Part shown: one piece after another, positions 1-64,000 of the stretch
How the letters are laid out: every line of letters begins with the position of its first letter
How positions within the stretch are numbered: position 1 is the first letter of the stretch
From: a virus
Length of the DNA stretch: 64,000 nucleotides
Direction: 5' to 3' (one strand)
IMG/VR virus record: IMGVR_UViG_3300022198_002714
Coordinates: 25,753-89,752 of that record
Translations under genes and position numbers: made by a program
Notes under the pieces: generated by a model
The model's input: only the letters and a program-made list of their open reading frames with translations
What the model was told of the DNA's origin: nothing
Databases searched by the model: none

Positions 1-665
1 TTCCATTTTTTGAACTTCGGGTATTTGGTGTTATTACCGTTTGCAGTACGAGTGATGCTCACTACGGCGTTTGCCTGTCCGGTGTAGGGTGAAGTGCCCG
101 TTGAAGTAGTGTAAGGGGCACCCATAGCAGCAATACGATTTGCAATTCCTTGAGCAATAGATGCTGCTGATTTGGCGGTCGAGGTTGACGCATCGTACGT
201 GCTTACCCAATGAACTGAGTTTGGAGCGAAGAAACCATCCGATGCTGAGTCTTCCACAAAGTAAATTACATTCGTATCATCGAGAGCAAGTCTTGGTGTA
301 TTGAGATTGGAAATAGTAGTAGGTTCCCAATATCCTAAAGCACTTACCTTGACCACTTCCTCTTTTTCAGCATCAGTAATTTCATCTCCAATTTTTCGTA
401 CTCCGTCTATCCTGTACGAAAAATCAATTGAAGCACTCGCTTGCGTGCTTGACGACACAAACACCGCATCATCATCGGTCATGACACCTTCCAATTGAAT
501 GACGGCACGGGTCAGGTTGGAGTCGGTAGCGACACGGTGAGAACCTGAGTACACAAGTGGCTTGGGGTTGAACTTGCGGTCCACGTCCATTGTGACCGTC
601 GTGACGTTCAACTCAATGATGCCGCCGTTGCGCTGAATCAGACGAATCGGTGTACCGTTCGCCAT
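1..665 (-). CDS. Tail protein following the tape measure (distal-tail/hub position); runs off the window
   Basis: Not in the ORF track. ATG at 665 overlaps the tape-measure stop (TGATG); reads MANGTPIRLIQRNGGIIELNVTTVTMDVDRK... open to position 1. Confidence 0.6.
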   Translation of the reverse strand, partial: MANGTPIRLIQRNGGIIELNVTTVTMDVDRKFNPKPLVYSGSHRVATDSNLTRAVIQLEGVMTDDDAVFVSSSTQASASIDFSYRIDGVRKIGDEITDAEKEEVVKVSALGYWEPTTISNLNTPRLALDDTNVIYFVEDSASDGFFAPNSVHWVSTYDASTSTAKSAASIAQGIANRIAAMGAPYTTSTGTSPYTGQANAVVSITRTANGNNTKYPKFKKW

Positions 666-1723
666 CAGAACCGCCCCCTCATGGTGGTGCCGCCAAGGTT
701 GCGGGCCAACTCCTGCTGAATCATGTTGCCAATCTCACGGGCCAATTGCCGCTTGTCGGTACGGTCGGTGATGCCTCCCGCGTTGACTGTGATGTTGTAG
801 GTTTGATTGCCGCCCGGAGCGTTGTCGCCCGTAAGCGGCACAACCGCTTCGGGGCCTGCCTCACCGATAAGTGCAAGCGTAGGGGAGTTGACGATACCAC
901 CCTTAGCGAGTGCAGGAATCGTCCAACTGCTGAGGTCCATGCCTACCGTTTGTTCACCGAATGGCCCAAGGTCGAATGTCTTTGAGAAGTTCAAAGCACC
1001 AACAACTGCATTCCATCCCTCAATGATGATGTTGAGTGGTGCTTTCATCAAGTCACCAAATTGAGTAGCAAGGTTGCTGAAGAAGGTCGTAATTGACTCA
1101 CCCGTAGCCGCAAGCGTACCGCTTGGGTCGGCAATGAAATCCATGAGCCATCCAATGACAGTACCACCGACGTTCATAGCGAAGTCAAAGAAGTCCCCGA
1201 CCTTCGTAATGCCAAAGTTTGCCACACCACTCAGCAGGTTGACGATGGTGCTGAGCGGTTCGGGTAGCGCACCAATGGCAAGGTCAATCCGGTCCTTGAT
1301 GGAGAACGATGCAAACGCACCGCTGCCCGTAATGAAGTCGAAGACGAGTTGAAGCGGCTCAGGAATTACAAGAGCGAAAATACCCGCCCAATCAATTGAG
1401 AATCCGTCAAAGAGTCCTGTCCAATACTCTTTGGTGAAGACTTCAGGTAATTCAAATCCGGTGAACAGGGCAAAGATACCTTCGACTTTTTCCATCACCC
1501 CGTCCTTGATTTCCTGCCAACGAGCCATCACATTTGTCTTGAACTCGTCCCACCAAAGTTTGAGGTTCTCCCACTTTTCCAAGATGGGGGTCACCACGTT
1601 GTCGTTCACGAAGGTCTTGATGGACTCAAATGCCTTGATTGCCGTCTTACCAATGTCCTCAAACGCAGGGGCGATGCCTTGTACGAGGTTCGACAAGGAC
1701 GCCATGGTTGAGAGCAGCGTCAT
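665..1723 (-). CDS. Tail tape-measure-like protein (352 aa)
   Basis: Amphipathic Trp/Phe-periodic helical repeats; C-terminal ALAKGGIV...LIGEAGPEAVVPL motif typical of tape-measure C-termini; follows the chaperone pair. Confidence 0.7.
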   Translation of the reverse strand: MTLLSTMASLSNLVQGIAPAFEDIGKTAIKAFESIKTFVNDNVVTPILEKWENLKLWWDEFKTNVMARWQEIKDGVMEKVEGIFALFTGFELPEVFTKEYWTGLFDGFSIDWAGIFALVIPEPLQLVFDFITGSGAFASFSIKDRIDLAIGALPEPLSTIVNLLSGVANFGITKVGDFFDFAMNVGGTVIGWLMDFIADPSGTLAATGESITTFFSNLATQFGDLMKAPLNIIIEGWNAVVGALNFSKTFDLGPFGEQTVGMDLSSWTIPALAKGGIVNSPTLALIGEAGPEAVVPLTGDNAPGGNQTYNITVNAGGITDRTDKRQLAREIGNMIQQELARNLGGTTMRGRF

Positions 1724-1727
1724 ATCT

Positions 1728-2003
1728 TCACTCCCAATTCAAGAACGAGTAATCGAGGCTTACGGTTTCGCGGTCGCCGCCCTTCGCCTGTTGTCTCCTA
1801 CGTTCGCTCTCCTTTGTCTTCTCTTCGGTCGCCACCATTGCCCAAACGAGGGACTGCTTGAAGAGCCGAGGACTGAGGGCGTACACTTCTGCAAGGGACA
1901 TACCGTAGTGCTGCGAGATGATGTAGGCCCACAGTTCAATCTGTGTCGCTAAATCCTCTCCGCTATCGTACGTTGTCTTCTTGAGAAAGCGTTCGACCCT
2001 CAC
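1728..2003 (-). CDS. Tail assembly chaperone, downstream part (lambda T-like)
   Basis: Lies just before the tape measure; overlaps the upstream ORF in the -1 frame; 'HYGMSLAEVYALSP' resembles GT-type chaperone C-terminal parts. Confidence 0.5.
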   Translation of the reverse strand: MRVERFLKKTTYDSGEDLATQIELWAYIISQHYGMSLAEVYALSPRLFKQSLVWAMVATEEKTKESERRRQQAKGGDRETVSLDYSFLNWE

Positions 2004-2368
2004 TCGCTCGGCGTCATAAACCCCCCTTGCATGGCCTCCGCAATCTCATTTGGCTGCGGAAGCACACGCGACACGGCTTCACCGATAGGTCCCTTCAGGG
2101 ACAGGAGTTCAGCACCCGTCAGGGCGGGGTTGGTGCGCACAATCCAATTGGAGAAGGCATGCTCCCAATACGCCTTGAGCGAGAGAGAGATTTCACCGTT
2201 TTGAATAAAGACCATTTTTTGTGCGGCGTCCTGAATATCGAGGAACGAAATGTCGCGCACCCAAACCTCAATGACCTGCGAGGGGTCATTGGGATTCACG
2301 GGTACAACGTGCATCGTTTCATCATTCGTCTTCAACAACAGGCTCTTGTCCGTCACTACTTGTGTCAT
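2000..2368 (-). CDS. Tail assembly chaperone (lambda G-like)
   Basis: 122 aa between tail tube and tape measure; ends near a G6T3 run. Confidence 0.5.
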   Translation of the reverse strand: MTQVVTDKSLLLKTNDETMHVVPVNPNDPSQVIEVWVRDISFLDIQDAAQKMVFIQNGEISLSLKAYWEHAFSNWIVRTNPALTGAELLSLKGPIGEAVSRVLPQPNEIAEAMQGGFMTPSE

Positions 2369-2837
2369 TCAATTCATCTCCAATGGGTGCAGCCGCCTCT
2401 TCTTCGACGGGGGCATCCGACTCGACTTCAGGGGCCGCTTCTTCAGCGGGGCCTTCCGTCTCATCTTCTTCGATTTCGATGCCGTTGTCGTGCTGACGCA
2501 GGCGCAGTACAATCTCGGCCTTAGTGCCGTACACCGGCAAGCCGCGCTCCTTGCACAAATCACGCAGTTCGGCAACGGTCATGGCGTCATACGCCAAAGT
2601 GGAGGGAAATGGGGTGTCCTCTTCAGTCACGACCTCTTCAGCAGGTTGTTCCACCACTTCAACCTCTTCGACCACCGACTCTTCCGGTACGGCAAGACGC
2701 TCTCGTACCCAAGTAAGGATGGCCGAGTGGCTTGAGACAGGGCATTCCGCTGCATGCTCGACGCCATTCTGTTCACACACCCAAAGAGCGTACTGCTCAA
2801 GCCCAAGCCGTCGGCACATAGCGGTGGATATAATCAT
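2322..2837 (-). CDS. Acidic SAP-domain protein
   Basis: MTVAELRDLCKERGLPVYGTKAEIVLRL matches the SAP motif; Glu-rich flanks; GAGGTGA RBS upstream. Confidence 0.75.
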   Translation of the reverse strand: MIISTAMCRRLGLEQYALWVCEQNGVEHAAECPVSSHSAILTWVRERLAVPEESVVEEVEVVEQPAEEVVTEEDTPFPSTLAYDAMTVAELRDLCKERGLPVYGTKAEIVLRLRQHDNGIEIEEDETEGPAEEAAPEVESDAPVEEEAAAPIGDELNDTSSDGQEPVVEDE

Positions 2838-2846
2838 TCTCTCACC

Positions 2847-4700
2847 TCAGTATTTCAGCAGGGTATCACGTGACAGGACGCGCATGGACTTGGGCATGAC
2901 CTTGAGTTGGCTCTTGACAACACCCTTGTCTTCGGGGATTTGGAGGGGTGCCTCAACGATGTAGTACTCGTCAATGAGGATGACCATGCGTTCGCTATTT
3001 CCAGCAGCCGTGTTACCGAGTGGCTTCTCAAACTCAATGACGATTTGCCCGTTTGTGGCACCGGTTTTGTGAACGCTGAACTCGGTGGCCGAGCGCATCT
3101 TGTTGAAGAACAACGGGTCGTCCACCATGACTTCAAGCGACAACTCGTAGGAGGTCTTGCCTTCAACCATCAGGGCGGTGTTGCGGCTACCACCGAAGGG
3201 TACGGCTTCATCAGCGGTACCTGAGTTCTGCGTTGAGCCGTTGATGGTGTGGAATGCCTGTATGCCGGTCTGCCCACTCAGGGTGAAGTTCAGCACCTTC
3301 CCTGCTTGCACACCGGCAATGTTGATGCTACCGTCATAGAACATGAAGGGCTTCTGCGTACCCAAACCGATGCCCGAGTTGAGGCGGTTGACATGGTTGT
3401 TGGCCGTGTCGTCAAACAGGCGGTGTGGGTCGTACCGGTCCGTGGACGTACCGGGGTTTTCCAAGCGACCCGCATCCGTGTAGCAAAGGGCCGAGTTGAA
3501 GTTGACCGCAAGACGCAGGGCAGCGTCGTTGTCGGTGGAGAGGGTAAAGTCCGTCACCTTGCAGCCACGAAACACACGGGTCAGCGTCTTGGCATCGGTC
3601 ACACCACCGTCATTCACAGTATCGGCGTCCTTGTCAAGACGGCGGTGGGACACCTCAAGGCTGAACGAAGGGGTGTGCGAGCGAGCGAAAAGCAGGTGCG
3701 TCACAGGATTCGTAATCGCACACGTCGAAGCAGCAATGGAAGGTGCGTTACCCGCGTTGTACACGTGGTGACTGACTGTACGCCCCGTAGTGTGGTCGTA
3801 GGCCAACGGCTCGTCAAGGAAAATGACATTGCCTCTCTTTCCAACAATACGACGGATTTCATGGGGGTATGCGTTATCAAAAAGTCGGGCATCAACCGAT
3901 TTGTCCCATACCGAGGTAATTGGCTCATGGTCAAGAACAACAGGCAAAGCGGTAACATCATCTTTGATATGAATGAAATTGCCAACCGCGAATGAACTTG
4001 CGTCAGCGAGCGTCACAGACGTAGCACCAACTTTCGTTTCGCCGTTCAAAGTGGACGTAGTACCGGAGTCAGGCAGCGTTGAAATCTCGTTGCCAAGGCA
4101 ATACTTGAGCCATCGAGCGGTGTGCATCGCCACCTCAAAAGAACCACCTTCGGTGATGAACTTGCCCGGAACCTGCACGGCGGTATCTCGACCAAGACCG
4201 ACAACGTGGTACCGCTTGAGGTCCACCTTGGTTTCAGGCAGCGTGAGTGCGGTAGCAATACCGAGGAATTGGTCGGTAAGAACATTCTCCGTAGGTCCAC
4301 TACTTGCATACGCATTGTTTAGAGCGTCCACAGGCGGTGTCTTGTACGGCAGGACGTGCAATGAATGCGAGGTACCGGTACCGGCCAAAAGAGCAGGCGA
4401 AAAGTTCAGCGTATTACCGTCGTTTCCGGTGATGGTGAACACGCGACCATCAGCAGCGTTATCCCCACTACCCACAGGTGTTTGACCGGTCAACACAAAC
4501 TGAGAGCCAACAAGTATGTCTTTGGGAAACATCAATCGGTTGCTACCGTCAAAGAAAGGAGCAACACCGGACGTGAAGGTGAACGACGTATCACCTAACG
4601 CTCCCTCAAAAGAAGCATCCGTTCCATGTACGAGCGTAAAACCCGTCTCCGTTGCGAAGGAAACCTCCGCCAAATCACCCTTGTACACAGTACCCGGCAT
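2847..4700 (-). CDS. Major tail (tube) protein with inserted beta-rich domains
   Basis: 617 aa, Thr/Gly-rich; tube-like segments (TPSFSLEV; RVFRGCKVTDFTLS...LRLAVNF); canonical position in the tail module. Confidence 0.6.
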   Translation of the reverse strand: MPGTVYKGDLAEVSFATETGFTLVHGTDASFEGALGDTSFTFTSGVAPFFDGSNRLMFPKDILVGSQFVLTGQTPVGSGDNAADGRVFTITGNDGNTLNFSPALLAGTGTSHSLHVLPYKTPPVDALNNAYASSGPTENVLTDQFLGIATALTLPETKVDLKRYHVVGLGRDTAVQVPGKFITEGGSFEVAMHTARWLKYCLGNEISTLPDSGTTSTLNGETKVGATSVTLADASSFAVGNFIHIKDDVTALPVVLDHEPITSVWDKSVDARLFDNAYPHEIRRIVGKRGNVIFLDEPLAYDHTTGRTVSHHVYNAGNAPSIAASTCAITNPVTHLLFARSHTPSFSLEVSHRRLDKDADTVNDGGVTDAKTLTRVFRGCKVTDFTLSTDNDAALRLAVNFNSALCYTDAGRLENPGTSTDRYDPHRLFDDTANNHVNRLNSGIGLGTQKPFMFYDGSINIAGVQAGKVLNFTLSGQTGIQAFHTINGSTQNSGTADEAVPFGGSRNTALMVEGKTSYELSLEVMVDDPLFFNKMRSATEFSVHKTGATNGQIVIEFEKPLGNTAAGNSERMVILIDEYYIVEAPLQIPEDKGVVKSQLKVMPKSMRVLSRDTLLKY

Positions 4701-4709
4701 CTTCTCACC

Positions 4710-5159
4710 TCAAGGAATCAGTTCTGCAAGTGTTACAACTTCAATCTGAAATGTCATCCGGTGCATGTGTTTGCTACGGTCTGACAGGTCGGTGCGCGTC
4801 TTGAACACCATACGGTCGAAGTTGATACCATCCCCCTTGCGCTTTGAATGGACGAGCCGTCGTATCTCGTTCTCAAGTTTTTGCAAGTGCTTCCGTCCTT
4901 TAACCGTTCGGGCATCAACGGTGATGTTGATTCGCGTTGTCACAAAGTCGTAAAACAACTCAGGAGCCTCTTCGTTATGCGCCGTTTCGTACAGGAGAAT
5001 GAAGTCGTGCTTCTGCAAGTCAAGACGCTTACCATGTTCAGGGTCCGTGGTCGTAATGTCAATCACAACAGGGCGGTAGTTGCCCGTGTTGGCGCGGTTC
5101 CAATTATCCTGAAACAACCCAACCATAACGTCGAGGCCTTCAGTCCACGTTGCAACCAT
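4710..5159 (-). CDS. Putative tail terminator/completion protein
   Basis: 149 aa directly upstream of the tail tube; alpha/beta pattern ending 'RMTFQIEVV'. Confidence 0.45.
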   Translation of the reverse strand: MVATWTEGLDVMVGLFQDNWNRANTGNYRPVVIDITTTDPEHGKRLDLQKHDFILLYETAHNEEAPELFYDFVTTRINITVDARTVKGRKHLQKLENEIRRLVHSKRKGDGINFDRMVFKTRTDLSDRSKHMHRMTFQIEVVTLAELIP

Positions 5160-5527
5160 TACCGAATCCCCTCCGTACGCTTCATCTCTTTCAGGTCACG
5201 GTAGTCAAGGGGTACAAAAAAACCATCCTTGTACTGCAATTGCTGCTCACGAATCTGAAAGTTGGCAGCAAGCATTTGCCGGTCCACCGAATCGTTAATT
5301 GATTCAACCACCATTTCATTTGCAGGCTCACCCTCTTCGTTGATGATTTGACCCTCGATGAACTCGCAATCAGCCGCGCCTGCTTCGATGCGAAGGAACA
5401 TTTCACGCATGCTCGCAGGCTCTTGGGTGAAGTATTCACGCAAGTCGGCCTGCAACTTCTTGTCTTTCATGTACATCTCGGTAAGCCCATCAACAAGAGC
5501 CATGCCTTGCTTCGTGAACTCCCTCAC
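5159..5527 (-). CDS. Hypothetical protein in head-tail module
   Basis: Coupled to both neighbours. Confidence 0.6.
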   Translation of the reverse strand: MREFTKQGMALVDGLTEMYMKDKKLQADLREYFTQEPASMREMFLRIEAGAADCEFIEGQIINEEGEPANEMVVESINDSVDRQMLAANFQIREQQLQYKDGFFVPLDYRDLKEMKRTEGIR

Positions 5528-7110
5528 TCAAACACCACCAACTCAACATAGCGGGGCAGGGTTCGGTCAATTTCAGCCTGATACAGTTGCACCTTGCTTG
5601 CAAGGTCAATGTTCTGCGTACCTTCAGGAATCAGTACGCTGCGGTCGTCAGCCATCAGCAACTCGATGGCAACCATCTTTGTGCAAACGTCTTCAATTGC
5701 TTTTTCGATGTACCGCTCGCCATAGATGTAAGCGACCTTAATTGCGTTCCATTCAAAGAAAGGATAGGAGTTGTTGAAGTAAATGATACCCTGCTCCGGG
5801 TCAAGCCACCAATCGCGCAGACGGCCCACGTCACCGCTGCTGCTGCCGCCTTGCAGGTCCACTTGGAAGGTCTGCTGCGAGATGGTACCCGTCACGGCAG
5901 TATGGTCACCGGCCACGTCAGCGCAACCCGTGAATGTGGTTGCTGTCTTGCCCGTGTAGCGGAAGACAATGGCTCCGTTGATGGCAACACCGGCATTCAC
6001 GAACCCCTCAGTCGAGTTCACCGTGATAGTCCCCGACACGGCAGAAACCACCGTAGCCGTCCGTCCCGCCGTCTGCTCAATCACAATGTCAGACGAGGTG
6101 GACACGATGCTGCACGTTTCACCGCTCTTAACGGGGCGCATACTTGTGATTTTGACGACTCCCGTACCAAGGTCAGCGTTCGCGCTTGCGAGGAACTCGT
6201 TGTGTACGGCGACATTGGTAGTGGAGCCTTCAAGCGTAAAAGCAGGACTAAACGTCACCGCAGCCTTGTTCACCCTGTCTTCCTTGTTGATGAGGTCAGC
6301 AAGATTTTGAGCCGCCGTGGTCGCGTCAAAATCTCCACGCCAATTAGTACTGCCGCTACCAACAGAAAGAGTGCCAACACTCCCGTTACCACTACTAACG
6401 TACAGACTCTTCCCACCCAAGCCCGAAACATCTGCCAATTTGATGCGGGCTTCGGCTGCTCCGATTTCACGGTAGTCGTCTCCTTGCCACAACTCAATTC
6501 GCAACACTTGTTGTACGTTACGGAACATAAGTGGGGCTGTACCTACATAATCGGTGTAGTAGCGGCGGCGGTAGGGCTTGTACGTGTCGAAGTTGATGTA
6601 CTCAGCCGTGACAAGGTAGGGTCGCCAAGCGTTGTGCGTGATGTTGTCAATCCGGTCTTGCATGCGCTGAATCACATGCTCGACCTTGGCCTTGGTCACA
6701 CCACGGGTCTTGCCGTTGGTGAATGAGGCTTGGTTCTGAATGTAGCCGTTGTCAGCGACTTGGTAGTCAGCAGCCGTCAACGGGGAAGTCGTGAAGGTGA
6801 TTTTGACGTGTCCCTTGCCTGCTGAGTCCCCTGCGGTACTCGCAGCGATGGTACTGATTACCAAATCTTCGTGACCAAACGGGTCAGCATCGCTATACAC
6901 CCGAACAAGGTCACCAACCTCAAAACCGTGGCTGCGGAACTCGGTCCCTGTGATGTACACGGCATCTGTGTCTGCATCAGCACTCATCAGCACCGCGTCT
7001 GCGGGTCCAATGTCGAGCAGGTCAGCGACTTTCTGAACGGTTGTGTACACGATTGCCGATGGGTCCAAGGGCCGAGTTTCCGGCTCACCGGGACTGAAGA
7101 CAACGGGCAT
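5524..7110 (-). CDS. Head-tail adaptor/neck protein with inserted domains
   Basis: N-terminal YTTVQKVADLL and C-terminal IKVAYIYG...IEDVCTKMVAIEL resemble gp15/gp6-type adaptors, with beta-rich insertions. Confidence 0.55.
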   Translation of the reverse strand: MPVVFSPGEPETRPLDPSAIVYTTVQKVADLLDIGPADAVLMSADADTDAVYITGTEFRSHGFEVGDLVRVYSDADPFGHEDLVISTIAASTAGDSAGKGHVKITFTTSPLTAADYQVADNGYIQNQASFTNGKTRGVTKAKVEHVIQRMQDRIDNITHNAWRPYLVTAEYINFDTYKPYRRRYYTDYVGTAPLMFRNVQQVLRIELWQGDDYREIGAAEARIKLADVSGLGGKSLYVSSGNGSVGTLSVGSGSTNWRGDFDATTAAQNLADLINKEDRVNKAAVTFSPAFTLEGSTTNVAVHNEFLASANADLGTGVVKITSMRPVKSGETCSIVSTSSDIVIEQTAGRTATVVSAVSGTITVNSTEGFVNAGVAINGAIVFRYTGKTATTFTGCADVAGDHTAVTGTISQQTFQVDLQGGSSSGDVGRLRDWWLDPEQGIIYFNNSYPFFEWNAIKVAYIYGERYIEKAIEDVCTKMVAIELLMADDRSVLIPEGTQNIDLASKVQLYQAEIDRTLPRYVELVVFE

Positions 7111-7134
7111 TCAACAACTCACCTCACGACTTCA

Positions 7135-8487
7135 TCAATAATAATCGCTACCGTCGAAATCAGGGTCTTTTAATGCGGCCCTGCAATTTTCGCAGAACTT
7201 CCATGCAGGTTCAGCCGATGAGTGAATGCTAAAGATGTGACCGCATTTTTCGCACTCTTTTTGGACGATAGGGTCAATGCCCCCAAGGTAAGGATTCCAA
7301 GATTGCTTCATCAGGCTCCAAGCGTCATTGAACGGTGTGCTACGGGTGAAGGCCTTGCCGTACATGTCATCATCACCGCCCTCGCCGGGGTCACGCATTT
7401 CAGGTATAGAGGTTTGAGATGGCATAACGTCTTCTTCCAAAAGACACTCAAGACATTTTTTTGCGTATTGTAAAGTGTACAAATCATCCTCTTGCTCAAC
7501 GTAAATACCGCTTTTGCAAACCGGACAATGCGCAAAATACTCCTGACCCTGCCAATCGTAAGGTCCGAGAGGGGTTACGTTTCCATCTGCGTCGTAAGAT
7601 TGTTGCCAATCTCGCTTGACAATTCTCCAAGCGTCATTGAACGGTGTGCTACGTGCGAAGGCCTTGCCGTACATGTCATCATCACCGCCCTCACCGGGGT
7701 CACGAATAGGTGGCTTCACGGTGCTACTCAAGCCAATTCTCATGTACTCAAGCACCTTTGCTTGGTCTTCAGGACTGAGTGAAGCCATCTGCGACAGGAA
7801 AGCATCGCTGCCGGTGACGGGGGGTGTCTCAGGCTCAACCTCAACAGGCTTTGGCGCACGTGCAGATGCCGACATGTCCGGCGCGGCAGGCAATTTTTCA
7901 GACAAGTTTCCTTCTTCGTCAAACAATTCCTTTGCCCCTTCAGGCATGGGGAAGCCATACGACTCAGCGTTCTTGGCCTGCGCACTATCCTGCATGGCTT
8001 GCAACTTCTTTGACTGACCTGCCTTGCCTGCGAGGGTTTGCACTTGCTTTGTGCCACTACGCATGGCGTTTTCTCGCTCAGCAGCACGCTGCTGCTTTGG
8101 CGTCATAAATGACTTGTGGTCGTCACCGGGACGATTAAACTCAGCAAAAACGTCCTCAAGGCTCTTACCCTTCATTTCTGCCTGTCTTTCAGGGTCAATG
8201 TCCATAGGGTCATTTACAAACTCAAGGTCGTGCATTTTAGGATTGGCAAGCATCTGCAACATGATGAGTTCACGAAGACGGTCAGCAGCGGGGCCGTAAT
8301 TCGGGTCAGCCTGATTCGTCCAACCCATCTCACGCAACTGAGGATAGGCAATCTTGTTAGCAACACGCGACAAAGGGTGTGGCCCAAGACCTGCCTTCTT
8401 ACCTCCGGTGAGGGGATAGTACACCTTTTGTCGCTGAGGTGTCATTTCACGTCGGGCTTTGACAAGTACGTATGCCATTTTATTCAC
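7135..8487 (-). CDS. Modular protein with two tag repeats, each followed by a Zn-ribbon module
   Basis: RDPGEGGDDDMYGKAF(A/T)RSTPFNDAW occurs twice; CPVC...CLEC and CEKC...CENC modules follow. Confidence 0.75.
   Translation of the reverse strand: MNKMAYVLVKARREMTPQRQKVYYPLTGGKKAGLGPHPLSRVANKIAYPQLREMGWTNQADPNYGPAADRLRELIMLQMLANPKMHDLEFVNDPMDIDPERQAEMKGKSLEDVFAEFNRPGDDHKSFMTPKQQRAAERENAMRSGTKQVQTLAGKAGQSKKLQAMQDSAQAKNAESYGFPMPEGAKELFDEEGNLSEKLPAAPDMSASARAPKPVEVEPETPPVTGSDAFLSQMASLSPEDQAKVLEYMRIGLSSTVKPPIRDPGEGGDDDMYGKAFARSTPFNDAWRIVKRDWQQSYDADGNVTPLGPYDWQGQEYFAHCPVCKSGIYVEQEDDLYTLQYAKKCLECLLEEDVMPSQTSIPEMRDPGEGGDDDMYGKAFTRSTPFNDAWSLMKQSWNPYLGGIDPIVQKECEKCGHIFSIHSSAEPAWKFCENCRAALKDPDFDGSDYY
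7316..7704. repeat. 80-bp direct repeat pair (7316-7395, 7625-7704)
   Basis: ctccaagcgtcattgaacggtgtgctacg...ccggggtcacg twice, 3 mismatches, 309 bp apart (in frame). Confidence 0.9.
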
Positions 8488-8777
8488 AACCTGTTCTTTT
8501 CGTCTCGGTGTCCGAGGTTGTACTCCATAGGACGCTCACACGCACCACAGGTTGCCCGCCACAGGAAGTGGAGGAACCCGCAATGCACGCACCGCGTACC
8601 TGAGCCGATGTTCAGCACATCACCGATATTTGCATTCCGGTTGCGCTGAGCCGCCGTGACGCCCGCGAGGGGGCGGTCGGTGTTGGTGACGACCGCGTTC
8701 TCAAGGTCGTACTTGACGCCCTGCTTGCCTGCGCGAACGAGGTCTTCAAGTTCGATTGAACGTGCATCAAACCCCAT
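8484..8777 (-). CDS. Zn-ribbon protein
   Basis: CVHC...CGAC; start MGFDARS after GAGGTG RBS. Confidence 0.65.
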   Translation of the reverse strand: MGFDARSIELEDLVRAGKQGVKYDLENAVVTNTDRPLAGVTAAQRNRNANIGDVLNIGSGTRCVHCGFLHFLWRATCGACERPMEYNLGHRDEKNRL

Positions 8778-8788
8778 CGTACCCCACC

Positions 8789-8965
8789 TCATGTGAAGGA
8801 CACGACAAGATAGATGTTTCCAAGCACCGTGATTGGTTCTGCGCTAACGATAGAGTTGGCACCGATGGCCGCAGCAACGTCAGTAGCAACCGCTGAGTTC
8901 AACGCCGTAAGGTCGCTGAAGTCCTTGGGCGAGTATGGCCCAATCACCTTCGCTCCTTCCGCCAA
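8789..8965 (-). CDS. Small putative virion protein (58 aa, absent from ORF track)
   Basis: GAGGTGA RBS, TTG start, MAEGAKVIGPYSPKDFSDLTALNSAVATDVAAAIGANSIVSAEPITVLGNIYLVVSFT; fills the gap between neighbours. Confidence 0.6.
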   Translation of the reverse strand: MAEGAKVIGPYSPKDFSDLTALNSAVATDVAAAIGANSIVSAEPITVLGNIYLVVSFT

Positions 8966-8976
8966 GAGGAATCACC

Positions 8977-9318
8977 TCAAGCGCGGCGACCGATGGCGAA
9001 GAAGGTCCCTGCAACGGTTGAGCCGGGAGTAGCGGGGGCAGCGCCACCACCGTCAGGGTCAAGTTCCTTCTGAGCAGGGTACACCGTAATGGTGGTTCCG
9101 CTCACCGTAGCCACGTCGAGAAGGTTCAGGGTACCGGTACCCGTACCATCATCTTGCGTAAAGCCCTGCTCCACCACAGACGCGGGGTTAATTGTGAACG
9201 TGTCAATGCTGCTGAAAAACGCGCTCAGGTTAATGGTCGTTTCACCGGCATCATACGAACCGGTCACAATGAAGCGGTCACCAAAAACGGTCGGTCGGGG
9301 GTCAATAGTTACTGCCAT
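8977..9318 (-). CDS. Putative head decoration/cement protein
   Basis: Small Thr/Gly-rich beta protein downstream of the MCP. Confidence 0.45.
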   Translation of the reverse strand: MAVTIDPRPTVFGDRFIVTGSYDAGETTINLSAFFSSIDTFTINPASVVEQGFTQDDGTGTGTLNLLDVATVSGTTITVYPAQKELDPDGGGAAPATPGSTVAGTFFAIGRRA

Positions 9319-9324
9319 TTATCA

Positions 9325-9666
9325 TCACTCCTGTGTTTCTTCGGTTGGTGCCGTCGGATTTAGGTGTTCCTCAACCAAGGCAAGTCCTGCCGCCTTGGTC
9401 ACGTAGCCGGAATACTCCACGCCCTGTTCGTCAAGCCAATCGAGAATGTCTTTGCGGGACCATCCGGCGTCAGGCAGGCCATCGCCGCCTTCATCCACCG
9501 TGATGCCTGCATCACCCTCGATGACAAACTGACTTTCAGGGAGGTGAGTACGCCACGTGTCGAGCCACTCCTGACTGACCTCCACGGACTTATGCCGCCT
9601 GAACACGCTTGGGCCATCAGGCCTTCGCCGCTCAAACGAGCGTCCCACGTAGGTCACGACGGGCAC
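9325..9666 (-). CDS. Protein with C-terminal HeH/LEM (SAP-like) motif
   Basis: WSRKDILDWLDEQGVEYSGYVTKAAGLALV. Confidence 0.55.
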   Translation of the reverse strand: MPVVTYVGRSFERRRPDGPSVFRRHKSVEVSQEWLDTWRTHLPESQFVIEGDAGITVDEGGDGLPDAGWSRKDILDWLDEQGVEYSGYVTKAAGLALVEEHLNPTAPTEETQE

Positions 9667-9675
9667 TCAACCACC

Positions 9676-10122
9676 TCACAGTACGAGGAAGGTCACGGTA
9701 CCGGCGTTGCCGACTGCGACAGTCAACTCAAGGTCACCCGTGAGGGTCACGGAAGAGCCACCGGTTTCGCCCGTAAGAGCAACAATCTTGGTGACGGGGG
9801 TACCATCATCCGTGTCATCACCGCTGCCTGAAGCACCGGAAGACAAGGTGATGGTCACCGCCGCCGTCGTGACTGCACCGAGGTTCAGCGAAATCATTCG
9901 CAGCGAACCCGCAGCGTTACCGTCCGTGTTGCTCGCGGTAAAAGCCGCGAGGCCCGCCGCGCCACCGGGGTACGTACCCCCGGAGTTACCGCTGAGCCAA
10001 CCCGTCTCACCGAGCAGCGTGCCGGTGCGCATGTCGAGGTCGAGGGCGACCGACAACGATGCAAGGTTTGCATCAGTTGCAACCGTGTACTTGATTCCTT
10101 TGTTGTAGTATGGTCCTGCCAT
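9676..10122 (-). CDS. Putative capsid decoration protein
   Basis: Directly after the MCP; Gly/Ala/Thr-rich; shares an identical 20-nt initiation region with the MCP. Confidence 0.55.
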   Translation of the reverse strand: MAGPYYNKGIKYTVATDANLASLSVALDLDMRTGTLLGETGWLSGNSGGTYPGGAAGLAAFTASNTDGNAAGSLRMISLNLGAVTTAAVTITLSSGASGSGDDTDDGTPVTKIVALTGETGGSSVTLTGDLELTVAVGNAGTVTFLVL

Positions 10123-10161
10123 TTCATTCACTCCTTGTTTTCAGTTTGTCTCCAATGGACC

Positions 10162-11328
10162 TCACTTCAGGTCACGGATGGAAGCGTGACCACCAAAGAA
10201 AGTGGTCCACAACTCACCCATGGTGCGGTACATGCCTTCCTGACCCAGCCTGTTGATGGCGAAGGGGTCGCCCGTCTCGATGCCGGACTCGAAGTACTGA
10301 GTCGGGATGGCGGTGGAGAAGTACAGGTAGTCCGTGTCGAGGAAGTACATGCGGGACAGGGTGTCCTTTGCAACGTCCTTGGAGGGGATGATGGGAATAC
10401 CGTTGTAGGTCGCCACGATGAAACCGGCCTCGATACCGGGCACACCCTTCACACCGTTGTAGGTGGGGGTGACACGCTTTTCCTCAAGGAACCGCTGCTG
10501 CGACTGCAAGAGTTGCTGCAAGCGCATGAGGGTGTCGTAGCCCGTCAGGATGACCTTGGGGTTGCCACCGCGCTCCCACGTCAGGCGGAAGATTTCATCG
10601 AGGTGGTCGAGGGACAGAACACGGTCCGTACCCTTGGTACCGGAGGTGCTGACTTCGGCGTGGGACCAAGCGTTTGCGTCACGGTTAATCGAGTACATGT
10701 CTTCGTCACCGGCTTCTCCGTAGTCACCGGCTGCCCCACCAAAGTCCATGGTGTTCGCCACGTTACCGGATGCCGTGATAGCACCCGCCGTCACACGGTC
10801 GAGCGACTCAAAGTCGTTCCCGGCAACGGTCGTCACGTCCTCGGTGAGCATCTTGTTGATGTGTTCTGCGTGGTGCTTGCCCATCTCTTCCTTCAGCACG
10901 GCGCGAATGTCACCGAGGCCGTCGTCCTTGTCAGCAAGGAACATCGCCGTCTCCGACATGTCGAAGGTGTGCGCGATGGTCTTGGGCTTCGCAGCAATGT
11001 GTTGGAAGGTCGGCTTGGTGGTGTCGGGGAGAGTCGAGTTCTCCGCGAGGCCACCGCCCTTGGCGAAGGAGGGACGCTCCGTGATGACGCGCCACCCGCT
11101 GCGCTCCCAAGGCCGCTTGGGGAGGATGGAGAAGGCGTTGAACTCTTGGTTGAGTTGGCTCCACACCTTGCGGCCATAGATGGCCTGATAGATACCCGCC
11201 GTGGTGGAGAGCATCGGTGCGTCAGCCTTCAAGAGTTCGCTGCCGGAGTAAGAGTACCCCATGGCGTTTCCTGCGCCATAGAAGTACCGCTCCATGTCGG
11301 TAATTGTCCTGATGTAGTCACGTGCCAT
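10162..11328 (-). CDS. Major capsid protein (HK97 fold)
   Basis: ~388 aa after the protease; GGLAENSTLPDT, KPKTIAHTFDMS, ATYNGIPII, YRTMGELW segments fit HK97-type archaeal virus MCPs; likely start MARDY at 11328. Confidence 0.9.
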   Translation of the reverse strand: MARDYIRTITDMERYFYGAGNAMGYSYSGSELLKADAPMLSTTAGIYQAIYGRKVWSQLNQEFNAFSILPKRPWERSGWRVITERPSFAKGGGLAENSTLPDTTKPTFQHIAAKPKTIAHTFDMSETAMFLADKDDGLGDIRAVLKEEMGKHHAEHINKMLTEDVTTVAGNDFESLDRVTAGAITASGNVANTMDFGGAAGDYGEAGDEDMYSINRDANAWSHAEVSTSGTKGTDRVLSLDHLDEIFRLTWERGGNPKVILTGYDTLMRLQQLLQSQQRFLEEKRVTPTYNGVKGVPGIEAGFIVATYNGIPIIPSKDVAKDTLSRMYFLDTDYLYFSTAIPTQYFESGIETGDPFAINRLGQEGMYRTMGELWTTFFGGHASIRDLK

Positions 11329-11354
11329 TTCATTCACTCCTTTGTTTGATTCCT

Positions 11355-12728
11355 TCACTCACCCCGGACCGCTCGGCCCGCGAGGGTGTGAACTTCGTCC
11401 CACGACATGTTCGCAAGGTCGCCCGTGGTGGGGACCTCGACCTTCGTGGAGGACTTTGCAATGGTGGTGCCAACCGCAACGCTGCCGGTGGACAGGTTGT
11501 CGAGGCGGTCACTCAGCGACTCAATGGACTTGAGAACCTGAGCGAGAGGGGCACGCGGGTCAAAGTTGTCGCGCTCGACCTGAGCCTTGGCAATCTGCAT
11601 CTCCTGAGAGAAGCGGGAAGAGAACTGCTGCTCAAGGTTGCCACGGAAGGCCTGCTCAAGAGCAGCGGCCTTGTACACTTCGTAGGCAGCCTCAATGTCG
11701 GAGTCGGAAGCCGAGGTGACGTAGGACTTGCCGAGTTGGACAGGTCCAAGGGCACCGGAGGGTTCTCGACCGCCGCCGGAGGTGAGGGCGGAGATGGCAC
11801 CCGTGGAGGGGCTACCCTTCTCCTGACCGCGACCGCGAACCTGACCGGCAAAGTAGTCGGCACCGTCCACGGAGTCGGGGTTGTCAAAACCGCCCATCTG
11901 AGCCTTCGACATTTGGTCGAAGTGCAGTCGGGCCGCGTGGGTGTCAACACCCGCGCTCTTCAGCGTGTCTTCCATCCATGAGAGGTATTCAGCGGTGATA
12001 ACGTCGCTGTATTCTCCCTTTTCCATATCTTCAGGCATGTCTTCGTCCTCCTTGTTGTCTTTTTGGGACTCTTTTTCTTCGGAGTCCTTGGACTCCTTCT
12101 TTCCTTCCTTCATGCTCTCACGGAGAGCAGGAGGAAGTTCGCCCTTTTCCATCGCATCGAGGCGGGCTTCAAGTCGGCTCATAATGTCGGTCAAATCGTT
12201 GTCTGCACTCATAGTGGTGTCCTCCTTTAAGATGCTGAACTGCGCTTCAGGGTTAATCCCCTTCTCGCAAATCGTAATCTCATGGAGTTCCATTTTGGAG
12301 ATTTCCTGATAATCTCCGTGGATTGAGTCAGACTTGCGAACACGCTTGAACGCCTGACCCCCAATAGAGAAGCCACGCAAGTTGCCCTTGCGGATTTCCG
12401 CAGCAACCTCACGGGCCTTCTCAATGTCGTTGCGGAGTTGCACAACGACGAACATGCCGGTGTCGTCACACTCAGACTTCCACATGCGACCGTTGGAGTC
12501 CACGTAGGAGTCAATGACTTCACCGACTTGAATGTTGGAGTGAGCGAGTTGCACGTTGCGGTACTTGTCGCTCTTCATAAAACCATCAAAGGCATCCTTG
12601 AGGGCACTCCGCGTAATGAGGTCGCCCTGCTTATCCACCAATTCGACGGAAGCATAGCCCGCAACCACAAGGTCAGACCCGCTCTTCAGGAGCGAGAGTC
12701 CGACTTCAGGTCGCTGAACCGTAAGCAT
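11355..12728 (-). CDS. Prohead (capsid maturation) protease fused to scaffold
   Basis: VVAGYASVELVDKQGD, LAHSNIQVG, LRGFSIGG, LHEITICEKGINPEA match HK97/XkdF-type prohead proteases; acidic helical C-terminal scaffold. Confidence 0.9.
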   Translation of the reverse strand: MLTVQRPEVGLSLLKSGSDLVVAGYASVELVDKQGDLITRSALKDAFDGFMKSDKYRNVQLAHSNIQVGEVIDSYVDSNGRMWKSECDDTGMFVVVQLRNDIEKAREVAAEIRKGNLRGFSIGGQAFKRVRKSDSIHGDYQEISKMELHEITICEKGINPEAQFSILKEDTTMSADNDLTDIMSRLEARLDAMEKGELPPALRESMKEGKKESKDSEEKESQKDNKEDEDMPEDMEKGEYSDVITAEYLSWMEDTLKSAGVDTHAARLHFDQMSKAQMGGFDNPDSVDGADYFAGQVRGRGQEKGSPSTGAISALTSGGGREPSGALGPVQLGKSYVTSASDSDIEAAYEVYKAAALEQAFRGNLEQQFSSRFSQEMQIAKAQVERDNFDPRAPLAQVLKSIESLSDRLDNLSTGSVAVGTTIAKSSTKVEVPTTGDLANMSWDEVHTLAGRAVRGE

Positions 12729-12766
12729 TGTCTCCCCAATCCCTTGTTATAGTACATAAAGTGCTA

Positions 12767-15700
12767 CTATGCGGGCGATATCTTCGCTTGGTCGTTTTCA
12801 TAGTCTAAAACGATAGGCTGCTCGCCATCCACAGGAATAACGACATGTTCCGTACGCTTCTTCTCATCAGTCTTCCGACCTACACCCTTTGGGTCGTAAT
12901 CGGGAAGGTTTTGCTCGTCCGTAACCTTGGTAGGACCCTGTGGTGACTCAATAGGAGTAGCAAGGTCAATGCCCAATCCCTTTGGTCCCGTCCACGTCAT
13001 GCGCTCTTTTGCCAACACATCAAGGGTTCGGGCAATCACGTCCAACGCTTTTTTCGTTCGTGGCTTGAGTAGCCGCTCTTCGTCGTCCTCTTCCAACAGA
13101 CCTGCTGATTCTTCTTCCTGTTGTTCAAGATTCGGAACTTTTCCCTCCATCTTGACCAAGATGTTCTCCATCATGAGCGGCACAAAGGGCGACCAATACG
13201 ATGCAATGGATTCAGCAAGTTGAACAGGATAGTCGCTCTTGTACAAGTCACCAAGGGTGGACTTGGGCGAGTGAACGTACCACGCATGATTGAACTTCTC
13301 CACTTGGTAGGTCACACTATCCATGTCGTTGAACAAGAGATTGATGCCTCCTTCCGTTAGTTCAATGTCAAAAGGCACGAAGGTTGTTCCATACGACTTG
13401 GTAAGCAAATCAAGTGATTCTGCACTTGCGGCACCTTCACCTTCACCGTCACCCTCAATTTGTCGCACGTGAATGTCGTACACATTGCGCCCGCCTCGCA
13501 CCTTCTTGGTCACACCTGAGATAGAAACACGAACAATGTCACCGACTTTGAATGCCTTCTGTTGGTTGCGAGCCGTACCTACGTCCATGTAGTCGCTGCC
13601 CTTGTACTCCACCGCACGGTTTCCAAGCACCGACCCGTCGAGGATTGGCCCTGCGCCAAGTTGGTAGGTGTAGGGACCGGTACCCCTGCGGTCAAGGATG
13701 ATGAAGTTGTAGTCACGGCTTGGGCGAAGCAGTACCCACTTGGGGTGACGACGTTCGCCACGCATGTAGGTGGACTTGCTATCGCGCAGCAAGATGTTCT
13801 CATGCTCACCTTGCAGCCCGTTGACCGCTTCCTCAAGACCTTCTTCGTCGGTCATCTTGGTGTCGTGTGGGCCGGGAATGATGACGCATTCACGGCTATC
13901 GAATTGGCTGCGCAACACCTTCAATCGCTCATGCATCTGCATGTCGGACACGTTGTTGTTGTCGTAGTTCACAATGTCAACGATGTTGAGTTCTTCGTCA
14001 CCCAAGATGCCATCAAGGGTGTAGTTGCGGTCGTTCAACTGTTCTAAGGCCTCACGAAACTTTTTCTTCACGTTGACTTTGCGGTTGTTTTCATCAAGCA
14101 CCGTAATCTCGTCACCGTTCTTGATGATGATGACACGCTTCCCATCGTACCACTTGGACACGGCCCAAGAGTTGCTGAAGCCGCGAAGGTGTTGCAGGTC
14201 AGTCAACTCAAAGATGCGATGCATAGGACGGATGGGAGCAATCCATTCAGGCTCATCTGATTTTGCAATCAAATCATTTCCTTCAAGCAAGTTGTTGATG
14301 AAAGCCGTAGTTTCAGATGCATTGATGATGTACGGGTCATTGCTTACTACGTCCAAACCATCTTCAGTAAGACGGGAGAAGGGGAACGAAGTGTCCATTG
14401 GCGGAGGCAAGTTTGGTTGTACACTCCTTACCCACTCTTTGCCCATCACTTCTTCTTGATTGTTCGTAGGAACAGGAATGGGAAGGAAGGGAACAGGATT
14501 GTTGCCGTACACAGGTGTACCGTCTTCCATAAAGTCAAATCCACCTGAAGAGGTGACGGGCGAACCTGAAAAATGCACATTCATACCTGTGTTAAACGTA
14601 GGCATAATTGGGTATTGAGTGGGATGAGAGCCGCCAACAGGCATACCCGCATGCCACCCACGGGTTGTTGAGGTGTTGCTCATTGTTTCCTCTCGGGGCG
14701 GAGATTGGTCTTGCATTGGGTCATAGACAATCAGGGTATCAGCCTTGTTTCGGGTGTTGATGTTCTGCCACGTGAACGTGTTTTTGCTTCCTTCCGCTTT
14801 TCCATGCGGGTCGCCTTGATGAAGTTGCAAACCCAACAATTCCAATGAATCGCTGAACTGATTTGGTCGCATACGTTGTACAATAGCACCTGCGGCACGA
14901 TGAATCCCGTGGGCTTTCCACGCACTAAGATTTGACTTACCCTGATATTTTGCCTGTTGAAGTTTTTCAACACCCTTAGAATATCCATGCGTGTGAATTG
15001 TATGGTTGATTTCATCTTCTCCATCAAGGTCGTGAATGTTCTGTTGCATGAACTCTTCATCCCTTGGATGAAGGAATGATGTATCGTAGTTGCCAATGTT
15101 CTGTACAACACCACTTGTCAGCAAATTGCCTACGTTGTTCACATGCAACGGATAGCCACGGTTTTGTGCTTCTTGAATCAAAGAAGCGGCGTATTCCTTT
15201 GTGTAGGGTGTAATTTCAATTCCAAGATGCCCAAGCACATCTTCGGGATTTTCATTCCCGTGTACTTCAAGTCCACTTTCTGTGAGGTAATCACGAATGT
15301 CATGTAGCACATCGCTATCCTTGCTCTTCATGTCTTTGACTTCAGTACGGAAACCGTAGGCCTGACGGGTAAGACCTGTTACTTGAGCAGGATGAGAAAG
15401 AATCCATCGTTCAGCATCGTGAAAAAGTCGGAGCATGTTAGCATGAGCCTTTGCAGGGTCCGCAGCATCAAACGCACTTGGGTCTTGTTCTTCCCATAGT
15501 GGCTTCAGCACGTTAGCAGCAACGAATGTCACCAATTTGCGAGACTCGTCCATCTCTTTCATTGCGTGGTCTTCGTGGGCTTTCCACCAATCGCTATTCA
15601 CTTCTCCAAGCGCACCCTTCTGCGCTTCAAGTTGCAGTTCAACCAATCGTTCTTTGACTTCTTGGTAGCGTTGACGAATACTTTCAACGTCCAAGTTTGG

Positions 15701-18643
15701 GTCGCTTTCAATTTGTTCAAGAATGCCCATCATTTCATTTTGCAAGTCTTGTTCTTCTTGCATAGCGGGCAACGCGCCACCCACCTTCATCATGTGAGCA
15801 ATACCGCGACGTGGCGCGTCTTCTTTGATTCCTTGAGCCGTTCCCTTCTTGTTTTTCGCCGCCACCTTGGAATAGTAGGGCACGTCGTTCAAAGCATGAT
15901 TTACCTGATTGATTACCTCTTGTTGACTGTATTCCCTTTGGTATCGTTCGTTGAGGTAATTCATCAGTTGAGTGAAGTCACCGTCATCTCCTTCACGCAA
16001 ATATCGTTCAACATCAGCGGGGTTTGTTGTGTTCAACATTTGTGCAATGTCACGCACAGTACTCAACCCCTGTCGGTCAGCCTTCACATCAAGGAACATG
16101 TCTTTCATGCTCTCAAATGTAGGCTTCTTGGCCGAGCCTTCCCATCCCATCATGGACAGGAAGTCGTTGAGTGTTTCACCTGCGGGGAAGGGAACCAATC
16201 CTCGCATAACATCTGTATATGACGAAACGGACTTGGCTCGCGGCTGAGTGTGGTGGGCATCGAGTCCAAGGTACATGGCGTGTCGCAGGGCGTCAATCAC
16301 CATGCTTATTCCACTACCCGAAGCAGCGTAGTTTTCCTTTCCCCCTGTCTTAGAAAATTGATTGTGAGAAAGAGTTGATGACATGTGTTCAAGGTTCATC
16401 CCTTGAGTCTGAACCTTGTCTTTCATTGCATCTGCTTCTTTTTTGGTAATACGACCTTGAAAGTATTCATATTCCGGTGAAAAGGAGTGAGCAAACAACG
16501 TGTAGTTGTGCTTGAAGTTACCATCGTCATGTCCTTGTGTGTGCAGACGGGTTACATTTGCAGGAGAAAGCATATTGCGAATTGGAAATGATTTGGGTAA
16601 GTACTGAAAGTTTCTTTTTGTCTCGTCATACACCCCTTCGGTGACCGTCTGTGGTGTCATAAAATGATACATCAAGAAGCCGTTTCCCGTCGCTTCTGTT
16701 GAGTCTTGACCGTTTAACGCCACACCCTTGAACATGTGTGAATTACCTTCTTCGTCTGAGTGCGGTGAGTGAATTATGTCGTGGTAGGTGTTGAGTGACA
16801 TGTTTTGTCCACCGTAAGGAGCAAACGGCATGTCCCAAAATCTTCCCGGCCCATAGGTGTATGCACCATCGTCACTTATCTGCCATATGTCAGGTAGGTT
16901 GTCTTCACTTGGATGAGGCCCAACTGCTGCTTTCAAATAAGCCATATCGTTGTTAATGTCCTTGGCCGAGCGTTCAAGCGATTCCAAACCTTGAGCCTCT
17001 TCAGCCATTTCTTCCAAAACTGACAAATTGATAGTTGGCTCATTGGGATTTTGTACACCGTACATGGGGTGGTTTGCCATCACAGTACGAGTACGAGGGT
17101 CATAACCTGCAAGAAAAAGAAGATTGTCAAAGTCAAATCGGGTACGAAGCAATTCCTCTTGCTTACCTTTTTTGAAATGACTGCGAGATGCTTCCTTGAT
17201 ATCATCCCAAGTCATTGTTGAATCAAGCACTTCAGGATTATTTTTGAAGTCAAACTTAGGCAAGAGGCTTAGTTCCCACTTGCTCTTTTTCTTTGCCGCT
17301 GTTGCTTTTGATGAAGTTTCGTCAATTTCATTGAGAATCTCGTCAACGCCGTGTGCCTCGTACAACATACTCAAAACTTTGTCGTGAAACGACATTGGTA
17401 TAGGCGTACCGTCTTCGGTGAAACTTTCAGACAAACTTTCCAATGGCACTCGCGTAGCATTACCAAGTCCGTGTTGCAAAAACTTTCCTTCGTCTCCTTG
17501 GCCGTAGTCCCTATCGTTGTCTTCAAGCATCAGATAGTTGCCTCTTCCACTATGACGCGGCTTTCGCGTGGCCCAATCCATTTCAGGTGTCATACGCAAA
17601 ACGGCATTCCAAGCAATGCGAGAAGTAGGAAACAAAGTTCCATCGGGCAATTGAATAGCATAATGATTTTTTGACCCGTTGATACCTCCGGGTTGGTTTA
17701 GGGCTTCCATTACCACATGTCGTTCTTCAGGCGTAAGCCATTCAAGACCGTACATGTAATCGGTGTGACCCAATTTTGTTGGGTGTTCTTGGTCAACGTC
17801 TTCTTCTAACCAACCTCGCTTTCGGTCATCAAAGTGCTGATGACGCAATGCTTCTTCGACACTTGAATATCCCCTGTCAGCCATTTCAGCCTGATGGGTT
17901 ATCCAATACTGCTCAGCATCGAAGTTGTTTGCCAACCAACGTGTAAAATCACGCTCATAGAGGTCAACAGCGTGTTGAGCATTTGGAGACGTGCCGTGAG
18001 TGAGGTCACCAAGCAATTTGAATTGTTTAGCATATCCGTCATTTTTTTCACGCTTATACGGTATGAAATCGTTCAATAGTGGACTGTTCTTTTCTCTCAA
18101 GTGATTGAGAAACGCTATCTCCATGTCCTTTTCTTTCTGAGCATGTCCTCCTAAGTAAAATCGGCGCAGTACATTCACAAAAGTAGGTTCACCTGTACCC
18201 GGACTAACACGCAGCAAAGGATGGTTAAACTCATGAAAAGGGAAGTTGAAGTGTTGGTATGCATGGCGGGCTGACGGAGGGTGGTACGTAGGCCAATGAG
18301 CGCGACCATGAGCCGGATTTTCAGCGGCCATCAAACCATCAAGCCATGCGTGACGACTCAACGGTGCGCTCGCATCAAAGGCTACCAAGGGTACTTTGCC
18401 CGGATAAATGTACTTGTCCCACGATAACTCAGGGTCTTCAGATGCAACCGTGATATCTTCTTCTTCCTTCAAAATGTATTCCGCAGCACTCTTGAGTAAA
18501 GTGTGAGTAGCGTCACCGTTGGGTGAATTGTCCAATGATTCCCACGCAATGATGTATTCAGCGGCAGAATCACGCAGGTCCTTACCATCACTCAACGACT
18601 TGAGCAGGTTGAGTGTTGCGTAATCGAACTGCTCAAAGGACAC
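12767..18643 (-). CDS. Giant 1958-aa head-module protein with C-terminal degenerate ATP-dependent DNA ligase-like (NTase + OB) region
   Basis: SKWYDGKR, TLDGIL, IVDIV, ENILLRDSKSTY, RHPKWVLLR occur in ligase motif order and spacing; N-terminal ~1450 aa unrecognised. Confidence 0.7.
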   Translation of the reverse strand: MSFEQFDYATLNLLKSLSDGKDLRDSAAEYIIAWESLDNSPNGDATHTLLKSAAEYILKEEEDITVASEDPELSWDKYIYPGKVPLVAFDASAPLSRHAWLDGLMAAENPAHGRAHWPTYHPPSARHAYQHFNFPFHEFNHPLLRVSPGTGEPTFVNVLRRFYLGGHAQKEKDMEIAFLNHLREKNSPLLNDFIPYKREKNDGYAKQFKLLGDLTHGTSPNAQHAVDLYERDFTRWLANNFDAEQYWITHQAEMADRGYSSVEEALRHQHFDDRKRGWLEEDVDQEHPTKLGHTDYMYGLEWLTPEERHVVMEALNQPGGINGSKNHYAIQLPDGTLFPTSRIAWNAVLRMTPEMDWATRKPRHSGRGNYLMLEDNDRDYGQGDEGKFLQHGLGNATRVPLESLSESFTEDGTPIPMSFHDKVLSMLYEAHGVDEILNEIDETSSKATAAKKKSKWELSLLPKFDFKNNPEVLDSTMTWDDIKEASRSHFKKGKQEELLRTRFDFDNLLFLAGYDPRTRTVMANHPMYGVQNPNEPTINLSVLEEMAEEAQGLESLERSAKDINNDMAYLKAAVGPHPSEDNLPDIWQISDDGAYTYGPGRFWDMPFAPYGGQNMSLNTYHDIIHSPHSDEEGNSHMFKGVALNGQDSTEATGNGFLMYHFMTPQTVTEGVYDETKRNFQYLPKSFPIRNMLSPANVTRLHTQGHDDGNFKHNYTLFAHSFSPEYEYFQGRITKKEADAMKDKVQTQGMNLEHMSSTLSHNQFSKTGGKENYAASGSGISMVIDALRHAMYLGLDAHHTQPRAKSVSSYTDVMRGLVPFPAGETLNDFLSMMGWEGSAKKPTFESMKDMFLDVKADRQGLSTVRDIAQMLNTTNPADVERYLREGDDGDFTQLMNYLNERYQREYSQQEVINQVNHALNDVPYYSKVAAKNKKGTAQGIKEDAPRRGIAHMMKVGGALPAMQEEQDLQNEMMGILEQIESDPNLDVESIRQRYQEVKERLVELQLEAQKGALGEVNSDWWKAHEDHAMKEMDESRKLVTFVAANVLKPLWEEQDPSAFDAADPAKAHANMLRLFHDAERWILSHPAQVTGLTRQAYGFRTEVKDMKSKDSDVLHDIRDYLTESGLEVHGNENPEDVLGHLGIEITPYTKEYAASLIQEAQNRGYPLHVNNVGNLLTSGVVQNIGNYDTSFLHPRDEEFMQQNIHDLDGEDEINHTIHTHGYSKGVEKLQQAKYQGKSNLSAWKAHGIHRAAGAIVQRMRPNQFSDSLELLGLQLHQGDPHGKAEGSKNTFTWQNINTRNKADTLIVYDPMQDQSPPREETMSNTSTTRGWHAGMPVGGSHPTQYPIMPTFNTGMNVHFSGSPVTSSGGFDFMEDGTPVYGNNPVPFLPIPVPTNNQEEVMGKEWVRSVQPNLPPPMDTSFPFSRLTEDGLDVVSNDPYIINASETTAFINNLLEGNDLIAKSDEPEWIAPIRPMHRIFELTDLQHLRGFSNSWAVSKWYDGKRVIIIKNGDEITVLDENNRKVNVKKKFREALEQLNDRNYTLDGILGDEELNIVDIVNYDNNNVSDMQMHERLKVLRSQFDSRECVIIPGPHDTKMTDEEGLEEAVNGLQGEHENILLRDSKSTYMRGERRHPKWVLLRPSRDYNFIILDRRGTGPYTYQLGAGPILDGSVLGNRAVEYKGSDYMDVGTARNQQKAFKVGDIVRVSISGVTKKVRGGRNVYDIHVRQIEGDGEGEGAASAESLDLLTKSYGTTFVPFDIELTEGGINLLFNDMDSVTYQVEKFNHAWYVHSPKSTLGDLYKSDYPVQLAESIASYWSPFVPLMMENILVKMEGKVPNLEQQEEESAGLLEEDDEERLLKPRTKKALDVIARTLDVLAKERMTWTGPKGLGIDLATPIESPQGPTKVTDEQNLPDYDPKGVGRKTDEKKRTEHVVIPVDGEQPIVLDYENDQAKISPA

Positions 18644-18655
18644 AAGACCACCCCC

Positions 18656-19228
18656 TCAACGGAGTGGCCTAAACTGCGGGCAAGCGAAAATGTCCATATC
18701 GGGATGAACACCACAACCGGATTGTGTAGTACCTCCACATTTGGCACAGACAACCGGCGCACCGCTTTCAGCAGCAGCACGCAATTCAGGAGCCTTCTTC
18801 ATTGAGCCACCTTCAGCATCTTCGCGGTCCGCACCGGTTCCCTCATGCGGATTCAACCGACTTCCAAGGGATTCAAGACTGACCTTGCTGCTATCCTTAG
18901 CACGCTTAGGCTTGTGGTCTTCCGTCTGAATGGGACGGTCACGGGTGGAGTAGTACGCGGTACGAGTCTGTCCGCCCGTCTCGGTCAGAAAGTGAGGGTT
19001 CACCTCGGTAATCTTCTCATTCGTTTGTTCGTCGGCCTTCTTCATAGGGCCACCGCAACCGGCCTTTAGGCATCCCATCTTTGCCATCTTACCGCCACAC
19101 TTCGGGCAAGACTTGCACTCACAGGGTTCCTTACCACAGTCACACTTAGCCTTCTCCAAGGCATCAATGCGAGCAGCCATGTTGCGGGCCTTTGTCAGTA
19201 TTTCAGATTCAACGGGTCGTGGCTTCAT
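18656..19228 (-). CDS. Cys-rich head-module protein
   Basis: KCDCGKEPCECKSCPKCGG and CAKCGG...C; several xxK-A sites. Confidence 0.65.
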   Translation of the reverse strand: MKPRPVESEILTKARNMAARIDALEKAKCDCGKEPCECKSCPKCGGKMAKMGCLKAGCGGPMKKADEQTNEKITEVNPHFLTETGGQTRTAYYSTRDRPIQTEDHKPKRAKDSSKVSLESLGSRLNPHEGTGADREDAEGGSMKKAPELRAAAESGAPVVCAKCGGTTQSGCGVHPDMDIFACPQFRPLR

Positions 19229-19563
19229 TCAAGTACCCCCTTTGCTTGTTGTGCCATTTCGTGAATATCTTCCCATGACATGTTGTGAAACTCTTCGTTT
19301 GTCTGCGGAATGGACGAAACCGGACCGCCTTTGAGAATGGAATTGCCCTCAATATCCATACGGAGGGGGTCAGGCATCAAGTCGTCGGTGAACGGCGTGG
19401 ACACCGGGACAAATCCGGCCTTACGAAACAGACCGGCAGGGGATGAAATCAGGCTCTTGAGTCGCTCATTCTCAGCCTTCAGGAGTGCAAGGTCGTTGTC
19501 CATGCTCTCCATCTTGGTGACAAGGACGGTCATCAGTTGCTCAGCCGATGATGCGTCTCCCAT
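19225..19563 (-). CDS. Small coiled-coil head protein; C-terminus resembles that of the scaffold
   Basis: IPQTNEEFHNMSWEDIHEMA parallels VPTTGDLANMSWDEVHTLA at the end of the protease/scaffold. Confidence 0.65.
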   Translation of the reverse strand: MGDASSAEQLMTVLVTKMESMDNDLALLKAENERLKSLISSPAGLFRKAGFVPVSTPFTDDLMPDPLRMDIEGNSILKGGPVSSIPQTNEEFHNMSWEDIHEMAQQAKGVLE

Positions 19564-19568
19564 TGGAT

Positions 19569-19925
19569 TCAACCCCAACGACCAAAGGTACCCTGAGCGG
19601 GCGAAAGGCGGGAACCACGGTGCCCGCTTGAAATGATACCGGGTAGGCGGGTACCCTCAAGGGTCACCGTCTCCGGCTCGACAACGAACTTGCGCACAGG
19701 TACACCGCCTGCAAACAAGTCGTTTGGTCCCTGAGCGTTTTGCAGAACGTCTTGGGACTTGGCAATCTCGGTGTTGAGGTCTTCAAGGAGGAAGTCGCTC
19801 AACTTGTTGACTTCGGACAAATGCTCCTTAGCAAGACTTCCATCACCGCTCTCAAGAGCGGTAAGGAAAGCCTTCTGAGCCTGTTCCATTTTTCGGGCCA
19901 TTGGGTGCATCTTCAAGAGGTCCAT
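19569..19925 (-). CDS. Hypothetical head-module protein
   Basis: 118 aa; TATA-like CTTGATAA upstream. Confidence 0.6.
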   Translation of the reverse strand: MDLLKMHPMARKMEQAQKAFLTALESGDGSLAKEHLSEVNKLSDFLLEDLNTEIAKSQDVLQNAQGPNDLFAGGVPVRKFVVEPETVTLEGTRLPGIISSGHRGSRLSPAQGTFGRWG

Positions 19926-19968
19926 GAGATTCCCTCGCTTTATGCAGTCGTGGGGCGGTTATCAAGGT

Positions 19969-21741
19969 TTAGGCACCGCGAGGCCTTCGGGCGTTCATCA
20001 GCGCATTGCTGACGTTTTCTTGTAGGTTAGGCTGCGGACCCCGTTGTTGAACGCTACTAAACGGTGCGCCGCTACCAACCACGGTCCTTCGCTCAGGCGC
20101 AGCAGGCCCTCGATTACGCAGACCAACACCTTGACCACCGGGTTGAGGTGGCGGCATTGGCATGCCCGGAGGCATTCCACCAACCATTTGCGGTGGCATA
20201 CCCGGAGGCATACCCGGAGGCATACCCGGAGGCATACCCGGAGGCATACCCGGAGGCATACCCGGAGGCATGCCCGGAGGTGCGCCACCCGGAGGCATAC
20301 CCGGCATGCCTTGTTGTGGCTGCGGTTGTGGCTTGCGGTACACAAAGCGAATGTCGCGGTTAGAGGGGTCCTCAAGCAGTTCCGGTTGGAAGCCCAACTG
20401 AGCCATGCGTTGAGCGACGTTGAGTTCTTGTTCGTCACGACGGAGACGGGTAATTTCGTCTTCTTCCTCGTTGGGGTACAAGGTGAGTTTCCAATCGTTG
20501 ACGTTCATCTGTTTAAGCAGACGAGGAAACAGAACATCTGTGTACACCTTTTGACCGTACTCAACTGCACGGTTGGTGACAAGAATCTGCATACCTTCAT
20601 TGTTCAGTCCACCGGACTTGCCGGTGTCCACCATGAAGATGCTTGAAACGCCATAGAATGCGGCAATTCTGTTGCGAATCTCGTCACGGACCGGAATGTA
20701 TTGCATTTCCTCCAAGGTGTCCATGAACTTGACCCAATTCACGCCACCCTTGCCGGTTTGCGATTCAATACCAACACGGGGAATGTAGTGGGGGTCACGC
20801 TCCATCTTCTCGTCAACGGACTTCCAAAATGACTTCATGGACTCAAGATTGTCCGTAGTCACCGAGATGATACCCTTGGGCATCCGTCGCTTTTGATAGG
20901 CCGTGTACATGTAATTGTCCATAGCCGTGAGCGTCATGGCTTGACGCCACATGGTGTTGACGGGACTGCGACCGTACAACTTTGACGGAGTGTACTTGCT
21001 GACGTGAATTACTTCACCTTCAACGAAGTACTGCGTCTTTCCGCTACCGGCCATGTTGACGTAGTGAACGTCTTCAAGGTCACGACCACAGTTCTCGCAC
21101 ACCTTGTCGTCAGCATGCGTCTTCACTTCGTCACGATGGATGATGCAGACTTTGAATCGGCCACCGCGCACACCACGTTTGTCGGCCACAATCCGCATGA
21201 AGATGGGGTCACCGCGAACCATCTCCTTGACACGATAAAACGCAATCTCCTTGCTTTCAGGGTCAATGAAGTATTCTTTGACCAAGATGAGGAAAGCGTC
21301 ATCCACGATATTGAGGTCATTCTCAACTTCATGAAGCAGATGGACAAAAGATTGTTCCATCGAGTTTTCCTGTTTGAGCAACCATTTTGGGTACGTCAAC
21401 TCATCAGGGTCAGGCTTGCGCACTTCGCCACCGCATTGCTTGCAGGATTCCATTTCCTGTTGGTATTCTTCATCGCACACCGTACATTTGACTGTGAACT
21501 TCTTTTCCCAATAGTAGCCGCGACGAAACATCTCCTGACGCAACTTGGAAAGAACGGTGCGCAAAATTAGCGACTCGTTGCTGACTGCATAAAGCGCAGG
21601 GATGGTGATGCCCTGAGCCATTACGGGTTCCTGAATGCCGCTTGACCACAACGGCATGGTCGGCGTAGGAGACTCACGCGACTTGAACGGGCTACGAAGG
21701 CCTGACAGGAACCGAGAAATGCGTCCTTCTTCTGCCATCAT
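19969..21741 (-). CDS. Portal protein
   Basis: [25 protein letters not shown] portal motifs; follows terminase; carries CxxC insertions and a Pro/Gly/Met tail. Confidence 0.9.
20195..20280. repeat. 12-bp tandem repeat (GGCATACCCGGA x~7) encoding PPGM
   Basis: Directly visible; in-frame in the portal C-terminus. Confidence 0.95.
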
Positions 21742-23045
21742 AGCCCCTCCGCGTATGCACCTATGGTATCGGCATCAATTCCCCACTTATCAAGAAGCCC
21801 GTTGGCTTTCACCGTATGGTCCTTCCAATTTGAAAAGGTGACAAGTCGGTACAATTCCTGCTTTCGCATAAAATCATCTTCATCCACATACGATAGCATG
21901 GCTCTTGCTTGTGTGGTCTTGAGCATCATGTGAGGAAGTGTAGCCTTAAGGACACGGCGAATGTCGTCCTTGCGTGAAAAAATAAGTCGGTGTACACTCT
22001 TCTTGGTGTTGTGAGACACCTTTTGGTCCGTGACAAGACGACCACATCCGGTAGCCTTGTGCAAGTCTTCGCACAGTTGTTTTCCTGAATCGCCACTTGC
22101 TACAAAGGTCACACGGGGGTCACCGCGTTCGCTGATAAAAATACTGCCGTCAGAATCGAGTGAACCCGCCATGTACGCCCAAATGTCCTTGATGATGAAT
22201 CCATCACGACCTAAAAGAACGTAGTCACCACGTGATGTACTTTTGAAGATGTTTAATTCTTCACCGTACATTTTGAGCAGCGCACCCATTCGTTGCGCCG
22301 TCATGTTGCGGTCCAACGTGTCTGCACCACGGCGAAGCAACTCTCGGCTGCTTAAGTGTCCATGAGCCTGCAACTCTTCTGCTGCAAAGTACAGGGCATC
22401 TTGTTCTGCTTTGTTCAGCGTGTCCACTTGATGCAGTACATTTTGCCACATTTTGCGAGCATCTTTCTGCAATTGCATAGCGTCAACCCACGATTGTTGG
22501 TCGTTTTCATCCCAATCCACTTTGTCGTTGAGCATTTGCAACACGGTGTTGGCCTTGAGGAATTGATGACAAGCCTTTTGCAACGACACGCTACGGTTTT
22601 CACCAAACTTTCGCAACGCCTTGAGGCTGCGGTCGGATAGCCCCATCTGTTTAATCACACTCTCCATGCCTTCAGCCCACGACAGATTGTTGATGGTCGC
22701 TTCAACCTCCATGGCCTTCAGTTGTCGAACAAGTCCAATCGTTTCGTCGTATTCGTCACGGTTGTCTTTGTCGTGCCGCCGCATCTTGCGACACTCACGA
22801 ATAATGGTGTCAGCATCCTTGCCCCAATACGTTTCAAGCCATCCGTCACCGTTCTTTGGAAACTCGCGCTTTCGCAGGTCTTCTTTGATAAATACAGTTG
22901 AGGTGGTTTGCAGCGGCAAATCGTTCTCATTGAACATAGGATGCTGAGAAAGCGCGTTGAGTACCATTTTTGTCAAGGGGTCTTCAACGACCATGGGCAC
23001 GTCGTACACGTCACCCACCAATGCACTCCCCCACATAATGACCAC
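21738..23045 (-). CDS. Protein with C-terminal LAGLIDADG endonuclease domain
   Basis: WAYMAGSLDSDGSI...PRVTF...LPHMMLK single-motif LAGLIDADG pattern after a ~285-aa helical N-terminus. Confidence 0.75.
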   Translation of the reverse strand: MVIMWGSALVGDVYDVPMVVEDPLTKMVLNALSQHPMFNENDLPLQTTSTVFIKEDLRKREFPKNGDGWLETYWGKDADTIIRECRKMRRHDKDNRDEYDETIGLVRQLKAMEVEATINNLSWAEGMESVIKQMGLSDRSLKALRKFGENRSVSLQKACHQFLKANTVLQMLNDKVDWDENDQQSWVDAMQLQKDARKMWQNVLHQVDTLNKAEQDALYFAAEELQAHGHLSSRELLRRGADTLDRNMTAQRMGALLKMYGEELNIFKSTSRGDYVLLGRDGFIIKDIWAYMAGSLDSDGSIFISERGDPRVTFVASGDSGKQLCEDLHKATGCGRLVTDQKVSHNTKKSVHRLIFSRKDDIRRVLKATLPHMMLKTTQARAMLSYVDEDDFMRKQELYRLVTFSNWKDHTVKANGLLDKWGIDADTIGAYAEGL

Positions 23046-23089
23046 TCACTTGACCATTGGTTAAAAACCCCACTCAGGAAACGGGTAAA

Positions 23090-24577
23090 TCAGGGGGTAA
23101 GCCATCCATCAAAGCCTCCTTTTTCTTCCTGATTACCACCACTAAGCCAATCGGCAAATCCGGGCATGTAGTCGTCAAGCATAACAAGCGAGCCACGGAA
23201 CTCCTTGGTACCCCAATTCGCCAAAGCAAGGGCCATTGCCAAGTCGTCGTGCGTACCCACGCTTTCCAACTTCCCGTTTTTCTGCATGCCGAAACGGTTG
23301 AGTTCTTGCTCCAACTTGTGCGTGAACTCACGGCTCCGCTCATCCCCATAGGGTGTGCGAATCTGACCTTGCTCAAACGCCATGAGCAAGGACATGAACA
23401 TGGATTCCTTACGCTGACGGGTGGTCATGAACGTCTTGATGGGAATGTCGTTGCGCATGTCTTGCAGTTCAGCAGCAAACATGCGTTGGAAGTTGTTTCC
23501 TTCAAGTTCAATCAAATCAGGTTGGAAGCGGTTGTTCATCATCAGGATTTGCCGTTTCTGCGCAGCACCGCTCATTCCACGTTCGTGATGCGCACCAATG
23601 ATTTGTTTGGTACCGTCATCGGGTAACGTACGTAACACAAGCATAGCGGTAAAGTCAGCGTTCTTGTCCGAGGCAATAGCCGTGTCCCATCCGATGAAAT
23701 GCTGACCAAAGATGCCTGTTGATTCACCTTCTTCGTCGTATTCCATTTCAGCGCGGTCAAGCAACACAAGTTCCTTGTCCCTTGCTTTTTCAAGAATGTC
23801 GTTGGGAAACATACTCGCAACGTCGTGAATCGGCTCGCACAGGTATTCACGGGAGAATTGAATAGCAGGCATGGAAAGTCGCCGTTGGTCAAGCGATTCC
23901 AAATCCCATCGCTCAGGCCACAGGGCTTTTCCTTCGTTGTTGATGGCAGGGTAGGTTTCAACGGTGAATGCCTCACGTTGCTCAAGTTCTGCGTACAGGT
24001 CGTTGTACGAAAAAGGTGTACCAACAATCATCATGCGACCGGAGTGGTGCAGCACAGGAAGCAGCACACCATAGAACCAATCAGCAGCACGTTGCAATTC
24101 AGTACCGGTCGTACCCCACAGAATGTCGTCGCACACAACCACGTTCGGGTGGAAACCACGGGTACCACCACCCACGGACTTTGCCATCATACGGCTTCCG
24201 TTTGCAAAGTCAAAGTAGGTTTTTCGCCACGGTCGCCCTTCGGGAATAAGGTGTTTCAGACACGGGGTGGTTTCGATGTTGTTGCGAATGAACCGCATGT
24301 GTTCAAGCGTCTGCTCAAGTGAGTGGCTGAAAATCATGATGTGAGTGTTGGGTTGAAACGCCGCAATCCACAGGGCATAGGACATGAAAAACACGGACTT
24401 GCCGTGGTCACGGCTTGCTTTGACACAGTAGTAGCGGTTGTCACTCAACCCTTTGTCCCAACATTCGTGATGGAACGAATAGTCATAGCCAAGAATCTCG
24501 GTGAAGAAGTACCTGAAGGACTTGGCCGACATTTCACGGTCCATCTCAAGGATGAACTGATTCATGTCTTCCTTCAT
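23090..24577 (-). CDS. terL: Terminase large subunit
   Basis: Walker A ASRDHGKS, Walker B VVVCDD, coupling motif VGTP, nuclease GWDTA and HDDLAMALALA. Confidence 0.95.
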   Translation of the reverse strand: MKEDMNQFILEMDREMSAKSFRYFFTEILGYDYSFHHECWDKGLSDNRYYCVKASRDHGKSVFFMSYALWIAAFQPNTHIMIFSHSLEQTLEHMRFIRNNIETTPCLKHLIPEGRPWRKTYFDFANGSRMMAKSVGGGTRGFHPNVVVCDDILWGTTGTELQRAADWFYGVLLPVLHHSGRMMIVGTPFSYNDLYAELEQREAFTVETYPAINNEGKALWPERWDLESLDQRRLSMPAIQFSREYLCEPIHDVASMFPNDILEKARDKELVLLDRAEMEYDEEGESTGIFGQHFIGWDTAIASDKNADFTAMLVLRTLPDDGTKQIIGAHHERGMSGAAQKRQILMMNNRFQPDLIELEGNNFQRMFAAELQDMRNDIPIKTFMTTRQRKESMFMSLLMAFEQGQIRTPYGDERSREFTHKLEQELNRFGMQKNGKLESVGTHDDLAMALALANWGTKEFRGSLVMLDDYMPGFADWLSGGNQEEKGGFDGWLTP

Positions 24578-25326
24578 CGGCTCAACCTCTTGAGCAAGTA
24601 GTCCATCGCATGTTCAAACGGCTCAGCAGAACGATTGAATCGTTGGTCGTACAGGTTGGTTTGTCCTTGGAGTAATCGCGCTGCTTCAGCGGGGTCAACA
24701 GGTGTTCCCTGCTGCTGAGCAGGCTGAGCAGGCTGAGCAGCAGCAGGCTGAGCAGGAGGTTGTCCCGGCATCGTCGGCAAAACCCCCGCTGCATGTGCAG
24801 GGTCAACAGGTGAAGCGGTAGGTGCAGCGGTAGGTGTAGCGGTAGGTGTAGCGGTTTGAGATGGACCCATACCCGGTAGCATCATTTGGTCCGGTCGGAG
24901 TGGGGAACCATCAGGAGCAGTCGCACCCGGTGCAACAGGCTCCATGTGTGGGGGTTGCTGCTGAGTAGGTGAAGATTGAGTTTGAGGTTGAGTTTGAGGT
25001 TGAGTTTCCTTTTGCCTTTCAATGAACTGCCACGGTTGGTTTGCAAGGTACTGTGCGTACGCACCCATAGGAGCAGCGAGGTTGCCCCCTTGCATTTGGT
25101 CTGCAATTTGTTGCGTGGTAGCCGCAGCAGAAAGACCGCGACCTGCCAAATCAGCAATAGCACCAAGTCTTTGCCATCCTTGCCCTTTCTGACCTGTTTT
25201 TCGTCCAAAGGCCACGCCCGCAAGTTCACGAATTGATGGGCCTTTACCACCAACCACCAACTGCAAACCGCCACTTGGTATCTGCTGCAACGCAGTTTCA
25301 GATTTACGAACGAGTACGGGCTTCAT
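24574..25326 (-). CDS. Gln/Pro/Ala low-complexity protein with C-terminal tag
   Basis: QPQT, TPTA and AQP repeats; ends AEPFEHAMDYLLKRLSR. Confidence 0.7.
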   Translation of the reverse strand: MKPVLVRKSETALQQIPSGGLQLVVGGKGPSIRELAGVAFGRKTGQKGQGWQRLGAIADLAGRGLSAAATTQQIADQMQGGNLAAPMGAYAQYLANQPWQFIERQKETQPQTQPQTQSSPTQQQPPHMEPVAPGATAPDGSPLRPDQMMLPGMGPSQTATPTATPTAAPTASPVDPAHAAGVLPTMPGQPPAQPAAAQPAQPAQQQGTPVDPAEAARLLQGQTNLYDQRFNRSAEPFEHAMDYLLKRLSR

Positions 25327-25330
25327 GATT

Positions 25331-27475
25331 TCACCTCATACTTATTTTAATGACCTTGACGACCTCGGGTTGGACGTTGTACGACTTCGCAATTTTGTGC
25401 CAATCACCCATCGTGTGATGAATGTTGGTTACTTCCTCGGAGGTAAGCCCAACGTATGAAGCCAACTGACGGGAGGACGTGCGGGAAGAACTGAGGTGTT
25501 TCACCACGTTGTTGTCCAATTCAGCCTCGCGGTACTGCATTCGCTCAAGTGCTTTCATCACTTGGTCCATCACAGGCAGATGTATGTCTTCGCTGCGCAT
25601 GAACTGCGACAACAAAGTTTGGCGTGGGTCAGACAGGCCTGCTTGGGCGCGTGCTTCAACGGGAGACAACTCAGGCGAAGCAGCAGGCCGCTGCCGACCA
25701 CGACCTGCGAGGTCGAGCATTTCCCTGAACTGTGCAGGGGTATAGCGGCCAATGTCCGGTCGAATGGCTTGGAAATCAGCCGACAAGGGTTGAGGTGTCC
25801 CTGCGTCTGCGAGCGGCGGAGGTGATGAGCCGCTTGTTGGGAGAGGCACCGTAGCCGACGGATGAGCGGACGCCGGTACGGGTGCAGACGCAGGGACTTC
25901 TTGTGGTAGGTCACCGGGGTTGTAGTCAGCAAAGTCTTCAACCCACGCATAATCGTAATTTTCCATATGTGGCTCAAGCCTAAGTTGTGGCTCAAGCATA
26001 TCACCGTGATAATTCTGAATGTGCATAGGTCGGCCAAGCGGCTTGTTTGGTACCTCACCTACGTCTTTTCGCTCATGACCGCGAGCCACCATTTGATGTT
26101 CAGCAAGCCCTTCAATTAAACGACGATTGAGATTAACTTGCTCTTGTTCATCAGGAGCAATACTTTCTAATTGAACGTCACGCAATTTGGAACTGCCGTC
26201 TTCGTTAGCGCCAAACATGTTTGCAAGAGCCATGACACGTCCTGCCTTAGCATGCATACCTGTCCCTTTACCGCTCCCTCCCGCCGTGTAGTACTCGCTA
26301 TGCTCGTCATGAGAAAGGCCTGAATAATCTTCAAGCCTTCCCATTACGTTGTTGAACAATTTCATGAAATTGCCTCCTTGTTGGTTTGCTCGACCAAACA
26401 AAAACATCATTGCAGGCACCGATGAAATCTCCTTAATGACCGCTTGCTGATATTCAGGAGTGAGCAGGGCTTCTTGCAACGGTCGTTGGATTCTTTGTCC
26501 TTCAAACGTAAAGGTCACAGGAAAATTAGGTATGGCGTCAACATTGCCTCCACTTAGGGCTTGTCGAATATGGTCTGCCGTCCTTCTTTGCAAATCAATG
26601 GCTTCCCTGTTTTGGGGCATTGGTTTGAAAAACACATCAGGAAGATGATGCAGCACTTGCCACGTAAATGCTTCTTGTTGTTCTGCGGGTCTGAACTCAT
26701 CAGGAAACGGAACTTTTGACCCATCAATATACGCGGAGCCGGGGTCACGTTGTTCGGAGCGAATGTACTTCGGGGGTGTGGTGTAGTTCGCATATACAAA
26801 CGGTTTGTCATGCAACAAAAATCTGACATTATGCGCAAGCATGTCAATTACTTCAGGTGAAAAATGCTGCTCAAGCAGTTGTCGCAATTCGACGTTGAAG
26901 GGTAAGTAGTACGATTCAATGAACTTCCCATTTGGGTTTTCAGCGGCGTTGTTGTTTGTCAGCAACGTAATCTTGGTGCCGTCTTGCGAACGAGTTGGTC
27001 GAGTTGTCTTGTCAGGATGCATTTCCACCTGTTTTGGTAGGGGTGCAGAACGCAACTTTCGCCATTGAAGGCTCTCAAACGGTGCCAAATGGTGTTTTTC
27101 GTTTGGGTGCTTTTGGTTGAACAAGTCAATTGCTTGATTGAAAAGATTGACAACATCAGGAGATGAAATAGAAGGAACATGCCCTTGCAATGCACGAAGC
27201 AAGCGGTATGCAGCCGCATCAATACCGTGTTGGAAAAATCGAGGGCCGTTTGGGTGGTCCCTTTCACGGGTGTGGTAGTAGTAAATGCCGCCATCGTCTT
27301 TGGCCCATTCTCCATCATACACGTTGCCTGCACCATCGTGGGCAAAGGCAGGTAAGTCCAAGTTTCCCATTGGCTTGAAGGCCGCAGGTGGAGGGTTTCG
27401 CATGACGAACCTACCGTTAGGTCCTGAGTGAATCAGACCCCACGCCTTCTGAATGATGAACGAATTGTACATCAT
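25331..27475 (-). CDS. Large hypothetical protein (candidate internal virion protein)
   Basis: 714 aa, coupled; Pro-rich linker and HTH-like C-terminus. Confidence 0.7.
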   Translation of the reverse strand: MMYNSFIIQKAWGLIHSGPNGRFVMRNPPPAAFKPMGNLDLPAFAHDGAGNVYDGEWAKDDGGIYYYHTRERDHPNGPRFFQHGIDAAAYRLLRALQGHVPSISSPDVVNLFNQAIDLFNQKHPNEKHHLAPFESLQWRKLRSAPLPKQVEMHPDKTTRPTRSQDGTKITLLTNNNAAENPNGKFIESYYLPFNVELRQLLEQHFSPEVIDMLAHNVRFLLHDKPFVYANYTTPPKYIRSEQRDPGSAYIDGSKVPFPDEFRPAEQQEAFTWQVLHHLPDVFFKPMPQNREAIDLQRRTADHIRQALSGGNVDAIPNFPVTFTFEGQRIQRPLQEALLTPEYQQAVIKEISSVPAMMFLFGRANQQGGNFMKLFNNVMGRLEDYSGLSHDEHSEYYTAGGSGKGTGMHAKAGRVMALANMFGANEDGSSKLRDVQLESIAPDEQEQVNLNRRLIEGLAEHQMVARGHERKDVGEVPNKPLGRPMHIQNYHGDMLEPQLRLEPHMENYDYAWVEDFADYNPGDLPQEVPASAPVPASAHPSATVPLPTSGSSPPPLADAGTPQPLSADFQAIRPDIGRYTPAQFREMLDLAGRGRQRPAASPELSPVEARAQAGLSDPRQTLLSQFMRSEDIHLPVMDQVMKALERMQYREAELDNNVVKHLSSSRTSSRQLASYVGLTSEEVTNIHHTMGDWHKIAKSYNVQPEVVKVIKISMR

Positions 27476-29475
27476 CCCATATGCCCCCGTTGTGAGACAA
27501 GATAGCCCGCCGGGTCAAGACCAAACTGCTTAGCGTCTGTCTCGTCGTTTTCTGTCGGTCCTTCAGGGTCCGACTCATTTTTGGGACTTACACCGGCAGG
27601 ATGAGCAGGAACGTGACCGTTCTCCATTGCGCTTTGTGTACCTGCTTTTTCCAACTTATTTACTCGCTCCAATGCAGCCATGATGCGGCGCATAATGTTG
27701 AGTCGCTCAGTTGTGCGAGCGGCTCGACCCTTGAGCATCTCACTCTCGGTACGCTCTTCACTCATCATAATGGACGAGGGAGCAGATGGAGCAGATGGAG
27801 CAGATGGGATGCCGGGGACCATGGACGATTGCGGTGAAGGCATCATTGGCGGCATGGGTGGCATCGGTGGGCGTGGCATACGGGGCATACGGGGTTGATG
27901 GACTCTCAATGGACGAAGTGCGGGTTGCCTCATTTGTCCTGCTTGACCGGGCAAGAGTCCGCTGAGTCTTCCTGCTCCGGTGGGTCCGGCATAACTGCCT
28001 CGCTCGGCGTAGCGGGCGTGGGGTGAGAAAGTTGTGCGTACATTGCCGAGAATCTTGCGAGCCTCAGATTGGCCCATGTACTGACGGTACTTTTGCGGGT
28101 CTTTCGACATGGGTTGTTTCGTCGCAATGCCACGGTGACTCATCTCCACAGATAGGTGAGGTAACATCAACCCCGTTTTCTTTCCACCCTTGATACCACG
28201 CATGCGAGCGCGGAAGCGCCGCATGGTAGCACCGCTTGGGTCCATGCCGCCGGGTGGCCGCTTAAATTGTCCTGTGGAGGGACGAAACTCGCGCCGCGCT
28301 TCACGACGGCGACGGGCTTCGATGGTACCGGGTGTTTCACGTTTCAACAACGCAGACCAAGCATCTTCCATTGGTTCAGCACGGTTGAGGTCTTGCCATC
28401 CATAGCCAAACATAGGATTTTTGTTTTCCATGATGCGAGTGTTTGCCTCGTCAAAATACGGTTCACGCTCTTCTGCTGAAAGATTGTCAAAGTCAGGATG
28501 CATCATTATGTCAGCGAGTGCTTGGTGGCTAAGGTTCATGTGCGGTCGTTCTGCCAAACCTTCCATCATCATGCTTTGACGCAGTTTTTCTTGTTGCCGC
28601 TCATGAGCAATAGCATCGTCTTCTTTCAGCAACGTGGACCAAGCATCTTTCATTGGTTCACTTGCCAATTTTTTCCATTGAGAAGGGTGTACCGCATGCG
28701 CTCTTGTTACGTCACGGGCCATGTGGTCAGTTCTTGGCGTTGTTCTCCCTAAATCAAAATCAATTCCACCGGGCATTTCCAATTGACTGTCTTGCCATGC
28801 GTCAAACATCATCTCCCAAATTGAATTGTCAATGTCTTCTTGACTCAATTCAGGAAAATCGCCGTACATTCGTTGCATACCTCTTTGCATGAATGGATTA
28901 CCTTGAAGCCTTAGCCACTCAATTTTTTCATCATTGGACATACCTTCAATGTAATCCCACAAAGAATTGGTGACGCCCATCAAATGCTCATCTGCTTCAT
29001 CATTCCAAATCTGCTCATCAGGATGAATGTAGTCTTCGTCTTCTTTCAGCAACGTGGACCAAGCATCTTTCATTGGCTCGCTCATAAAGAGCGGTACAGG
29101 ACCGGTCATTGCGCTACCGGTACCTGTCTTGGCCCCCGTAGCCATGTCAAGCATATGACCGCGACTGCCCGCAGGACCGCCCTGCAATCCGAGTTCTCGC
29201 TCTAAGTCCTGCTTGTTGCCGTCGTCCTCACCCATTGGTGACTCGGCACCGTCAAGAGGCAACTTTGCGCTGACCTTGATGTGCTTGATTTTGCTGCGCT
29301 TTTCTTTGCGCTCTTGTTCACGCTGCTTCCGCTCTTCGCGGCGGCGTTCCATGTCTTCCGGGGACGTGGGCGAGTACTTGTCCTCGTCCTCGTTAGCCGA
29401 CGAGTACATCTTGTCGGACTCGCTACGCGGCGAGTACATACGAGTGTCCGAGCCGCGTCCCATCATCGGCATCAC
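27472..29475 (-). CDS. Modular protein with three tag repeats
   Basis: SEPMKDAWSTLLKED twice and AEPMEDAWSALLKR; acidic and basic modules between them. Confidence 0.75.
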   Translation of the reverse strand: MMPMMGRGSDTRMYSPRSESDKMYSSANEDEDKYSPTSPEDMERRREERKQREQERKEKRSKIKHIKVSAKLPLDGAESPMGEDDGNKQDLERELGLQGGPAGSRGHMLDMATGAKTGTGSAMTGPVPLFMSEPMKDAWSTLLKEDEDYIHPDEQIWNDEADEHLMGVTNSLWDYIEGMSNDEKIEWLRLQGNPFMQRGMQRMYGDFPELSQEDIDNSIWEMMFDAWQDSQLEMPGGIDFDLGRTTPRTDHMARDVTRAHAVHPSQWKKLASEPMKDAWSTLLKEDDAIAHERQQEKLRQSMMMEGLAERPHMNLSHQALADIMMHPDFDNLSAEEREPYFDEANTRIMENKNPMFGYGWQDLNRAEPMEDAWSALLKRETPGTIEARRRREARREFRPSTGQFKRPPGGMDPSGATMRRFRARMRGIKGGKKTGLMLPHLSVEMSHRGIATKQPMSKDPQKYRQYMGQSEARKILGNVRTTFSPHARYAERGSYAGPTGAGRLSGLLPGQAGQMRQPALRPLRVHQPRMPRMPRPPMPPMPPMMPSPQSSMVPGIPSAPSAPSAPSSIMMSEERTESEMLKGRAARTTERLNIMRRIMAALERVNKLEKAGTQSAMENGHVPAHPAGVSPKNESDPEGPTENDETDAKQFGLDPAGYLVSQRGHMG
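28616..29076. repeat. 41-bp exact direct repeat (28616-28656, 29036-29076); diverged third copy ~28342-28377
   Basis: tcgtcttctttcagcaacgtggaccaagcatctttcattgg twice, 420 bp apart. Confidence 0.9.
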
Positions 29476-30152
29476 TCCACCCCCATGTTCTCCATCAATT
29501 GCGCCTTAAGTCGCGCCCATACTTCAGGACTCTCCTTGCTCAATTCGACTTGCAAGATGTTGAAGGTCTGATTGACCTGCTGCGTGTCGCTTTGCGCACC
29601 CCATTGGTCTTGGAATCGAAGCAGGTCTTTGACTGTTTCACGAACTTCTTTGTGCAGCGACACCGCATCGCGCACGAAACCGTCTTCGTGAACGCTACCT
29701 TCGTCAAGCAATTCGCTCAACTTGTGGTTGAGCCGCTCAGCGTTGCTTCGCAACAAATCAATCTCGGTCCCTGCACGCAGGGCGACTTCGATGGCAGCCG
29801 TCTTTTGCACAAGCGGCTGAAAATGATTCTTCATGTGTTGATAGACCACGTTTTCGCTGACTTCTAATTCCTGAGCAATAAGGTCGCTATTGCCTGTGTT
29901 AAAGTACATCTCTTCGTAGGCCGCACGCTGATGAGACGTACAGACAGGACAACCGGAGTTGGATGCGAGGTGAAACTCGCCCATGTGGTTGCGGTAGTGC
30001 CGCTCGGTGGTGTTGCTTCGCCACTCCTTGTCTTTGTCCAACTGCTTTGGTGAAATGTGACCGTCGAGTAGGCCTTGTTCAAGCCCATCCCGTTCTTCGT
30101 CCATGCAGAAAGCGCATGACCGTTTGTACACACGGTCGTCGCTCATGTGCAT
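29472..30152 (-). CDS. Putative terminase small subunit (duplicated CxxC...HxxxH HTH plus coiled coil)
   Basis: CAFC...RHYRNH and CPVC...QHMKNH repeats followed by helical hairpin and QVNQTFNIL; upstream of TerL. Start at 30152 or 30146. Confidence 0.5.
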   Translation of the reverse strand: MHMSDDRVYKRSCAFCMDEERDGLEQGLLDGHISPKQLDKDKEWRSNTTERHYRNHMGEFHLASNSGCPVCTSHQRAAYEEMYFNTGNSDLIAQELEVSENVVYQHMKNHFQPLVQKTAAIEVALRAGTEIDLLRSNAERLNHKLSELLDEGSVHEDGFVRDAVSLHKEVRETVKDLLRFQDQWGAQSDTQQVNQTFNILQVELSKESPEVWARLKAQLMENMGVE

Positions 30153-30183
30153 TCTTAAGTGAGTCTGCTTCAAAAGCGTTCTG

Positions 30184-30426
30184 TCATCGAATGATGCGAG
30201 CATACACACCGGTCAACGCAAGAACGCTACCAAACAAGCCAACTACGTAGTAGGACATGGAAGATGCAGGCAAATTGTTACCCTTGAATAAAATGATAGC
30301 CGTGAGGACAAGAATAGCCGAAATGAACTGAACCATAATCATGTCAACAATGACGCTGCGCTCAGGGTTCAACACGTCAAGAGTGGTCGTGGCAATTCCA
30401 CGTGGCATGTACGATTTATCCTGCAT
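30184..30426 (-). CDS. Small two-TM membrane protein
   Basis: Hydrophobic segments VIVDMIMVQFISAILVLTAIILF and YYVVGLFGSVLALTGVYA. Confidence 0.7.
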   Translation of the reverse strand: MQDKSYMPRGIATTTLDVLNPERSVIVDMIMVQFISAILVLTAIILFKGNNLPASSMSYYVVGLFGSVLALTGVYARIIR

Positions 30427-30427
30427 A

Positions 30428-31057
30428 TCATCGTCCTCCGGTAATAAAGGAGCGGGCGGTGTTGCCGATGAAGCCGCCCGCCTTCTCCACCATGCCTTGG
30501 TCCATTGCAGCAGCCAATGCTGAGTTCATCATGGACTGACTCGCCATGTTGTTGAGTTGCATTTGCTGCCCTTCAGCGTTCTGAATGTTCTGCTGTGCAG
30601 CGGACTGCAAAGCCGTAAAGTCAGCCTTGACGTTTTCAGCACTCATGGTCTGCAAATGCTGCGGCAAGGAGGTAATCTCCATTTTGAGACTACCATCGTC
30701 GTCGGCCACAAACACCGCATTCTTGAGAATCTCCAAGACCGAGAAAGAGACGATGTTGTTGAACATCTCAACCAAAACCCCCATTTGCGGGCTTGCAATA
30801 AATCGGTCCACCGGTACAATGCCACGAAGCAGCATGATTTGCATTTCAAGTTCACTCGGTGGAGCCATTGGCTGCTGTGGTACACCGGCACCGGTAGCAA
30901 AGGCTCCCATGGCTCCCATCTGTTGAGGTTGTTGTCCCCATGCTTGTTGTTGCGGCCACGGATTCTGTTGTGCGGGAATAGGTTGACCCCAACCGGTCAC
31001 TCCAAGACTCAACGAACCGCCCTGCGGTTGTGGTTGTTGACTGTTCAATCTAAGCAT
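30428..31057 (-). CDS. Gln/Met-rich protein
   Basis: Likely start MLRLNSQQ at 31057; coupled within the GTPase operon. Confidence 0.65.
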   Translation of the reverse strand: MLRLNSQQPQPQGGSLSLGVTGWGQPIPAQQNPWPQQQAWGQQPQQMGAMGAFATGAGVPQQPMAPPSELEMQIMLLRGIVPVDRFIASPQMGVLVEMFNNIVSFSVLEILKNAVFVADDDGSLKMEITSLPQHLQTMSAENVKADFTALQSAAQQNIQNAEGQQMQLNNMASQSMMNSALAAAMDQGMVEKAGGFIGNTARSFITGGR

Positions 31058-31058
31058 G

Positions 31059-31991
31059 TCACTCAACCACCGGAAGCATCTGTTGCTCATGAGGTTTTTC
31101 ACCGCTGAGCATGGATTGGAAAGCAGCGGTAGGTTGGTTTGCCATTGCTAACTCTTGTTGGAAAATCCGCAGGTCAAAGGCAATCATTGTCACGTCGTTC
31201 AAACCCGTAGCCGGGTTTTCGTAGTACATAATGGAGATACCCTTTGTCTTCTTGCTATCTTTTTCCAATTCAGCAAAAAACGGCTCGTACTTCTGCAAGA
31301 AGGATGGCGTAGGGTCCTTGACCTTAACCGCCGCTACGGGAACGGTCACCATTGAAACACCCTTCTTCATGCGGTCACGCAAACGTCGAGGGTTGGCCTC
31401 GCTTACCTTGTCTTCTTCAGCCTCCCACTTGCAAAGCAGGTGATAGAGGTGAAGATGCTCAGGGCAATAGGTACCTCGCATCTTGCGACCGCTTGTCACT
31501 TTGTCCTTGGCGACAAAGGCTTCAGCCTGTCCGGTAACGGGGTTTTTCCAATAGTACTCCCACAGGCTTACTCCGGTTTCATCATCCATGATTTTGTTGT
31601 ACAAATTGTCAACTTGAATAAGAGCGGCACAATCGCAGCCGTCAATAACACAGACGTGGGCTTGCTTGTCGTAGCGGTACTTACGACCCAAAAGGGTACG
31701 CACAGGGTTGAGCAGGTGTCGCTTGGTAGGTGTTAGCAAACGGTACGCTTGTCGAATGTCCTTTCTGCGAGCCTTTAGGGGGTCAGGATGGCGGCTTGGA
31801 TAGAAGTTGACTTTGGGGACTTGCAAATTGGCTCCGGCAGCAACTTCCTGCATAGCCGCTTGAGCCGTAGCCTGTGCCATCAACGCTTCGTGGGTTAGCA
31901 TAGAGTTGCCCTGTTGCGAAAGTGCGTACACGCTCGCCACGTTGAGGTCACCAAGGTTTTGCTGCGGTGCTTGACCACGAAACGGAATCAT
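31059..31991 (-). CDS. Hypothetical protein with split Zn site
   Basis: CVIDGCDC...YCPEH. Confidence 0.65.
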   Translation of the reverse strand: MIPFRGQAPQQNLGDLNVASVYALSQQGNSMLTHEALMAQATAQAAMQEVAAGANLQVPKVNFYPSRHPDPLKARRKDIRQAYRLLTPTKRHLLNPVRTLLGRKYRYDKQAHVCVIDGCDCAALIQVDNLYNKIMDDETGVSLWEYYWKNPVTGQAEAFVAKDKVTSGRKMRGTYCPEHLHLYHLLCKWEAEEDKVSEANPRRLRDRMKKGVSMVTVPVAAVKVKDPTPSFLQKYEPFFAELEKDSKKTKGISIMYYENPATGLNDVTMIAFDLRIFQQELAMANQPTAAFQSMLSGEKPHEQQMLPVVE

Positions 31992-32161
31992 TCTTCTTCC
32001 ACCACCCGCATGTGTGCCGAATACGTGTTTTCCTCACGAATGACGTTCCATTCAACGATGCTGCCCTTCTTCAATCGCATCAACTTAGCAATCCACAACG
32101 GAATTACAGTCCGAAGGGACTGACTTGCCGAGCCGACTGACGCTACTTTTGTTTTATCCAT
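31988..32161 (-). CDS. AbrB/MazE/SpoVT-type DNA-binding protein
   Basis: KVASVGSASQSLRTVIPLWIAKLMRLKKGSIVEW swapped-hairpin signature. Confidence 0.75.
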   Translation of the reverse strand: MDKTKVASVGSASQSLRTVIPLWIAKLMRLKKGSIVEWNVIREENTYSAHMRVVEEE

Positions 32162-32166
32162 GTTTC

Positions 32167-32883
32167 TCACACCGTCAACAGGTTGACCATTGTTGGTTCC
32201 ACGTTCCATCCAATTCGGGTCGCCATAAACGACCTGCGGGTTGGAATACCCGCTTTTTGCAAGCGAATAAGGTCATCTCGGAAGGGGTCGAAGATAGGAT
32301 GCTCTCCAATTCGCCCTTCAGCGTACAATTTGGCCGCAGTATCGTCAAAATACCGGTCAGCCTTGTTTGCAACAAGCATAATCAGACTTGGAGCGTATGA
32401 TTTACCGTTCCATCGGCTTTTGAGTGTCCGATATCGGTAATTTCGACCCGTAATTGCGTCAACAAGGAAGCGAAAGCCTGCAATTTGCTGAATGGCATCG
32501 TTTCCGCCCTTAATTGCTCGGTCATCAAACAAATAGACGACTGCACGGACTTGCCGGGACACCATATCGTCAATCCACAGGTTCCAAAACCGTTCTTGAC
32601 CACCAACGTCGGCAGAAAACACAACACGCTTCTCGCCTTCCCAACTTACACGCTTGCGAGAAGGTTTTGGCAGCAGGTAACGCCCGAGAATCTTGACATG
32701 TTCGGTCCGTTCCTCTTCAGGAATCTCTTCCATTTCCCCCGGAGTGGTCATGTAGCGGTCAAGGGTGGTTTTGCCGGTCAGTCCTGCACCGTAAATGCCG
32801 ACTTTGCGCGGCCTCCACGAATTGTACAGGCTCTTGCCCCACACCATTGCACCGACCAATGCGGTTCCCGCAGGCTCAACCAT
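32167..32883 (-). CDS. Small Ras-superfamily GTPase, Arf-like
   Basis: G1 GAGLTGKTT, G2 Thr (ERT), G3 DVGGQ, G4 NKAD, G5-like FMAT; N-terminal hydrophobic/amphipathic helix. Confidence 0.85.
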   Translation of the reverse strand: MVEPAGTALVGAMVWGKSLYNSWRPRKVGIYGAGLTGKTTLDRYMTTPGEMEEIPEEERTEHVKILGRYLLPKPSRKRVSWEGEKRVVFSADVGGQERFWNLWIDDMVSRQVRAVVYLFDDRAIKGGNDAIQQIAGFRFLVDAITGRNYRYRTLKSRWNGKSYAPSLIMLVANKADRYFDDTAAKLYAEGRIGEHPIFDPFRDDLIRLQKAGIPTRRSFMATRIGWNVEPTMVNLLTV

Positions 32884-33142
32884 TGACCCACCCCGTTAGC
32901 CAAGAAGCCAAATCGCCCATCTTGAGCCAAAACCACTTTACGGTGCTTTCCCATACGCTGCGGTCAGTTCTTAATTCGTACAGGCTTGTCATTAAGACGG
33001 CTATGCCGCTGAACACAAGTGTACGAATCCAACCAAGTCCTTTTTCGTAGTACGTGTCAAGGGTGTTTTGTGTATGCATTGCCCTCAAGGTGGCTTCCGT
33101 GGAATCATCCACGGGCGTCTTAAAGATTCGACCCATGTTCAC
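32876..33142 (-). CDS. Small membrane protein
   Basis: GLGWIRTLVFSGIAVLMTSLY TM plus Trp-rich amphipathic C-terminus. Confidence 0.65.
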   Translation of the reverse strand: MNMGRIFKTPVDDSTEATLRAMHTQNTLDTYYEKGLGWIRTLVFSGIAVLMTSLYELRTDRSVWESTVKWFWLKMGDLASWLTGWVNG

Positions 33143-33702
33143 TCGTCGTTTCTATACCGCTTGTCAGGCGTGCCGTCTTTTTTCAACGGCACTTCTTCCT
33201 TGACGCCAAGATTGACAGGTTGATTGACTTCAGCAGTATGCTTGGGTGCGCCTGTCATTTGTGCCATGTCGTACTGACTCACCAACGACGGTGCGCCTCC
33301 TTGGACACCCCAACTTGGAGGCATCTGACCGGGGTTGGCTTCCATCCACCGCAGTTCACGCTCAAGTTGGGCTTCCTGCATCCGCAGTTCCATCTCAGCG
33401 CGTCGGTTGTCGAAGGTGTTCTGCATGTTGCGGAAACGGTACTGCCGCTCTCGCTCCATGTTGGTTGCCGCAACACGTTCCTGCATGTTCTGCTCAAAGA
33501 ACATCTTGAACACGTAGTAGGCAACGCCCTGCACAAAGAATGCGGCCATGGCGTAGGTGAAACCGTTCACCCACGCATCATCGTTGTTCAGCCACATGCC
33601 TGCATCAAACAGGCCAATGGCAAGTCCGACAAGGGCTGACTGCGAGATAATCAGACCCATCAGACGAATCTCGGCTTCGTTGGACTGAGGCATAGAGGAC
33701 AT
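33139..33702 (-). CDS. Two-TM membrane protein with cytoplasmic coiled coil
   Basis: Two hydrophobic helices, then MERERQ...ELRMQEAQLEREL; first gene of the operon. Confidence 0.7.
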   Translation of the reverse strand: MSSMPQSNEAEIRLMGLIISQSALVGLAIGLFDAGMWLNNDDAWVNGFTYAMAAFFVQGVAYYVFKMFFEQNMQERVAATNMERERQYRFRNMQNTFDNRRAEMELRMQEAQLERELRWMEANPGQMPPSWGVQGGAPSLVSQYDMAQMTGAPKHTAEVNQPVNLGVKEEVPLKKDGTPDKRYRNDE

Positions 33703-33752
33703 GCTGCTCAGGCTTGGTCACAGGAATGGTCATCTTAAGGCTTGCGAGTCAA

Positions 33753-33909
33753 TAGTCACTTTTGTCACCACTTACTTCACCAAAATGAGTATTCACCATT
33801 GTACTCTTACACTCTCTCTATTTATTGAGAGTAGTACCTATGAAATAATGACAACTCGTTTTGTCATTTACATGAGTAAGGTGGTGACAAAAGTGACAAA
33901 AGTGACTAC
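33753..33909. other. Palindromic non-coding element A (origin-like)
   Basis: 17-bp perfect IR GTCACTTTTGTCACCAC (33755-33771)/GTGGTGACAAAAGTGAC (33881-33897), 9-bp GTGACAAAA periodicity, AT-rich core shared with 43212-43247. Confidence 0.6.
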
Positions 33910-35438
33910 TCCACTTTGTCAATCTGCCTCAACGTACCACGATTCTTGAAATGACGGGCACGGTTGTCGTGTTCACTTTCGAGGGTCAGTTTGTTACCTT
34001 GAGTGTGGCTCACGTCCATGTGGTCGTGGCTTCCCATAATTCCACGGCGACGACGCTCACGGTTGAGTTCTTCACGGTACTTGACGCGCTCAGGAGAAGA
34101 TTCGTACTGTTTGTCGTATTCCAACTTGTGCCGCATGGCTTCGGGACTTACACGCTCTTTGAGCAACCGCATAGCGATGTCCATTGGTTCGCCTGTTTGA
34201 ACTTCTTGTGGTGTATAATATACAGAATAAATAGTAGGGTTTTCTTCCGTACCCCATTTACCTCTATGAATAGGGGTCGCTCCCTGCCTTTTATCAAAGT
34301 CATCCCACACCTCTTGGTGCAATTGTTCGGCTGAGCAATTAGGATTTATTGATAGATTGCACATATCAGTAAATCCTTCAAAATGAACAGTATGGTCACC
34401 TAATCTTTCAACACCTGTATCATCCGGTGTTAATTGATTAAGAAATGCCTCAACATGTTGTAGTGGGTTATCATCTTTAAGCAGACGGAAGGCCAAGTCC
34501 ATTGGACTTGCACTCATCTGAATGTCACCATACTGCGGTTGCGACATGTCAAAGCCCTGTCCAACTTGCTTTGCAGCCATGGCAGGATGCATGCCGCCCT
34601 GCACAAGTTGCGTAAATTGGTCGTAGTGCATAGGGTGAACGTCGTACATGTTTGCCGTGTTGAGTTCAAACTGCTCTCGCGCAGGAGCGGTGGGGTCACG
34701 CGCGTACTGCAAAATCTGCTGAAGTTCGTCCTGTGGTGGGGGACGAGGTTCTTGATATGACATGTTGGTACCGCTTACTCCGGTTTTTCGCCTTAAATTG
34801 AGCAACAATTCTTCCAATTCGTCACTTTTAGGTTGGCTTTCAGTCCTTGTAGGCCCTCCAATCAAAACAGGTAAAGCATCAGCAGCAATTTTTTTCTGTG
34901 CATAAGTACTCAAATGGTCCAAAGGAGTACGATAACCGAAGTTTTCATACGGATTTTTCAAACTACTAAAGGTGGTACCTACACTACTGTCATAGAGTTC
35001 GGCTTTTTCCGGCTCAACATACCTTGACAAAAAATTGGACATTGCTTGCCTCATTGCATCACGGTATTGTTTTGCATTTGCTTCTTGCAATTCTTTTTCC
35101 TTTGCTTCTATGTCCAAAGTGTAATCTGCGTTTTGCAAAGCATCAAGCGTAGCACGCCAATTTTTCATCGCTTTAGACTGTTCACGAAGTGCTTGCTGCG
35201 ATGGAAGCATCCTTTCAGTTTCCGGCGTGGTCACCAAAGGCTCAAACTTGGATGACAAATCTTGGACTGAAACATCTTTCTGATTTATGCGGTCTCTAAA
35301 CACTCCATTAGTTGCTTGCGCCGATAAGTCGTTTTGTGCGTAAATAGCCTGAAGGAGAGCCTTTAGGCGGGCAACGTGTTCGTCAGATGATAGGGGCATC
35401 TGTGCCGCATCAGCAAGTTTCTCGCTAAATGAAGGCAT
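33906..35438 (-). CDS. Modular protein with two tags; last module HNH-like
   Basis: PMDLAFRLLK and PMDIAMRLLK; C-terminal KYREELNRERRRRG...DVSH...DNRAR resembles small phage HNH-like proteins. Likely start MPSFSEK at 35438. Confidence 0.7.
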   Translation of the reverse strand: MPSFSEKLADAAQMPLSSDEHVARLKALLQAIYAQNDLSAQATNGVFRDRINQKDVSVQDLSSKFEPLVTTPETERMLPSQQALREQSKAMKNWRATLDALQNADYTLDIEAKEKELQEANAKQYRDAMRQAMSNFLSRYVEPEKAELYDSSVGTTFSSLKNPYENFGYRTPLDHLSTYAQKKIAADALPVLIGGPTRTESQPKSDELEELLLNLRRKTGVSGTNMSYQEPRPPPQDELQQILQYARDPTAPAREQFELNTANMYDVHPMHYDQFTQLVQGGMHPAMAAKQVGQGFDMSQPQYGDIQMSASPMDLAFRLLKDDNPLQHVEAFLNQLTPDDTGVERLGDHTVHFEGFTDMCNLSINPNCSAEQLHQEVWDDFDKRQGATPIHRGKWGTEENPTIYSVYYTPQEVQTGEPMDIAMRLLKERVSPEAMRHKLEYDKQYESSPERVKYREELNRERRRRGIMGSHDHMDVSHTQGNKLTLESEHDNRARHFKNRGTLRQIDKVE

Positions 35439-35439
35439 A

Positions 35440-36765
35440 TCAATACGTCCTAAGTTTCTTGTACGCAGCAAGCGCAGATTCTATCATTTCAGGAGACAAT
35501 TTATCCAAACCTTGTGGGAACGAGCCATGCCTCATGATACCAAGTGGTGTGTTACTGTATATTGCTTTTGATGCCAACTGACCCGGAATGAACTCTATAT
35601 TCGATGTAATCTCTTTAACCGATTTATCGTCTGCCTGACGCCTCATAGCATCAATCAACTCAAGTTTTTCTTCGGTCGTCATCTCACGACCTCCGGGTTG
35701 AAGGGGAAAACCTTCCTTGTCGTACGCTCCTTCAAGTGCAGGATGAATGGCGGACATTGGAAATTGCGAAGCGTATTCTCGCCATGCTGCTTGTTGTGGA
35801 CTGACTATTGTTTTGTAAGGATTATCCCTTCTATCAAGCGGATTCAATCTTCGTAGCCTCTCTTCAATTGCTGTTGGCTGCATTCGTTCATATGTCATCC
35901 AATCCGTATCTTCAGACTTAATTCTCCAATTTGTTGCATTAGGCGTATCGCTTTTCCATGAACCACTTGCACGTAAAGGCGTCAAACGACTGTTATCAAT
36001 GGGTGTCATCGCTACGTATTCGGCGGACTCACCCCCCTTGAATCGTGGCCGTTCTTGTACCAAATCTCCGGGGTAAAACCCAAGGCCGCGAACGCCAAAC
36101 AGATTTTCTTTCTTTTCAGAAAGAACCTCATTCATTTCTTTTACATTGGGTGGAACAAGAAACTGCATGGGCATGCCTTCTTCTGTCTTATATCTGTAAG
36201 GTAAAGGGTTGCTCACGTTTTCCTCATAAGAACCAACGTAACTTCGTCCACTCATAGGGATGAGTTGACCACCGGGAGTGGTCATGACACGCGATGCAAT
36301 GTCTCCTGTGAAGCGGTATGCGTTGATGGGTGGGATTGAGCCGGGAATTACCGTGTTGGTCTGCGGGTCAAGCCACCGCTCGGTGGTCAAACCCGGAATC
36401 AGTTGCGGTAGTTTCATCTGCGTGGTAAAACGCACGTTGGGCGGGCTTTCCCTACCGGCTTCCCAAAGCATACTGTTTGGGTCAAAATCAGCCTGAGCAT
36501 TCGCTTCGCCTATGTTGAGAATATCTCTCACGGTATTACCGTAAGTGTAGCCAAAATCCGGACGGCGGGTAAAATCATCAGGGTCAATTGAGTCTTCATA
36601 CACCGTTTCCATGGTCGGAAACTCAAGCGATTCAGTAGGAACGTGAATGGGACCTAAGTACTCACCCCTGTACCTGTTGCGCGGATTTTCAGGAAAACCA
36701 AAGTCGCCGGTAAGGGTCGTTTGCCGCTTCAGCAAACGCCATGCCGACTCCATTGGGTCCAACAC
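35440..36765 (-). CDS. N-terminally tagged protein, possible ADP-ribosyltransferase-like domain
   Basis: Starts MLDPMESAWRLLKR; AYR...SYVGS...ESAEYV..TPI in R-S-E order (weak). Confidence 0.6.
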   Translation of the reverse strand: MLDPMESAWRLLKRQTTLTGDFGFPENPRNRYRGEYLGPIHVPTESLEFPTMETVYEDSIDPDDFTRRPDFGYTYGNTVRDILNIGEANAQADFDPNSMLWEAGRESPPNVRFTTQMKLPQLIPGLTTERWLDPQTNTVIPGSIPPINAYRFTGDIASRVMTTPGGQLIPMSGRSYVGSYEENVSNPLPYRYKTEEGMPMQFLVPPNVKEMNEVLSEKKENLFGVRGLGFYPGDLVQERPRFKGGESAEYVAMTPIDNSRLTPLRASGSWKSDTPNATNWRIKSEDTDWMTYERMQPTAIEERLRRLNPLDRRDNPYKTIVSPQQAAWREYASQFPMSAIHPALEGAYDKEGFPLQPGGREMTTEEKLELIDAMRRQADDKSVKEITSNIEFIPGQLASKAIYSNTPLGIMRHGSFPQGLDKLSPEMIESALAAYKKLRTY

Positions 36766-36766
36766 T

Positions 36767-37714
36767 TCACCTCAGCATTTTGAGCATGCGCCATGCAAGG
36801 TCCATTGGATGCCCGGTTTGCACGGTACCGTTCATCTCGTCCCAAACACGTTGTTCGTACTGACGCTGAAGGACTGAAGGATGGGTCTGAGGGTTTGCAA
36901 TCTGCTTGTTTTCCAAGAAAACTTCACCGGTATCGGGGCACGAAATGGTGTGCATCTGCCCCAAGTAGTCGTGACCGGGCACAAGGGGTTGCGATTCAAT
37001 GGTCAAGTCGCTTGGTCGAGGCTGACCTTGCAGGCTACGCATAGTACGCTGCTTGTCGGCTTCTTCTTGCGCAAGTCGCTTCGCATTGTTAGCCACTTTT
37101 GTTTCATAGGCACGCCTGCCTGCGTCCGAGCGCACCTGTGCAGCCTCTTGAGCAAGCCGCTGCCGCTGCATCTCAATGGCCTCACCCATACCGCGCTGCT
37201 CTTCGTTGGTCAACACGGTTGGACTGTTAACCTTGGTTGTGGCAATGTTTTGCTTGACTTGCTGTTCGGTTTGCCACTCTTCGTCGGTTTGCTCTTTTTC
37301 ACGGAAGTTCTTCTTGCTACTTGAGGGAGCCATCATTTCAAACTCGCGCTCGTAATCCTTTTTGGCCTGTACGGGCTTCTTGATGGTTGAAGCAATGGGC
37401 TTGACTATTCTTTGCTGCTCGAACCGCTTCTCCTTGGCCTTCTGTTGATTGTGCCGTTTGGCTTTTAACATCAACAAAAAATCCCATGCAAGGTCCATTG
37501 GCTCGCCGGTCTGAATCTCAGCACCCTGCTTGGCCTGTTCAGCGGCCTGTTGCGCTTCGGCTACCTGTTGGTCCTTGCGCTTTTCACCGCCCATCATTGC
37601 ACCAAGGCCTGATGTTGCCGCACCAATCGCGGCTTGACCCTGTGGGCTTGCAGCAGCAGTAGCCGCTTTACCGGCAGCAGCGGCAATCGGTGCAGCAACC
37701 GCAGGCAAAGGCAT
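36767..37714 (-). CDS. Ala/Gln-rich protein with two tags
   Basis: QTGEPMDLAWDFLLMLK and C-terminal QTGHPMDLAWRMLK. Confidence 0.7.
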   Translation of the reverse strand: MPLPAVAAPIAAAAGKAATAAASPQGQAAIGAATSGLGAMMGGEKRKDQQVAEAQQAAEQAKQGAEIQTGEPMDLAWDFLLMLKAKRHNQQKAKEKRFEQQRIVKPIASTIKKPVQAKKDYEREFEMMAPSSSKKNFREKEQTDEEWQTEQQVKQNIATTKVNSPTVLTNEEQRGMGEAIEMQRQRLAQEAAQVRSDAGRRAYETKVANNAKRLAQEEADKQRTMRSLQGQPRPSDLTIESQPLVPGHDYLGQMHTISCPDTGEVFLENKQIANPQTHPSVLQRQYEQRVWDEMNGTVQTGHPMDLAWRMLKMLR

Positions 37715-37739
37715 ACTTGTCGCAGAAGGTCATAGGTTT

Positions 37740-38585
37740 TCAACAATGCGTAGTGCAGACTTCCGGCTGAGGGTTCCGCAATCCGTACGCCAATTCGCTT
37801 GCTGAGCGCAGTAATCCAGTATCTATGCCGGTTTTGAAACCCCATGCGTGCAAATGATTCACAAGCGTTTCAGTTGACAAATTGGCTCCGCTGCCTTTAG
37901 CAAACGGGCAACCGCCGAGTCCGCCGATGCTGCTATCGAACTCAGTCACACCTTCAAGCAACGCTTTGCGCACCAACATGAGCGCACGCTCTTCCTTGTC
38001 ACGGTGGTGCAGGTGCAGCGCGACGTTCAATCCCTCATCGCGGGCCATTTCCACCATCCACGGCAATTCGTGCGGCGCAGCCGCGCCCACGGTGTCAGCA
38101 AAAACCACGGTGTTACCAAACATTTTGGCGTCACGTAAGCATGAGCGCATGGTGTTCTCGCTGACAAGCCCGCTATCAGGGCTACCAAACGCCATCGAGA
38201 GGTACACGCGCACGTTTTCCTTGGGTACATCTTGCATAAACGTGCGGTACCGTAGCACAATTTCATCCCGCGTAGCACGCATGTTGTTGAGGTTGAACGT
38301 CTCGCACGGCGAAAATACCACATTGATTTTTTCCACGCCGCAGGCTTTGGCTCGCTGCATGCCGTGTGCATTCATGACCAACGCCGAGCCACGACCGCTG
38401 AACACTTCTTCGCCGTTTGCCATCTGCGGCAGCAGTTTTGGATTCGGAAAACTAACCTCTTCGATGTTGTCGAATCCGGCCACGTACAGGCGGTGAATCA
38501 ATTCGCGCCGCTGCTCCACCGGCACCACGTGCGGCAGGGCTTGAAGTCCGTCTCTTGGGCCAACTTCGTACACCGTCACACGCAT
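37740..38585 (-). CDS. hmgL: Hydroxymethylglutaryl-CoA lyase (DRE-TIM family), auxiliary metabolic gene
   Basis: EVGPRDGLQ, ADTVG, LHLH, DSSIGGLGGCPFAKGSGANLSTE; TTAAAT box 22 nt upstream. Confidence 0.9.
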   Translation of the reverse strand: MRVTVYEVGPRDGLQALPHVVPVEQRRELIHRLYVAGFDNIEEVSFPNPKLLPQMANGEEVFSGRGSALVMNAHGMQRAKACGVEKINVVFSPCETFNLNNMRATRDEIVLRYRTFMQDVPKENVRVYLSMAFGSPDSGLVSENTMRSCLRDAKMFGNTVVFADTVGAAAPHELPWMVEMARDEGLNVALHLHHRDKEERALMLVRKALLEGVTEFDSSIGGLGGCPFAKGSGANLSTETLVNHLHAWGFKTGIDTGLLRSASELAYGLRNPQPEVCTTHC

Positions 38586-38622
38586 GACGACAGGAGTGTC
38601 GGTGCGGATTTAACACCGCCGG

Positions 38623-39294
38623 TCAGTTACCCCATAAGCGTTGCAAATACGCAATACGGTCATCACCGTCGGGGATTTTGATTTGCCCATCGTTTGAAAA
38701 TATGGTTTGTCGGTAATCGGGGTTAGTCTCAGGTTCCTGAAGAAGAGTATTTTTGGGAATAGATTCAACTTGATTTGTTGACTGTTCTTGTTGTATTGGC
38801 AACGCAATACGATGCGGGCCGCGTAAATCGCCCCATTTCAGTTCGGTACGATTAGGCATGTACGTTACTACATCAGACGGTAGCAACTCTTCCCTATCCG
38901 GTTTTTGCACAGTAACATCGCGTATGTTTTGACTCAAGTTTTGATGGAAAGGATTGGAGTTTTGGTTTCGCGCATCGCTTCTTATTCCATATCCATGATG
39001 AATCAGATTTTCAAGCAAGGCTCGGTAGTGTCCTTGTCTGCGTTGGCGAAGCGGAGTTCCCGCTTCACCAATTTGGTTGAGTTCATCACGTCTCAGTCTT
39101 TCAGGAAATGTGACGCTTGATAGGTGTTGTCCATCTTGACCAATCAATCTTGCTATGGTTTTTTGGTCATTCAATTCAATGTGTGAAGGAATAATTCGCT
39201 TTCTATGGAAGGAGTAAGGTAAAGGTGCATCCATAAAGTCCGACAATTTTTTTTGCCTTTTCAGCAAGAGCCAAGACTGCTCAAAAGGACTCAT
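38623..39294 (-). CDS. N-terminally tagged protein, possible GNAT acetyltransferase
   Basis: Start MSPFEQSWLLLKR after GGTGA; TPLRQRRQGHYRALL resembles the acetyl-CoA-binding motif A. Confidence 0.55.
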   Translation of the reverse strand: MSPFEQSWLLLKRQKKLSDFMDAPLPYSFHRKRIIPSHIELNDQKTIARLIGQDGQHLSSVTFPERLRRDELNQIGEAGTPLRQRRQGHYRALLENLIHHGYGIRSDARNQNSNPFHQNLSQNIRDVTVQKPDREELLPSDVVTYMPNRTELKWGDLRGPHRIALPIQQEQSTNQVESIPKNTLLQEPETNPDYRQTIFSNDGQIKIPDGDDRIAYLQRLWGN

Positions 39295-39301
39295 ACAAAC
39301 A

Positions 39302-39784
39302 TCACCGGTTAGCCAAATAGTTAGCAAGTTCGTCAAAATATAGTTTGGCCTTCTCTTCGGATAGTTTAGGAAGTTTGTAGGTACCATCCAAAAGGCTACC
39401 CATAGCCCCGATTTCTTCTTCAAGTAAATCGGTAGGCGTCCTAAACTCCGCCAAGTCTTGCGCTTGCACAGGCTGAGCCGGTTGTGATTGGTACAGGTCA
39501 AGCCGCTCCCTACCCGCTTGGTCTTCCATCATTTCTTCCATCGTGTTGTACCGCCCTGCCATGGCTGCTTGACCCATTAGGTCTTGGTTTTGGGTGGTGG
39601 TTGGCCCCGTGGTCGGAACAGCAGCGCGGTACGTGTCGGATGGACGCGGGAAGAACTCTTGACCGGGATAATTTCGCACCGAGTATTGCTGACCGCCGAT
39701 TCGCGGCCTGCCATCAAGTCGGAAAATGGTGCGGTCGGTCAGTTGACTCTTGAGCAAGGACCATGCCTGCTCAAACGGCGTCAA
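39302..39784 (-). CDS. N-terminally tagged hypothetical protein
   Basis: MTPFEQAWSLLKS. Confidence 0.7.
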   Translation of the reverse strand: MTPFEQAWSLLKSQLTDRTIFRLDGRPRIGGQQYSVRNYPGQEFFPRPSDTYRAAVPTTGPTTTQNQDLMGQAAMAGRYNTMEEMMEDQAGRERLDLYQSQPAQPVQAQDLAEFRTPTDLLEEEIGAMGSLLDGTYKLPKLSEEKAKLYFDELANYLANR

Positions 39785-40875
39785 AATCCTTGCCTCCGGG
39801 CCATTTCACGGTATGCTTGAATCATTGGCTGCGACATGCCGCGACGTGTTGACAGGTCTTGGTCACGAATATCGCGGAGTTTAGCATCAGACGTGTCCAT
39901 GGTTTGTGTACCAAACATGTCAGCAAGGATTTGCGCACGCATTTGCTTGGCGTCAAGTGGTGGAGTGGGCATACTAAACTCATTGCCATCTTCTTCCATT
40001 GGGTCATCCATTTCAGCCATCGGGCCGGAAGGTTCGTCCGGGTATTCAGGCACAAGACCGTACATTGGGTGTTCCTCAGCGGGATATTGGTTGTTCATGT
40101 GGTCGGCACCGCTACTTCGTTGCCGCTCGCCTGAGCCAATGTGTCGAATGTTTCCAATTGCCTTGGCGCGAGCCTTGTGCTTTTCGCCCAACTCTTGCAA
40201 CTGCTGCGTAAGCGAGTGGTGCGCACCTACTTCTCCTTGCAATTGTCTGAGTGCGTCTTGGACCGTTTCTTCGTAAAAGGCGTCTTGACGGCTCATTTCG
40301 GGGTTAAAGAAACCGGATGCAGCAATAGCATCTGCCACATTGTCGTCAACGATTTCAATATCTTGGTCGTGATAAGGGACAAGTTGAGACAATTGGCCTA
40401 TTTGTCGAATACGCCGCATATGCTCAGCATGACGATTGTTGTCTCGATTCATCACACGGTCTGCTTCTTTCAAGGATTTTAGCAAAGACCAAGCGTCAGC
40501 GAATGGGAGAGAGTCAAACGATGCGGTCTTCATGGTGTTTTTCGGGAATGGGTTCTCGGGCTTGCTGAAATCAAGTTGGCGGGGAGGGGAGGGCCTGTTG
40601 CCGCCACCCTGAGCAGTTGACATTAGGTTGCCGTGCATAACGGCCCCGTCGAGGGCGAAGTCGCCCATTTCATCTTTTTGATGTTGCATTGCTTCATCGG
40701 GTTCGTCCGGCATACCCTGCGTAAGAATCGGAGACAGATTCCGCTCAAGTAGTTCAAGTAGTTCGTAATCAGGCTCGTTATCCCATATGGCGCGTTGATG
40801 CTGACGCCGCAATTTTCCAATTTCAGACTGCAAGTTCTTACGTACAAGTGCATAAGCCTGCTGAAACGGTGTCAT
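39781..40875 (-). CDS. Tagged modular hypothetical protein; first gene of the late strand
   Basis: MTPFQQAYALVRK and internal LPFADAWSLLKS; TTTCATAA box ~23 nt upstream. Confidence 0.7.
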   Translation of the reverse strand: MTPFQQAYALVRKNLQSEIGKLRRQHQRAIWDNEPDYELLELLERNLSPILTQGMPDEPDEAMQHQKDEMGDFALDGAVMHGNLMSTAQGGGNRPSPPRQLDFSKPENPFPKNTMKTASFDSLPFADAWSLLKSLKEADRVMNRDNNRHAEHMRRIRQIGQLSQLVPYHDQDIEIVDDNVADAIAASGFFNPEMSRQDAFYEETVQDALRQLQGEVGAHHSLTQQLQELGEKHKARAKAIGNIRHIGSGERQRSSGADHMNNQYPAEEHPMYGLVPEYPDEPSGPMAEMDDPMEEDGNEFSMPTPPLDAKQMRAQILADMFGTQTMDTSDAKLRDIRDQDLSTRRGMSQPMIQAYREMARRQGF

Positions 40876-40939
40876 TGATTCTCGCAGGCGGGCGGTGGTT
40901 ATGAAATCAGCGGCGGTAGTTGTACGGCCACCTGCGGGA

Positions 40940-41325
40940 TTTTTTTTTTCTTGGATTTATTTTTTTTTTGCCCTGTCAATTTTTTTTGGGAACCCTGCGC
41001 GTGACTAAAAGAAGCGTTATGGGGGTGCGTTATGCTATGCCTCCTTCTAAGGGGGGCGCGTTATGGGGGGCGTTATGGGGTACTGCGGCGGTGTGCAATC
41101 TGCACCAAGGGCGGCGTTATGCCCCACGTTATACCACACTCATGTGCGCGTAACGTATGCATGCGCTACGCGCGTGCGCGACCGCATAACGCATACACAC
41201 ATGCACACCCCACACACCCACCTGAAAAACGCAAGCCCCCACGAGTGCGCCCTTGACCCCAACCCATATGGGTGCGATAGCACGATTCTTCTTGCGCGTT
41301 ACACGTTATGCCTACGCGCGTTAAG
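40940..41325. repeat. T-tracts plus GCGTTATG iterons at the late/early strand switch
   Basis: T runs 40940-40987; GCGTTATG at 41014, 41027, 41058, 41070, 41114; variants at 41126 and 41303; inverted copy at 41185. Confidence 0.75.
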
Positions 41326-41386
41326 GCCCACCGTCCCTCGCGCCTGTACACACATACCCGCGCGTGAAGGAGGCTGACTGAGCCTC

Positions 41387-41402
41387 GAAGTATATAACCA
41401 AC
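41387..41402 (+). promoter_or_regulatory. Early promoter motif, copy 1
   Basis: GAAGTATATAACCAAC; TATA box 22 nt before ATG 41420. Confidence 0.75.
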
Positions 41403-41419
41403 GGAGGGATTCAAGGCCG

Positions 41420-42514
41420 ATGACAACGAAAAGCATCATCAGCACGTACCAACAGCCAACTGCCACCCTCCCCTCCGGTGTGTACGCCCCCTCGGCGGCG
41501 TATGAAATGAGGGAGGTCTTCTCGGACCTTGCCCGCGTCATGGATGGGGCTCCCTCCATCACCATGTACGTCACGCTTGAGGGCGACAAGCCCGCGTGGT
41601 CGGAGCAACCCGTCAAGTACACGCGCAAGGAGGTTCTCGACCGCCTCGCTTACATGGCAGCGGGGGTCGCCTCCGCCCGTGGACGCACGGACCTGCAACT
41701 CACCCGCGCCGCCTTCGATGCCGCCGATGCCGCCATCCCCACGGGCAGCACCGATTATGCGCTCATGGCCGCGCTCCTGCGCAGCACGTACGAGTGCAAG
41801 GCTTGGACCGACCCCAACACGGGCAAGGTGCGTGCGGCTGAAACCCGCCCTGCCTTCGGCCACTTGCTCCTGACCGTCCCCAAGGCCATCCGCGATGCGG
41901 CCAAGCGTGCCACCCGTGCGGCTGACATGGACGACGCCCTCGCCGTGGGCGAGGCGTGGTACTGTGCGGGCATGACGGACAAGGATGGCATTCTCATCGC
42001 CTACCTGAGCGAGAACGACGCTCGGATTGCGTGGGCGCGTAAGAACATCGGCAAGGATTGGCATGCTTCCCTGCCTTCGGGCAAGGGCAGCGGTCGTGCT
42101 GCGCTCAAGCGCGAGTTGCTCGCCCCCGCACCCGTGTACAAGGGCAGCGAGGCCATCCCCGTCCCCACGGTCGTGAGCGAGTACGGCGACATTGACTCCA
42201 TGCACCCGTCCAAGGTGCGCAGCCTCGCCCGTGAAGCGGGTGCTTCAGATGAGGTCGTCATGGGCGCGGGTGCAACCGAGCGATGCCGTGTCTTCCTGAA
42301 GGGCAATGCTCAGGAGCGAGCGCAAGCGGTTGCGGCCAAGGCCAAGACCCTTGCACCCCGCGCCTCGGCTGCGCCCGCAGACGTGACCATCCCTGCCGCC
42401 CCACCCGTGACCGTTGACCCTGCCGTGGTCGCTGCCCTCGTCGCAGGCATGGCCGGTCAGCCGCCCGCCGCCCTCGCAGCGGCGCTCGCTGCGCTCTTGG
42501 GGGCGAGCGAGTGA
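41420..42514 (+). CDS. GC-rich, Ala-rich hypothetical protein; first early gene
   Basis: 364-aa ORF directly after the promoter motif. Confidence 0.75.
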   Translation: MTTKSIISTYQQPTATLPSGVYAPSAAYEMREVFSDLARVMDGAPSITMYVTLEGDKPAWSEQPVKYTRKEVLDRLAYMAAGVASARGRTDLQLTRAAFDAADAAIPTGSTDYALMAALLRSTYECKAWTDPNTGKVRAAETRPAFGHLLLTVPKAIRDAAKRATRAADMDDALAVGEAWYCAGMTDKDGILIAYLSENDARIAWARKNIGKDWHASLPSGKGSGRAALKRELLAPAPVYKGSEAIPVPTVVSEYGDIDSMHPSKVRSLAREAGASDEVVMGAGATERCRVFLKGNAQERAQAVAAKAKTLAPRASAAPADVTIPAAPPVTVDPAVVAALVAGMAGQPPAALAAALAALLGASE

Positions 42515-42609
42515 AGTTGACGGAAGAAGAAGCGGAGTTGCTTGCGAGCATCCGTGCGTACCCAAAGAAGGAGGTTTGAATCACATGAAGAGTGTTGCAC
42601 AGGGGAGAG

Positions 42610-42720
42610 GGTAGCCCGTGCGGGAGTGAGTCCCGCAGGGTAGTTGTGTGCCGAAAGGCGCACCGCGAGTGTACGCGAAAACATACACCAGCGTTTTCCG
42701 AGGATGCGCAACCGTCCGTT
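42610..42720 (+). ncRNA. Putative structured RNA
   Basis: Hairpins TGCGGGA-GTGAG-TCCCGCA, GTGTGCC-GAAA-GGCGCAC, GTGTA...TACAC in non-coding DNA ahead of a terminator. Confidence 0.35.
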
Positions 42721-42762
42721 GGGGGCGGGGAGGCCGAGCCGCCTTCCCGCCCCCTTTTTTTT
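42721..42762 (+). terminator. Hairpin plus T8 terminator-like element
   Basis: GGGGGCGGGGAGGC-CGAGCC-GCCTTCCCGCCCCC-TTTTTTTT. Confidence 0.7.
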
Positions 42763-43139
42763 GCGTCGGCAAAGCCATAACGCGATGCGGTCGGGGTGCT
42801 GATGCGCCGCTGCGCCCGCGAAACGCGATGGCTTGCGGCTGATTGCATCGCACCCATATGGGTTGGCCCCGCTACGCGGGAGGAAGACCTCTCCCATTCG
42901 CGTACGCGGCCTACGTGTAGCCGTGAAGATTTGCTGATGGGGGAGAGGCGCGGCTTCGCAGTAGCCCGCTTTATCATCTCGCCCCTTGGTCAACAGGGGC
43001 GCAGCACTTCACCCACAGTAATCGCCTCTCAGAAAGCCTATCCTGTATGTGACTACTGAGTAGTGGTTATCGCTAACGCCTACCGAGAGGCAACAATCAC
43101 AACACACCAACGGAAACCGTGGTACTGCGTGACCTTGCC

Positions 43140-43311
43140 TCACTATTCTCACCACTTGCTTCACTCAAATGAGTAATCCTGCGACGAGAAGACTACTCAT
43201 TTTCTTAGGTGTTACACTCTCTCTTGATTATGAGAGTAATACCTATGGTATAGTGAGTATAGTCCGAGCATTATTCAAACAGGTGAAGTAAGTAATGAGA
43301 ATAGTGACTAC
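43140..43311. other. Palindromic non-coding element B (origin-like), homologous to element A
   Basis: IR arms 43140-43164/43283-43307; core TTACACTCTCTCT-N6-TGAGAGTA-N-TACCTATG at 43212-43247. Confidence 0.6.
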
Positions 43312-43356
43312 ACATTGTCGCAGTACAACGGTTTTGATAGGGCAGAACGTGAGAAA

Positions 43357-43387
43357 CCAATTGGAAGTATTTAACCAACCAAAGGAA
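43357..43387 (+). promoter_or_regulatory. Early promoter motif, copy 2
   Basis: CCAATTGGAAGTATTTAACCAACCAAAGGAA. Confidence 0.8.
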
Positions 43388-43565
43388 TCAGGGTTGATGT
43401 TGAACGATAGTACCCCACCACAGGATGAGCATGAACAGATGGATGATGATGATGCATGGGAGGGAGAGGAATGATTCTCTTTCACGATGGCATACAGCAC
43501 GGACTGTTTTACTACGAGGGCGAGTACTACCTTGTTGCTCTTCCCACCGTGGCGGAGGTGATTGA

Positions 43566-43988
43566 ATGAGCAAGCGGTCATACAATACGTACCCACCCCT
43601 CTCAGACTTGCATGCCTTCAGGGAATACTTCGGCATCCACACAGGCGCACCTTGGGCCTTCGATGAAGAAGGTCGCGTGTTGAAGTTGCGTGGCTTCCCC
43701 GAACAGGCAGAACTCATCGCTATTCCGGTGCTACCAAGTGAACTCGATGAGTGGTTGGATGGACAACCATCCGAGGTCATCGAAGAGTGGCGTCAAGGTA
43801 GGATGATGGACAACGCACGACTGATTGCCGCCGCGCCTCAACTTCTCAATCAACTCATCGTGGCTCTTGAGAAGGAACAGGAATTGGTTGCAGAAATCGA
43901 GCGGCTGCGCACCATCGTGGACTCCATTCCTGATGACGTGTGGGAAGAAATGCGTACATGGGAAGCAATGGAAGGGGTGATTGAATGA
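43566..43988 (+). CDS. Hypothetical protein of the 'NARLIAAAP' family
   Basis: DNARLIAAAPQLL followed by coiled coil; ATGA-coupled to two upstream micro-ORFs (43397-43474, 43471-43569). Confidence 0.7.
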   Translation: MSKRSYNTYPPLSDLHAFREYFGIHTGAPWAFDEEGRVLKLRGFPEQAELIAIPVLPSELDEWLDGQPSEVIEEWRQGRMMDNARLIAAAPQLLNQLIVALEKEQELVAEIERLRTIVDSIPDDVWEEMRTWEAMEGVIE

Positions 43989-44344
43989 GGCAATACTTGA
44001 TTGACAGACTGAAGACGGCACGATGCAAACAGGACGGCAAGCCTACGGGTGAGCGTAGCACTCGCATTCATGGTTACAACATGCACTATGACGAGAGCCA
44101 ATGGGACGTGGCCGTGCGCTATCATAAGACCAACGTGGTCGTGTACCACGCCAACGGAAGCCTCACCCTCAACTCAGGTAAGTGGTACACCCTTACAACC
44201 GCTGCTCGCATGAACAGGTACTTGCCTTACCCCATGTTCGTCCGGCGAAAGAATGGTGAGTTCCACCTGTACAATTCCAATAGCGGAAAGGTGTATTCCT
44301 TCTTCGACTACACCACCATTCCTGCACATGAGGTGGTCGCATGA
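43985..44344 (+). CDS. Hypothetical phage-type protein
   Basis: VRYHKTNVV...LNSGKWYTLTTAARMN; coupled. Confidence 0.7.
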   Translation: MRQYLIDRLKTARCKQDGKPTGERSTRIHGYNMHYDESQWDVAVRYHKTNVVVYHANGSLTLNSGKWYTLTTAARMNRYLPYPMFVRRKNGEFHLYNSNSGKVYSFFDYTTIPAHEVVA

Positions 44345-44586
44345 TGCAAGTTACCTGCAAGAACTGTAGCCGCATCCACGAACCGGTCAGCAAGGTGATT
44401 GAAGGGGGACGGGACTCGGTGTACGTTGGGTGGTGGCTTCAACCCACCGGCCCCACCTTCCGATTCATCACCGCTTGCGAATGTGATGAAGGTCTGTGGT
44501 CGTCCAACGGAGTGCGCCGAGTCATCCCAAGCCCACACTTCTATGCAGATGTTGCATTCGATTTCACTTCGGAGGTGTTCGCATGA
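44341..44586 (+). CDS. Small Cys-containing protein
   Basis: CKNC...CEC; coupled. Confidence 0.55.
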   Translation: MMQVTCKNCSRIHEPVSKVIEGGRDSVYVGWWLQPTGPTFRFITACECDEGLWSSNGVRRVIPSPHFYADVAFDFTSEVFA

Positions 44587-44681
44587 CCCCGACCCTACTC
44601 ATCACCGCATGGCTCACCGGCATCTTCGCTACCGCATTCGTGTACGGCCTTGCGGAATCGTACCTGCTCGCAAAGAACATC

Positions 44682-44704
44682 GAAGTATATAACCAACCAA
44701 AGGA
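44682..44704 (+). promoter_or_regulatory. Early promoter motif, copy 3
   Basis: GAAGTATATAACCAACCAAAGGA upstream of the helicase. Confidence 0.8.
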
Positions 44705-44714
44705 GGAATGATTG

Positions 44715-47123
44715 ATGCAACTGAATGTCAACAACATGCACAGTATTGTCAAGGCTTTCGTCAACCTTGGTGCGCCTGTGTCGTACGACGACCAAGGCCC
44801 GAACAAGTTCGATTGGAACTTCTTTTACGCACACGCTACGCGCAGCCACCTTGAACACCACCACCTGCCGACCATCGCTGCTCGCCTGTGGAAGTACAAG
44901 GGTACGCAGATGCCGAGCATCTTCGCGCAGGTTGGTCTGCCTTCTTCTCAGGTTGAAGAAATGCTGCAAGCCACCAAGGACATGAAGGTGGAGCAACCCA
45001 AACCAACGGTTCGCTTTGAGCGCATCACCGATGTGTCCACGGACAGGTGGGGTAAGGTGTACAAGCAGGAGCGTACTGCTATCCACTATGCTTTCAATAA
45101 CGATATCAAGAACGCTCTCAAGAATGCGCTTGCTTTCCCTGCCCTCAAGTGGAACGGCGACACAAAGACGTGGAGCATAGACAACACCAAGGAAACCTAC
45201 GACGCAGCCGTGGCTGCACTCACTCCATTGGACGTGGACATTGTGCATCTTGAAGACGCTGACTTCGCACGTGCGAAGCCCAAGGTCGAAGCACCTACCG
45301 AAGCAACGGCGACACTCAAGGGTGCATCCCTGCATCTCGCATGGCCGTGGATTGAGAACTCGATGGCTCGCTACGCCGTGATGAATGAAGTCAAGAGTAC
45401 GCAGGGTCGTAAGTGGAACGCTGACCTCAAGACGTGGAGTGTGTCGCTCGCTGAAGCAGGCCCGCTCGTTGACCGCCTCCGCTATCTTGCGGAGCGTGAG
45501 TATCTGACCGACGATGCTGAAGGAGTGGCACTCATCCGTACGTGGGCTACGGCAATCGCTGATGCTATCTCGTCTGTGCCTGAAGTAGCGTCGGTGATGA
45601 AGGACCGCGCCGCTCGCATTGCTATCTCTTCCGCCGTCGCAATTGATGAGGCTGAATCAAAAGACATGGCCGAAGCACTTGCTGAAGTCTTCCCCGAAGG
45701 ACGTGAGTTGTACCCCTTCCAATACGTCGGTGTGCAATTCGCGCAAATGGCGGGTGGCCGTTGCCTTATCGGTGACGACATGGGTGTGGGCAAGACCATC
45801 CAAGCCATCGCTCACATTGCACTCAATGAATCGCTGCTCCCTGCTATCGTGGTCTGCCCTGCATCGGTCAAGTACAATTGGGAGAAGGAAGTCAAGTCGT
45901 GGCTCCCCTTCCATCAGGTCCATGTGGTCGAGGGTCGCACGGGTGAACTGCCTGATGCCAACGTGTACGTGTGCAACTATGACCTTGTGACCTACCGTGA
46001 GAATCAACTGCTTGACCTTGGCGCAAACATCGTTGTCCTTGACGAGTCACATTACATCAAGAACAACAAGGCCAAGCGCACGGAGTCAACCGTTGAAGTA
46101 GCCAAGCATTCACAGTCAGTCATCTGTCTATCAGGTACGGCCATCACCAACAGGCCCAACGAGTTCTTCACCACACTCAACCTACTGCGACCCGAAGACT
46201 TCCCATCCTTCTTCAACTACGGAAAGCGATACTGCAACGGACACCAAACCCGATTCGGTTGGGACTTCACAGGCTCGTCCAACTCAGACGAGTTGCATGC
46301 ACGTACCCGTGACTTCACCATCCGTCGCCTCAAGACTGAAGTGCTGACCGAGTTGCCCGACAAGGTGCGTACCCTGTACGATGTGGACATTGGCAAGAAG
46401 GGTGTTGCTCAATACGAGTCGCTGCTCCGCAGGTGGGAAGAAGAGTACGCTGCGTACGCAGCAAGTGGACGACCACTTCCCGCAGGCTTCGCCCTCAACA
46501 TGCTCACCGACCTGCGCCACGAAGTCGGTCGCCTGAAGGTGGAGTCTGCCGTTGAATACCTGCGAGAGTACCGTGAGCAAACGGGTAAGCCGCTCGTTGT
46601 CTTCGCTCACCACAAGGACGTACTTGGTGGTATCAAGGAAGCATTGCAGCAAGACAAGGACATGGCGTGGCGCATCGGTGCTATCGTCGGTGAAATGCCC
46701 GCACATGCACGGCAGCAAACCGTTGAGTCCTTCCAAGCGGGCAACCTTGATGTTGTGCTGTGTTCCACCGTCGCAGCCAAGGAAGGCATCACCCTCACCG
46801 CCGCAGACACCACCGTGTTTGTTGAGCGTGAGTGGGTTCCCGGATGGGAAGAGCAAGCCGAGGACCGAGTGAACCGGATTGGTCAGGAGTCACAGTCCGT
46901 GTCTGCCGTGTACCTCACGGCACGTGACACGATTGATGAGATGTTCAACACCGTGGTCGAAGCCAAGCGAGCAATCGTCAAGGCCGTGCTTGACGGTGGT
47001 GACGAAGAAGACAGGTCAACCATCATCGCAGACTTGCTCAAGGAGATGGCTGCGAAGGGACAGATTCCTTCGGGCATGGCTGACGCCCTGCTTGGAAAGA
47101 AGGAGAAGAAGGTGAAGGCATGA
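44715..47123 (+). CDS. SNF2-family helicase/ATPase (SMARCAL1/HARP-like architecture)
   Basis: LYPFQ, GDDMGVGKT, VCPASV, LDESH, LSGTAITN, KEGITLT, QAEDRVNRIGQ; two N-terminal 'KWN...KTWS' repeats. Confidence 0.9.
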   Translation: MQLNVNNMHSIVKAFVNLGAPVSYDDQGPNKFDWNFFYAHATRSHLEHHHLPTIAARLWKYKGTQMPSIFAQVGLPSSQVEEMLQATKDMKVEQPKPTVRFERITDVSTDRWGKVYKQERTAIHYAFNNDIKNALKNALAFPALKWNGDTKTWSIDNTKETYDAAVAALTPLDVDIVHLEDADFARAKPKVEAPTEATATLKGASLHLAWPWIENSMARYAVMNEVKSTQGRKWNADLKTWSVSLAEAGPLVDRLRYLAEREYLTDDAEGVALIRTWATAIADAISSVPEVASVMKDRAARIAISSAVAIDEAESKDMAEALAEVFPEGRELYPFQYVGVQFAQMAGGRCLIGDDMGVGKTIQAIAHIALNESLLPAIVVCPASVKYNWEKEVKSWLPFHQVHVVEGRTGELPDANVYVCNYDLVTYRENQLLDLGANIVVLDESHYIKNNKAKRTESTVEVAKHSQSVICLSGTAITNRPNEFFTTLNLLRPEDFPSFFNYGKRYCNGHQTRFGWDFTGSSNSDELHARTRDFTIRRLKTEVLTELPDKVRTLYDVDIGKKGVAQYESLLRRWEEEYAAYAASGRPLPAGFALNMLTDLRHEVGRLKVESAVEYLREYREQTGKPLVVFAHHKDVLGGIKEALQQDKDMAWRIGAIVGEMPAHARQQTVESFQAGNLDVVLCSTVAAKEGITLTAADTTVFVEREWVPGWEEQAEDRVNRIGQESQSVSAVYLTARDTIDEMFNTVVEAKRAIVKAVLDGGDEEDRSTIIADLLKEMAAKGQIPSGMADALLGKKEKKVKA

Positions 47124-47467
47124 ACGTGAAAGAACTGATTGAACAACTGCAAGACTATGACGAGGACTTGGAAATCGTATTGCTCACAAAGCCGTGGCGT
47201 GGCTTGGGTTCAACCCACGACCTTGATGATATCAGCATGGAAGTGGGCATCAGCACAGGTCGAGGACAGATGAAGGACAAGGGTGATGCTTGCTGCGATT
47301 ATCAGGAGTGGGTGTGTCCCTGCGGCAACGAGTCGTGGGTTGAGGCAGACGAAGGAGAAGTGTGCGAAGAGTGCGGCACACACATTGACGACTACATTCC
47401 AAAGGAAGGTTCGTGCAAGATACCAAGTCACAACACCAAGGTACTCGCACTCATTTTGGAGGTGTGA
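47120..47467 (+). CDS. Zn-ribbon hypothetical protein
   Basis: MNVKELIEQLQ; CPCG...CEECG. Confidence 0.7.
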   Translation: MNVKELIEQLQDYDEDLEIVLLTKPWRGLGSTHDLDDISMEVGISTGRGQMKDKGDACCDYQEWVCPCGNESWVEADEGEVCEECGTHIDDYIPKEGSCKIPSHNTKVLALILEV

Positions 47468-47469
47468 AC

Positions 47470-47940
47470 ATGGGAACATCAAGTGGATATGTGACTGATT
47501 GCATAAACTGCGGCAAGCCGTTTATGAAGCGAAGTACGAAGGCGAAAGCCTTGTGCGTCGAGTGTGTTAACCCAAGGGGTCGCACCAACGCCTACGGTAC
47601 AACCGCTTTCAGGGAGCAAGGCTACAAGAGTGACTCAATCGCAGGTAGTGTAACACAACGTAGTCCTGTTGAGAACAGACTCATCGCTCTTGAAGACCGC
47701 ATGGGTAATGTCGAACAACAACTGTTGAGCATCACACACGTCATTGATGCTGCCGTTGCAGCAGCCATGCTGAACATCGAAGAGGAAGCCAAGCGCATCA
47801 GCGAGCGGGTTATTGCTGCATCAGAACGTGAAGTCGTGTCGCTCATGAAAGAGCGGGTGGACAAGCATGTGCTTGCGCTTCGCACTCACCTGAACCAACG
47901 CATCGCTGCGCTTGAAGAGTACGTAGGATTTGAGAATTGA
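47470..47940 (+). CDS. Zn-finger plus coiled-coil protein
   Basis: CINCGKPF...CVEC; start MGTSS after GGAGGTG. Confidence 0.65.
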   Translation: MGTSSGYVTDCINCGKPFMKRSTKAKALCVECVNPRGRTNAYGTTAFREQGYKSDSIAGSVTQRSPVENRLIALEDRMGNVEQQLLSITHVIDAAVAAAMLNIEEEAKRISERVIAASEREVVSLMKERVDKHVLALRTHLNQRIAALEEYVGFEN

Positions 47941-47966
47941 ATTGGAAGTATATAACCAACCAAAGG
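47940..47966 (+). promoter_or_regulatory. Early promoter motif, copy 4
   Basis: AATTGGAAGTATATAACCAACCAAAGG. Confidence 0.8.
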
Positions 47967-47976
47967 GGATGAAACC

Positions 47977-48180
47977 ATGATGAAAGTTACACCAAGAATG
48001 AAGCCCACGGACATGTGGCATGAAGAGGATGATTCATACGTCAAGATTGAATGCACTCACCCCGCATGTGAGCGGAGTGAAGTTCTCATCAACAGCAAGG
48101 CGAGTACATTCATTCGCACCTACATGGACACAGGCCGATGGCCTGCATGTACGGTGTGCAAGCAGGAGGGACGAGCATGA
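47977..48180 (+). CDS. Small Zn-finger protein
   Basis: CTHPAC...CTVC. Confidence 0.6.
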   Translation: MMKVTPRMKPTDMWHEEDDSYVKIECTHPACERSEVLINSKASTFIRTYMDTGRWPACTVCKQEGRA

Positions 48181-48434
48181 TTGACCGAGAGTTGATTGAC
48201 GAGTACATAGATACGTGGAACGACCACAGGCTCAGGGAGTTCACGGAAGCAGTTCTCAATGAATGCGGGGAGATGCGTCAGCACATAACCTACGCTGCTT
48301 CACTCATTCAATGCCGCATTGAAGGGGACGACATTCCGATTTCAGACATTCGGGACTACCTGCTTCATGCCGTAGGCATGACGATTCAGGAAGCGATGAT
48401 TGCTTCAGGCTTTTGGGAGGATGAGGAAGAATGA
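48177..48434 (+). CDS. Hypothetical protein
   Basis: MIDRELIDEY; coupled on both sides. Confidence 0.6.
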   Translation: MIDRELIDEYIDTWNDHRLREFTEAVLNECGEMRQHITYAASLIQCRIEGDDIPISDIRDYLLHAVGMTIQEAMIASGFWEDEEE

Positions 48435-48745
48435 ACACCGAACAACACGACAGAAGGCGAGCGAAAGTAGGACTGTGCAGGGGCCGACACTCCATGCCCG
48501 GTATCGAACTGTACGTCTATCCGCAGGTGGTGGAGAACCCGCTTGACTTTGATGACCTTGAACATGAGGCTTACCTTTTCCTCATGGAAGTCATTGCCCG
48601 TGGTTACACCCATGTCGAACTGTACGTCACGGGTCTAACCATGTGCCTCACTTCCTTCCTGAAGATGGCGGCAGGCAACATGCAAGTCACGCTCATGCAT
48701 TGGGACAGGGACACGGAAACGTACGTGCCGCAGGAGTGGAACTGA
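48431..48745 (+). CDS. Conserved phage-type small alpha/beta protein
   Basis: GLCRGRH...LYVTGLT...LMHWDRDTETY pattern. Confidence 0.7.
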   Translation: MNTEQHDRRRAKVGLCRGRHSMPGIELYVYPQVVENPLDFDDLEHEAYLFLMEVIARGYTHVELYVTGLTMCLTSFLKMAAGNMQVTLMHWDRDTETYVPQEWN

Positions 48746-48751
48746 GGATTT

Positions 48752-48781
48752 CAATTGGAAGTATATAACCAACCAAAGGAA
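48752..48781 (+). promoter_or_regulatory. Early promoter motif, copy 5
   Basis: CAATTGGAAGTATATAACCAACCAAAGGAA. Confidence 0.8.
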
Positions 48782-48797
48782 AAGGAAGTGAACGAAG

Positions 48798-51206
48798 ATG
48801 ACTGAACAAGAAGGTGAATACATGAACGCAGATGAACAAACGAAACCCGCAGGCTCGCAGAAGGCCGATGCTTTGGAGAAGTACAGTAAAGCGTTGGATT
48901 TGGGTTTGGTGCATGACAATTGGCGTACACTCAAGGTGCATCGCTTCGACCTCATCCCTCCGGGTGAGCCTGTCACGGCGGAAGCGATTTACGATGTGTT
49001 GGAGCGAGCGCGTGAGTTCTCTCCAATGGAAGCGCGAGAGGACCGGCCCTTGTTCATCCGTGCCTGCCCACTCAACCCACGCCCCGGTGTGCTTGAGTCA
49101 TCAGCAGCATACGATGACGATAAGCGTGATGAAATCTTCATGCGTATTGTCAACACGATGCTCTCCAAGGAAAACTCGGCCACACCCATGTACGACCACG
49201 GCTACGTGGACCCGCACGGTAGCATCATCGTGCAGCGGTACGTTGAGGCTAATGCATCTTGCGTTGCAGCCCCCGGCTCGTACATCATCATGGGACCGGA
49301 CAATGATGGGGTCACGGCAGGCAAGGCCGGACTCAAGATTGCTATTCCACACACCCTTAGCGACACTCGCACCACCGCCAACCTACATGCGGTGGGCATC
49401 AAACCTGAGAACATTGAGTTGGAGTTTGTTTCTATGCTCAATCTTCCTAACACCGATAGCCTTGATGAAGCCGTACACTCATCGCATTCGATTTCCCACA
49501 GACACTACCTTGTGCAGTTGCGGGGTTCTTCAGGCCATGCTGCACTCACACCCCCACCTTCGGGCGTGACAATCAATGGCATTATCCCCTCCGGTACAAT
49601 CGAAGTCAAGCACGTTCATTACGTACACAACGAGGGTGACGACGAACTCTCTCGCATGGAAGCAGCACTTCACGCAGGCTTGCCTGATGGAGCGGTGGTC
49701 GTACACCCCACGGGTACTCACCTTTCGCACCACGCAGGACAATGCCGAAAGTACGGTGTGCCGTACATCGTGTCTGACACCGTACAGGTTGGTAGCACGT
49801 GGGTTGAAGTCGCCCCCGGATGGGTGATTGATGACCCCTCGTTTGAACCACAACCATACAACCCGTACGAGTACCTTGACTCATTCGCCGCCGGTCTTTC
49901 AACCGGCATCTTCCGCTACGCTCGACAGTACGGTTGGCTCTCTAACCACTTCCATCAGTTCATTGGTGGCCCACTCATGGCTCCTGATGAAACCGCATAC
50001 TTCGCAGGTGTGTACGTTGGATGGGTACTCAACAGTACCCTCGCAGTTGCCCTCGGTGAGATGCGTCACGCACCCGGTCGCAAGAACAACCTCTTGCCTT
50101 CCACCTATCCCCTGATTGATGCTATGTACGATGGTGCATGGGAGAAGGGACAAGCGACGGGTGAACGGCAGCACTACTACATTGCCGTTGAGAAGAAGCC
50201 TCTCACCATTGGCAGCATCACGGCCATGCTTGACTACCTCGCTGATGCATACAACACAGGTTGGCAGGGTGGTGGCTACGGCGGTAAGGCATACGGCCTA
50301 TCATGTGAGAAGACGGCTACGCTCAGCCGTGCAATTCAGAAGTTCGTTGGCTCCTTCTCGGAGGAAGACTTGCTCGCCGTGATTGATGCAGCCAACGCTG
50401 CTGAACACAACGTCCACAACAACGGCTACTTCTTCAACAAGTTCATGTCGAACTCCGCTCTTGATTGGGGTACTGACCCAAAGAAAATCCGCATGGAGCC
50501 AAGCACCTTTTTCCTTGTGTACTACGCAGCAACTCATGCATGGCAGTACCGTGATGCAGGATTCCCCGGTGCTGAGGACAAGACCGAACTGATTCAGTAC
50601 GTCAGCAAGTTGACGCCGACCATGCTCCGCAAGGAACCACTCTTCATGCGGAGTGACCTACCTGCTGAACTTGATGCGGTGCGTGAACGTACTTTGAACA
50701 AGATGTACTACGTTCACTCAGGTATGTACGGTAGCCCCGACAACGACAAGTTCATTCCGTGTGGACTGAAGGGTTGTGACACCTGTGTTCAAGCCATTGA
50801 AGCGATTGAACAATTGGCTTTCTCAAGCGCAGGCATGTGGCTCGGTGTCGCTGAAGTGGACACAGACATGCTTGACCTGTCTTACCCAACAGCATATGAA
50901 GACGTTGAGGAAGTCACCAACAAGTACCCCCATGAATGGGGTGAGAAGATGGTGCAACTGAAGATGTTCAGCAAGGATATGCATTCCTATGAAACGGTTG
51001 CTGAATTAGAAGAGGCAATTGCCCTTGGCTATTACATCAGCCAAGTAGCAAACGATGATGCCGCGCTACACTCAGCAGCGGTCAAGGCCGTGAGCAACGC
51101 TGAGTATGCCATCAACAATGCGGCGTTCTGCTCGCACATCAAGCCTGTGTACAACAAGCATACCACGCTTGCCTTCTTCCTTGCGATGAAGGAGCATTAC
51201 GCCTGA
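48798..51206 (+). CDS. PPDK/PEP-synthase-like phosphotransferase (ATP-grasp-like N-terminus, phospho-His swivel domain, unknown C-terminal domain)
   Basis: TGTHLSHHAGQCRKYGVPYIV matches the swivel motif GxxSHAAxxARxxGIP; PLFIRACP...RPGVLES and SIIVQRYV resemble PPDK_N. Confidence 0.65.
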   Translation: MTEQEGEYMNADEQTKPAGSQKADALEKYSKALDLGLVHDNWRTLKVHRFDLIPPGEPVTAEAIYDVLERAREFSPMEAREDRPLFIRACPLNPRPGVLESSAAYDDDKRDEIFMRIVNTMLSKENSATPMYDHGYVDPHGSIIVQRYVEANASCVAAPGSYIIMGPDNDGVTAGKAGLKIAIPHTLSDTRTTANLHAVGIKPENIELEFVSMLNLPNTDSLDEAVHSSHSISHRHYLVQLRGSSGHAALTPPPSGVTINGIIPSGTIEVKHVHYVHNEGDDELSRMEAALHAGLPDGAVVVHPTGTHLSHHAGQCRKYGVPYIVSDTVQVGSTWVEVAPGWVIDDPSFEPQPYNPYEYLDSFAAGLSTGIFRYARQYGWLSNHFHQFIGGPLMAPDETAYFAGVYVGWVLNSTLAVALGEMRHAPGRKNNLLPSTYPLIDAMYDGAWEKGQATGERQHYYIAVEKKPLTIGSITAMLDYLADAYNTGWQGGGYGGKAYGLSCEKTATLSRAIQKFVGSFSEEDLLAVIDAANAAEHNVHNNGYFFNKFMSNSALDWGTDPKKIRMEPSTFFLVYYAATHAWQYRDAGFPGAEDKTELIQYVSKLTPTMLRKEPLFMRSDLPAELDAVRERTLNKMYYVHSGMYGSPDNDKFIPCGLKGCDTCVQAIEAIEQLAFSSAGMWLGVAEVDTDMLDLSYPTAYEDVEEVTNKYPHEWGEKMVQLKMFSKDMHSYETVAELEEAIALGYYISQVANDDAALHSAAVKAVSNAEYAINNAAFCSHIKPVYNKHTTLAFFLAMKEHYA

Positions 51207-51241
51207 GCGGGACATGAAAGAAAATAAATGGAGATGATGAT

Positions 51242-52465
51242 ATGGGAAAGAACTACACGAAATACACGTACACAACAAGTGAATGCCACACCGGACAAAA
51301 TGCGGTGTTTGAAATTGGCAAGGCAGGTGACGCCGAGCATTACATTCTGTATGCAGGTGGTCGCAACCGCAGCGGCGGTTGGTGGAAGCAGCCCCTCGCA
51401 GAACTTGCGATGGGACCGAGCGAAACCATGACGCCGACCTTCGGCAAGGCACTCGGTAACGATGCGACAACTGTACCCGATGGCTTCACCTGTGCGCAGC
51501 ACATTCCTGTGTACGAGCCTCCACTCATTGTGTCACTTGACTTCCCCGACTTCGGTGTGCCTACTGTACCCAAGGAGTTTTGGTACGCCCTTGCTGACGA
51601 CATTCGTTCACACAAGATTACCCACATTTCAATGCAATGTGCAGGTGGTCACGGTCGTACCGGAGTGCAACTGTGTATCATGCTTTGCCTCCTTGCACCC
51701 GCAAGTGCAGCCAAGATGGACACGGCAATGGACGTACTCAAGTACGTGCGTGATACCTACTGTGACCATGCTATCGAAACGCTTGCTCAGTTGGAGTATG
51801 TTGCTAATGTGATTGACAAGCCCGTTGGTGAGGGCTTCAGTTCCCACAAGTCAACGGGTGCTTGGAACGGTGGTGGTGCTTCGGGAAAAGCGCATGGTGG
51901 CAGCAGTAAGACCACCTTTGAACCATTGACCGACCCGTGCAAGTGCAAGAAGCCAACGCGAGCGGTGGACCATGCCGGTATCGCTTACTGCAAGAATTGT
52001 CAGCGTGACATTGTGGAACTTACTCCCAAGGACCATTGGGAGAATGAGGACCGCAAGGCAAAGAGGCCAAGTGAAGCGAAGAAGGAGAGCAAGAAGGAAT
52101 GGGTCTGTCCGTGCTGCAAAGTGGTGTGCGCTGAACACGCCATCACCGTTACCAAGCCATGCCCCGTATGTTCCTATGTACCACCGACTTCAGCCCTGCT
52201 CAACAAGACACAGGAGTGTGCCGAGTGTGGCTTGGACGTTCCGCTTATTGAGTTCATTGACGATGATGACGTGTGCATTCAATGCATGGGTCGCTACGAA
52301 CAACACATCAATGTGAAGTGTGTACCCCACGGTGACATTGAGGTTGCTTGTGGAGTCTGCAACGTCATGTACCCAATTGATTGCATCCACGGATATAGCA
52401 TGACGGCTGACAGGTTGAACACGCCTGAGTGCTTTGTGTGTTGGAAAAAGAACGGTGACAACTGA
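51242..52465 (+). CDS. Dual-specificity/PTP-like phosphatase with Cys-rich C-terminus
   Basis: FPDFGVP (WPD-like loop), QCAGGHGRTG (CX5R), AIETLAQ; multiple CxxC. Confidence 0.85.
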   Translation: MGKNYTKYTYTTSECHTGQNAVFEIGKAGDAEHYILYAGGRNRSGGWWKQPLAELAMGPSETMTPTFGKALGNDATTVPDGFTCAQHIPVYEPPLIVSLDFPDFGVPTVPKEFWYALADDIRSHKITHISMQCAGGHGRTGVQLCIMLCLLAPASAAKMDTAMDVLKYVRDTYCDHAIETLAQLEYVANVIDKPVGEGFSSHKSTGAWNGGGASGKAHGGSSKTTFEPLTDPCKCKKPTRAVDHAGIAYCKNCQRDIVELTPKDHWENEDRKAKRPSEAKKESKKEWVCPCCKVVCAEHAITVTKPCPVCSYVPPTSALLNKTQECAECGLDVPLIEFIDDDDVCIQCMGRYEQHINVKCVPHGDIEVACGVCNVMYPIDCIHGYSMTADRLNTPECFVCWKKNGDN

Positions 52466-52490
52466 GGAAGTATATAACCAAAGAAAGGAA
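52466..52490 (+). promoter_or_regulatory. Early promoter motif, copy 6
   Basis: GGAAGTATATAACCAAAGAAAGGAA. Confidence 0.75.
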
Positions 52491-52510
52491 AAGAGAATGA
52501 AGGTGAGAGA

Positions 52511-53854
52511 ATGGACAACAGACAAGTGTATTACACAGGTTACAGAAGCGCAGCGACGTGGGCAGAACTTGGACTGATTGGTGACAGCCTATCGTTCACA
52601 GACGATGAGGTTATCACGGCAGTTGGCATTGGCTACACGAAAGACCAAGTGGACAACCGTACGGCGATGGAAGCCGCGCTTCAGTTCACGTTGCTGAATG
52701 CAGGACAGGAGAAGTCGCTGTCCCGCGATGACATGCTGAACGACCATACCATCCTTGCATACTACATTGAGCAGGGTATCGTCCACGATGGGTGGATGCC
52801 TAAGTTCGATGAAGAGGGAATGCAAACGGCATCCGAGCGGGCGTGGGTGTACCGAGCCGACATGGAGCCACGGCACACCAACCGCATTTCAAGTTACGGC
52901 GATTACCTTATGCCGCAGGTAAGCAAGACCGGAAAGTACCAAGTCAAGAACACGGACCCCACCAAGACGTACCATTGCTACGACACATGGACGCATAAGA
53001 TGCACAGGTTCCTCACGGCTGACGACAACGCATACGAGGGTACGACAGTCATGGACTTCATGTCCACACGCCGAGACTTGATTCACAATGCCGATGTGAA
53101 GGCCGTACTCTCCTGCATCAGCCGAGTGCTGACCCGTCTTATCCAAGGTGGGCGTGTTGTCAAGGACGGCAACGGTCGAGGACGTACGTTCCGTTGGGAC
53201 AATTGGTCTTGGGTTGACGAGATTCGACAACAGAAAACTGTGAGCAACACCAAGGCTCGTAAGTTGGGCGACGTGGTGAACGGATGGGAGTATGTGGTGA
53301 AGTCCACCAAAGAACATTACGGTGTGAAGATTCACACATACGAATGGTTGGCGGTCAACCGTGATAACCTGAAGTTCTTCGGTGTACACAAGGACGCCTC
53401 ACTAAGTAGGCTCAACCAAGAACAACATTGGAACTATGCTATGGCGGGTTACGATAGTTACAGGAATAGGTTCATTTACGCATACAATTACGAAGACATT
53501 GCCCGTGATGTTGAAGCCTTCAACTCATACTTTGAGTCCATGAGGATTGAAGTCCCTCCTGTCTTTGGGCGTGAATGTAATGTTCGCCTTTCACTCAACG
53601 GTGTGCTTGGCGATAACATTCCTGTTGATACGAGCGAGATTTCCCTCCCCCACCTCACCATTCAATCATGGCCGTGGAACTTCTCCCTCCCACAAGACGC
53701 GGTAGTTGAAGAGATTCCATCGCCCGAAGAAATGATTCAGCGCATCGCTACTCAACGCACGGACATGGTGCGTGATTACACAAAGTCCGTGGGGATGTTC
53801 ATGAACAAGATTCCATCGGTGCGCGTCTTCGCTGAAGGAGGGGACCGGCAATGA
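52511..53854 (+). CDS. Hypothetical protein (447 aa)
   Basis: Long ORF after promoter with AGGTGA RBS. Confidence 0.75.
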   Translation: MDNRQVYYTGYRSAATWAELGLIGDSLSFTDDEVITAVGIGYTKDQVDNRTAMEAALQFTLLNAGQEKSLSRDDMLNDHTILAYYIEQGIVHDGWMPKFDEEGMQTASERAWVYRADMEPRHTNRISSYGDYLMPQVSKTGKYQVKNTDPTKTYHCYDTWTHKMHRFLTADDNAYEGTTVMDFMSTRRDLIHNADVKAVLSCISRVLTRLIQGGRVVKDGNGRGRTFRWDNWSWVDEIRQQKTVSNTKARKLGDVVNGWEYVVKSTKEHYGVKIHTYEWLAVNRDNLKFFGVHKDASLSRLNQEQHWNYAMAGYDSYRNRFIYAYNYEDIARDVEAFNSYFESMRIEVPPVFGRECNVRLSLNGVLGDNIPVDTSEISLPHLTIQSWPWNFSLPQDAVVEEIPSPEEMIQRIATQRTDMVRDYTKSVGMFMNKIPSVRVFAEGGDRQ

Positions 53855-54096
53855 AGCGGTTGACCGTGGCGCAGAACATGTACGTTGACGTTGAACATGT
53901 TGTGGACAACACATATCAGGTGATGAATGTACACCGTGTAGTTGGCGTCAACGTGGGCGACCTTGTGTACTCCACCACCCGTGGGTGGATAGTAACACGT
54001 GTGGGTCAAGCCGGACCCGTGACCGTGCTACCCTCGCGTACGAAAGAAAGCGATTCCAATTGGAAGTATATAACCAATGAAAGGGAAGAGGAATGA
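53851..54096 (+). CDS. Hypothetical protein
   Basis: Coupled. Confidence 0.55.
   Translation: MKRLTVAQNMYVDVEHVVDNTYQVMNVHRVVGVNVGDLVYSTTRGWIVTRVGQAGPVTVLPSRTKESDSNWKYITNEREEE
54056..54085 (+). promoter_or_regulatory. Early promoter motif, copy 7
   Basis: CCAATTGGAAGTATATAACCAATGAAAGGG. Confidence 0.8.
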
Positions 54097-54596
54097 AAGG
54101 AAGTGAGCAAATGAATGCAGACATACACATGAAAGAACAGATGGATGAAGACGGATATGCTTCGTGGCTTAGTCATCGCAAGATGAGCGGCGAAGAAGCG
54201 GTAGTGCAACTGCGTATCAACGCAGGTGGTGTACTGCACGTGCAGGTGTACCACCCCGAAACGGTATTCAACCGACCCTACGGTTTTGCTGAGAAGTACG
54301 TCGTGCCATCCCACGTCATTGATTGGCTTGCTACGCATGAGGGTGAGTACCAATCCTTCGCAAGTGGTGAGAAGGTGTACATTCGTCCGAAGGTGCGCCT
54401 GACTTCATACGAAGATGGTGTACAGATTTCGATTGGCGACACCGATGGTGAAGTCAACAAGGCAGGTGCAGCAGGTTTCATTCTTGACGTGGATTCATCC
54501 AAGGAAAAGAACGGCCAACTGATTGACGCGCTTACTATGTCCGGCTTGTGTGATGATGCCGAGGGTAGCCGATGGATGCCGGAGGTGAGCGAGTGA
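54093..54596 (+). CDS. Hypothetical protein
   Basis: Follows promoter; start 54093 or 54111. Confidence 0.65.
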   Translation: MKGSEQMNADIHMKEQMDEDGYASWLSHRKMSGEEAVVQLRINAGGVLHVQVYHPETVFNRPYGFAEKYVVPSHVIDWLATHEGEYQSFASGEKVYIRPKVRLTSYEDGVQISIGDTDGEVNKAGAAGFILDVDSSKEKNGQLIDALTMSGLCDDAEGSRWMPEVSE

Positions 54597-55183
54597 GCGG
54601 ATTCATGGAACAGTTGCAGTTACTTCACGATGAAGTGAAGGGTCGTCATAACCTGACGGACTTGGGTGAGGGAGGGAGCAAACTCGCTTCTATGGCCGTT
54701 GACCTGTACATCGGTCATCGTACTCTCATGCAGCGCATGATGAAGGATGCACACGTACATGCTGCGTTCTCGTTTGCCGCTGCCGTGGAGTACCAACCGT
54801 TGATGGCACACATGATTCTCAGCGAGTTCGCTAACGTGTACAACGTCCCTGTGTCGTGGATGATTGCCTTGCCTCATCGCATTGCCATTGACCCTGCATT
54901 TTCATACGTTGAGTTCCTCGATGAAGACTTGACGAAGGCATGCTTTGAGAAGGATGGCTCCGCTACTGAGATGTTGTACGCAGCCTACCTTGACGGGAAG
55001 GCAGACGGACGGGTTGACACAGACGAAGAGTTCCTGTTCTCACGCAGCGAGGGTGCTGAGATTTTCAGCAAAATGAATGCCGACATGCTCGTCTCTTATG
55101 CGAGCGGTCAGGAGATGACTCCTGAAGAATGGGTGTCGCACACCTTCGGTGATGGGAAAGAGGATTGGTCCTTTCCCGCGTGA
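54593..55183 (+). CDS. Hypothetical protein
   Basis: GTG start coupled to the upstream stop after GGAGGTGA. Confidence 0.65.
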   Translation: MSGFMEQLQLLHDEVKGRHNLTDLGEGGSKLASMAVDLYIGHRTLMQRMMKDAHVHAAFSFAAAVEYQPLMAHMILSEFANVYNVPVSWMIALPHRIAIDPAFSYVEFLDEDLTKACFEKDGSATEMLYAAYLDGKADGRVDTDEEFLFSRSEGAEIFSKMNADMLVSYASGQEMTPEEWVSHTFGDGKEDWSFPA

Positions 55184-55216
55184 GTCTGATGAGAAGATGA
55201 TAGTCCCCAAGGAGGA

Positions 55217-55816
55217 ATGAAGATGAGCAAGACGTGGAAGAAATGGAGCCAAGAAGATGTTGAGTACATCGTCGCCGCAACTCAACGCGGCACGAAGTCT
55301 GCAACGATAGCGAAGAAGTTGGGCCGTAGTCAATCTGCGGTCCTTCAACGTGTCTGCACACTACGCAAGCAGGGTCTTATCACACCTGTACAAAAGCCGG
55401 AGCAGGTCAGCACGACTGATGCTCGGCATGGCAAGCGGTGGTCTGATGAGGAACACAACACGATGGTGCGTCTGTACGAATCAGGATGGTCGTACACCGC
55501 CATCGGTGCTGAAATCGGACGTACACCGAAGGCCGTGATGGACCGACTGAGCAACCTGAAGCAGTTCGCTGATGACGTTGCGCCCGCGCAGCAGTTGGAC
55601 TTCGATGATGTGGTCAACGCCGTGGTTGCTGTACTCAAGCCGAAGATGCTTGAGTACATCAACCGAGCCGTGGAACAGGAAGTGCGCCTTGCTACTCATG
55701 TTGAGGAACCGGAGGCCAAGCCTACCCGTGCCGAGCGACGTGACGAGCGACGTGCTGCGAAGAAGCAGGCCAAGATTGACCGCCTTACGCAGCGCATTCA
55801 GGAGATGAGCGAATGA
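55217..55816 (+). CDS. Tandem HTH (Myb/GcrA-like) DNA-binding protein
   Basis: WSQEDVE...IAKKLGRSQSAV and WSDEEH...IGAEIGRTPKAV. Confidence 0.75.
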   Translation: MKMSKTWKKWSQEDVEYIVAATQRGTKSATIAKKLGRSQSAVLQRVCTLRKQGLITPVQKPEQVSTTDARHGKRWSDEEHNTMVRLYESGWSYTAIGAEIGRTPKAVMDRLSNLKQFADDVAPAQQLDFDDVVNAVVAVLKPKMLEYINRAVEQEVRLATHVEEPEAKPTRAERRDERRAAKKQAKIDRLTQRIQEMSE

Positions 55817-56172
55817 ACACAGAACAATTCGACGGACACACGCCCGGACCTTGGACACTTGAGGAAATGGAGGACGATGAAGGCCAACAATGGTTTGAAG
55901 TCCCTGCCGTTCACTACACTACGAAGCAAAGCGGAGACGGTAGCCAACAGGAATATGCCGACGCACAACTCATCGCCGCCGCACCTGACCTGCTCGCTGC
56001 GCTCATCAAGGAGCGCGAGGAAGTCAAGCGGTTGCGTAAGACAATTGAACGGGCCGTCAGGCATCTTCATCCTGAGGATTTTAACGTCGCCTCCGCCTCC
56101 GAATCAAACGGATTTTTACTTGAAAAAATGTGGGCAGCCACCTGCGCTTTGGAAGGAAAAGAAGATTGGTGA
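55813..56172 (+). CDS. 'HTPGPW...IAAAPDLL' family paralog 1
   Basis: MNTEQFDGHTPGPW...ADAQLIAAAPDLL. Confidence 0.7.
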   Translation: MNTEQFDGHTPGPWTLEEMEDDEGQQWFEVPAVHYTTKQSGDGSQQEYADAQLIAAAPDLLAALIKEREEVKRLRKTIERAVRHLHPEDFNVASASESNGFLLEKMWAATCALEGKEDW

Positions 56173-56176
56173 TTGA

Positions 56177-56542
56177 ATGAACACGAAAATTGTGCAAAAA
56201 TGTGGATGCTACGAGGGCGACTGCGTGGAGATTTTGGGATTGGAAGTCCCGCTCTATGCCTGCTTCACCTGCGGCTATGCGGGTGTTACGCCTTCGGGTG
56301 CTGATAACCCCCACGATGATGAAGTGCATGTGCATGACCTGCTCGCTGAAGTCAAGCGGTTGCGTAAAGCACTTCACATCGAACAACAGATTGTGGAAGC
56401 CTTCTATCAATACAGGATGGAATGCTGCTTCGACCATTGTGAAGCATGGATGGTTGAACAGGGCTACCGAGTCGTCGTCTTGGAGGACGAAGACGACCCC
56501 ACTTCGGGTGTGACCGAATGGGCCTGTGAGGTGGGACAATGA
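56177..56542 (+). CDS. Hypothetical protein sharing the DLLAEVKRLR segment
   Basis: Cys-rich N-terminus plus the shared module. Confidence 0.65.
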   Translation: MNTKIVQKCGCYEGDCVEILGLEVPLYACFTCGYAGVTPSGADNPHDDEVHVHDLLAEVKRLRKALHIEQQIVEAFYQYRMECCFDHCEAWMVEQGYRVVVLEDEDDPTSGVTEWACEVGQ

Positions 56543-56697
56543 ACACAGCCGCACCTGACCTGTTCGATGAAGTGAAGCGGTTGCGACAAATGGTTCGCAA
56601 ACTCTTCGCCAACGTGGACGAGGACTTCGCGTTCAATTGGGCGGTCAAGAACATTAGCGAGCAGGACATGCCGTGGTTCAGGGGTGAGGAAGAATGA
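56539..56697 (+). CDS. 52-aa internally deleted paralog (not in ORF track)
   Basis: MNTAAPDLFDEVKRLR...GEEE; coupled on both sides. Confidence 0.55.
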   Translation: MNTAAPDLFDEVKRLRQMVRKLFANVDEDFAFNWAVKNISEQDMPWFRGEEE

Positions 56698-57131
56698 ACA
56701 CAGAACAATTTGAAGGACACACGCCCGGACCTTGGACGACGAACGACATTGAAGGGCGAGAGATTTGGAAGTGCCTCTTCAATGGGGAGTGTTTCACCGA
56801 CCCCTCCACTTACGGCAGACCGGGCTACGAAGAAGTGCTGATTGCTACGATGGCACCATTACCGCCGGAGGATGACCCCCTCGCAGAAGCAGCGTTCGAG
56901 AGGATGATGGCAGACAAAGAACTGATGGCCGCCGCACCTGACCTGCTCGCTGCATACAAGCGCCTGCTCAAATGCACTATTGATGCTCGCTATGTTTTGA
57001 TGAAGCACTATGGATGGATGAGCATGAACGATTGTACATCAACGGAAGACGACGAAGAGATTGTCGCGGTTGTTCGTGCGATTGAAGAGGCATTGTATGG
57101 TGAGGCTTCGTTTGAAGGTGAAGAAGAATGA
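56694..57131 (+). CDS. 'HTPGPW...MAAAPDLL' family paralog 2
   Basis: 46-bp near-identical 5' end shared with the 55813 gene. Confidence 0.7.
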   Translation: MNTEQFEGHTPGPWTTNDIEGREIWKCLFNGECFTDPSTYGRPGYEEVLIATMAPLPPEDDPLAEAAFERMMADKELMAAAPDLLAAYKRLLKCTIDARYVLMKHYGWMSMNDCTSTEDDEEIVAVVRAIEEALYGEASFEGEEE

Positions 57132-57427
57132 ACAAAGAAGAAGTGACGATTGAACGCATCGCTGAAATGAGGCTTGCTTACATCAAGCACTTGGAGAAGC
57201 AGGTTGCTGACCTGAAGGCACAGGTGGAGAACCTGCTTGAGTTCGGTGAGTACTTCTTGTGCCGTGAGTGTGAACTGCATTCACCGATAGACAAGCCTTG
57301 CGAGTGTTGCCCCCATTGTGGGGAGCATCCGGGCGAGCCTGACCTTGACCGCCTGTGCGGTGAGTGTGGGCGTGAACTCAACGACGCGATTGCCATGCGC
57401 GACGAGATTGCATATGGGAGGCTTTGA
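57128..57427 (+). CDS. Coiled-coil plus Zn-finger protein
   Basis: CREC, CPHC, CGEC. Confidence 0.65.
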   Translation: MNKEEVTIERIAEMRLAYIKHLEKQVADLKAQVENLLEFGEYFLCRECELHSPIDKPCECCPHCGEHPGEPDLDRLCGECGRELNDAIAMRDEIAYGRL

Positions 57428-57541
57428 TATGAGATTCACTATGCGGAACTGCGCGAGGCGCAACTGTAACAACTTCACACTACCGGGCTTCCGGCTTTGC
57501 ATGAGGCCCGACTGTGGAAACAAACAGGGGGAAGAAGAAGA

Positions 57542-57832
57542 ATGAAAGAAACGAATAAGGGAGACGAAGTGTACAGGATTGACTACGCCAAACCAACGTC
57601 GCGGTACAAGCAACGTGGTGCGGTACAGACGGAGTTCTATGATATTCCGACACGCGACGGCAAGACGGTGCGAGCGCAGCGGCTTGTCCCTGTGCGACGT
57701 GTGCCGTTGAAGGAGCGGGCAGCGCAACACAAGGCAAATCACCCGAAGGACGTAGGGGAGAAGGACGTGCGTGAGCGGAAGATGGCTTCTATCAGTCACG
57801 TTAAAATCCCAACGTACCGTGTGGAGGAATGA
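57542..57832 (+). CDS. Small basic hypothetical protein
   Basis: MKETNKGDEVYRIDYAK; coupled to the kinase gene. Confidence 0.6.
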   Translation: MKETNKGDEVYRIDYAKPTSRYKQRGAVQTEFYDIPTRDGKTVRAQRLVPVRRVPLKERAAQHKANHPKDVGEKDVRERKMASISHVKIPTYRVEE

Positions 57833-58491
57833 TGACGCCGTTTGAGGCTGCGTGGGCTGAGATTCAGTCGCGGCAACCGAGAGGGCAATTCTTGGGTGGC
57901 TCCACCGGAGCGAGGGGGTTCGACTTGGACCCCGGACGATTCGTTGGCAAGCGAGGAAACCATCCCCGTCACGTTTTGAATGAGTTTGATATGAACCGTT
58001 ACCTCTCCATGATGGGTGTCGGTGTACCAAACGCAGCCCTATTCCATGATGATGCAGGACCGATGATGCTGACGCAGTTCCAACAAGGACGACACGTCAA
58101 CCCACGGACGGACAGGCAGAAGGTGGCTGATGATATGCTCGCTCATGCGCTGATTGGTAATTGGGACGTGACGGGGATGGCAAACGACAACGCGCTCATG
58201 CTACCGAGCGGGCAAGTGTCCTACGTGGACGTGGGTGGCTCCGGTCCGTGGCGAGCGCAAGGCGCACCCAAGGGCGACCAATGGGGGCAGTACGTCAACG
58301 AAACGGAAACGCTGCGAAGGCGCAACCCGTGGTACGCAGACGTGAGCGATGAAGACATACAACAACAGTACAACCGCATGGGCGGGCAGTACGGACTACT
58401 CACGGGGCTGAACCAAGTGGATTGGAACGACCCCAACACAAGGGACATGATGCAACGACGAATCATGTCCCTGCAACCGTGGCTTGGTTGA
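57829..58491 (+). CDS. PI3/PI4-kinase/HipA-like kinase domain protein with N-terminal tag-like sequence
   Basis: LGGSTGA (P-loop), VGK, NE...GVGVP, ALIGNWDVTG..DN, YVDVGGS..RAQG; begins MMTPFEAAW. Confidence 0.7.
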   Translation: MMTPFEAAWAEIQSRQPRGQFLGGSTGARGFDLDPGRFVGKRGNHPRHVLNEFDMNRYLSMMGVGVPNAALFHDDAGPMMLTQFQQGRHVNPRTDRQKVADDMLAHALIGNWDVTGMANDNALMLPSGQVSYVDVGGSGPWRAQGAPKGDQWGQYVNETETLRRRNPWYADVSDEDIQQQYNRMGGQYGLLTGLNQVDWNDPNTRDMMQRRIMSLQPWLG

Positions 58492-58494
58492 AAT

Positions 58495-58524
58495 CCAATT
58501 GGAAGTATTTAACCACCGAAAGGG
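58495..58524 (+). promoter_or_regulatory. Early promoter motif, copy 8
   Basis: CCAATTGGAAGTATTTAACCACCGAAAGGG. Confidence 0.8.
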
Positions 58525-58552
58525 AAGATGAGCGAAAGCAAGGTGAAGCAAA

Positions 58553-58810
58553 ATGAATGAAAGACAACTGAACAGAAAGAAGAAGGAAGAATTGGTCAAG
58601 ATTATTCTTGACTTGCAGAAGCGGGAATTACCTGAGCCGCAAAGATGCCCGTCATGCAGAAGCAAGGACATTACGTACACCGACACGTTCCTTAGTGGCA
58701 GCATCGAAGTGGCATGCGATGAGTGTAATTCTCTTTGGCACGAACTGTGGCGATTCGTTGACATTGAAATGATTAGTGGAGAGGATAATCGTGTGGCTCA
58801 ACTTGAGTGA
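58553..58810 (+). CDS. Zn-ribbon protein
   Basis: CPSC...CDEC. Confidence 0.65.
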   Translation: MNERQLNRKKKEELVKIILDLQKRELPEPQRCPSCRSKDITYTDTFLSGSIEVACDECNSLWHELWRFVDIEMISGEDNRVAQLE

Positions 58811-59126
58811 TGGCTTCCTCTCCATCGTAGCGCACACGCACAAGCCGGACCACCTGCTTGTTCGCGCTCGTAAGCGTGAACATCTTGAGTCGGTGTTTCC
58901 GAACGCAACCGTCTATGTTCTGCCTGACGCAGACTACCCGTACAGGGCTGACGTGCTGCGGAGTGACGTAGCGAATCGCTTGTTAGATGAGTGTAATACA
59001 ATTCAGTACAGTAATTTCAAGGGTTCTATTTTGGACGACGAATACCACGATGCATTGATGCAGATTTGGGGTCTGATGTGGAACTACGGGCTGAAGCATC
59101 GTCCTAAGCGGGGGGTGGAGGCATGA
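58791..59126 (+). CDS. Conserved phage-type hypothetical protein
   Basis: MWLNLSDGFLSIV...LLVRAR...DYPYRA...YSNFK. Confidence 0.65.
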   Translation: MWLNLSDGFLSIVAHTHKPDHLLVRARKREHLESVFPNATVYVLPDADYPYRADVLRSDVANRLLDECNTIQYSNFKGSILDDEYHDALMQIWGLMWNYGLKHRPKRGVEA

Positions 59127-59659
59127 AGAACACACCAATTGAACTGCCCGTTGGCTCGCTGACGATGTGTGACGTGAAGGACTTCCGTGATACGCTGAAG
59201 CGAAACCACACGGTCGTGACCCTATGCAAGTACCCTCCAACGTGGCACTCAAGCGACGACAACGACCGCTACCACTACTACTTCCGCTACTACAACGCTG
59301 ACCCTGAAGTGTGGGCAACCGCTGCCTTGGTGGTCTTCGACCTGATTCAACAGGGGCGTGATGTGCTGTTGCATTGTGTACACGGCAAGGACCGCACGGG
59401 TGGTGTGGCTTACGTTGCGCTTCGCTTGCATGGGTACAACCATGACGATGCGTGTGACGTGATGAAAGAGGCACGGCCTAAGATGCGCAAGCAATGGGAC
59501 GCTATTCTTGAAGAGCGAAAAGACATTCACGAAGCGGCGTACGACTCCGCAGGTGAAATGATTGACTCCTTGCCTGCATGTGCAGACCTACCGTGGTGGA
59601 CCACGTACTTTGCACATGAGGCACGGTCGGAGAAGGGGATTCCAATTGGAAGTATTTAA
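59123..59659 (+). CDS. Dual-specificity/PTP-like phosphatase
   Basis: VLLHCVHGKDRTGGV (HCX5R) ...ARP. Confidence 0.85.
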   Translation: MKNTPIELPVGSLTMCDVKDFRDTLKRNHTVVTLCKYPPTWHSSDDNDRYHYYFRYYNADPEVWATAALVVFDLIQQGRDVLLHCVHGKDRTGGVAYVALRLHGYNHDDACDVMKEARPKMRKQWDAILEERKDIHEAAYDSAGEMIDSLPACADLPWWTTYFAHEARSEKGIPIGSI

Positions 59660-59672
59660 CCAACCAAAGGAA
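59642..59672 (+). promoter_or_regulatory. Early promoter motif, copy 9
   Basis: CCAATTGGAAGTATTTAACCAACCAAAGGAA. Confidence 0.8.
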
Positions 59673-59694
59673 AAGAGAATGAGAGGTGAACAAA

Positions 59695-60717
59695 ATGGCA
59701 CACAACTTGGCAAGCCTATTTGGGCAAGCAGCAGAACAGACGAACGGAACAGGCCACATGATTGCGTGGTCGGGGAATACCCCTTGGCACGGACTTGGTA
59801 CATCGGTGGAGGGGTTGATGACAACCCACGAAGCCCTGAACCTTGCGGGCTTGAATTGGACTGTGGAGAAGCGACCGCTGACCTACAACCACAACGACGC
59901 ATGGCACGTCGTACCTGAGACGTACGCCGTGGTGCGTGAAGACGGACTACCCCTGACCCGCAACGGCAAGGCCGTGGGTCGTGTCTTCACGTGCTTGCAG
60001 AATGAGGATGCGCTCTCCTTCATGGATGACCTGCTTCAGTCACACGAAGCGAGCATCGAAGTCGCAGGCGCACTTGGTAATGGTGAGCATGTGTGGGTGC
60101 TTGCTCGCCTACCTGATGTGTACAAGGTCGGCGGCAACGACGAGATGCATGCCTATGTACTCATCAGCAACTCACACGATGGAACCGGCTCGGTGAAGTT
60201 CCTTCTCACGCCAATCCGTGTGGTGTGCAACAACACGCTGACCCTTGCGCTTGGTATGAAGACGACGAGGTACAACATGCGTCACACGTCCAAGATGGGC
60301 GAGCGAGTGGACGAGGCTCGCATGGCCCTTGGTTTGGTCCGTGAAGGTATGACGGAGTGGACCGAGATGGCGAGTGGACTCATCAAGGTGGAGATGAGTG
60401 TGGGTGACATGAACGACTACTTCATTGACACACTCGGTCTGTCGTACAAGCAAGATGAGCCTGATGTATTGACAACTCGCTCATCGAACATTCTGACTTC
60501 CGTACATCAGGTGCTTGCTCGTCCGACCAACTCGGTTGGCGGCATGGAAGGTACTGCATGGGCGGCGTACAACGCCGTGACCGAGTACATTGACCACGAA
60601 GCAACGAGCCTCCGCGACGGTGAGAAGAGCCTGAAGCGCATGGAGTCGGCCCTCTTTGGTACGCTCTCCAAGACGAAGCAGCAGGCATGGACAAACGCGA
60701 TGGAGTTGATGGCATGA
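59695..60717 (+). CDS. DUF932/DUF945-type phage/plasmid protein
   Basis: MAHN...PWHGLG...AGLNWTV...NSHDG...TPIRVVCNNTL...RHT...AWAAYNAVTEY. Confidence 0.85.
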   Translation: MAHNLASLFGQAAEQTNGTGHMIAWSGNTPWHGLGTSVEGLMTTHEALNLAGLNWTVEKRPLTYNHNDAWHVVPETYAVVREDGLPLTRNGKAVGRVFTCLQNEDALSFMDDLLQSHEASIEVAGALGNGEHVWVLARLPDVYKVGGNDEMHAYVLISNSHDGTGSVKFLLTPIRVVCNNTLTLALGMKTTRYNMRHTSKMGERVDEARMALGLVREGMTEWTEMASGLIKVEMSVGDMNDYFIDTLGLSYKQDEPDVLTTRSSNILTSVHQVLARPTNSVGGMEGTAWAAYNAVTEYIDHEATSLRDGEKSLKRMESALFGTLSKTKQQAWTNAMELMA

Positions 60718-61046
60718 ATGAGCGATTGAGTTGCATTGGCTGCGACCATGAGTGGTTTGGAATCCCTGAGTATGACGCAAATCTTGACGGTCATGTAAAA
60801 TACGGTGGATGGTTCATCAACGTGGACTATGACTGCCCCGACTGTGGCTTGAACAACGTCGTTCAGTTGTCTGTTGACTTTGAGTTCAGCCGTCGCATGA
60901 CGATGGAGATGAACGAGAAAGAGTTCATTGACATTCCCGTGAAGCAAGAAACCTATGAGTGGCGCATCGTTCGCAAGGACCGCTTGCCCTTCGATTACGA
61001 GGCTGACGGTGATGTGTACGTTGAACGGAAGGAGGCGAGCGAATGA
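60714..61046 (+). CDS. Zn-ribbon protein
   Basis: CIGC...CPDC; coupled. Confidence 0.6.
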   Translation: MNERLSCIGCDHEWFGIPEYDANLDGHVKYGGWFINVDYDCPDCGLNNVVQLSVDFEFSRRMTMEMNEKEFIDIPVKQETYEWRIVRKDRLPFDYEADGDVYVERKEASE

Positions 61047-61378
61047 GCATGAGTACGGAAGAGGAACTGCGATTGATGGACGGCGAATTGTTGTGGTTGA
61101 TGTCCTATGTGGATGCCTCCATCATTTGCCAAAGCGTGCTTGACAACGGACTTCGAGTGAACGCGGCGAAGCATCTTGCTATGAAGTTGGAGAAAGAGTT
61201 CGGCGCATACCAAGCCGCAGTTGACTTCTGTTGGGTCTATTACCATCATGGCAAGGCAAAGGCCGAGCAATTCCTGAAGGACTTAACGTGGGAAGGCACG
61301 CTTTACTGCTTCGGTGATGAACAAGAACGTGAGGATTGGCTCAACGGAACCGGCGATTGGGCGGAGGTGGTCGAGTGA
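61043..61378 (+). CDS. Hypothetical protein
   Basis: Coupled. Confidence 0.6.
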   Translation: MSMSTEEELRLMDGELLWLMSYVDASIICQSVLDNGLRVNAAKHLAMKLEKEFGAYQAAVDFCWVYYHHGKAKAEQFLKDLTWEGTLYCFGDEQEREDWLNGTGDWAEVVE

Positions 61379-61683
61379 CACGCATTACCGCCGAGAGCAT
61401 TCGTGCGCAGATGAAAACGCTTCAACGTCATTTGAACTTGTTAGAGGCATTCGCTGAAACGTCCTTCAGCGAAACCGCTTGTGCTGATGAAGAACATGAA
61501 TGGCTTGACAACGGATGGGGGGGACATAGTGACGAAGCCTCGCCTGATGAAGCGGGCTTTTATGCAGAATGGGCTTGTAAAAAGTGCGGCGTTATTCTTG
61601 TGAGAAATTACAATCAGCACACAGATGAGTACACACATGACCCGTGGGCTGAACTGCGACCCGATGGAGGCGAAGAAGAATGA
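61375..61683 (+). CDS. Hypothetical protein
   Basis: GTG start coupled to the upstream stop. Confidence 0.55.
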   Translation: MTRITAESIRAQMKTLQRHLNLLEAFAETSFSETACADEEHEWLDNGWGGHSDEASPDEAGFYAEWACKKCGVILVRNYNQHTDEYTHDPWAELRPDGGEEE

Positions 61684-61846
61684 AAGAACTAACTGAAGCC
61701 AAGAAGCGTATTGCTGAGTTGGAAGAAATGTGTAGGCACTACCACAACACGTTGAATCGTGTGCATACCTACCTTGAAGAGTTCTATGAACACTCTATGG
61801 AGTTTGACTACATGGACTTCCAAGATTACATCGGAGGCGAAGAAGA

Positions 61847-62203
61847 ATGAATATGAAATTGGAAGAGATGAAAGCATTTGCAGCATTGACTGATGAAGAA
61901 CGAGCAACGGCGATTCGCCGTGAAGAAGCGCGACTGAAAGCGATTGAGGAATGGGCCGATGAACGCTTCCGACCTGACGACGGCTATGGTGAACTGCCTG
62001 ACTGCGGCTGCGGCGACCCCTTTTGGACTTTGAACAAGGAAGGACAACAGGAAGTCAACATTTGCTTCCGCAGCGACGGCACAATCACTTCTGATGTGTG
62101 GGAGATGATTCAAATGTCGCACATGTATTGCCTCAACTGTGGCGGCACACCATTGGTCCCCCAATCTTACATTGACGACTTCATCGCGGAGGCGATTGCA
62201 TGA
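61847..62203 (+). CDS. Zn-finger hypothetical protein
   Basis: CGCG...CLNC; preceded by a coupled 56-aa ORF at 61680-61850. Confidence 0.6.
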   Translation: MNMKLEEMKAFAALTDEERATAIRREEARLKAIEEWADERFRPDDGYGELPDCGCGDPFWTLNKEGQQEVNICFRSDGTITSDVWEMIQMSHMYCLNCGGTPLVPQSYIDDFIAEAIA

Positions 62204-62706
62204 ACATCTTTGTTCTTGACCTGAACCCTGAGCAAGCAGCGCGTGACCTTGACTGCGTTCGCCTGCCCAAGATGTGCGTTGAGTCTGCGCAGATGATGGC
62301 CTCAGCCCTGCGCCGACACGGTGCTACTGATGAGCAGATGCCACTAACCAAGGCAGGCAAGCCCTACCGTGGTGGGTACAAGCATCACCCGTGTACTGTG
62401 TGGGCGGGTGATACGCTTGGCAATTTCATTTGGCTCGCCGCTCACGGCATTGCACAATGCAACGAATACCGTATTCGGTTCAACAAGCAGCATGCATGCG
62501 AGGAACCTATCGTGGCTATGGCAAAGTTGTTTCACGTCGTTCCTGTTGGTGCGCGTACACCGTTTGCTCAGGCCATGCCTGATGAGTACAAGCACGACGA
62601 CCCTGTAGTTGCGTACCGCCGGTACTATCAGTCCAAGACAAACAGTCCCGGTGGTGTACACTACCGGCATACAACTCCGCCTGCATGGTGGGAGGTGAGC
62701 GCATGA
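62200..62706 (+). CDS. Pyrimidine-dimer DNA glycosylase (DenV/endonuclease V-like family)
   Basis: MNIFVLD...KMCVESAQM...HHPCTVW...FAQAMPDEYK...AYRRYY. Confidence 0.8.
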   Translation: MNIFVLDLNPEQAARDLDCVRLPKMCVESAQMMASALRRHGATDEQMPLTKAGKPYRGGYKHHPCTVWAGDTLGNFIWLAAHGIAQCNEYRIRFNKQHACEEPIVAMAKLFHVVPVGARTPFAQAMPDEYKHDDPVVAYRRYYQSKTNSPGGVHYRHTTPPAWWEVSA

Positions 62707-63089
62707 GCGACGAGATTCCTGAATGCCCCGGAAGATTTCAGCACGCTTGGGGCGACCCTGAACTCACAGAAATCGAATGGGGGGACCGCCATGAAACGGT
62801 GTGGGTTCGCCTCACCTGCGGTTACTGTGAGTGCGTCATAGAGCGGTGCTTAGATTCCCGTAGCGACGGCAAAGTGACTCTTCCCCCGCTCGCCATGTGC
62901 GAGATTGAAGAATGTGGTCGCCCTATTTGGAAAGAGGGGTATGAACACCGTGGCGACTACTACTGCTGCTCGTCATATGAGGTGAACAACTTCTTGTGCG
63001 ACGATTCCCCTGAGTGGCCTGCGTTTGTCGCAGAACGGAATGCACGAAGGAGGGCTGAAGCGAAAGCGAAGAAGGAGGCGAGCGAATGA
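62703..63089 (+). CDS. Cys-rich hypothetical protein
   Basis: Coupled; several CxxC. Confidence 0.55.
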   Translation: MSDEIPECPGRFQHAWGDPELTEIEWGDRHETVWVRLTCGYCECVIERCLDSRSDGKVTLPPLAMCEIEECGRPIWKEGYEHRGDYYCCSSYEVNNFLCDDSPEWPAFVAERNARRRAEAKAKKEASE

Positions 63090-63198
63090 CACACGGACCC
63101 AAGTGTGAGAGCGAGTGGTGTTCGTGCAACCATCCGAACCTGAAGGCGGTCATTGAAACAGACGAGTACATCTATTGGGAGTTCACGGAGGCATAAAC

Positions 63199-63459
63199 AT
63201 GAGCGAGTTTTTCTATTACTGTAAGGTCTGCGATGAGTGCATCTTTTACTACGGTGAACTTCAGCAAGTTGAAGTTCAGTATGTGCAAACAGACAGGGGG
63301 AACATGCTCGTCTGCAATTCACACGACCCTGATGATGTGGAGTACATGTGGCGGCGTGGGCCTTGTCAAGCCAAGAACAAAGATGGTACAAACTGCAAGT
63401 ATGAGGCGAACGCCTCAAGCGATTTCATATGCGCTCGACACGGTGGTGGCAAGATATGA
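63199..63459 (+). CDS. Zn-finger protein
   Basis: CKVC...; CQAKNKDGTNC...CARH. Confidence 0.55.
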   Translation: MSEFFYYCKVCDECIFYYGELQQVEVQYVQTDRGNMLVCNSHDPDDVEYMWRRGPCQAKNKDGTNCKYEANASSDFICARHGGGKI

Positions 63460-63597
63460 GCGACGAACAACTATACATTCAGGAATTGGAGAAAACGATG
63501 GAGCAATTGAGCAAGCAGGAATTGATGGACACAATCCTCCTAATCTTCAGTCGGATGGGTGAACACCTTCAAGAACAAGTGACAAGTGGTGAGGACA

Positions 63598-64000
63598 ATG
63601 GAGTGGCAACCGGACAATGAAACGATGGCGTGGGCGAAGGAACACTTCGCGCAGATTCCCGAAGGTGGCATTTGGGCACCCGAGGGTACGGGTGTACAGT
63701 ACAGGCGCATGGGTGAGAAGACCTACGCGCTCATGCTGATGTACAATCACCCTGAGGCTGAGGACTTCCATCAGAAGTTCAAGATGCTCTTTGAGGCATG
63801 CGGGTACACGATTGAGGAAGGCGACAACTACCAAATCGTTGAAGCCCCGCTCGACCCGAGGGAGCAAGCGAAGCAAGAGCATGAGCGTAAGCGGGCACTC
63901 GCTGAGGCATGGAAGTGTCCCAATTGTGACCGTCTGCTCATGGACAACGACTACACCCATGTAAGACATGAATACATTGACACCGTGGATGCACCCCTGT
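63598..64000 (+). CDS. Hypothetical protein, runs off the window
   Basis: MEWQPDNETMAWAKEHF... open to the window end. Confidence 0.55.
   Translation, partial: MEWQPDNETMAWAKEHFAQIPEGGIWAPEGTGVQYRRMGEKTYALMLMYNHPEAEDFHQKFKMLFEACGYTIEEGDNYQIVEAPLDPREQAKQEHERKRALAEAWKCPNCDRLLMDNDYTHVRHEYIDTVDAPL

Follow-up and report, generated by a model that had tools for sequence, protein, structure and literature searches.

[quoted passage not shown] In IPII and IPIII the CTS is cleaved off by the prohead protease gp21. Its likeness to the role proposed here for the tag lies in a peptide of about 10 residues that is enough to direct non-essential proteins, otherwise unrelated, into the core of the head, in the presence of Alt in the core, and in the subsequent processing and injection of the cargo (PMC9958956). 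The CTS is N-terminal only; the magrovirus tag is found at C-termini and between modules as well, on many more families of protein, and its virus infects archaea and has an S78-type protease. The CTS is cut after Glu, and we know of no sequence likeness between it and the tag. In phage P1, the Dar anti-restriction protein DarB is packaged via its first 30 residues (PMC9024508). Here too a short terminal signal brings a large accessory protein, or a reporter, into the capsid (PMC9024508), and the cargo acts against host defence (PMC9024508; PMC12810830). The DarB signal, however, is N-terminal, belongs to a single protein that is loaded stepwise with DarA and Hdf, and is not a shared motif.

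Two non-viral systems and one class of phage and conjugative-element proteins are also comparable. Encapsulin cargo-loading peptides are short and conserved, sit on flexible linkers and dock varied cargo inside an HK97-fold shell from either terminus; they share these features with the tag as read here but have a Gly/Ser/Leu-rich, extended consensus and serve cellular nanocompartments with neither a protease step nor DNA. The encapsulation peptides of bacterial microcompartments and repeat-bearing scaffolds such as CsoS2 use amphipathic linker helices at termini, or repeated motifs in disordered chains, to bring cargo into a protein shell, but the shell proteins are unrelated and non-viral and the sequences show no likeness. 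Phages and conjugative elements also encode polyvalent proteins (Iyer et al. 2017), which are reportedly built of several modules, have their genes in or close to head modules, and are said to combine ART and other conflict enzymes with Zn-ribbons and to travel with the DNA. To our knowledge, their modules have not been described as parted by one shared short helical tag. They differ from the present case in that the giant portal-adjacent protein, the classical place of packaged polyvalent proteins, carries no tag here, which tells against head loading, and in that for the majority of tagged modules no known domain could be assigned.

Tag copies and the ORFs that carry them

The window, a stretch of 64,000 nucleotides, is part of an 89.7-kb genome (IMG/VR record IMGVR_UViG_3300022198_002714, positions 25,753 to 89,752). 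The virus is magrovirus-like, judging from its capsid protein and the genes of its relatives, and the PolB and chaperonin encoded by relatives support this assignment. The host side is archaeal, and the virus is abundant in the ocean. The capsid protein is 35% identical to those of the haloviruses HVTV-1 and HCTV and has more than 590 relatives in IMG/VR. In the prohead protease, the S78 domain is fused to a long acidic, coiled scaffold-like tail. None of the RNA runs checked for the region contains it.

Table 1. Tagged ORFs and head genes in the window (positions in the window).
Feature	Position	Strand	Tag or Pfam match
ORF X, 450 aa	7135..8487	-	PFNDAWRIVK 7615-7644; PFNDAWSLMK 7306-7335
Major capsid protein (HK97-type, SU10_MCP)	10162..11358	-	2.8e-11
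Prohead serine protease, S78 domain aa 41-170	11355..12728	-	Peptidase_S78 5.8e-09
Portal protein	19969..21741	-	Phage_portal 6.3e-10
Terminase large subunit	23090..24577	-	Terminase_6C 5.8e-14; Terminase_6N 3.6e-06
Gln/Pro/Ala-rich ORF, 250 aa	24574..25326	-	C-terminal PFEHAMDYLLK 24589-24621, 4 aa before stop
ORF, 667 aa	27472..29475	-	Internal PMKDAWSTLLK 29044-29076 and 28624-28656; PMEDAWSALLK 28342-28374
ORF, 521 aa	33906..35471	-	Internal PMDLAFRLLK 34476-34505; PMDIAMRLLK 34158-34187
ORF, 441 aa	35440..36765	-	N-terminal PMESAWRLLK 36727-36756, then RQTTL; 16.9 bits
ORF, 315 aa	36767..37714	-	Internal PMDLAWDFLLMLK 37463-37501; 19.5 bits
Same ORF, second tag	36779-36808	-	C-terminal PMDLAWRMLK, 3 aa before stop; 27.8 bits
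ORF, ~223 aa from internal ATG	38623..39294	-	N-terminal MSPFEQSWLLLK, tag 39259-39288; 18.9 bits
ORF, 160 aa	39302..39784	-	N-terminal (M)TPFEQAWSLLK 39749-39778; 19.3 bits
ORF, 364 aa	39781..40875	-	Weak N-terminal PFQQAYALVRK 40837-40869; 1.5 bits
Same ORF, second tag	40477-40506	-	Internal PFADAWSLLK; 13.0 bits
ORF, 220 aa	57829..58491	+	Doubtful N-terminal MMTPFEAAWAEIQ 57838-57867, no LLK; 10.5 bits

All 16 tag copies listed in the original prediction translate exactly as given, at the right coordinates, 15 of them on the minus strand and one on the plus strand. The ten ORFs had been called unrelated, and with the tags masked no pair of them reaches BLASTP E<0.1. The shuffle test proposed at that time was run over a crude gene set of the whole genome: a tight pattern was observed 14 times, while 2000 rounds of shuffling within proteins gave 0.0105 occurrences on average and never more than 1; a looser pattern was observed 17 times against 0.22 expected. 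A profile with fixed spacing, built from 148 copies in relatives, gave 17 matches at 9-28 bits on the 89.7-kb genome, the next best reaching 4.2 bits. Three of the listed copies are weak: PFEAAWAEIQ scores 10.5 bits and has no LLK; PFEHAMDYLLK (2.3 bits) and PFQQAYALVRK meet the pattern but not the fixed-spacing profile. Just beyond the window there are three further copies (genome positions 4636, 6729 and 8685). Recent duplication accounts for part of the copies that share an ORF (a 102-nt repeat with 88% identity in ORF X; a 47-nt repeat with 96% and 74% identity in ORF 27472..29475), so that about 13 copies are independent. The copy in ORF 57829..58491 is the sole plus-strand copy in the genome; the presence of one tag copy in an opposite-strand module runs counter to head loading.

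The core pattern given earlier was recovered, but the length stated for it was too short, since the real consensus extends further. Internal copies follow phi-x-[TRKA]-[GS]-E-P-M-D-[IL]-A-[WMFY]-[RQ]-L-L-K and N-terminal copies M-x-P-[MF]-D-x-A-W-x-L-L-K, the Pro being mostly residue 3 (residue 4 in two of the five N-terminal copies of the window); both can be summarised as P-M/F-D-x-A-W-x-L-L-K, a peptide of 10-11 residues. The [GS]-E kept before Pro in internal copies could mark a cut site other than one after Lys, or none. The predicted placement, with five N-terminal, two C-terminal and otherwise internal copies, is right if the frame 38623-39501 begins at its internal ATG (MSPFEQSW); the longer frame, with a TTG start, overlaps the upstream gene.

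Conservation and distribution of the tag

Comparison with relatives revealed 199 unique copies: 127 internal, 55 N-terminal and 17 C-terminal. Across 172 copies, the residues P, A, L, L, R and K are each encoded by all of their synonymous codons, and between ORFs the tag-coding DNA is about 70-74% identical over 30 nt. The codons thus vary freely, so selection acts at the peptide level. The 374 modules attached to tags fall into 156 BLAST clusters, that is, at least 156 unrelated module families, and 92 representative tagged ORFs gave almost no Pfam matches. There is a structural-strand bias: in four genomes, 46 of 48 tags lie on the structural-gene strand. Several tagged genes overlap neighbours in the structural operon, and together with the strand bias this links the tag to late/structural genes. 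Against head loading, the majority of the tagged genes are situated upstream of the terminase, a region that in many tailed viruses is not strictly structural.

Polyproteins carry 5-6 tags, 100-300 aa apart, on disordered charged linkers. AlphaFold models place the tags as lone amphipathic helices within flexible low-pLDDT linkers (helices 279-291 and 383-393 in ORF X), and the flanks are depleted in order-promoting residues (0.23-0.24 vs 0.32) and often strongly acidic. With a hydrophobic moment of 0.64, the predicted helices agree with the amphipathic helix originally proposed.

Individual families show how the tag is retained while its surroundings change. ORF X lies in the head module, flanked by head-completion and tail genes, and has a Zn-ribbon module after each of its two tags. 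Across its 35 orthologues the conserved parts are only an N-domain of about 95 aa and the tag (D282, A283, W284, K288); past the tag Lys the reading frame ends within 0-3 aa or runs on into a Zn-ribbon add-on, of which there are several different kinds. The tag is the conserved element within otherwise fast-evolving proteins. In ORF 27472..29475 three tags divide an N-module, two acidic inserts and an Arg-rich C-module; among 26 homologous ORFs in relatives, the shortest (427-428 aa) have a single tag between N- and C-modules. The last module of ORF 33906..35471 ('ERVSPEA...') was found again in 28 ORFs of relatives and belongs to a family whose members stand first, in the middle or last. ORF 24574..25326, whose 3' end overlaps the terminase start, has a positional counterpart in relative G017 with an N-terminal tag MKPIDSAWAILK and a C-terminal tag SEPMDLAFRMLK; the genes at this position in G042 and G033 show no clear tag. 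A Pfam search with ORF 35440..36765 gave no match. Overall, our analysis supports a discrete portable peptide, selected as protein, at N-terminal, C-terminal and internal sites.

A search of IMG/VR with the DNA pattern of the tag matched 96 stretches, and the same capsid gene was present in 32 of 47 tested tag-carrying records, including all nine near-complete ones. No tag was found in halovirus HVTV-1, and 596 Gb of cellular genomes, archaea among them, gave matches at chance level only, with the exception of one bacterial-MAG contig bearing a true tag in its usual context. These results support the specificity of the tag to this virus lineage. No published description of the tag was found in the literature.

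Possible functions of the tag

We tentatively read the tag as a recognition helix for one virus-encoded partner, probably in the procapsid interior, that loads cargo into the head. The tag would act as a self-contained amphipathic helix of 10-11 residues with a Pro cap at its start and Lys at its end, and the partner would most likely be the protease with its scaffold-like tail, the lining of capsid protein, or the portal. The major capsid protein is a candidate docking surface, and the protease both a candidate cutter and a candidate docking partner. During head assembly, tagged accessory proteins and multi-module polyproteins would be taken in, and the S78 prohead protease may then cleave behind the tag Lys, freeing the modules. 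We infer loading into the head, the partner, cleavage and its position, and host injection.

None of the canonical head proteins examined is tagged and no partner was identified; two conserved neighbours, of 714 aa and 435 aa, offered no lead. This counts against head loading and would suit docking to a non-capsid hub (a virus-factory or condensate scaffold, viral chaperonin, packaging motor or host factor), a somewhat doubtful alternative to which many tags on disordered chains could contribute as 'stickers'; the lineage does encode a chaperonin, and the gene immediately upstream of the terminase has terminal tags in two genomes. That tag, however, is not universal, and both the structural-strand bias and retention of the tag in the head-module family X speak against such a hub. 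Since the tag is absent from the cellular genomes searched, archaeal included, no host motif appears to be copied in this form. It is quite unlikely that the tag is a polyprotein-processing signal only, a site for the prohead or another protease with no addressing role. Internal copies do lie exactly at module borders, with [GS]-E before Pro and an invariant end Lys, and HK97-type proteases cut after Lys. The lineage conserves three phi-phi-K sites of the protease (aa 15, 168 and 400), and the phi-phi-K Lys of capsid protein and protease aligns with Lys in the HVTV-1 counterparts, which is compatible with cutting after Lys as far as alignment can tell. Yet 72 of the 199 unique copies stand at the very start or the very end of their protein, where a cut would remove just 0-4 or about 12 residues; a mere cut site makes no sense there, and a position-independent label is indicated instead. 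Family X also retains the tag with nothing behind it. The earlier argument from 'LLK' in the capsid protein, protease and giant protein proved weak: the tag profile gives such sites -2.5 and -3.3 bits, by sequence those of capsid protein and protease are not tag-like, and [LIVM][LIVM]K tripeptides occur about 1.1 times per 400 residues of the proteome.

The hydrophobic moment, interfacial Trp and terminal Lys would also fit a membrane-binding helix that places proteins on the host membrane, but this is very improbable: the conservation of particular residues at fixed positions (P, M/F, D, A, W, L, L, K) goes far beyond lipid-binding needs, the helix has only about three turns and includes an acidic residue, its flanks are often acidic, and no transmembrane or lipid-related context was seen. 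Conservation at the DNA level, with the tag-coding sequence as a recombination joint for cassette swapping, is scarcely credible. Near-identical tag-coding repeats flank inserted modules in two ORFs, a stand-alone N-tagged ORF of this genome recurs in L132 as the final module of a 600-aa ORF, and module clusters change position between first, middle and last. Synonymous codon freedom nevertheless largely refutes such a joint, as does the limited identity between ORFs; homology-driven shuffling, maybe a side effect, cannot account for peptide conservation.

Tagged modules and the proposed head-loading reading

Loading into the head, our preferred reading, would give the carried modules a common route: enzymes of the ART-like and HD kinds, Zn-ribbons, and segments that are very acidic or rich in Arg. 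In relatives, tagged module families include ADP-ribosyltransferase-like and HD enzymes, and the module most often found with a tag resembles PARP16, Tpt1 and exotoxin A (profile E=0.002, fold probability up to 0.97). Taken as a whole, the data give good support to a portable recognition peptide. By analogy, some tagged modules in relatives (ART-like, HD) look like enzymes that phages inject, and modules freed in the head would exit with the DNA at infection.

Occurrence and composition of the tag

All 16 peptides described in the original prediction were found to translate as given there, in ten window ORFs that proved to be unrelated (best pairwise E = 0.12 with the tags masked). The enrichment was also borne out: across the whole genome the tight tag pattern occurs 14 times, where 2000 within-protein shuffles gave a mean of 0.0105, and a looser pattern occurs 17 times against 0.22 expected. 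A tag profile built from 148 copies from relatives gave 17 matches at 9-28 bits on the 89.7-kb genome and, as the next best match reached only 4.2 bits, the signal is cleanly apart from noise. Three additional copies lie directly outside the window. All 16 window copies are present, but three of them (PFEAAWAEIQ, PFQQAYALVRK and PFEHAMDYLLK) are weak by profile. In two ORFs the copies arose by recent duplication, as repeats of 102 nt (88% identity) in one and of 47 nt (96% and 74%) in the other.

The core reads P-[MF]-D-x-A-W-x-L-L-K, and the motif is longer than had been stated, with conserved residues before the proline. Internal copies follow the consensus phi-x-[TRKA]-[GS]-E-P-M-D-[IL]-A-[WMFY]-[RQ]-L-L-K. 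N-terminal copies follow M-x-P-[MF]-D-x-A-W-x-L-L-K, where proline is mostly the third residue (the fourth in two of the five window copies) and is preceded mostly by Thr, Asn or Ser. C-terminal copies stop 2-4 residues past the lysine, and no residue preference was found at the position after it. The 199 unique copies divide into 127 internal, 55 N-terminal and 17 C-terminal ones, and some ORFs longer than 1000 aa carry five or six tags at a spacing of 100-300 aa.

The predicted amphipathic helix is in agreement with a hydrophobic moment of 0.64 and with AlphaFold models, in which the tags are predicted as isolated helices. On this helix M/F1, A4, W5 and L8 form a hydrophobic stripe and D2, R6 and K9 the polar side. 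In the model of the 450-aa window protein (family X) the tag helices span residues 279-291 and 383-393, with flanks below pLDDT 50; a small N-tagged protein has a helix at residues 3-13, followed by a low-confidence linker. Tag flanks are poor in order-promoting residues (0.23-0.24 vs 0.32 in untagged genes). As is expected of a SLiM/MoRF, the tag is a conserved island within disordered and variable flanks, according to the family X alignment, AlphaFold and flank composition, and it occurs at any position (N-terminal, C-terminal or internal) in unrelated proteins, with 156 module clusters.

The claim that the LLK of the capsid protein, the protease and the giant portal-adjacent protein is tag-like failed, since these sites score negatively with the profile and the tripeptide occurs often. 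In none of four genomes does the giant protein start with a tag. The tag is absent from the capsid protein, portal, protease, terminase, tail proteins and both giant proteins (1958 and 5520 aa).

Virus lineage and genomic context

The window is the final 64 kb of an 89.7-kb IMG/VR record with an estimated completeness of 83%. Between position 1 and about 41 kb the genes, structural ones included, are on the minus strand. The capsid protein shares 31-35% identity with its counterparts in the haloarchaeal siphoviruses HVTV-1, HCTV-1 and HCTV-5, and no closer match was found among GenBank phages. More than 590 capsid-protein relatives occur in IMG/VR, the best 80 loci of these being 77-97% identical, and genes for PolB and a chaperonin are present in complete relatives (107-110 kb). 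Capsid likeness, PolB and chaperonin fit the published description of magroviruses, the viruses of marine group II archaea (PMC5434244), and the window virus is therefore regarded as magrovirus-like. No PolB was found anywhere in this 83% complete record; the PolB ORFs of relatives (779-803 aa) are similar in size to an 802-aa ORF of the window that has no Pfam match.

Features of the window and its surroundings (window positions unless marked as genome)
Feature	Position	Strand
Terminase large subunit	23090-24577	-
Portal	19969-21741	-
1958-aa protein	portal-adjacent	-
S78 prohead protease with long scaffold-like tail	11355-12728	-
Capsid protein, HK97-type (SU10_MCP 2.8e-11)	10162-11358	-
Tail-tube-like protein	structural block	-
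SNF2 helicase, DUF932, HTH proteins and others	from ~43.5 kb onward	+
Family X protein, 450 aa, tagged	7135-8487	-
Pre-terminase gene, tagged	24574-25326	-
667-aa gene, tagged	27472-29475	-
HMGL-like gene	37740-38585	-
802-aa ORF	48798-51206	+
404-aa open frame	10135-11349	+
5520-aa ORF	genome 8688-25250	-
56-aa basic ORF, tagged	genome 8521-8688	-

The tag is characteristic of this virus lineage. In IMG/VR, 96 stretches match a degenerate DNA pattern for P-M-D-x-A-W-x-L-L-K, and 32 of the 47 searchable tag-bearing records contain a capsid gene closely related to that of the window virus, the remaining 15 being fragments. All nine tag-bearing records with at least 90% completeness are among the 32. 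The four fully read genomes gave 17, 17, 9 and 5 profile matches; HVTV-1 has no tag copy even with the loose pattern.

In these four genomes 46 of 48 tags are on the structural-gene strand, which carries 62-75% of coding residues (binomial p <=1.4e-4, with copies that are non-independent). The conserved 667-aa tagged gene, a 714-aa gene and the pre-terminase tagged gene overlap one another in the structural operon. The neighbouring 714-aa and 435-aa proteins have no Pfam matches, and the Atlas gave nothing useful for the former. No RNA runs containing the region were listed. DNA nearly identical to it recurs at estuary or lagoon sites. At the position expected for the small terminase subunit, this virus and G017, G042 and G033 (related virus records) encode a 250-400-aa Gln/Ala/Gly/Pro-rich low-complexity protein with no recognisable TerS; terminal tags are present on it in two of these four viruses. 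Identification of this gene as the small terminase was rejected because the protein is of low complexity and terminal tags are not universal.

Some other features of the genome were also recorded. The 5520-aa ORF ends 502 bases short of the window start, downstream of the tail-tube and neighbouring genes and roughly at the expected tape-measure position; its counterparts in relatives are 5526-5980 aa. Its N-terminus ('HALFFDGVSD') is lectin/LamG-like by eye, and it carries no tags. The HMGL-like gene (pyruvate carboxyltransferase family, Pfam 1e-21) lies amid the tagged-gene block, and three complete relatives have conserved it at 40-46% identity. Auxiliary metabolic genes were not reported in the 2017 magrovirus paper (PMC5434244). 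The 404-aa open frame runs antisense over the entire capsid gene and was taken in its place by crude longest-ORF calling, a trap for automatic annotation. Otherwise full-length capsid-gene matches in many related records (G012, G013, G015, G017, G021, G023, G030, G035, G040-G044, G046 and G047) have one or two in-frame TGA/TAA stops, which may reflect match edges, or frameshifts, insertions or recoding.

Tagged modules and family X

When 232 tagged ORFs of relatives were split at their tags, 374 modules in 156 BLAST clusters were obtained. Pfam analysis of 92 representative tagged ORFs gave almost no matches, the few being HD_4, GNAT, DUF6321 and DUF5872, and the tagged ORFs of the window gave none. 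The commonest module in relatives (25 members) starts with 'RQTTLGEFHPDLPSPYG..YHGT' and, judged by profile and structure searches, weakly resembles ADP-ribosyltransferases (ARTs) such as PARP, Tpt1 and exotoxin A. A profile of seven of its sequences matched PARP16 at E = 0.002, with further matches nearly all ARTs; Pfam PARP was matched at 1.5e-4, under its cut-off, and ART-PolyVal at E=0.12. Its Foldseek list was almost purely Tpt1, PARP and exotoxin A (probability <=0.97, E ~0.03). Small N-tagged HD hydrolases are also present in relatives. A 56-aa very basic ORF outside the window (MTPMDESWAVLK..KVYPSAYANGWAV..), which has an N-terminal tag, is conserved in 13 related ORFs and may belong to DUF5872 or DUF6321.

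Modules change places at the tags: one N-tagged ORF that stands alone in this genome recurs in the related stretch L132 as the final module of a 600-aa ORF, and several module clusters were seen as first, middle or last module. For most tagged ORFs of the window, some 780 kb of related DNA contain nothing homologous beyond the tag, so these ORFs evolve fast.

The family X gene lies within the head module, some 2 kb downstream of the capsid gene. Across 35 distinct orthologues conservation is limited to the tag and an N-domain of about 95 aa, for which Foldseek found no fold matches; the linker between the two is variable. In this family K288 is invariant, D282, A283 and W284 are nearly invariant, proline is replaceable and the glutamic acid before it is absent. 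Past the lysine the protein either stops within 0-3 residues or continues into one of several different Zn-ribbon add-ons. The tag is therefore a self-contained unit that is conserved in its own right, with the lysine as the border where variable passengers attach.

Proposed role of the tag

Selection for a DNA-level element was rejected: among 172 distinct copies the full set of synonymous codons occurs at Pro, Ala, each of the two Leu, Arg and Lys, and tag-coding DNA is only about 70-74% identical between window ORFs, indicating that the peptide and not the DNA is under selection. Mimicry of a host motif was rejected because the DNA pattern used for IMG/VR was matched just 13 times across 596 Gb of cellular genomes, where roughly 17 matches would arise by chance (a hand estimate from pattern information content); none of the 13 is archaeal and all but two are in tiny non-coding frames. 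One of them, on a 16-kb contig labelled Parvibaculum sp. MAG (L204, NZQM01000026.1), is a genuine tag set in the conserved 'MIQMSE-PMDIAWQLLK' context, and this contig of a bacterial MAG is probably a magrovirus contig mis-binned into that MAG. Tat signal, PIP/APIM, MIM and LIR motifs were discounted by eye, as their spacing or required flanks did not match. A pure cut site leaves the terminal copies unexplained and the sequence is too specific for general membrane binding; the tag is thus very probably a shared docking peptide for one partner.

That this partner is part of the procapsid is a serious possibility, which we place slightly short of even; the argument is drawn from the gene neighbourhood, from the family in the head module and from analogy with T4 and P1. 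In T4, IPII and IPIII are sent to the scaffolding core by an N-terminal sequence of about 10 aa, and the ART Alt is found in the same core (PMC9958956); in P1, DarB is packaged via its first 30 residues (PMC9024508). The T4 capsid targeting sequence is strictly N-terminal, whereas the magrovirus tag is N-terminal in only 55 of 199 copies. Encapsulin shells share the HK97 fold with the magrovirus capsid protein. Encapsulin loading peptides have a Gly/Ser/Leu-rich consensus, unlike the tag, which is predicted to be helical. Polyvalent proteins, phage-packaged multi-domain proteins that contain conflict enzymes such as ARTs, are tied to MuF/portal head proteins; in contrast, neither a MuF nor a portal domain was found in any of the 92 representative tagged ORFs, and the portal-adjacent 1958-aa protein is untagged.

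Cleavage after the tag lysine, as read from sequence, is a tentative proposal. It would fit the invariance of the lysine, the start of add-ons directly after it and the alignment of another lysine, at candidate sites in the capsid protein and protease, between magrovirus and HVTV-1. The candidate capsid-protein site is SGSELLK|AD in the magrovirus vs SGG-MSK|AD in HVTV-1. These candidate capsid-protein and protease sites do not resemble the tag, and internal copies keep [GS]-E before the proline.

Taken jointly, one position-independent peptide code would plug any protein module into the capsid throughout the lineage, so that a new module would need only a tag alongside it (at least 156 module families so far, the ART-like one included), and the head protease would cut after the tag lysine, freeing the modules as an injected effector cocktail. 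We regard this combination of loading code, cleavage and injection as rather unlikely in its entirety. A bolder variant would have the invariant lysine hold cargo covalently on the capsid lining.

The motif strings were found in no paper in a literature search, which also found no literature linking Poseidoniales viruses with polyproteins. The 2017 magrovirus paper nowhere mentions 'motif' (PMC5434244), and a term search of a recent paper on Poseidoniales viruses (PMC11706807) gave nothing relevant. Magroviruses rank with the most abundant viruses of archaea in the surface ocean, and the majority of their genes have no assigned function. The shared tag groups dozens of such genes per genome into a single functional class, for which the 10-residue profile is a simple search handle. 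Should it prove to be a capsid address label, the tag would, to our knowledge, be the first code of its kind described in an archaeal virus, and broader than the T4 and P1 signals, working at either protein end or between modules. It would also offer a natural route for putting foreign proteins into an HK97-type capsid, and it would suggest that these viruses direct a large, fast-evolving set of injected effectors at their Poseidoniales hosts.

Follow-up and report, generated by a model that had tools for sequence, protein, structure and literature searches.

What is a small GTPase resembling those of the Arf family doing among the late genes of a tailed virus, packed between small, presumably membrane-embedded proteins? 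The question is raised by a locus in the IMG/VR virus record IMGVR_UViG_3300022198_002714, of which 64,000 nucleotides (positions 25,753 to 89,752 of that record, referred to here as the window) were analyzed. An initial reading of the sequence had described seven tightly packed minus-strand genes, and all seven open reading frames were recovered. The genes and their surroundings are as follows.

33703-33905, no strand assigned: intergenic region upstream of the cassette, 203 nt, with an inverted repeat
g1, 33139-33702, minus strand: 187 aa, core gene 1, predicted coiled-coil protein with two transmembrane segments
g2, 32876-33142, minus strand: 88 aa, core gene 2, predicted protein with one transmembrane segment
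g3, 32167-32883, minus strand: 238 aa, core gene 3, divergent Arf/Sar-like small GTPase
g4, 31988-32161 (open reading frame to 32209, 73 aa), minus strand: 57-aa protein of the SpoVT/AbrB (MazE) type, lineage-specific accessory
g5, 31059-31991, minus strand: 310 aa, core gene 4, orphan with a putative Cys/His metal site
g6, 30428-31057 (open reading frame to 31102, 224 aa), minus strand: 209 aa from Met16, core gene 5, Gln-rich orphan
g7, 30184-30426, minus strand: 80 aa, accessory, two hydrophobic segments
downstream neighbour, 29472-30209, minus strand: 245 aa, Cys/His-rich, possible helix-turn-helix (HTH), outside the core

The genes leave hardly any space between each other. The junctions are either overlaps, such as those that g2 forms with g1 (4 nt) and with the GTPase gene (8 nt), or gaps of 1-5 nt after correction of the starts of g4 (Met17, 32161) and g6 (Met16, 31057), which were set from family alignments; the conservation of g4 begins after Met17. 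The only clear boundary of the array is the 203-nt intergenic region, a probable promoter or regulatory region in which the arms of the inverted repeat read AGTCACTTTTGTCAC... and ...GTGACAAAAGTGACT. On the 3' side, g7 overlaps the next gene and overlapping genes continue to the large terminase gene (terL) about 5.6 kb away, so that both the number of seven genes and the 3' limit of the operon are arbitrary. Of the seven genes of the original prediction, g4 and g7 are accessory rather than core. The downstream neighbour may be a small terminase (phrog_2538 at E 0.018; YlxM HTH at E 0.0013, below the cut-off). It was found in 80 of 80 close loci and in the distant loci L166-L168 and is thus co-conserved with the cassette in two clades.

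The virus itself is a magrovirus, a tailed archaeal virus of about 100 kb that infects Marine Group II (Poseidoniales), abundant archaea of the ocean. This identity follows from three lines of evidence. For the HK97-type major capsid protein (MCP) encoded in the window, the only matches were to tailed viruses of haloarchaea (31-35%) and to a Methanofastidiosa virus. An SNF2 helicase is encoded in the window and a chaperonin at the start of the same viral record, both of them named magrovirus traits (PMC5434244). Finally, a Poseidoniales single-cell genome contains a 106-kb contig with the cassette and an MCP 66% identical to that of the window. A family-B DNA polymerase was not found in the window's record, which is 83% complete, and is present in the relatives G202 and G203.

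By its motifs and its modelled fold, the 238-aa protein g3 is a genuine small GTPase, for which nucleotide binding can be predicted. The G motifs that had been noticed at the outset, DVGGQ and NKAD among them, and the N-terminal segment are all in place: GAGLTGKT (G1, residues 32-39), DVGGQ (G3, 92-96), NKAD (G4, 173-176) and a G5-like MAT, preceded by a helix at residues 5-23 in the model built from the alignment. G1 (GxxxxGK[ST]), G3 (DxxG) and G4 (NKxD) follow each other in the order of the Ras superfamily (TRAFAC class) within a single G-domain fold of about 170-240 residues. Together with a Trp 11 residues after the G3 Asp (D+11, Trp103 in g3), these three motifs occur in 132 of 132 distinct family sequences; no Trp precedes the G3 Asp in g3. 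Of the Arf form of G3, which had been proposed from DVGGQ, the DxGG part is shared by nearly all family members, but the catalytic Gln that follows is not conserved. This position is Gln in about half of the 132 sequences and Glu in about 40%, which makes a canonical Arf-GAP cycle doubtful.

An AlphaFold2 model of g3 (pLDDT 88, pTM 0.86) lies nearest to solved structures of Arf, Arl, Sar1 and Asgard ArfR proteins, and a structural comparison made without Foldseek returned Arf6, Sar1 and SRbeta as the top matches. In profile searches, the Asgard protein GerdArfR1 (8OUN) was matched at E 4.5e-6 in an alignment that takes in the N-terminal helix, and Arl8 was matched at 5e-4. The fold and profile rankings thus bear out the suggestion that g3 is Arf/Sar-like rather than of the translation type. 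The distance is nevertheless large. Compared with eukaryotic Arf1/Arf6, Arl1/Arl3/Arl6/Arl8 and Sar1 and with the Asgard proteins GerdArfR1 (8OUN/8OUM) and HodArfR1 (8OUK), g3 differs in being encoded by a virus of a non-Asgard archaeon, in the missing conservation of the Gln and in an identity of only 14-18%. The window copy had no Pfam match at E up to 1, and the Arf family model PF00025 gave weak, sub-threshold matches in 24 of 54 relatives (best E 8.7e-4), with Roc, MMR_HSR1 and SRPRB appearing about as frequently. Further features specific to the family are two insertions seen in the model, one of about 13 residues that separates switch I from strand 2 and one that follows NKxD, and invariant residues outside the classical motifs (R110, D120, R122, P165 and H195). 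A segment comparable to the helix ahead of strand 1, a trait of the Arf family, is found in all clades; its amphipathicity is modest (muH 0.13-0.56), a point against the membrane reading proposed below. SRbeta, the membrane-anchored Arf-like subunit of the SRP receptor, differs in several respects: in the window's g3, the N-terminal segment has neither the length nor the hydrophobicity for a transmembrane helix to be scored, an SRX/longin-type partner was not detectable in the virus, and the viral context is a late-gene cassette and not protein targeting.

The g3 family has only 75 representatives among 1.84 billion. The cassette is widely distributed, the viral contigs numbering in the hundreds (466 GTPase and 1158 g5 clusters at 90% identity). 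Small GTPases had been called uncommon in tailed viruses, in agreement with a tblastn search of 50,697 phage records, which gave no match. In structure, the viral proteins most similar to g3 all come from giant viruses. According to their annotations, the Rab, Ran and Ras GTPases of giant viruses (e.g., mimivirus Rab, 5XC5) are close copies of eukaryotic host families, whereas g3, encoded by a tailed virus of a prokaryote, forms a separate family for which no host homologue was found. In 201 Poseidoniales genomes, the sole match of the family profile was a viral contig, so g3 does not appear to be a recent host gene. Judged from sequence, the g3 family is a separate, virus-only and very divergent group of Arf-like GTPases.

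The GTPase does not travel alone. Five core genes, g1-g2-g3-g5-g6, move together as a unit, and their order is the same across four deep clades of viruses, even where GTPase identity falls to about 31%. Of 80 close loci, 79-80 keep this order. All 71 loci of the P0144 clade with enough flank have a colinear core, and the core is also found in L082-85 and in L167/168. Between clades, the MCP is 40% and the GTPase about 33% identical. The neighbours of the cassette vary: in the window it stands in a terminase-side array, in L093 (P0144 clade) it separates the MCP from the structural genes that come later, and in L085 it adjoins a thermosome gene. The expected co-conservation hence reaches far beyond close relatives for the core, but not for the AbrB-type gene g4 and the two-segment protein g7, which are lineage-specific.

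By hydropathy analysis, g1 and g7 each have two hydrophobic segments and g2 has one, the same counts as first proposed, which suggests membrane association of these proteins. The segments hold their position across the four clades despite about 20% sequence identity. In g1, segments at about residues 16-38 and 48-69 are followed by a charged, coiled-coil-like stretch and a basic C-terminus; no relative was found in Pfam or PDB. g2 has a central segment at about residues 35-57 and a Trp-rich C-terminus. Both were found in 79 of 80 close loci, and again in distant clades (three of them in the case of g1). g7 is present in the window's clade and in the L167/L168 clade; its place is taken by four other small hydrophobic proteins in L085, and no counterpart was seen in L093, where a 478-aa open reading frame follows g6.

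The two soluble core proteins, g5 and g6, were found in 80 of 80 close loci and in distant clades, and no relative of either was found in Pfam or PDB that could point to a coat, GEF or GAP role, or indeed any relative at all. The zinc-site protein of the original prediction corresponds to g5, in which C114, G118 and C176 never vary, H179 hardly does, and another Cys usually lies close by. A metal site is plausible from these conserved residues but is not backed by any known protein family. g5 has 1158 database relatives, and among the 120 matches listed there was no Pfam domain or informative name. In g6, a Gln/Asn/Met/Gly-rich N-terminal part precedes a conserved domain of about 90 aa at the centre of the protein, after which come a Gln-rich stretch and a C-terminus rich in Gly. 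The assignment of g4 as AbrB-type, with a SpoVT/AbrB swapped-hairpin domain, holds for its family, in which PF04014 was matched by 17 of 18 orthologues (best E 2.4e-6). It does not extend to the window copy, which had no match; solved AbrB regulators were matched weakly by the g4 profile (E 1.2). The gene was located by tblastn in 57 of 80 close loci; in L068 only 16 nt separate the GTPase gene from g5, and g4 was not detected between these two genes in the three distant clades.

Our best guess, a tentative one, is that this magrovirus encodes a small-GTPase cassette that acts on the membrane late in infection, perhaps in egress. Binding to membrane and partners and roles in lysis, vesiculation or exclusion are suggested by hydrophobic segments, gene order and analogy. 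In such a scheme, g3 would cycle at the host membrane on the cytoplasmic side, anchored through its N-terminal helix, through the two membrane proteins or through the helix and the proteins together, and its GTP form would recruit or activate the two soluble orphans. Late in infection, the GTP switch would time or drive remodelling or perforation of the membrane, through which virions could leave the murein-less host. The window's lineage would have gained the AbrB/MazE-type DNA-binding protein and the extra two-segment protein. A more specific version, possible but rather doubtful, takes the core for the missing egress machinery of one major archaeal tailed-virus group, acting by GTP-timed rupture or deformation of the membrane via the recruited Cys/His and Gln-rich proteins.

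The egress machinery of archaeal tailed viruses has been called 'completely uncharacterized', and archaea lack a murein wall (PMC10791045). Families of lytic enzymes were not found among the cassette genes or their neighbours, and the missing holin/endolysin pair means little because the host is an archaeon. The cassette resembles holin-based phage lysis cassettes in its cluster of small proteins, predicted to span the membrane once or twice and in part to carry charged tails (a long one in g1, none such in g7), its late position and its movement as a unit. It differs in that no endolysin is present or expected in the virus and that no similarity to holin families was found in Pfam or PHROGs. 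To our knowledge, phage lysis cassettes do not contain a GTPase. The cassette was not found described in the searchable literature.

The egress reading is challenged by the position of the cassette among morphogenesis genes, with which an assembly role would fit equally well. The cassette might form a membrane-anchored platform that tethers or times head assembly, packaging or head-tail joining, the membrane itself not being acted on. In the two clades with recognisable structural genes, it lies inside or beside the structural and packaging block: in the window it is followed, via overlapping frames, by the possible small terminase and then by the large one, and in the P0144 clade it comes after protease, MCP and small head genes. 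The co-conservation of the terminase-like gene downstream points the same way. However, where the cassette stands with respect to the head, tail and terminase genes varies from clade to clade, and a recurrent peptide tag on flanking proteins is absent from the cassette proteins. A weaker objection comes from one cassette-bearing 110-kb record (79% complete), in which no homologue of MCP or TerL was found. We know of no tailed virus whose assembly, where studied, needs membrane proteins or a small GTPase, and a platform of this kind seems unlikely.

The host membrane might also be reprogrammed without lysis, by vesiculation, non-lytic release or a change of the cell surface that excludes superinfection. 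Small membrane proteins are typical of exclusion genes. A precedent is ArvA-ArvB-ArvC (OapABC) of Haloferax volcanii, a euryarchaeal system in which the Arf-like ArvA, together with ArvB and the Zn-ribbon protein ArvC, drives the formation of vesicles (PMC10927574). Like the cassette, this archaeal operon joins an Arf-like GTPase to small partners, the membrane action being seen in Haloferax and suggested here. However, no cassette protein matches ArvB (OapB, PF09846) or ArvC (DUF2072), and the ArvA operons, as far as they are described there, lack transmembrane partners. OapB/ArvB and the Arf HMM were both found in 0 of 101 Poseidoniales genomes, a count to be read with the fact that the control genomes for OapB yielded no loci either; with sampled hosts lacking such matches, the virus would need to bring its own system. 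Against this reading, the cassette proteins gave no match to OapB or another Pfam family at E up to 0.1, nor did 30 members of the g5 family at E up to 1, and 5027 defence-system models remained without a match. Furthermore, lysis of the host is the rule among those non-enveloped tailed viruses of archaea that have been studied (PMC10791045). A gene for exclusion is in most cases a variable accessory; the core, in contrast, matches the capsid gene in its depth of conservation, and the chances of a non-lytic role appear small.

Two further readings give less weight to the membrane. g3 could be a nucleotide-binding scaffold with little or no GTPase activity, structural in a complex with the orphan proteins, as the Glu, Asp or His at the catalytic position in about half of the family and the invariant residues and insertions outside the classical motifs might suggest. 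The presence of G1, G3 and G4 in every family sequence instead speaks for selection acting both on nucleotide binding and on the Gly that senses the gamma-phosphate, and other active small GTPases without the Gln, such as Rap, use residues supplied in trans, which makes a mere scaffold very improbable. Hardly likely at all is a cytoplasmic switch in which the GTPase and g4 control viral or host expression or translation beside unrelated membrane genes: the place of g4 between the GTPase gene and g5 in the window's lineage and the weak matches of g3 relatives to MMR_HSR1 and EF-Tu G-domains would fit, but g4 is missing from three of four clades and part of the window's own, overlapping codons tie g1 and g2 to the GTPase gene, beside which they stay in every clade, and Arf, Sar and SRbeta rank above translation-type GTPases.

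The putative membrane-acting GTPase cassette offers a concrete, widely distributed and deeply conserved candidate gene set for the egress of archaeal tailed viruses, and its genes can be expressed and assayed without cultivation of the host. The known range of Arf-like GTPases is widened by a family confined to viruses, with neither an Arf-like gene nor ArvB detectable in the hosts sampled, which bears on the origin of GTPase-driven membrane systems before eukaryotes. If the proposed role is true, release of these viruses would be timed by GTP in a manner without counterpart in bacteriophage lysis, and an Arf-type membrane switch would operate outside eukaryotes and Asgard archaea.

The ORF map bears out the seven co-directional minus-strand ORFs at 30184-33702 that had been described in the original prediction. 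The genes, called here g1 to g7, are closely packed: there are overlaps of 4 nt between g1 and g2, 8 nt between g2 and g3 and 4 nt between g4 and g5, and the other junctions are gaps of 1-5 nt, given the starts of g4 and g6 placed by family alignments. The main features in window coordinates are:

33752-33905: long inverted-repeat arms, built on GTCACTTTTGTCAC; the intergenic region upstream of g1 measures 203 nt
33702 down to 30184, minus strand: g1 to g7, with the GTPase as g3
32161: start of g4 (Met17)
31057: start of g6 (Met16)
29472-30209: ORF downstream of g7, overlapping it
23090-24577: large terminase, reached by further overlapping genes and followed by the portal, protease and capsid genes

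The seven packed ORFs thus stand as proposed, but the array has no downstream boundary, so that the number seven is a convenient cut and not the limit of an operon. A peptide about 11 residues long, P[MF]x[DE]AWxxLLK[R], recurs in several unrelated ORFs flanking the cassette, and three of its copies lie within the 667-aa ORF at 27472-29475. It is absent from all seven cassette genes and occurs at the following window sites:

24586-24621
28339-29076
34158-34505
36724-36756
7612-7644

Comparison of the loci bearing relatives of the cassette revealed which of its genes belong together.

Gene content of cassette loci and identity of their GTPases to that of the window
Close IMG/VR loci (80): GTPase 63-98% identical; g1, g2, g5, g6, g7 and the downstream gene in order in 79-80; g4 in 57 of 80 (tblastn), some of the others having no room for it
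Loci L167 and L168: GTPase about 38% identical; g1, g2, GTPase, g5, g6, g7 and the downstream gene kept; g4 missing
Loci L082-L085: GTPase about 31% identical (about 39% for P0127, the protein with which they were fetched); g1, a g2-like gene, GTPase, g5 and a g6-like gene; four other small hydrophobic proteins after the g6-like gene and a thermosome gene just upstream
P0144 clade: GTPase 29-34% and major capsid protein (MCP) 40% identical; g1, g2, GTPase, g5 and g6 colinear within 3.5 kb in 71/71 loci with sufficient flank, the remaining nine being cut off by contig ends

In the P0144 clade the cassette follows the protease gene, the capsid gene and the small head genes and is not near the terminase. 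Across the clades the conserved unit is thus a five-gene core of g1, g2, GTPase, g5 and g6, which stays together while its neighbours change, as functional cassettes do. Co-conservation of a seven-gene module, as originally predicted, holds for this core across clades but not for g4 and g7, which are accessories. One of the distant loci, L085 (IMGVR_UViG_3300020601_000007, 110 kb; locus 4820-6481), carries its thermosome gene immediately upstream of the cassette, encodes a family-B polymerase and resembles magrovirus groups reported without structural genes.

The 238-aa GTPase carries the motifs GAGLTGKT, DVGGQ and NKAD. None of the seven cassette proteins, the GTPase included, gave an above-threshold match in Pfam, PHROGs or NCBIfam searches, and the GTPase gave no match at all. 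A search among 1.84 billion representative proteins returned 75 matches at E <= 0.001, which, judged by sequence (29-81% identity to the query; full-length or fragments), look like the GTPase's own family. Conservation was scored on 132 distinct full-length sequences drawn from 167 loci. All 132 keep G1, DxxG and NKxD, and also a Trp located 11 residues past the G3 Asp; this Trp aligns with the Trp of Arl8A and GerdArfR1, and Arf, Sar and G-alpha have one at this position as well. The residue after DxGG (position 96) is Gln in about 52% of the 132 sequences and Glu in about 40%, the rest having Asp or His. The predicted DVGGQ motif is correct for the window copy but does not define the family, in which Gln and Glu alternate. 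Together with the invariant residues R110, D120, R122, P165 and H195, this alternation hints at a non-canonical hydrolysis mechanism.

In a phmmer search against the PDB, the single sequence retrieved just a 32-residue stretch of Arl8A (E 1.1). The family profile matched GerdArfR1 (8OUN), an Asgard Arf (bioRxiv 10.1101/2024.02.28.582541), with an E-value of 4.5e-6 and the N-terminal helix within the alignment, and gave weaker matches to Arl8 (5e-4), Rab33B (9e-4) and KRas (0.02). AlphaFold2 modelling from the single sequence was unusable (pLDDT 34), and a model from a 54-sequence alignment (pLDDT 88, pTM 0.86) was used instead. In it, a helix at the N-terminus (5-23) precedes a G domain of six strands, and there are two insertions specific to the family. 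Fold and profile ranking agree with the initial assignment to Arf-like small GTPases, more precisely Arf/Sar-like, and rule out a translation-type GTPase. By the Pfam criterion the protein falls outside the Arf family, so that the most fitting label is a putative new family of the Arf/Sar clade. A search for fused forms of greater length found none for the GTPase, which counts as weak evidence, and a scan for P0130 found no viral contig.

Among the partner proteins, g1 has two conserved hydrophobic segments, continues with about 50 residues of charged, coiled-coil-like sequence and ends in a basic tail; g2 has a single central hydrophobic segment and g7 two such segments. These segments hold their position where sequence identity drops to about 20%. 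Assignments of g1 to SLATT_1 (E 0.033) or DUF350 were dropped, being far below the cut-offs and without family-profile support. The identification of g4 as an AbrB-type regulator proved sound at the family level: it is a 57-aa SpoVT/AbrB (MazE-type) protein, and 17 of 18 orthologues match PF04014. In g5, Cys114, Gly118 and Cys176 do not vary and His179 hardly does, with a second Cys usually 2-6 residues past the first, which makes a Cys/His metal site plausible. Its relatives number 1158 at 90% clustering, and a Pfam domain or informative name was found in 0 of 120 among the matches listed; an ESM Atlas search with g5 gave no usable match. In the g6 protein, a Gln/Asn/Met/Gly-rich N-terminal part precedes a conserved domain some 90 residues long, and the end is Gly-rich. 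Profiles of g1, g5 and g6 retrieved nothing significant from the PDB, nor did members of these families from Pfam; g5 and g6 are orphans. A complex prediction for the GTPase with g5 scored 0.00 without controls and neither supports nor opposes binding.

The record (89.7 kb, rated 83% complete by IMG/VR), of which the window covers 64 kb, can be placed by its other genes. The window encodes a T4-type large terminase, a portal, a prohead protease and an SU10/HK97-type capsid protein, and among 50,697 phage records the latter matches only the haloarchaeal tailed viruses HVTV-1 and HCTV-1/5 (31-35%) and one Methanofastidiosa virus. An SNF2 helicase gene is present in the window, and left of it the record opens with a Cpn60/TCP1 chaperonin gene fragment (21-791 of the record; HMM positions 229-488, E 4.7e-61), so that the gene is truncated by the end of the contig. 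Both are traits named by the first magrovirus paper (PMC5434244). The Poseidoniales single-cell genome AG-422-I20 contains a 106-kb contig with the cassette, a chaperonin, and capsid and terminase genes 66% and 44% identical, respectively, to those of the window. On this evidence we interpret the virus as a magrovirus infecting Marine Group II archaea; it was found in metagenomes from 10 studies, of estuary, lagoon and "freshwater"-labelled origin. A bacterial host, suggested by the GcrA-like HTH, DUF932 and T4 endonuclease V matches, was rejected on the evidence of MCP, chaperonin and single-cell genome. Contigs of 8 kb with the whole cassette also occur in MAGs labelled Maricaulis and Parvibaculum (L166, NZMJ01000140.1; L168, NZQM01000063.1). 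They are most likely viral DNA mis-binned with bacteria and were set aside as host evidence.

Other genes of the record include two giant ORFs, one of 5520 aa just left of the window (record positions 8688-25250, minus strand) and one of 1958 aa whose sole match, to an ATP-dependent DNA ligase, is weak (E 6e-4). The accessory genes encode an HMGL-like enzyme, two tyrosine-phosphatase-like proteins, a DUF932 protein, a T4 endonuclease V-type pyrimidine-dimer glycosylase and an HTH protein with a GcrA-like match; several belong to families known better from bacteria and their phages. The window coordinates are:

12767-18643: 1958-aa ORF
37740-38585, 51242-52465, 59123-59659, 59686-60717, 62200-62706 and 55217-55816: the six accessory genes, listed jointly

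The GTPase is not a host gene in the 201 Poseidoniales genomes scanned, in which its profile found the viral contig only. Neither the Arf nor the ArvB (OapB) HMM had a match in 101 of these genomes, while controls responded. The phage records contain no gene for the GTPase, for g5 or for the neighbour downstream of g7, and the best viral structural look-alikes of the GTPase all come from giant viruses of eukaryotes, in line with the earlier remark that Ras-superfamily GTPases are uncommon in tailed viruses. A GTPase is not mentioned in the magrovirus papers examined (PMC5434244 included), and no description of the cassette was found in the literature searched on magroviruses, archaeal viruses or GTPases.

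By its motifs, the GTPase is a nucleotide-binding, Arf-like switch, and in the clades examined it is always encoded alongside the small hydrophobic proteins g1 and g2 and the soluble orphans g5 and g6. The position of the cassette among morphogenesis genes suits a role in assembly as well as membrane remodelling; a capsid-specific role is weakly disfavoured by L085, on which no MCP or TerL (large terminase) homologue was detected over 110 kb of a record that is 79% complete. The non-conservation of the catalytic Gln would speak against membrane remodelling. No cassette protein matched the PADLOC defence models or resembles a known defence protein. In the favoured reading, membrane remodelling, the switch would work on the cytoplasmic side of the membrane, where its N-terminal helix, g1/g2 or the two together would anchor it, and g5 and g6 would be recruited in one of its nucleotide states. 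Late in infection, the cassette might then, speculatively, remodel or breach the membrane. This reading is attractive because the means by which archaeal tailed viruses leave their hosts are described as completely uncharacterized (PMC10791045) and because a precedent exists in Haloferax, where the Arf-like ArvA drives vesicle formation with ArvB and the Zn-ribbon protein ArvC (PMC10927574).
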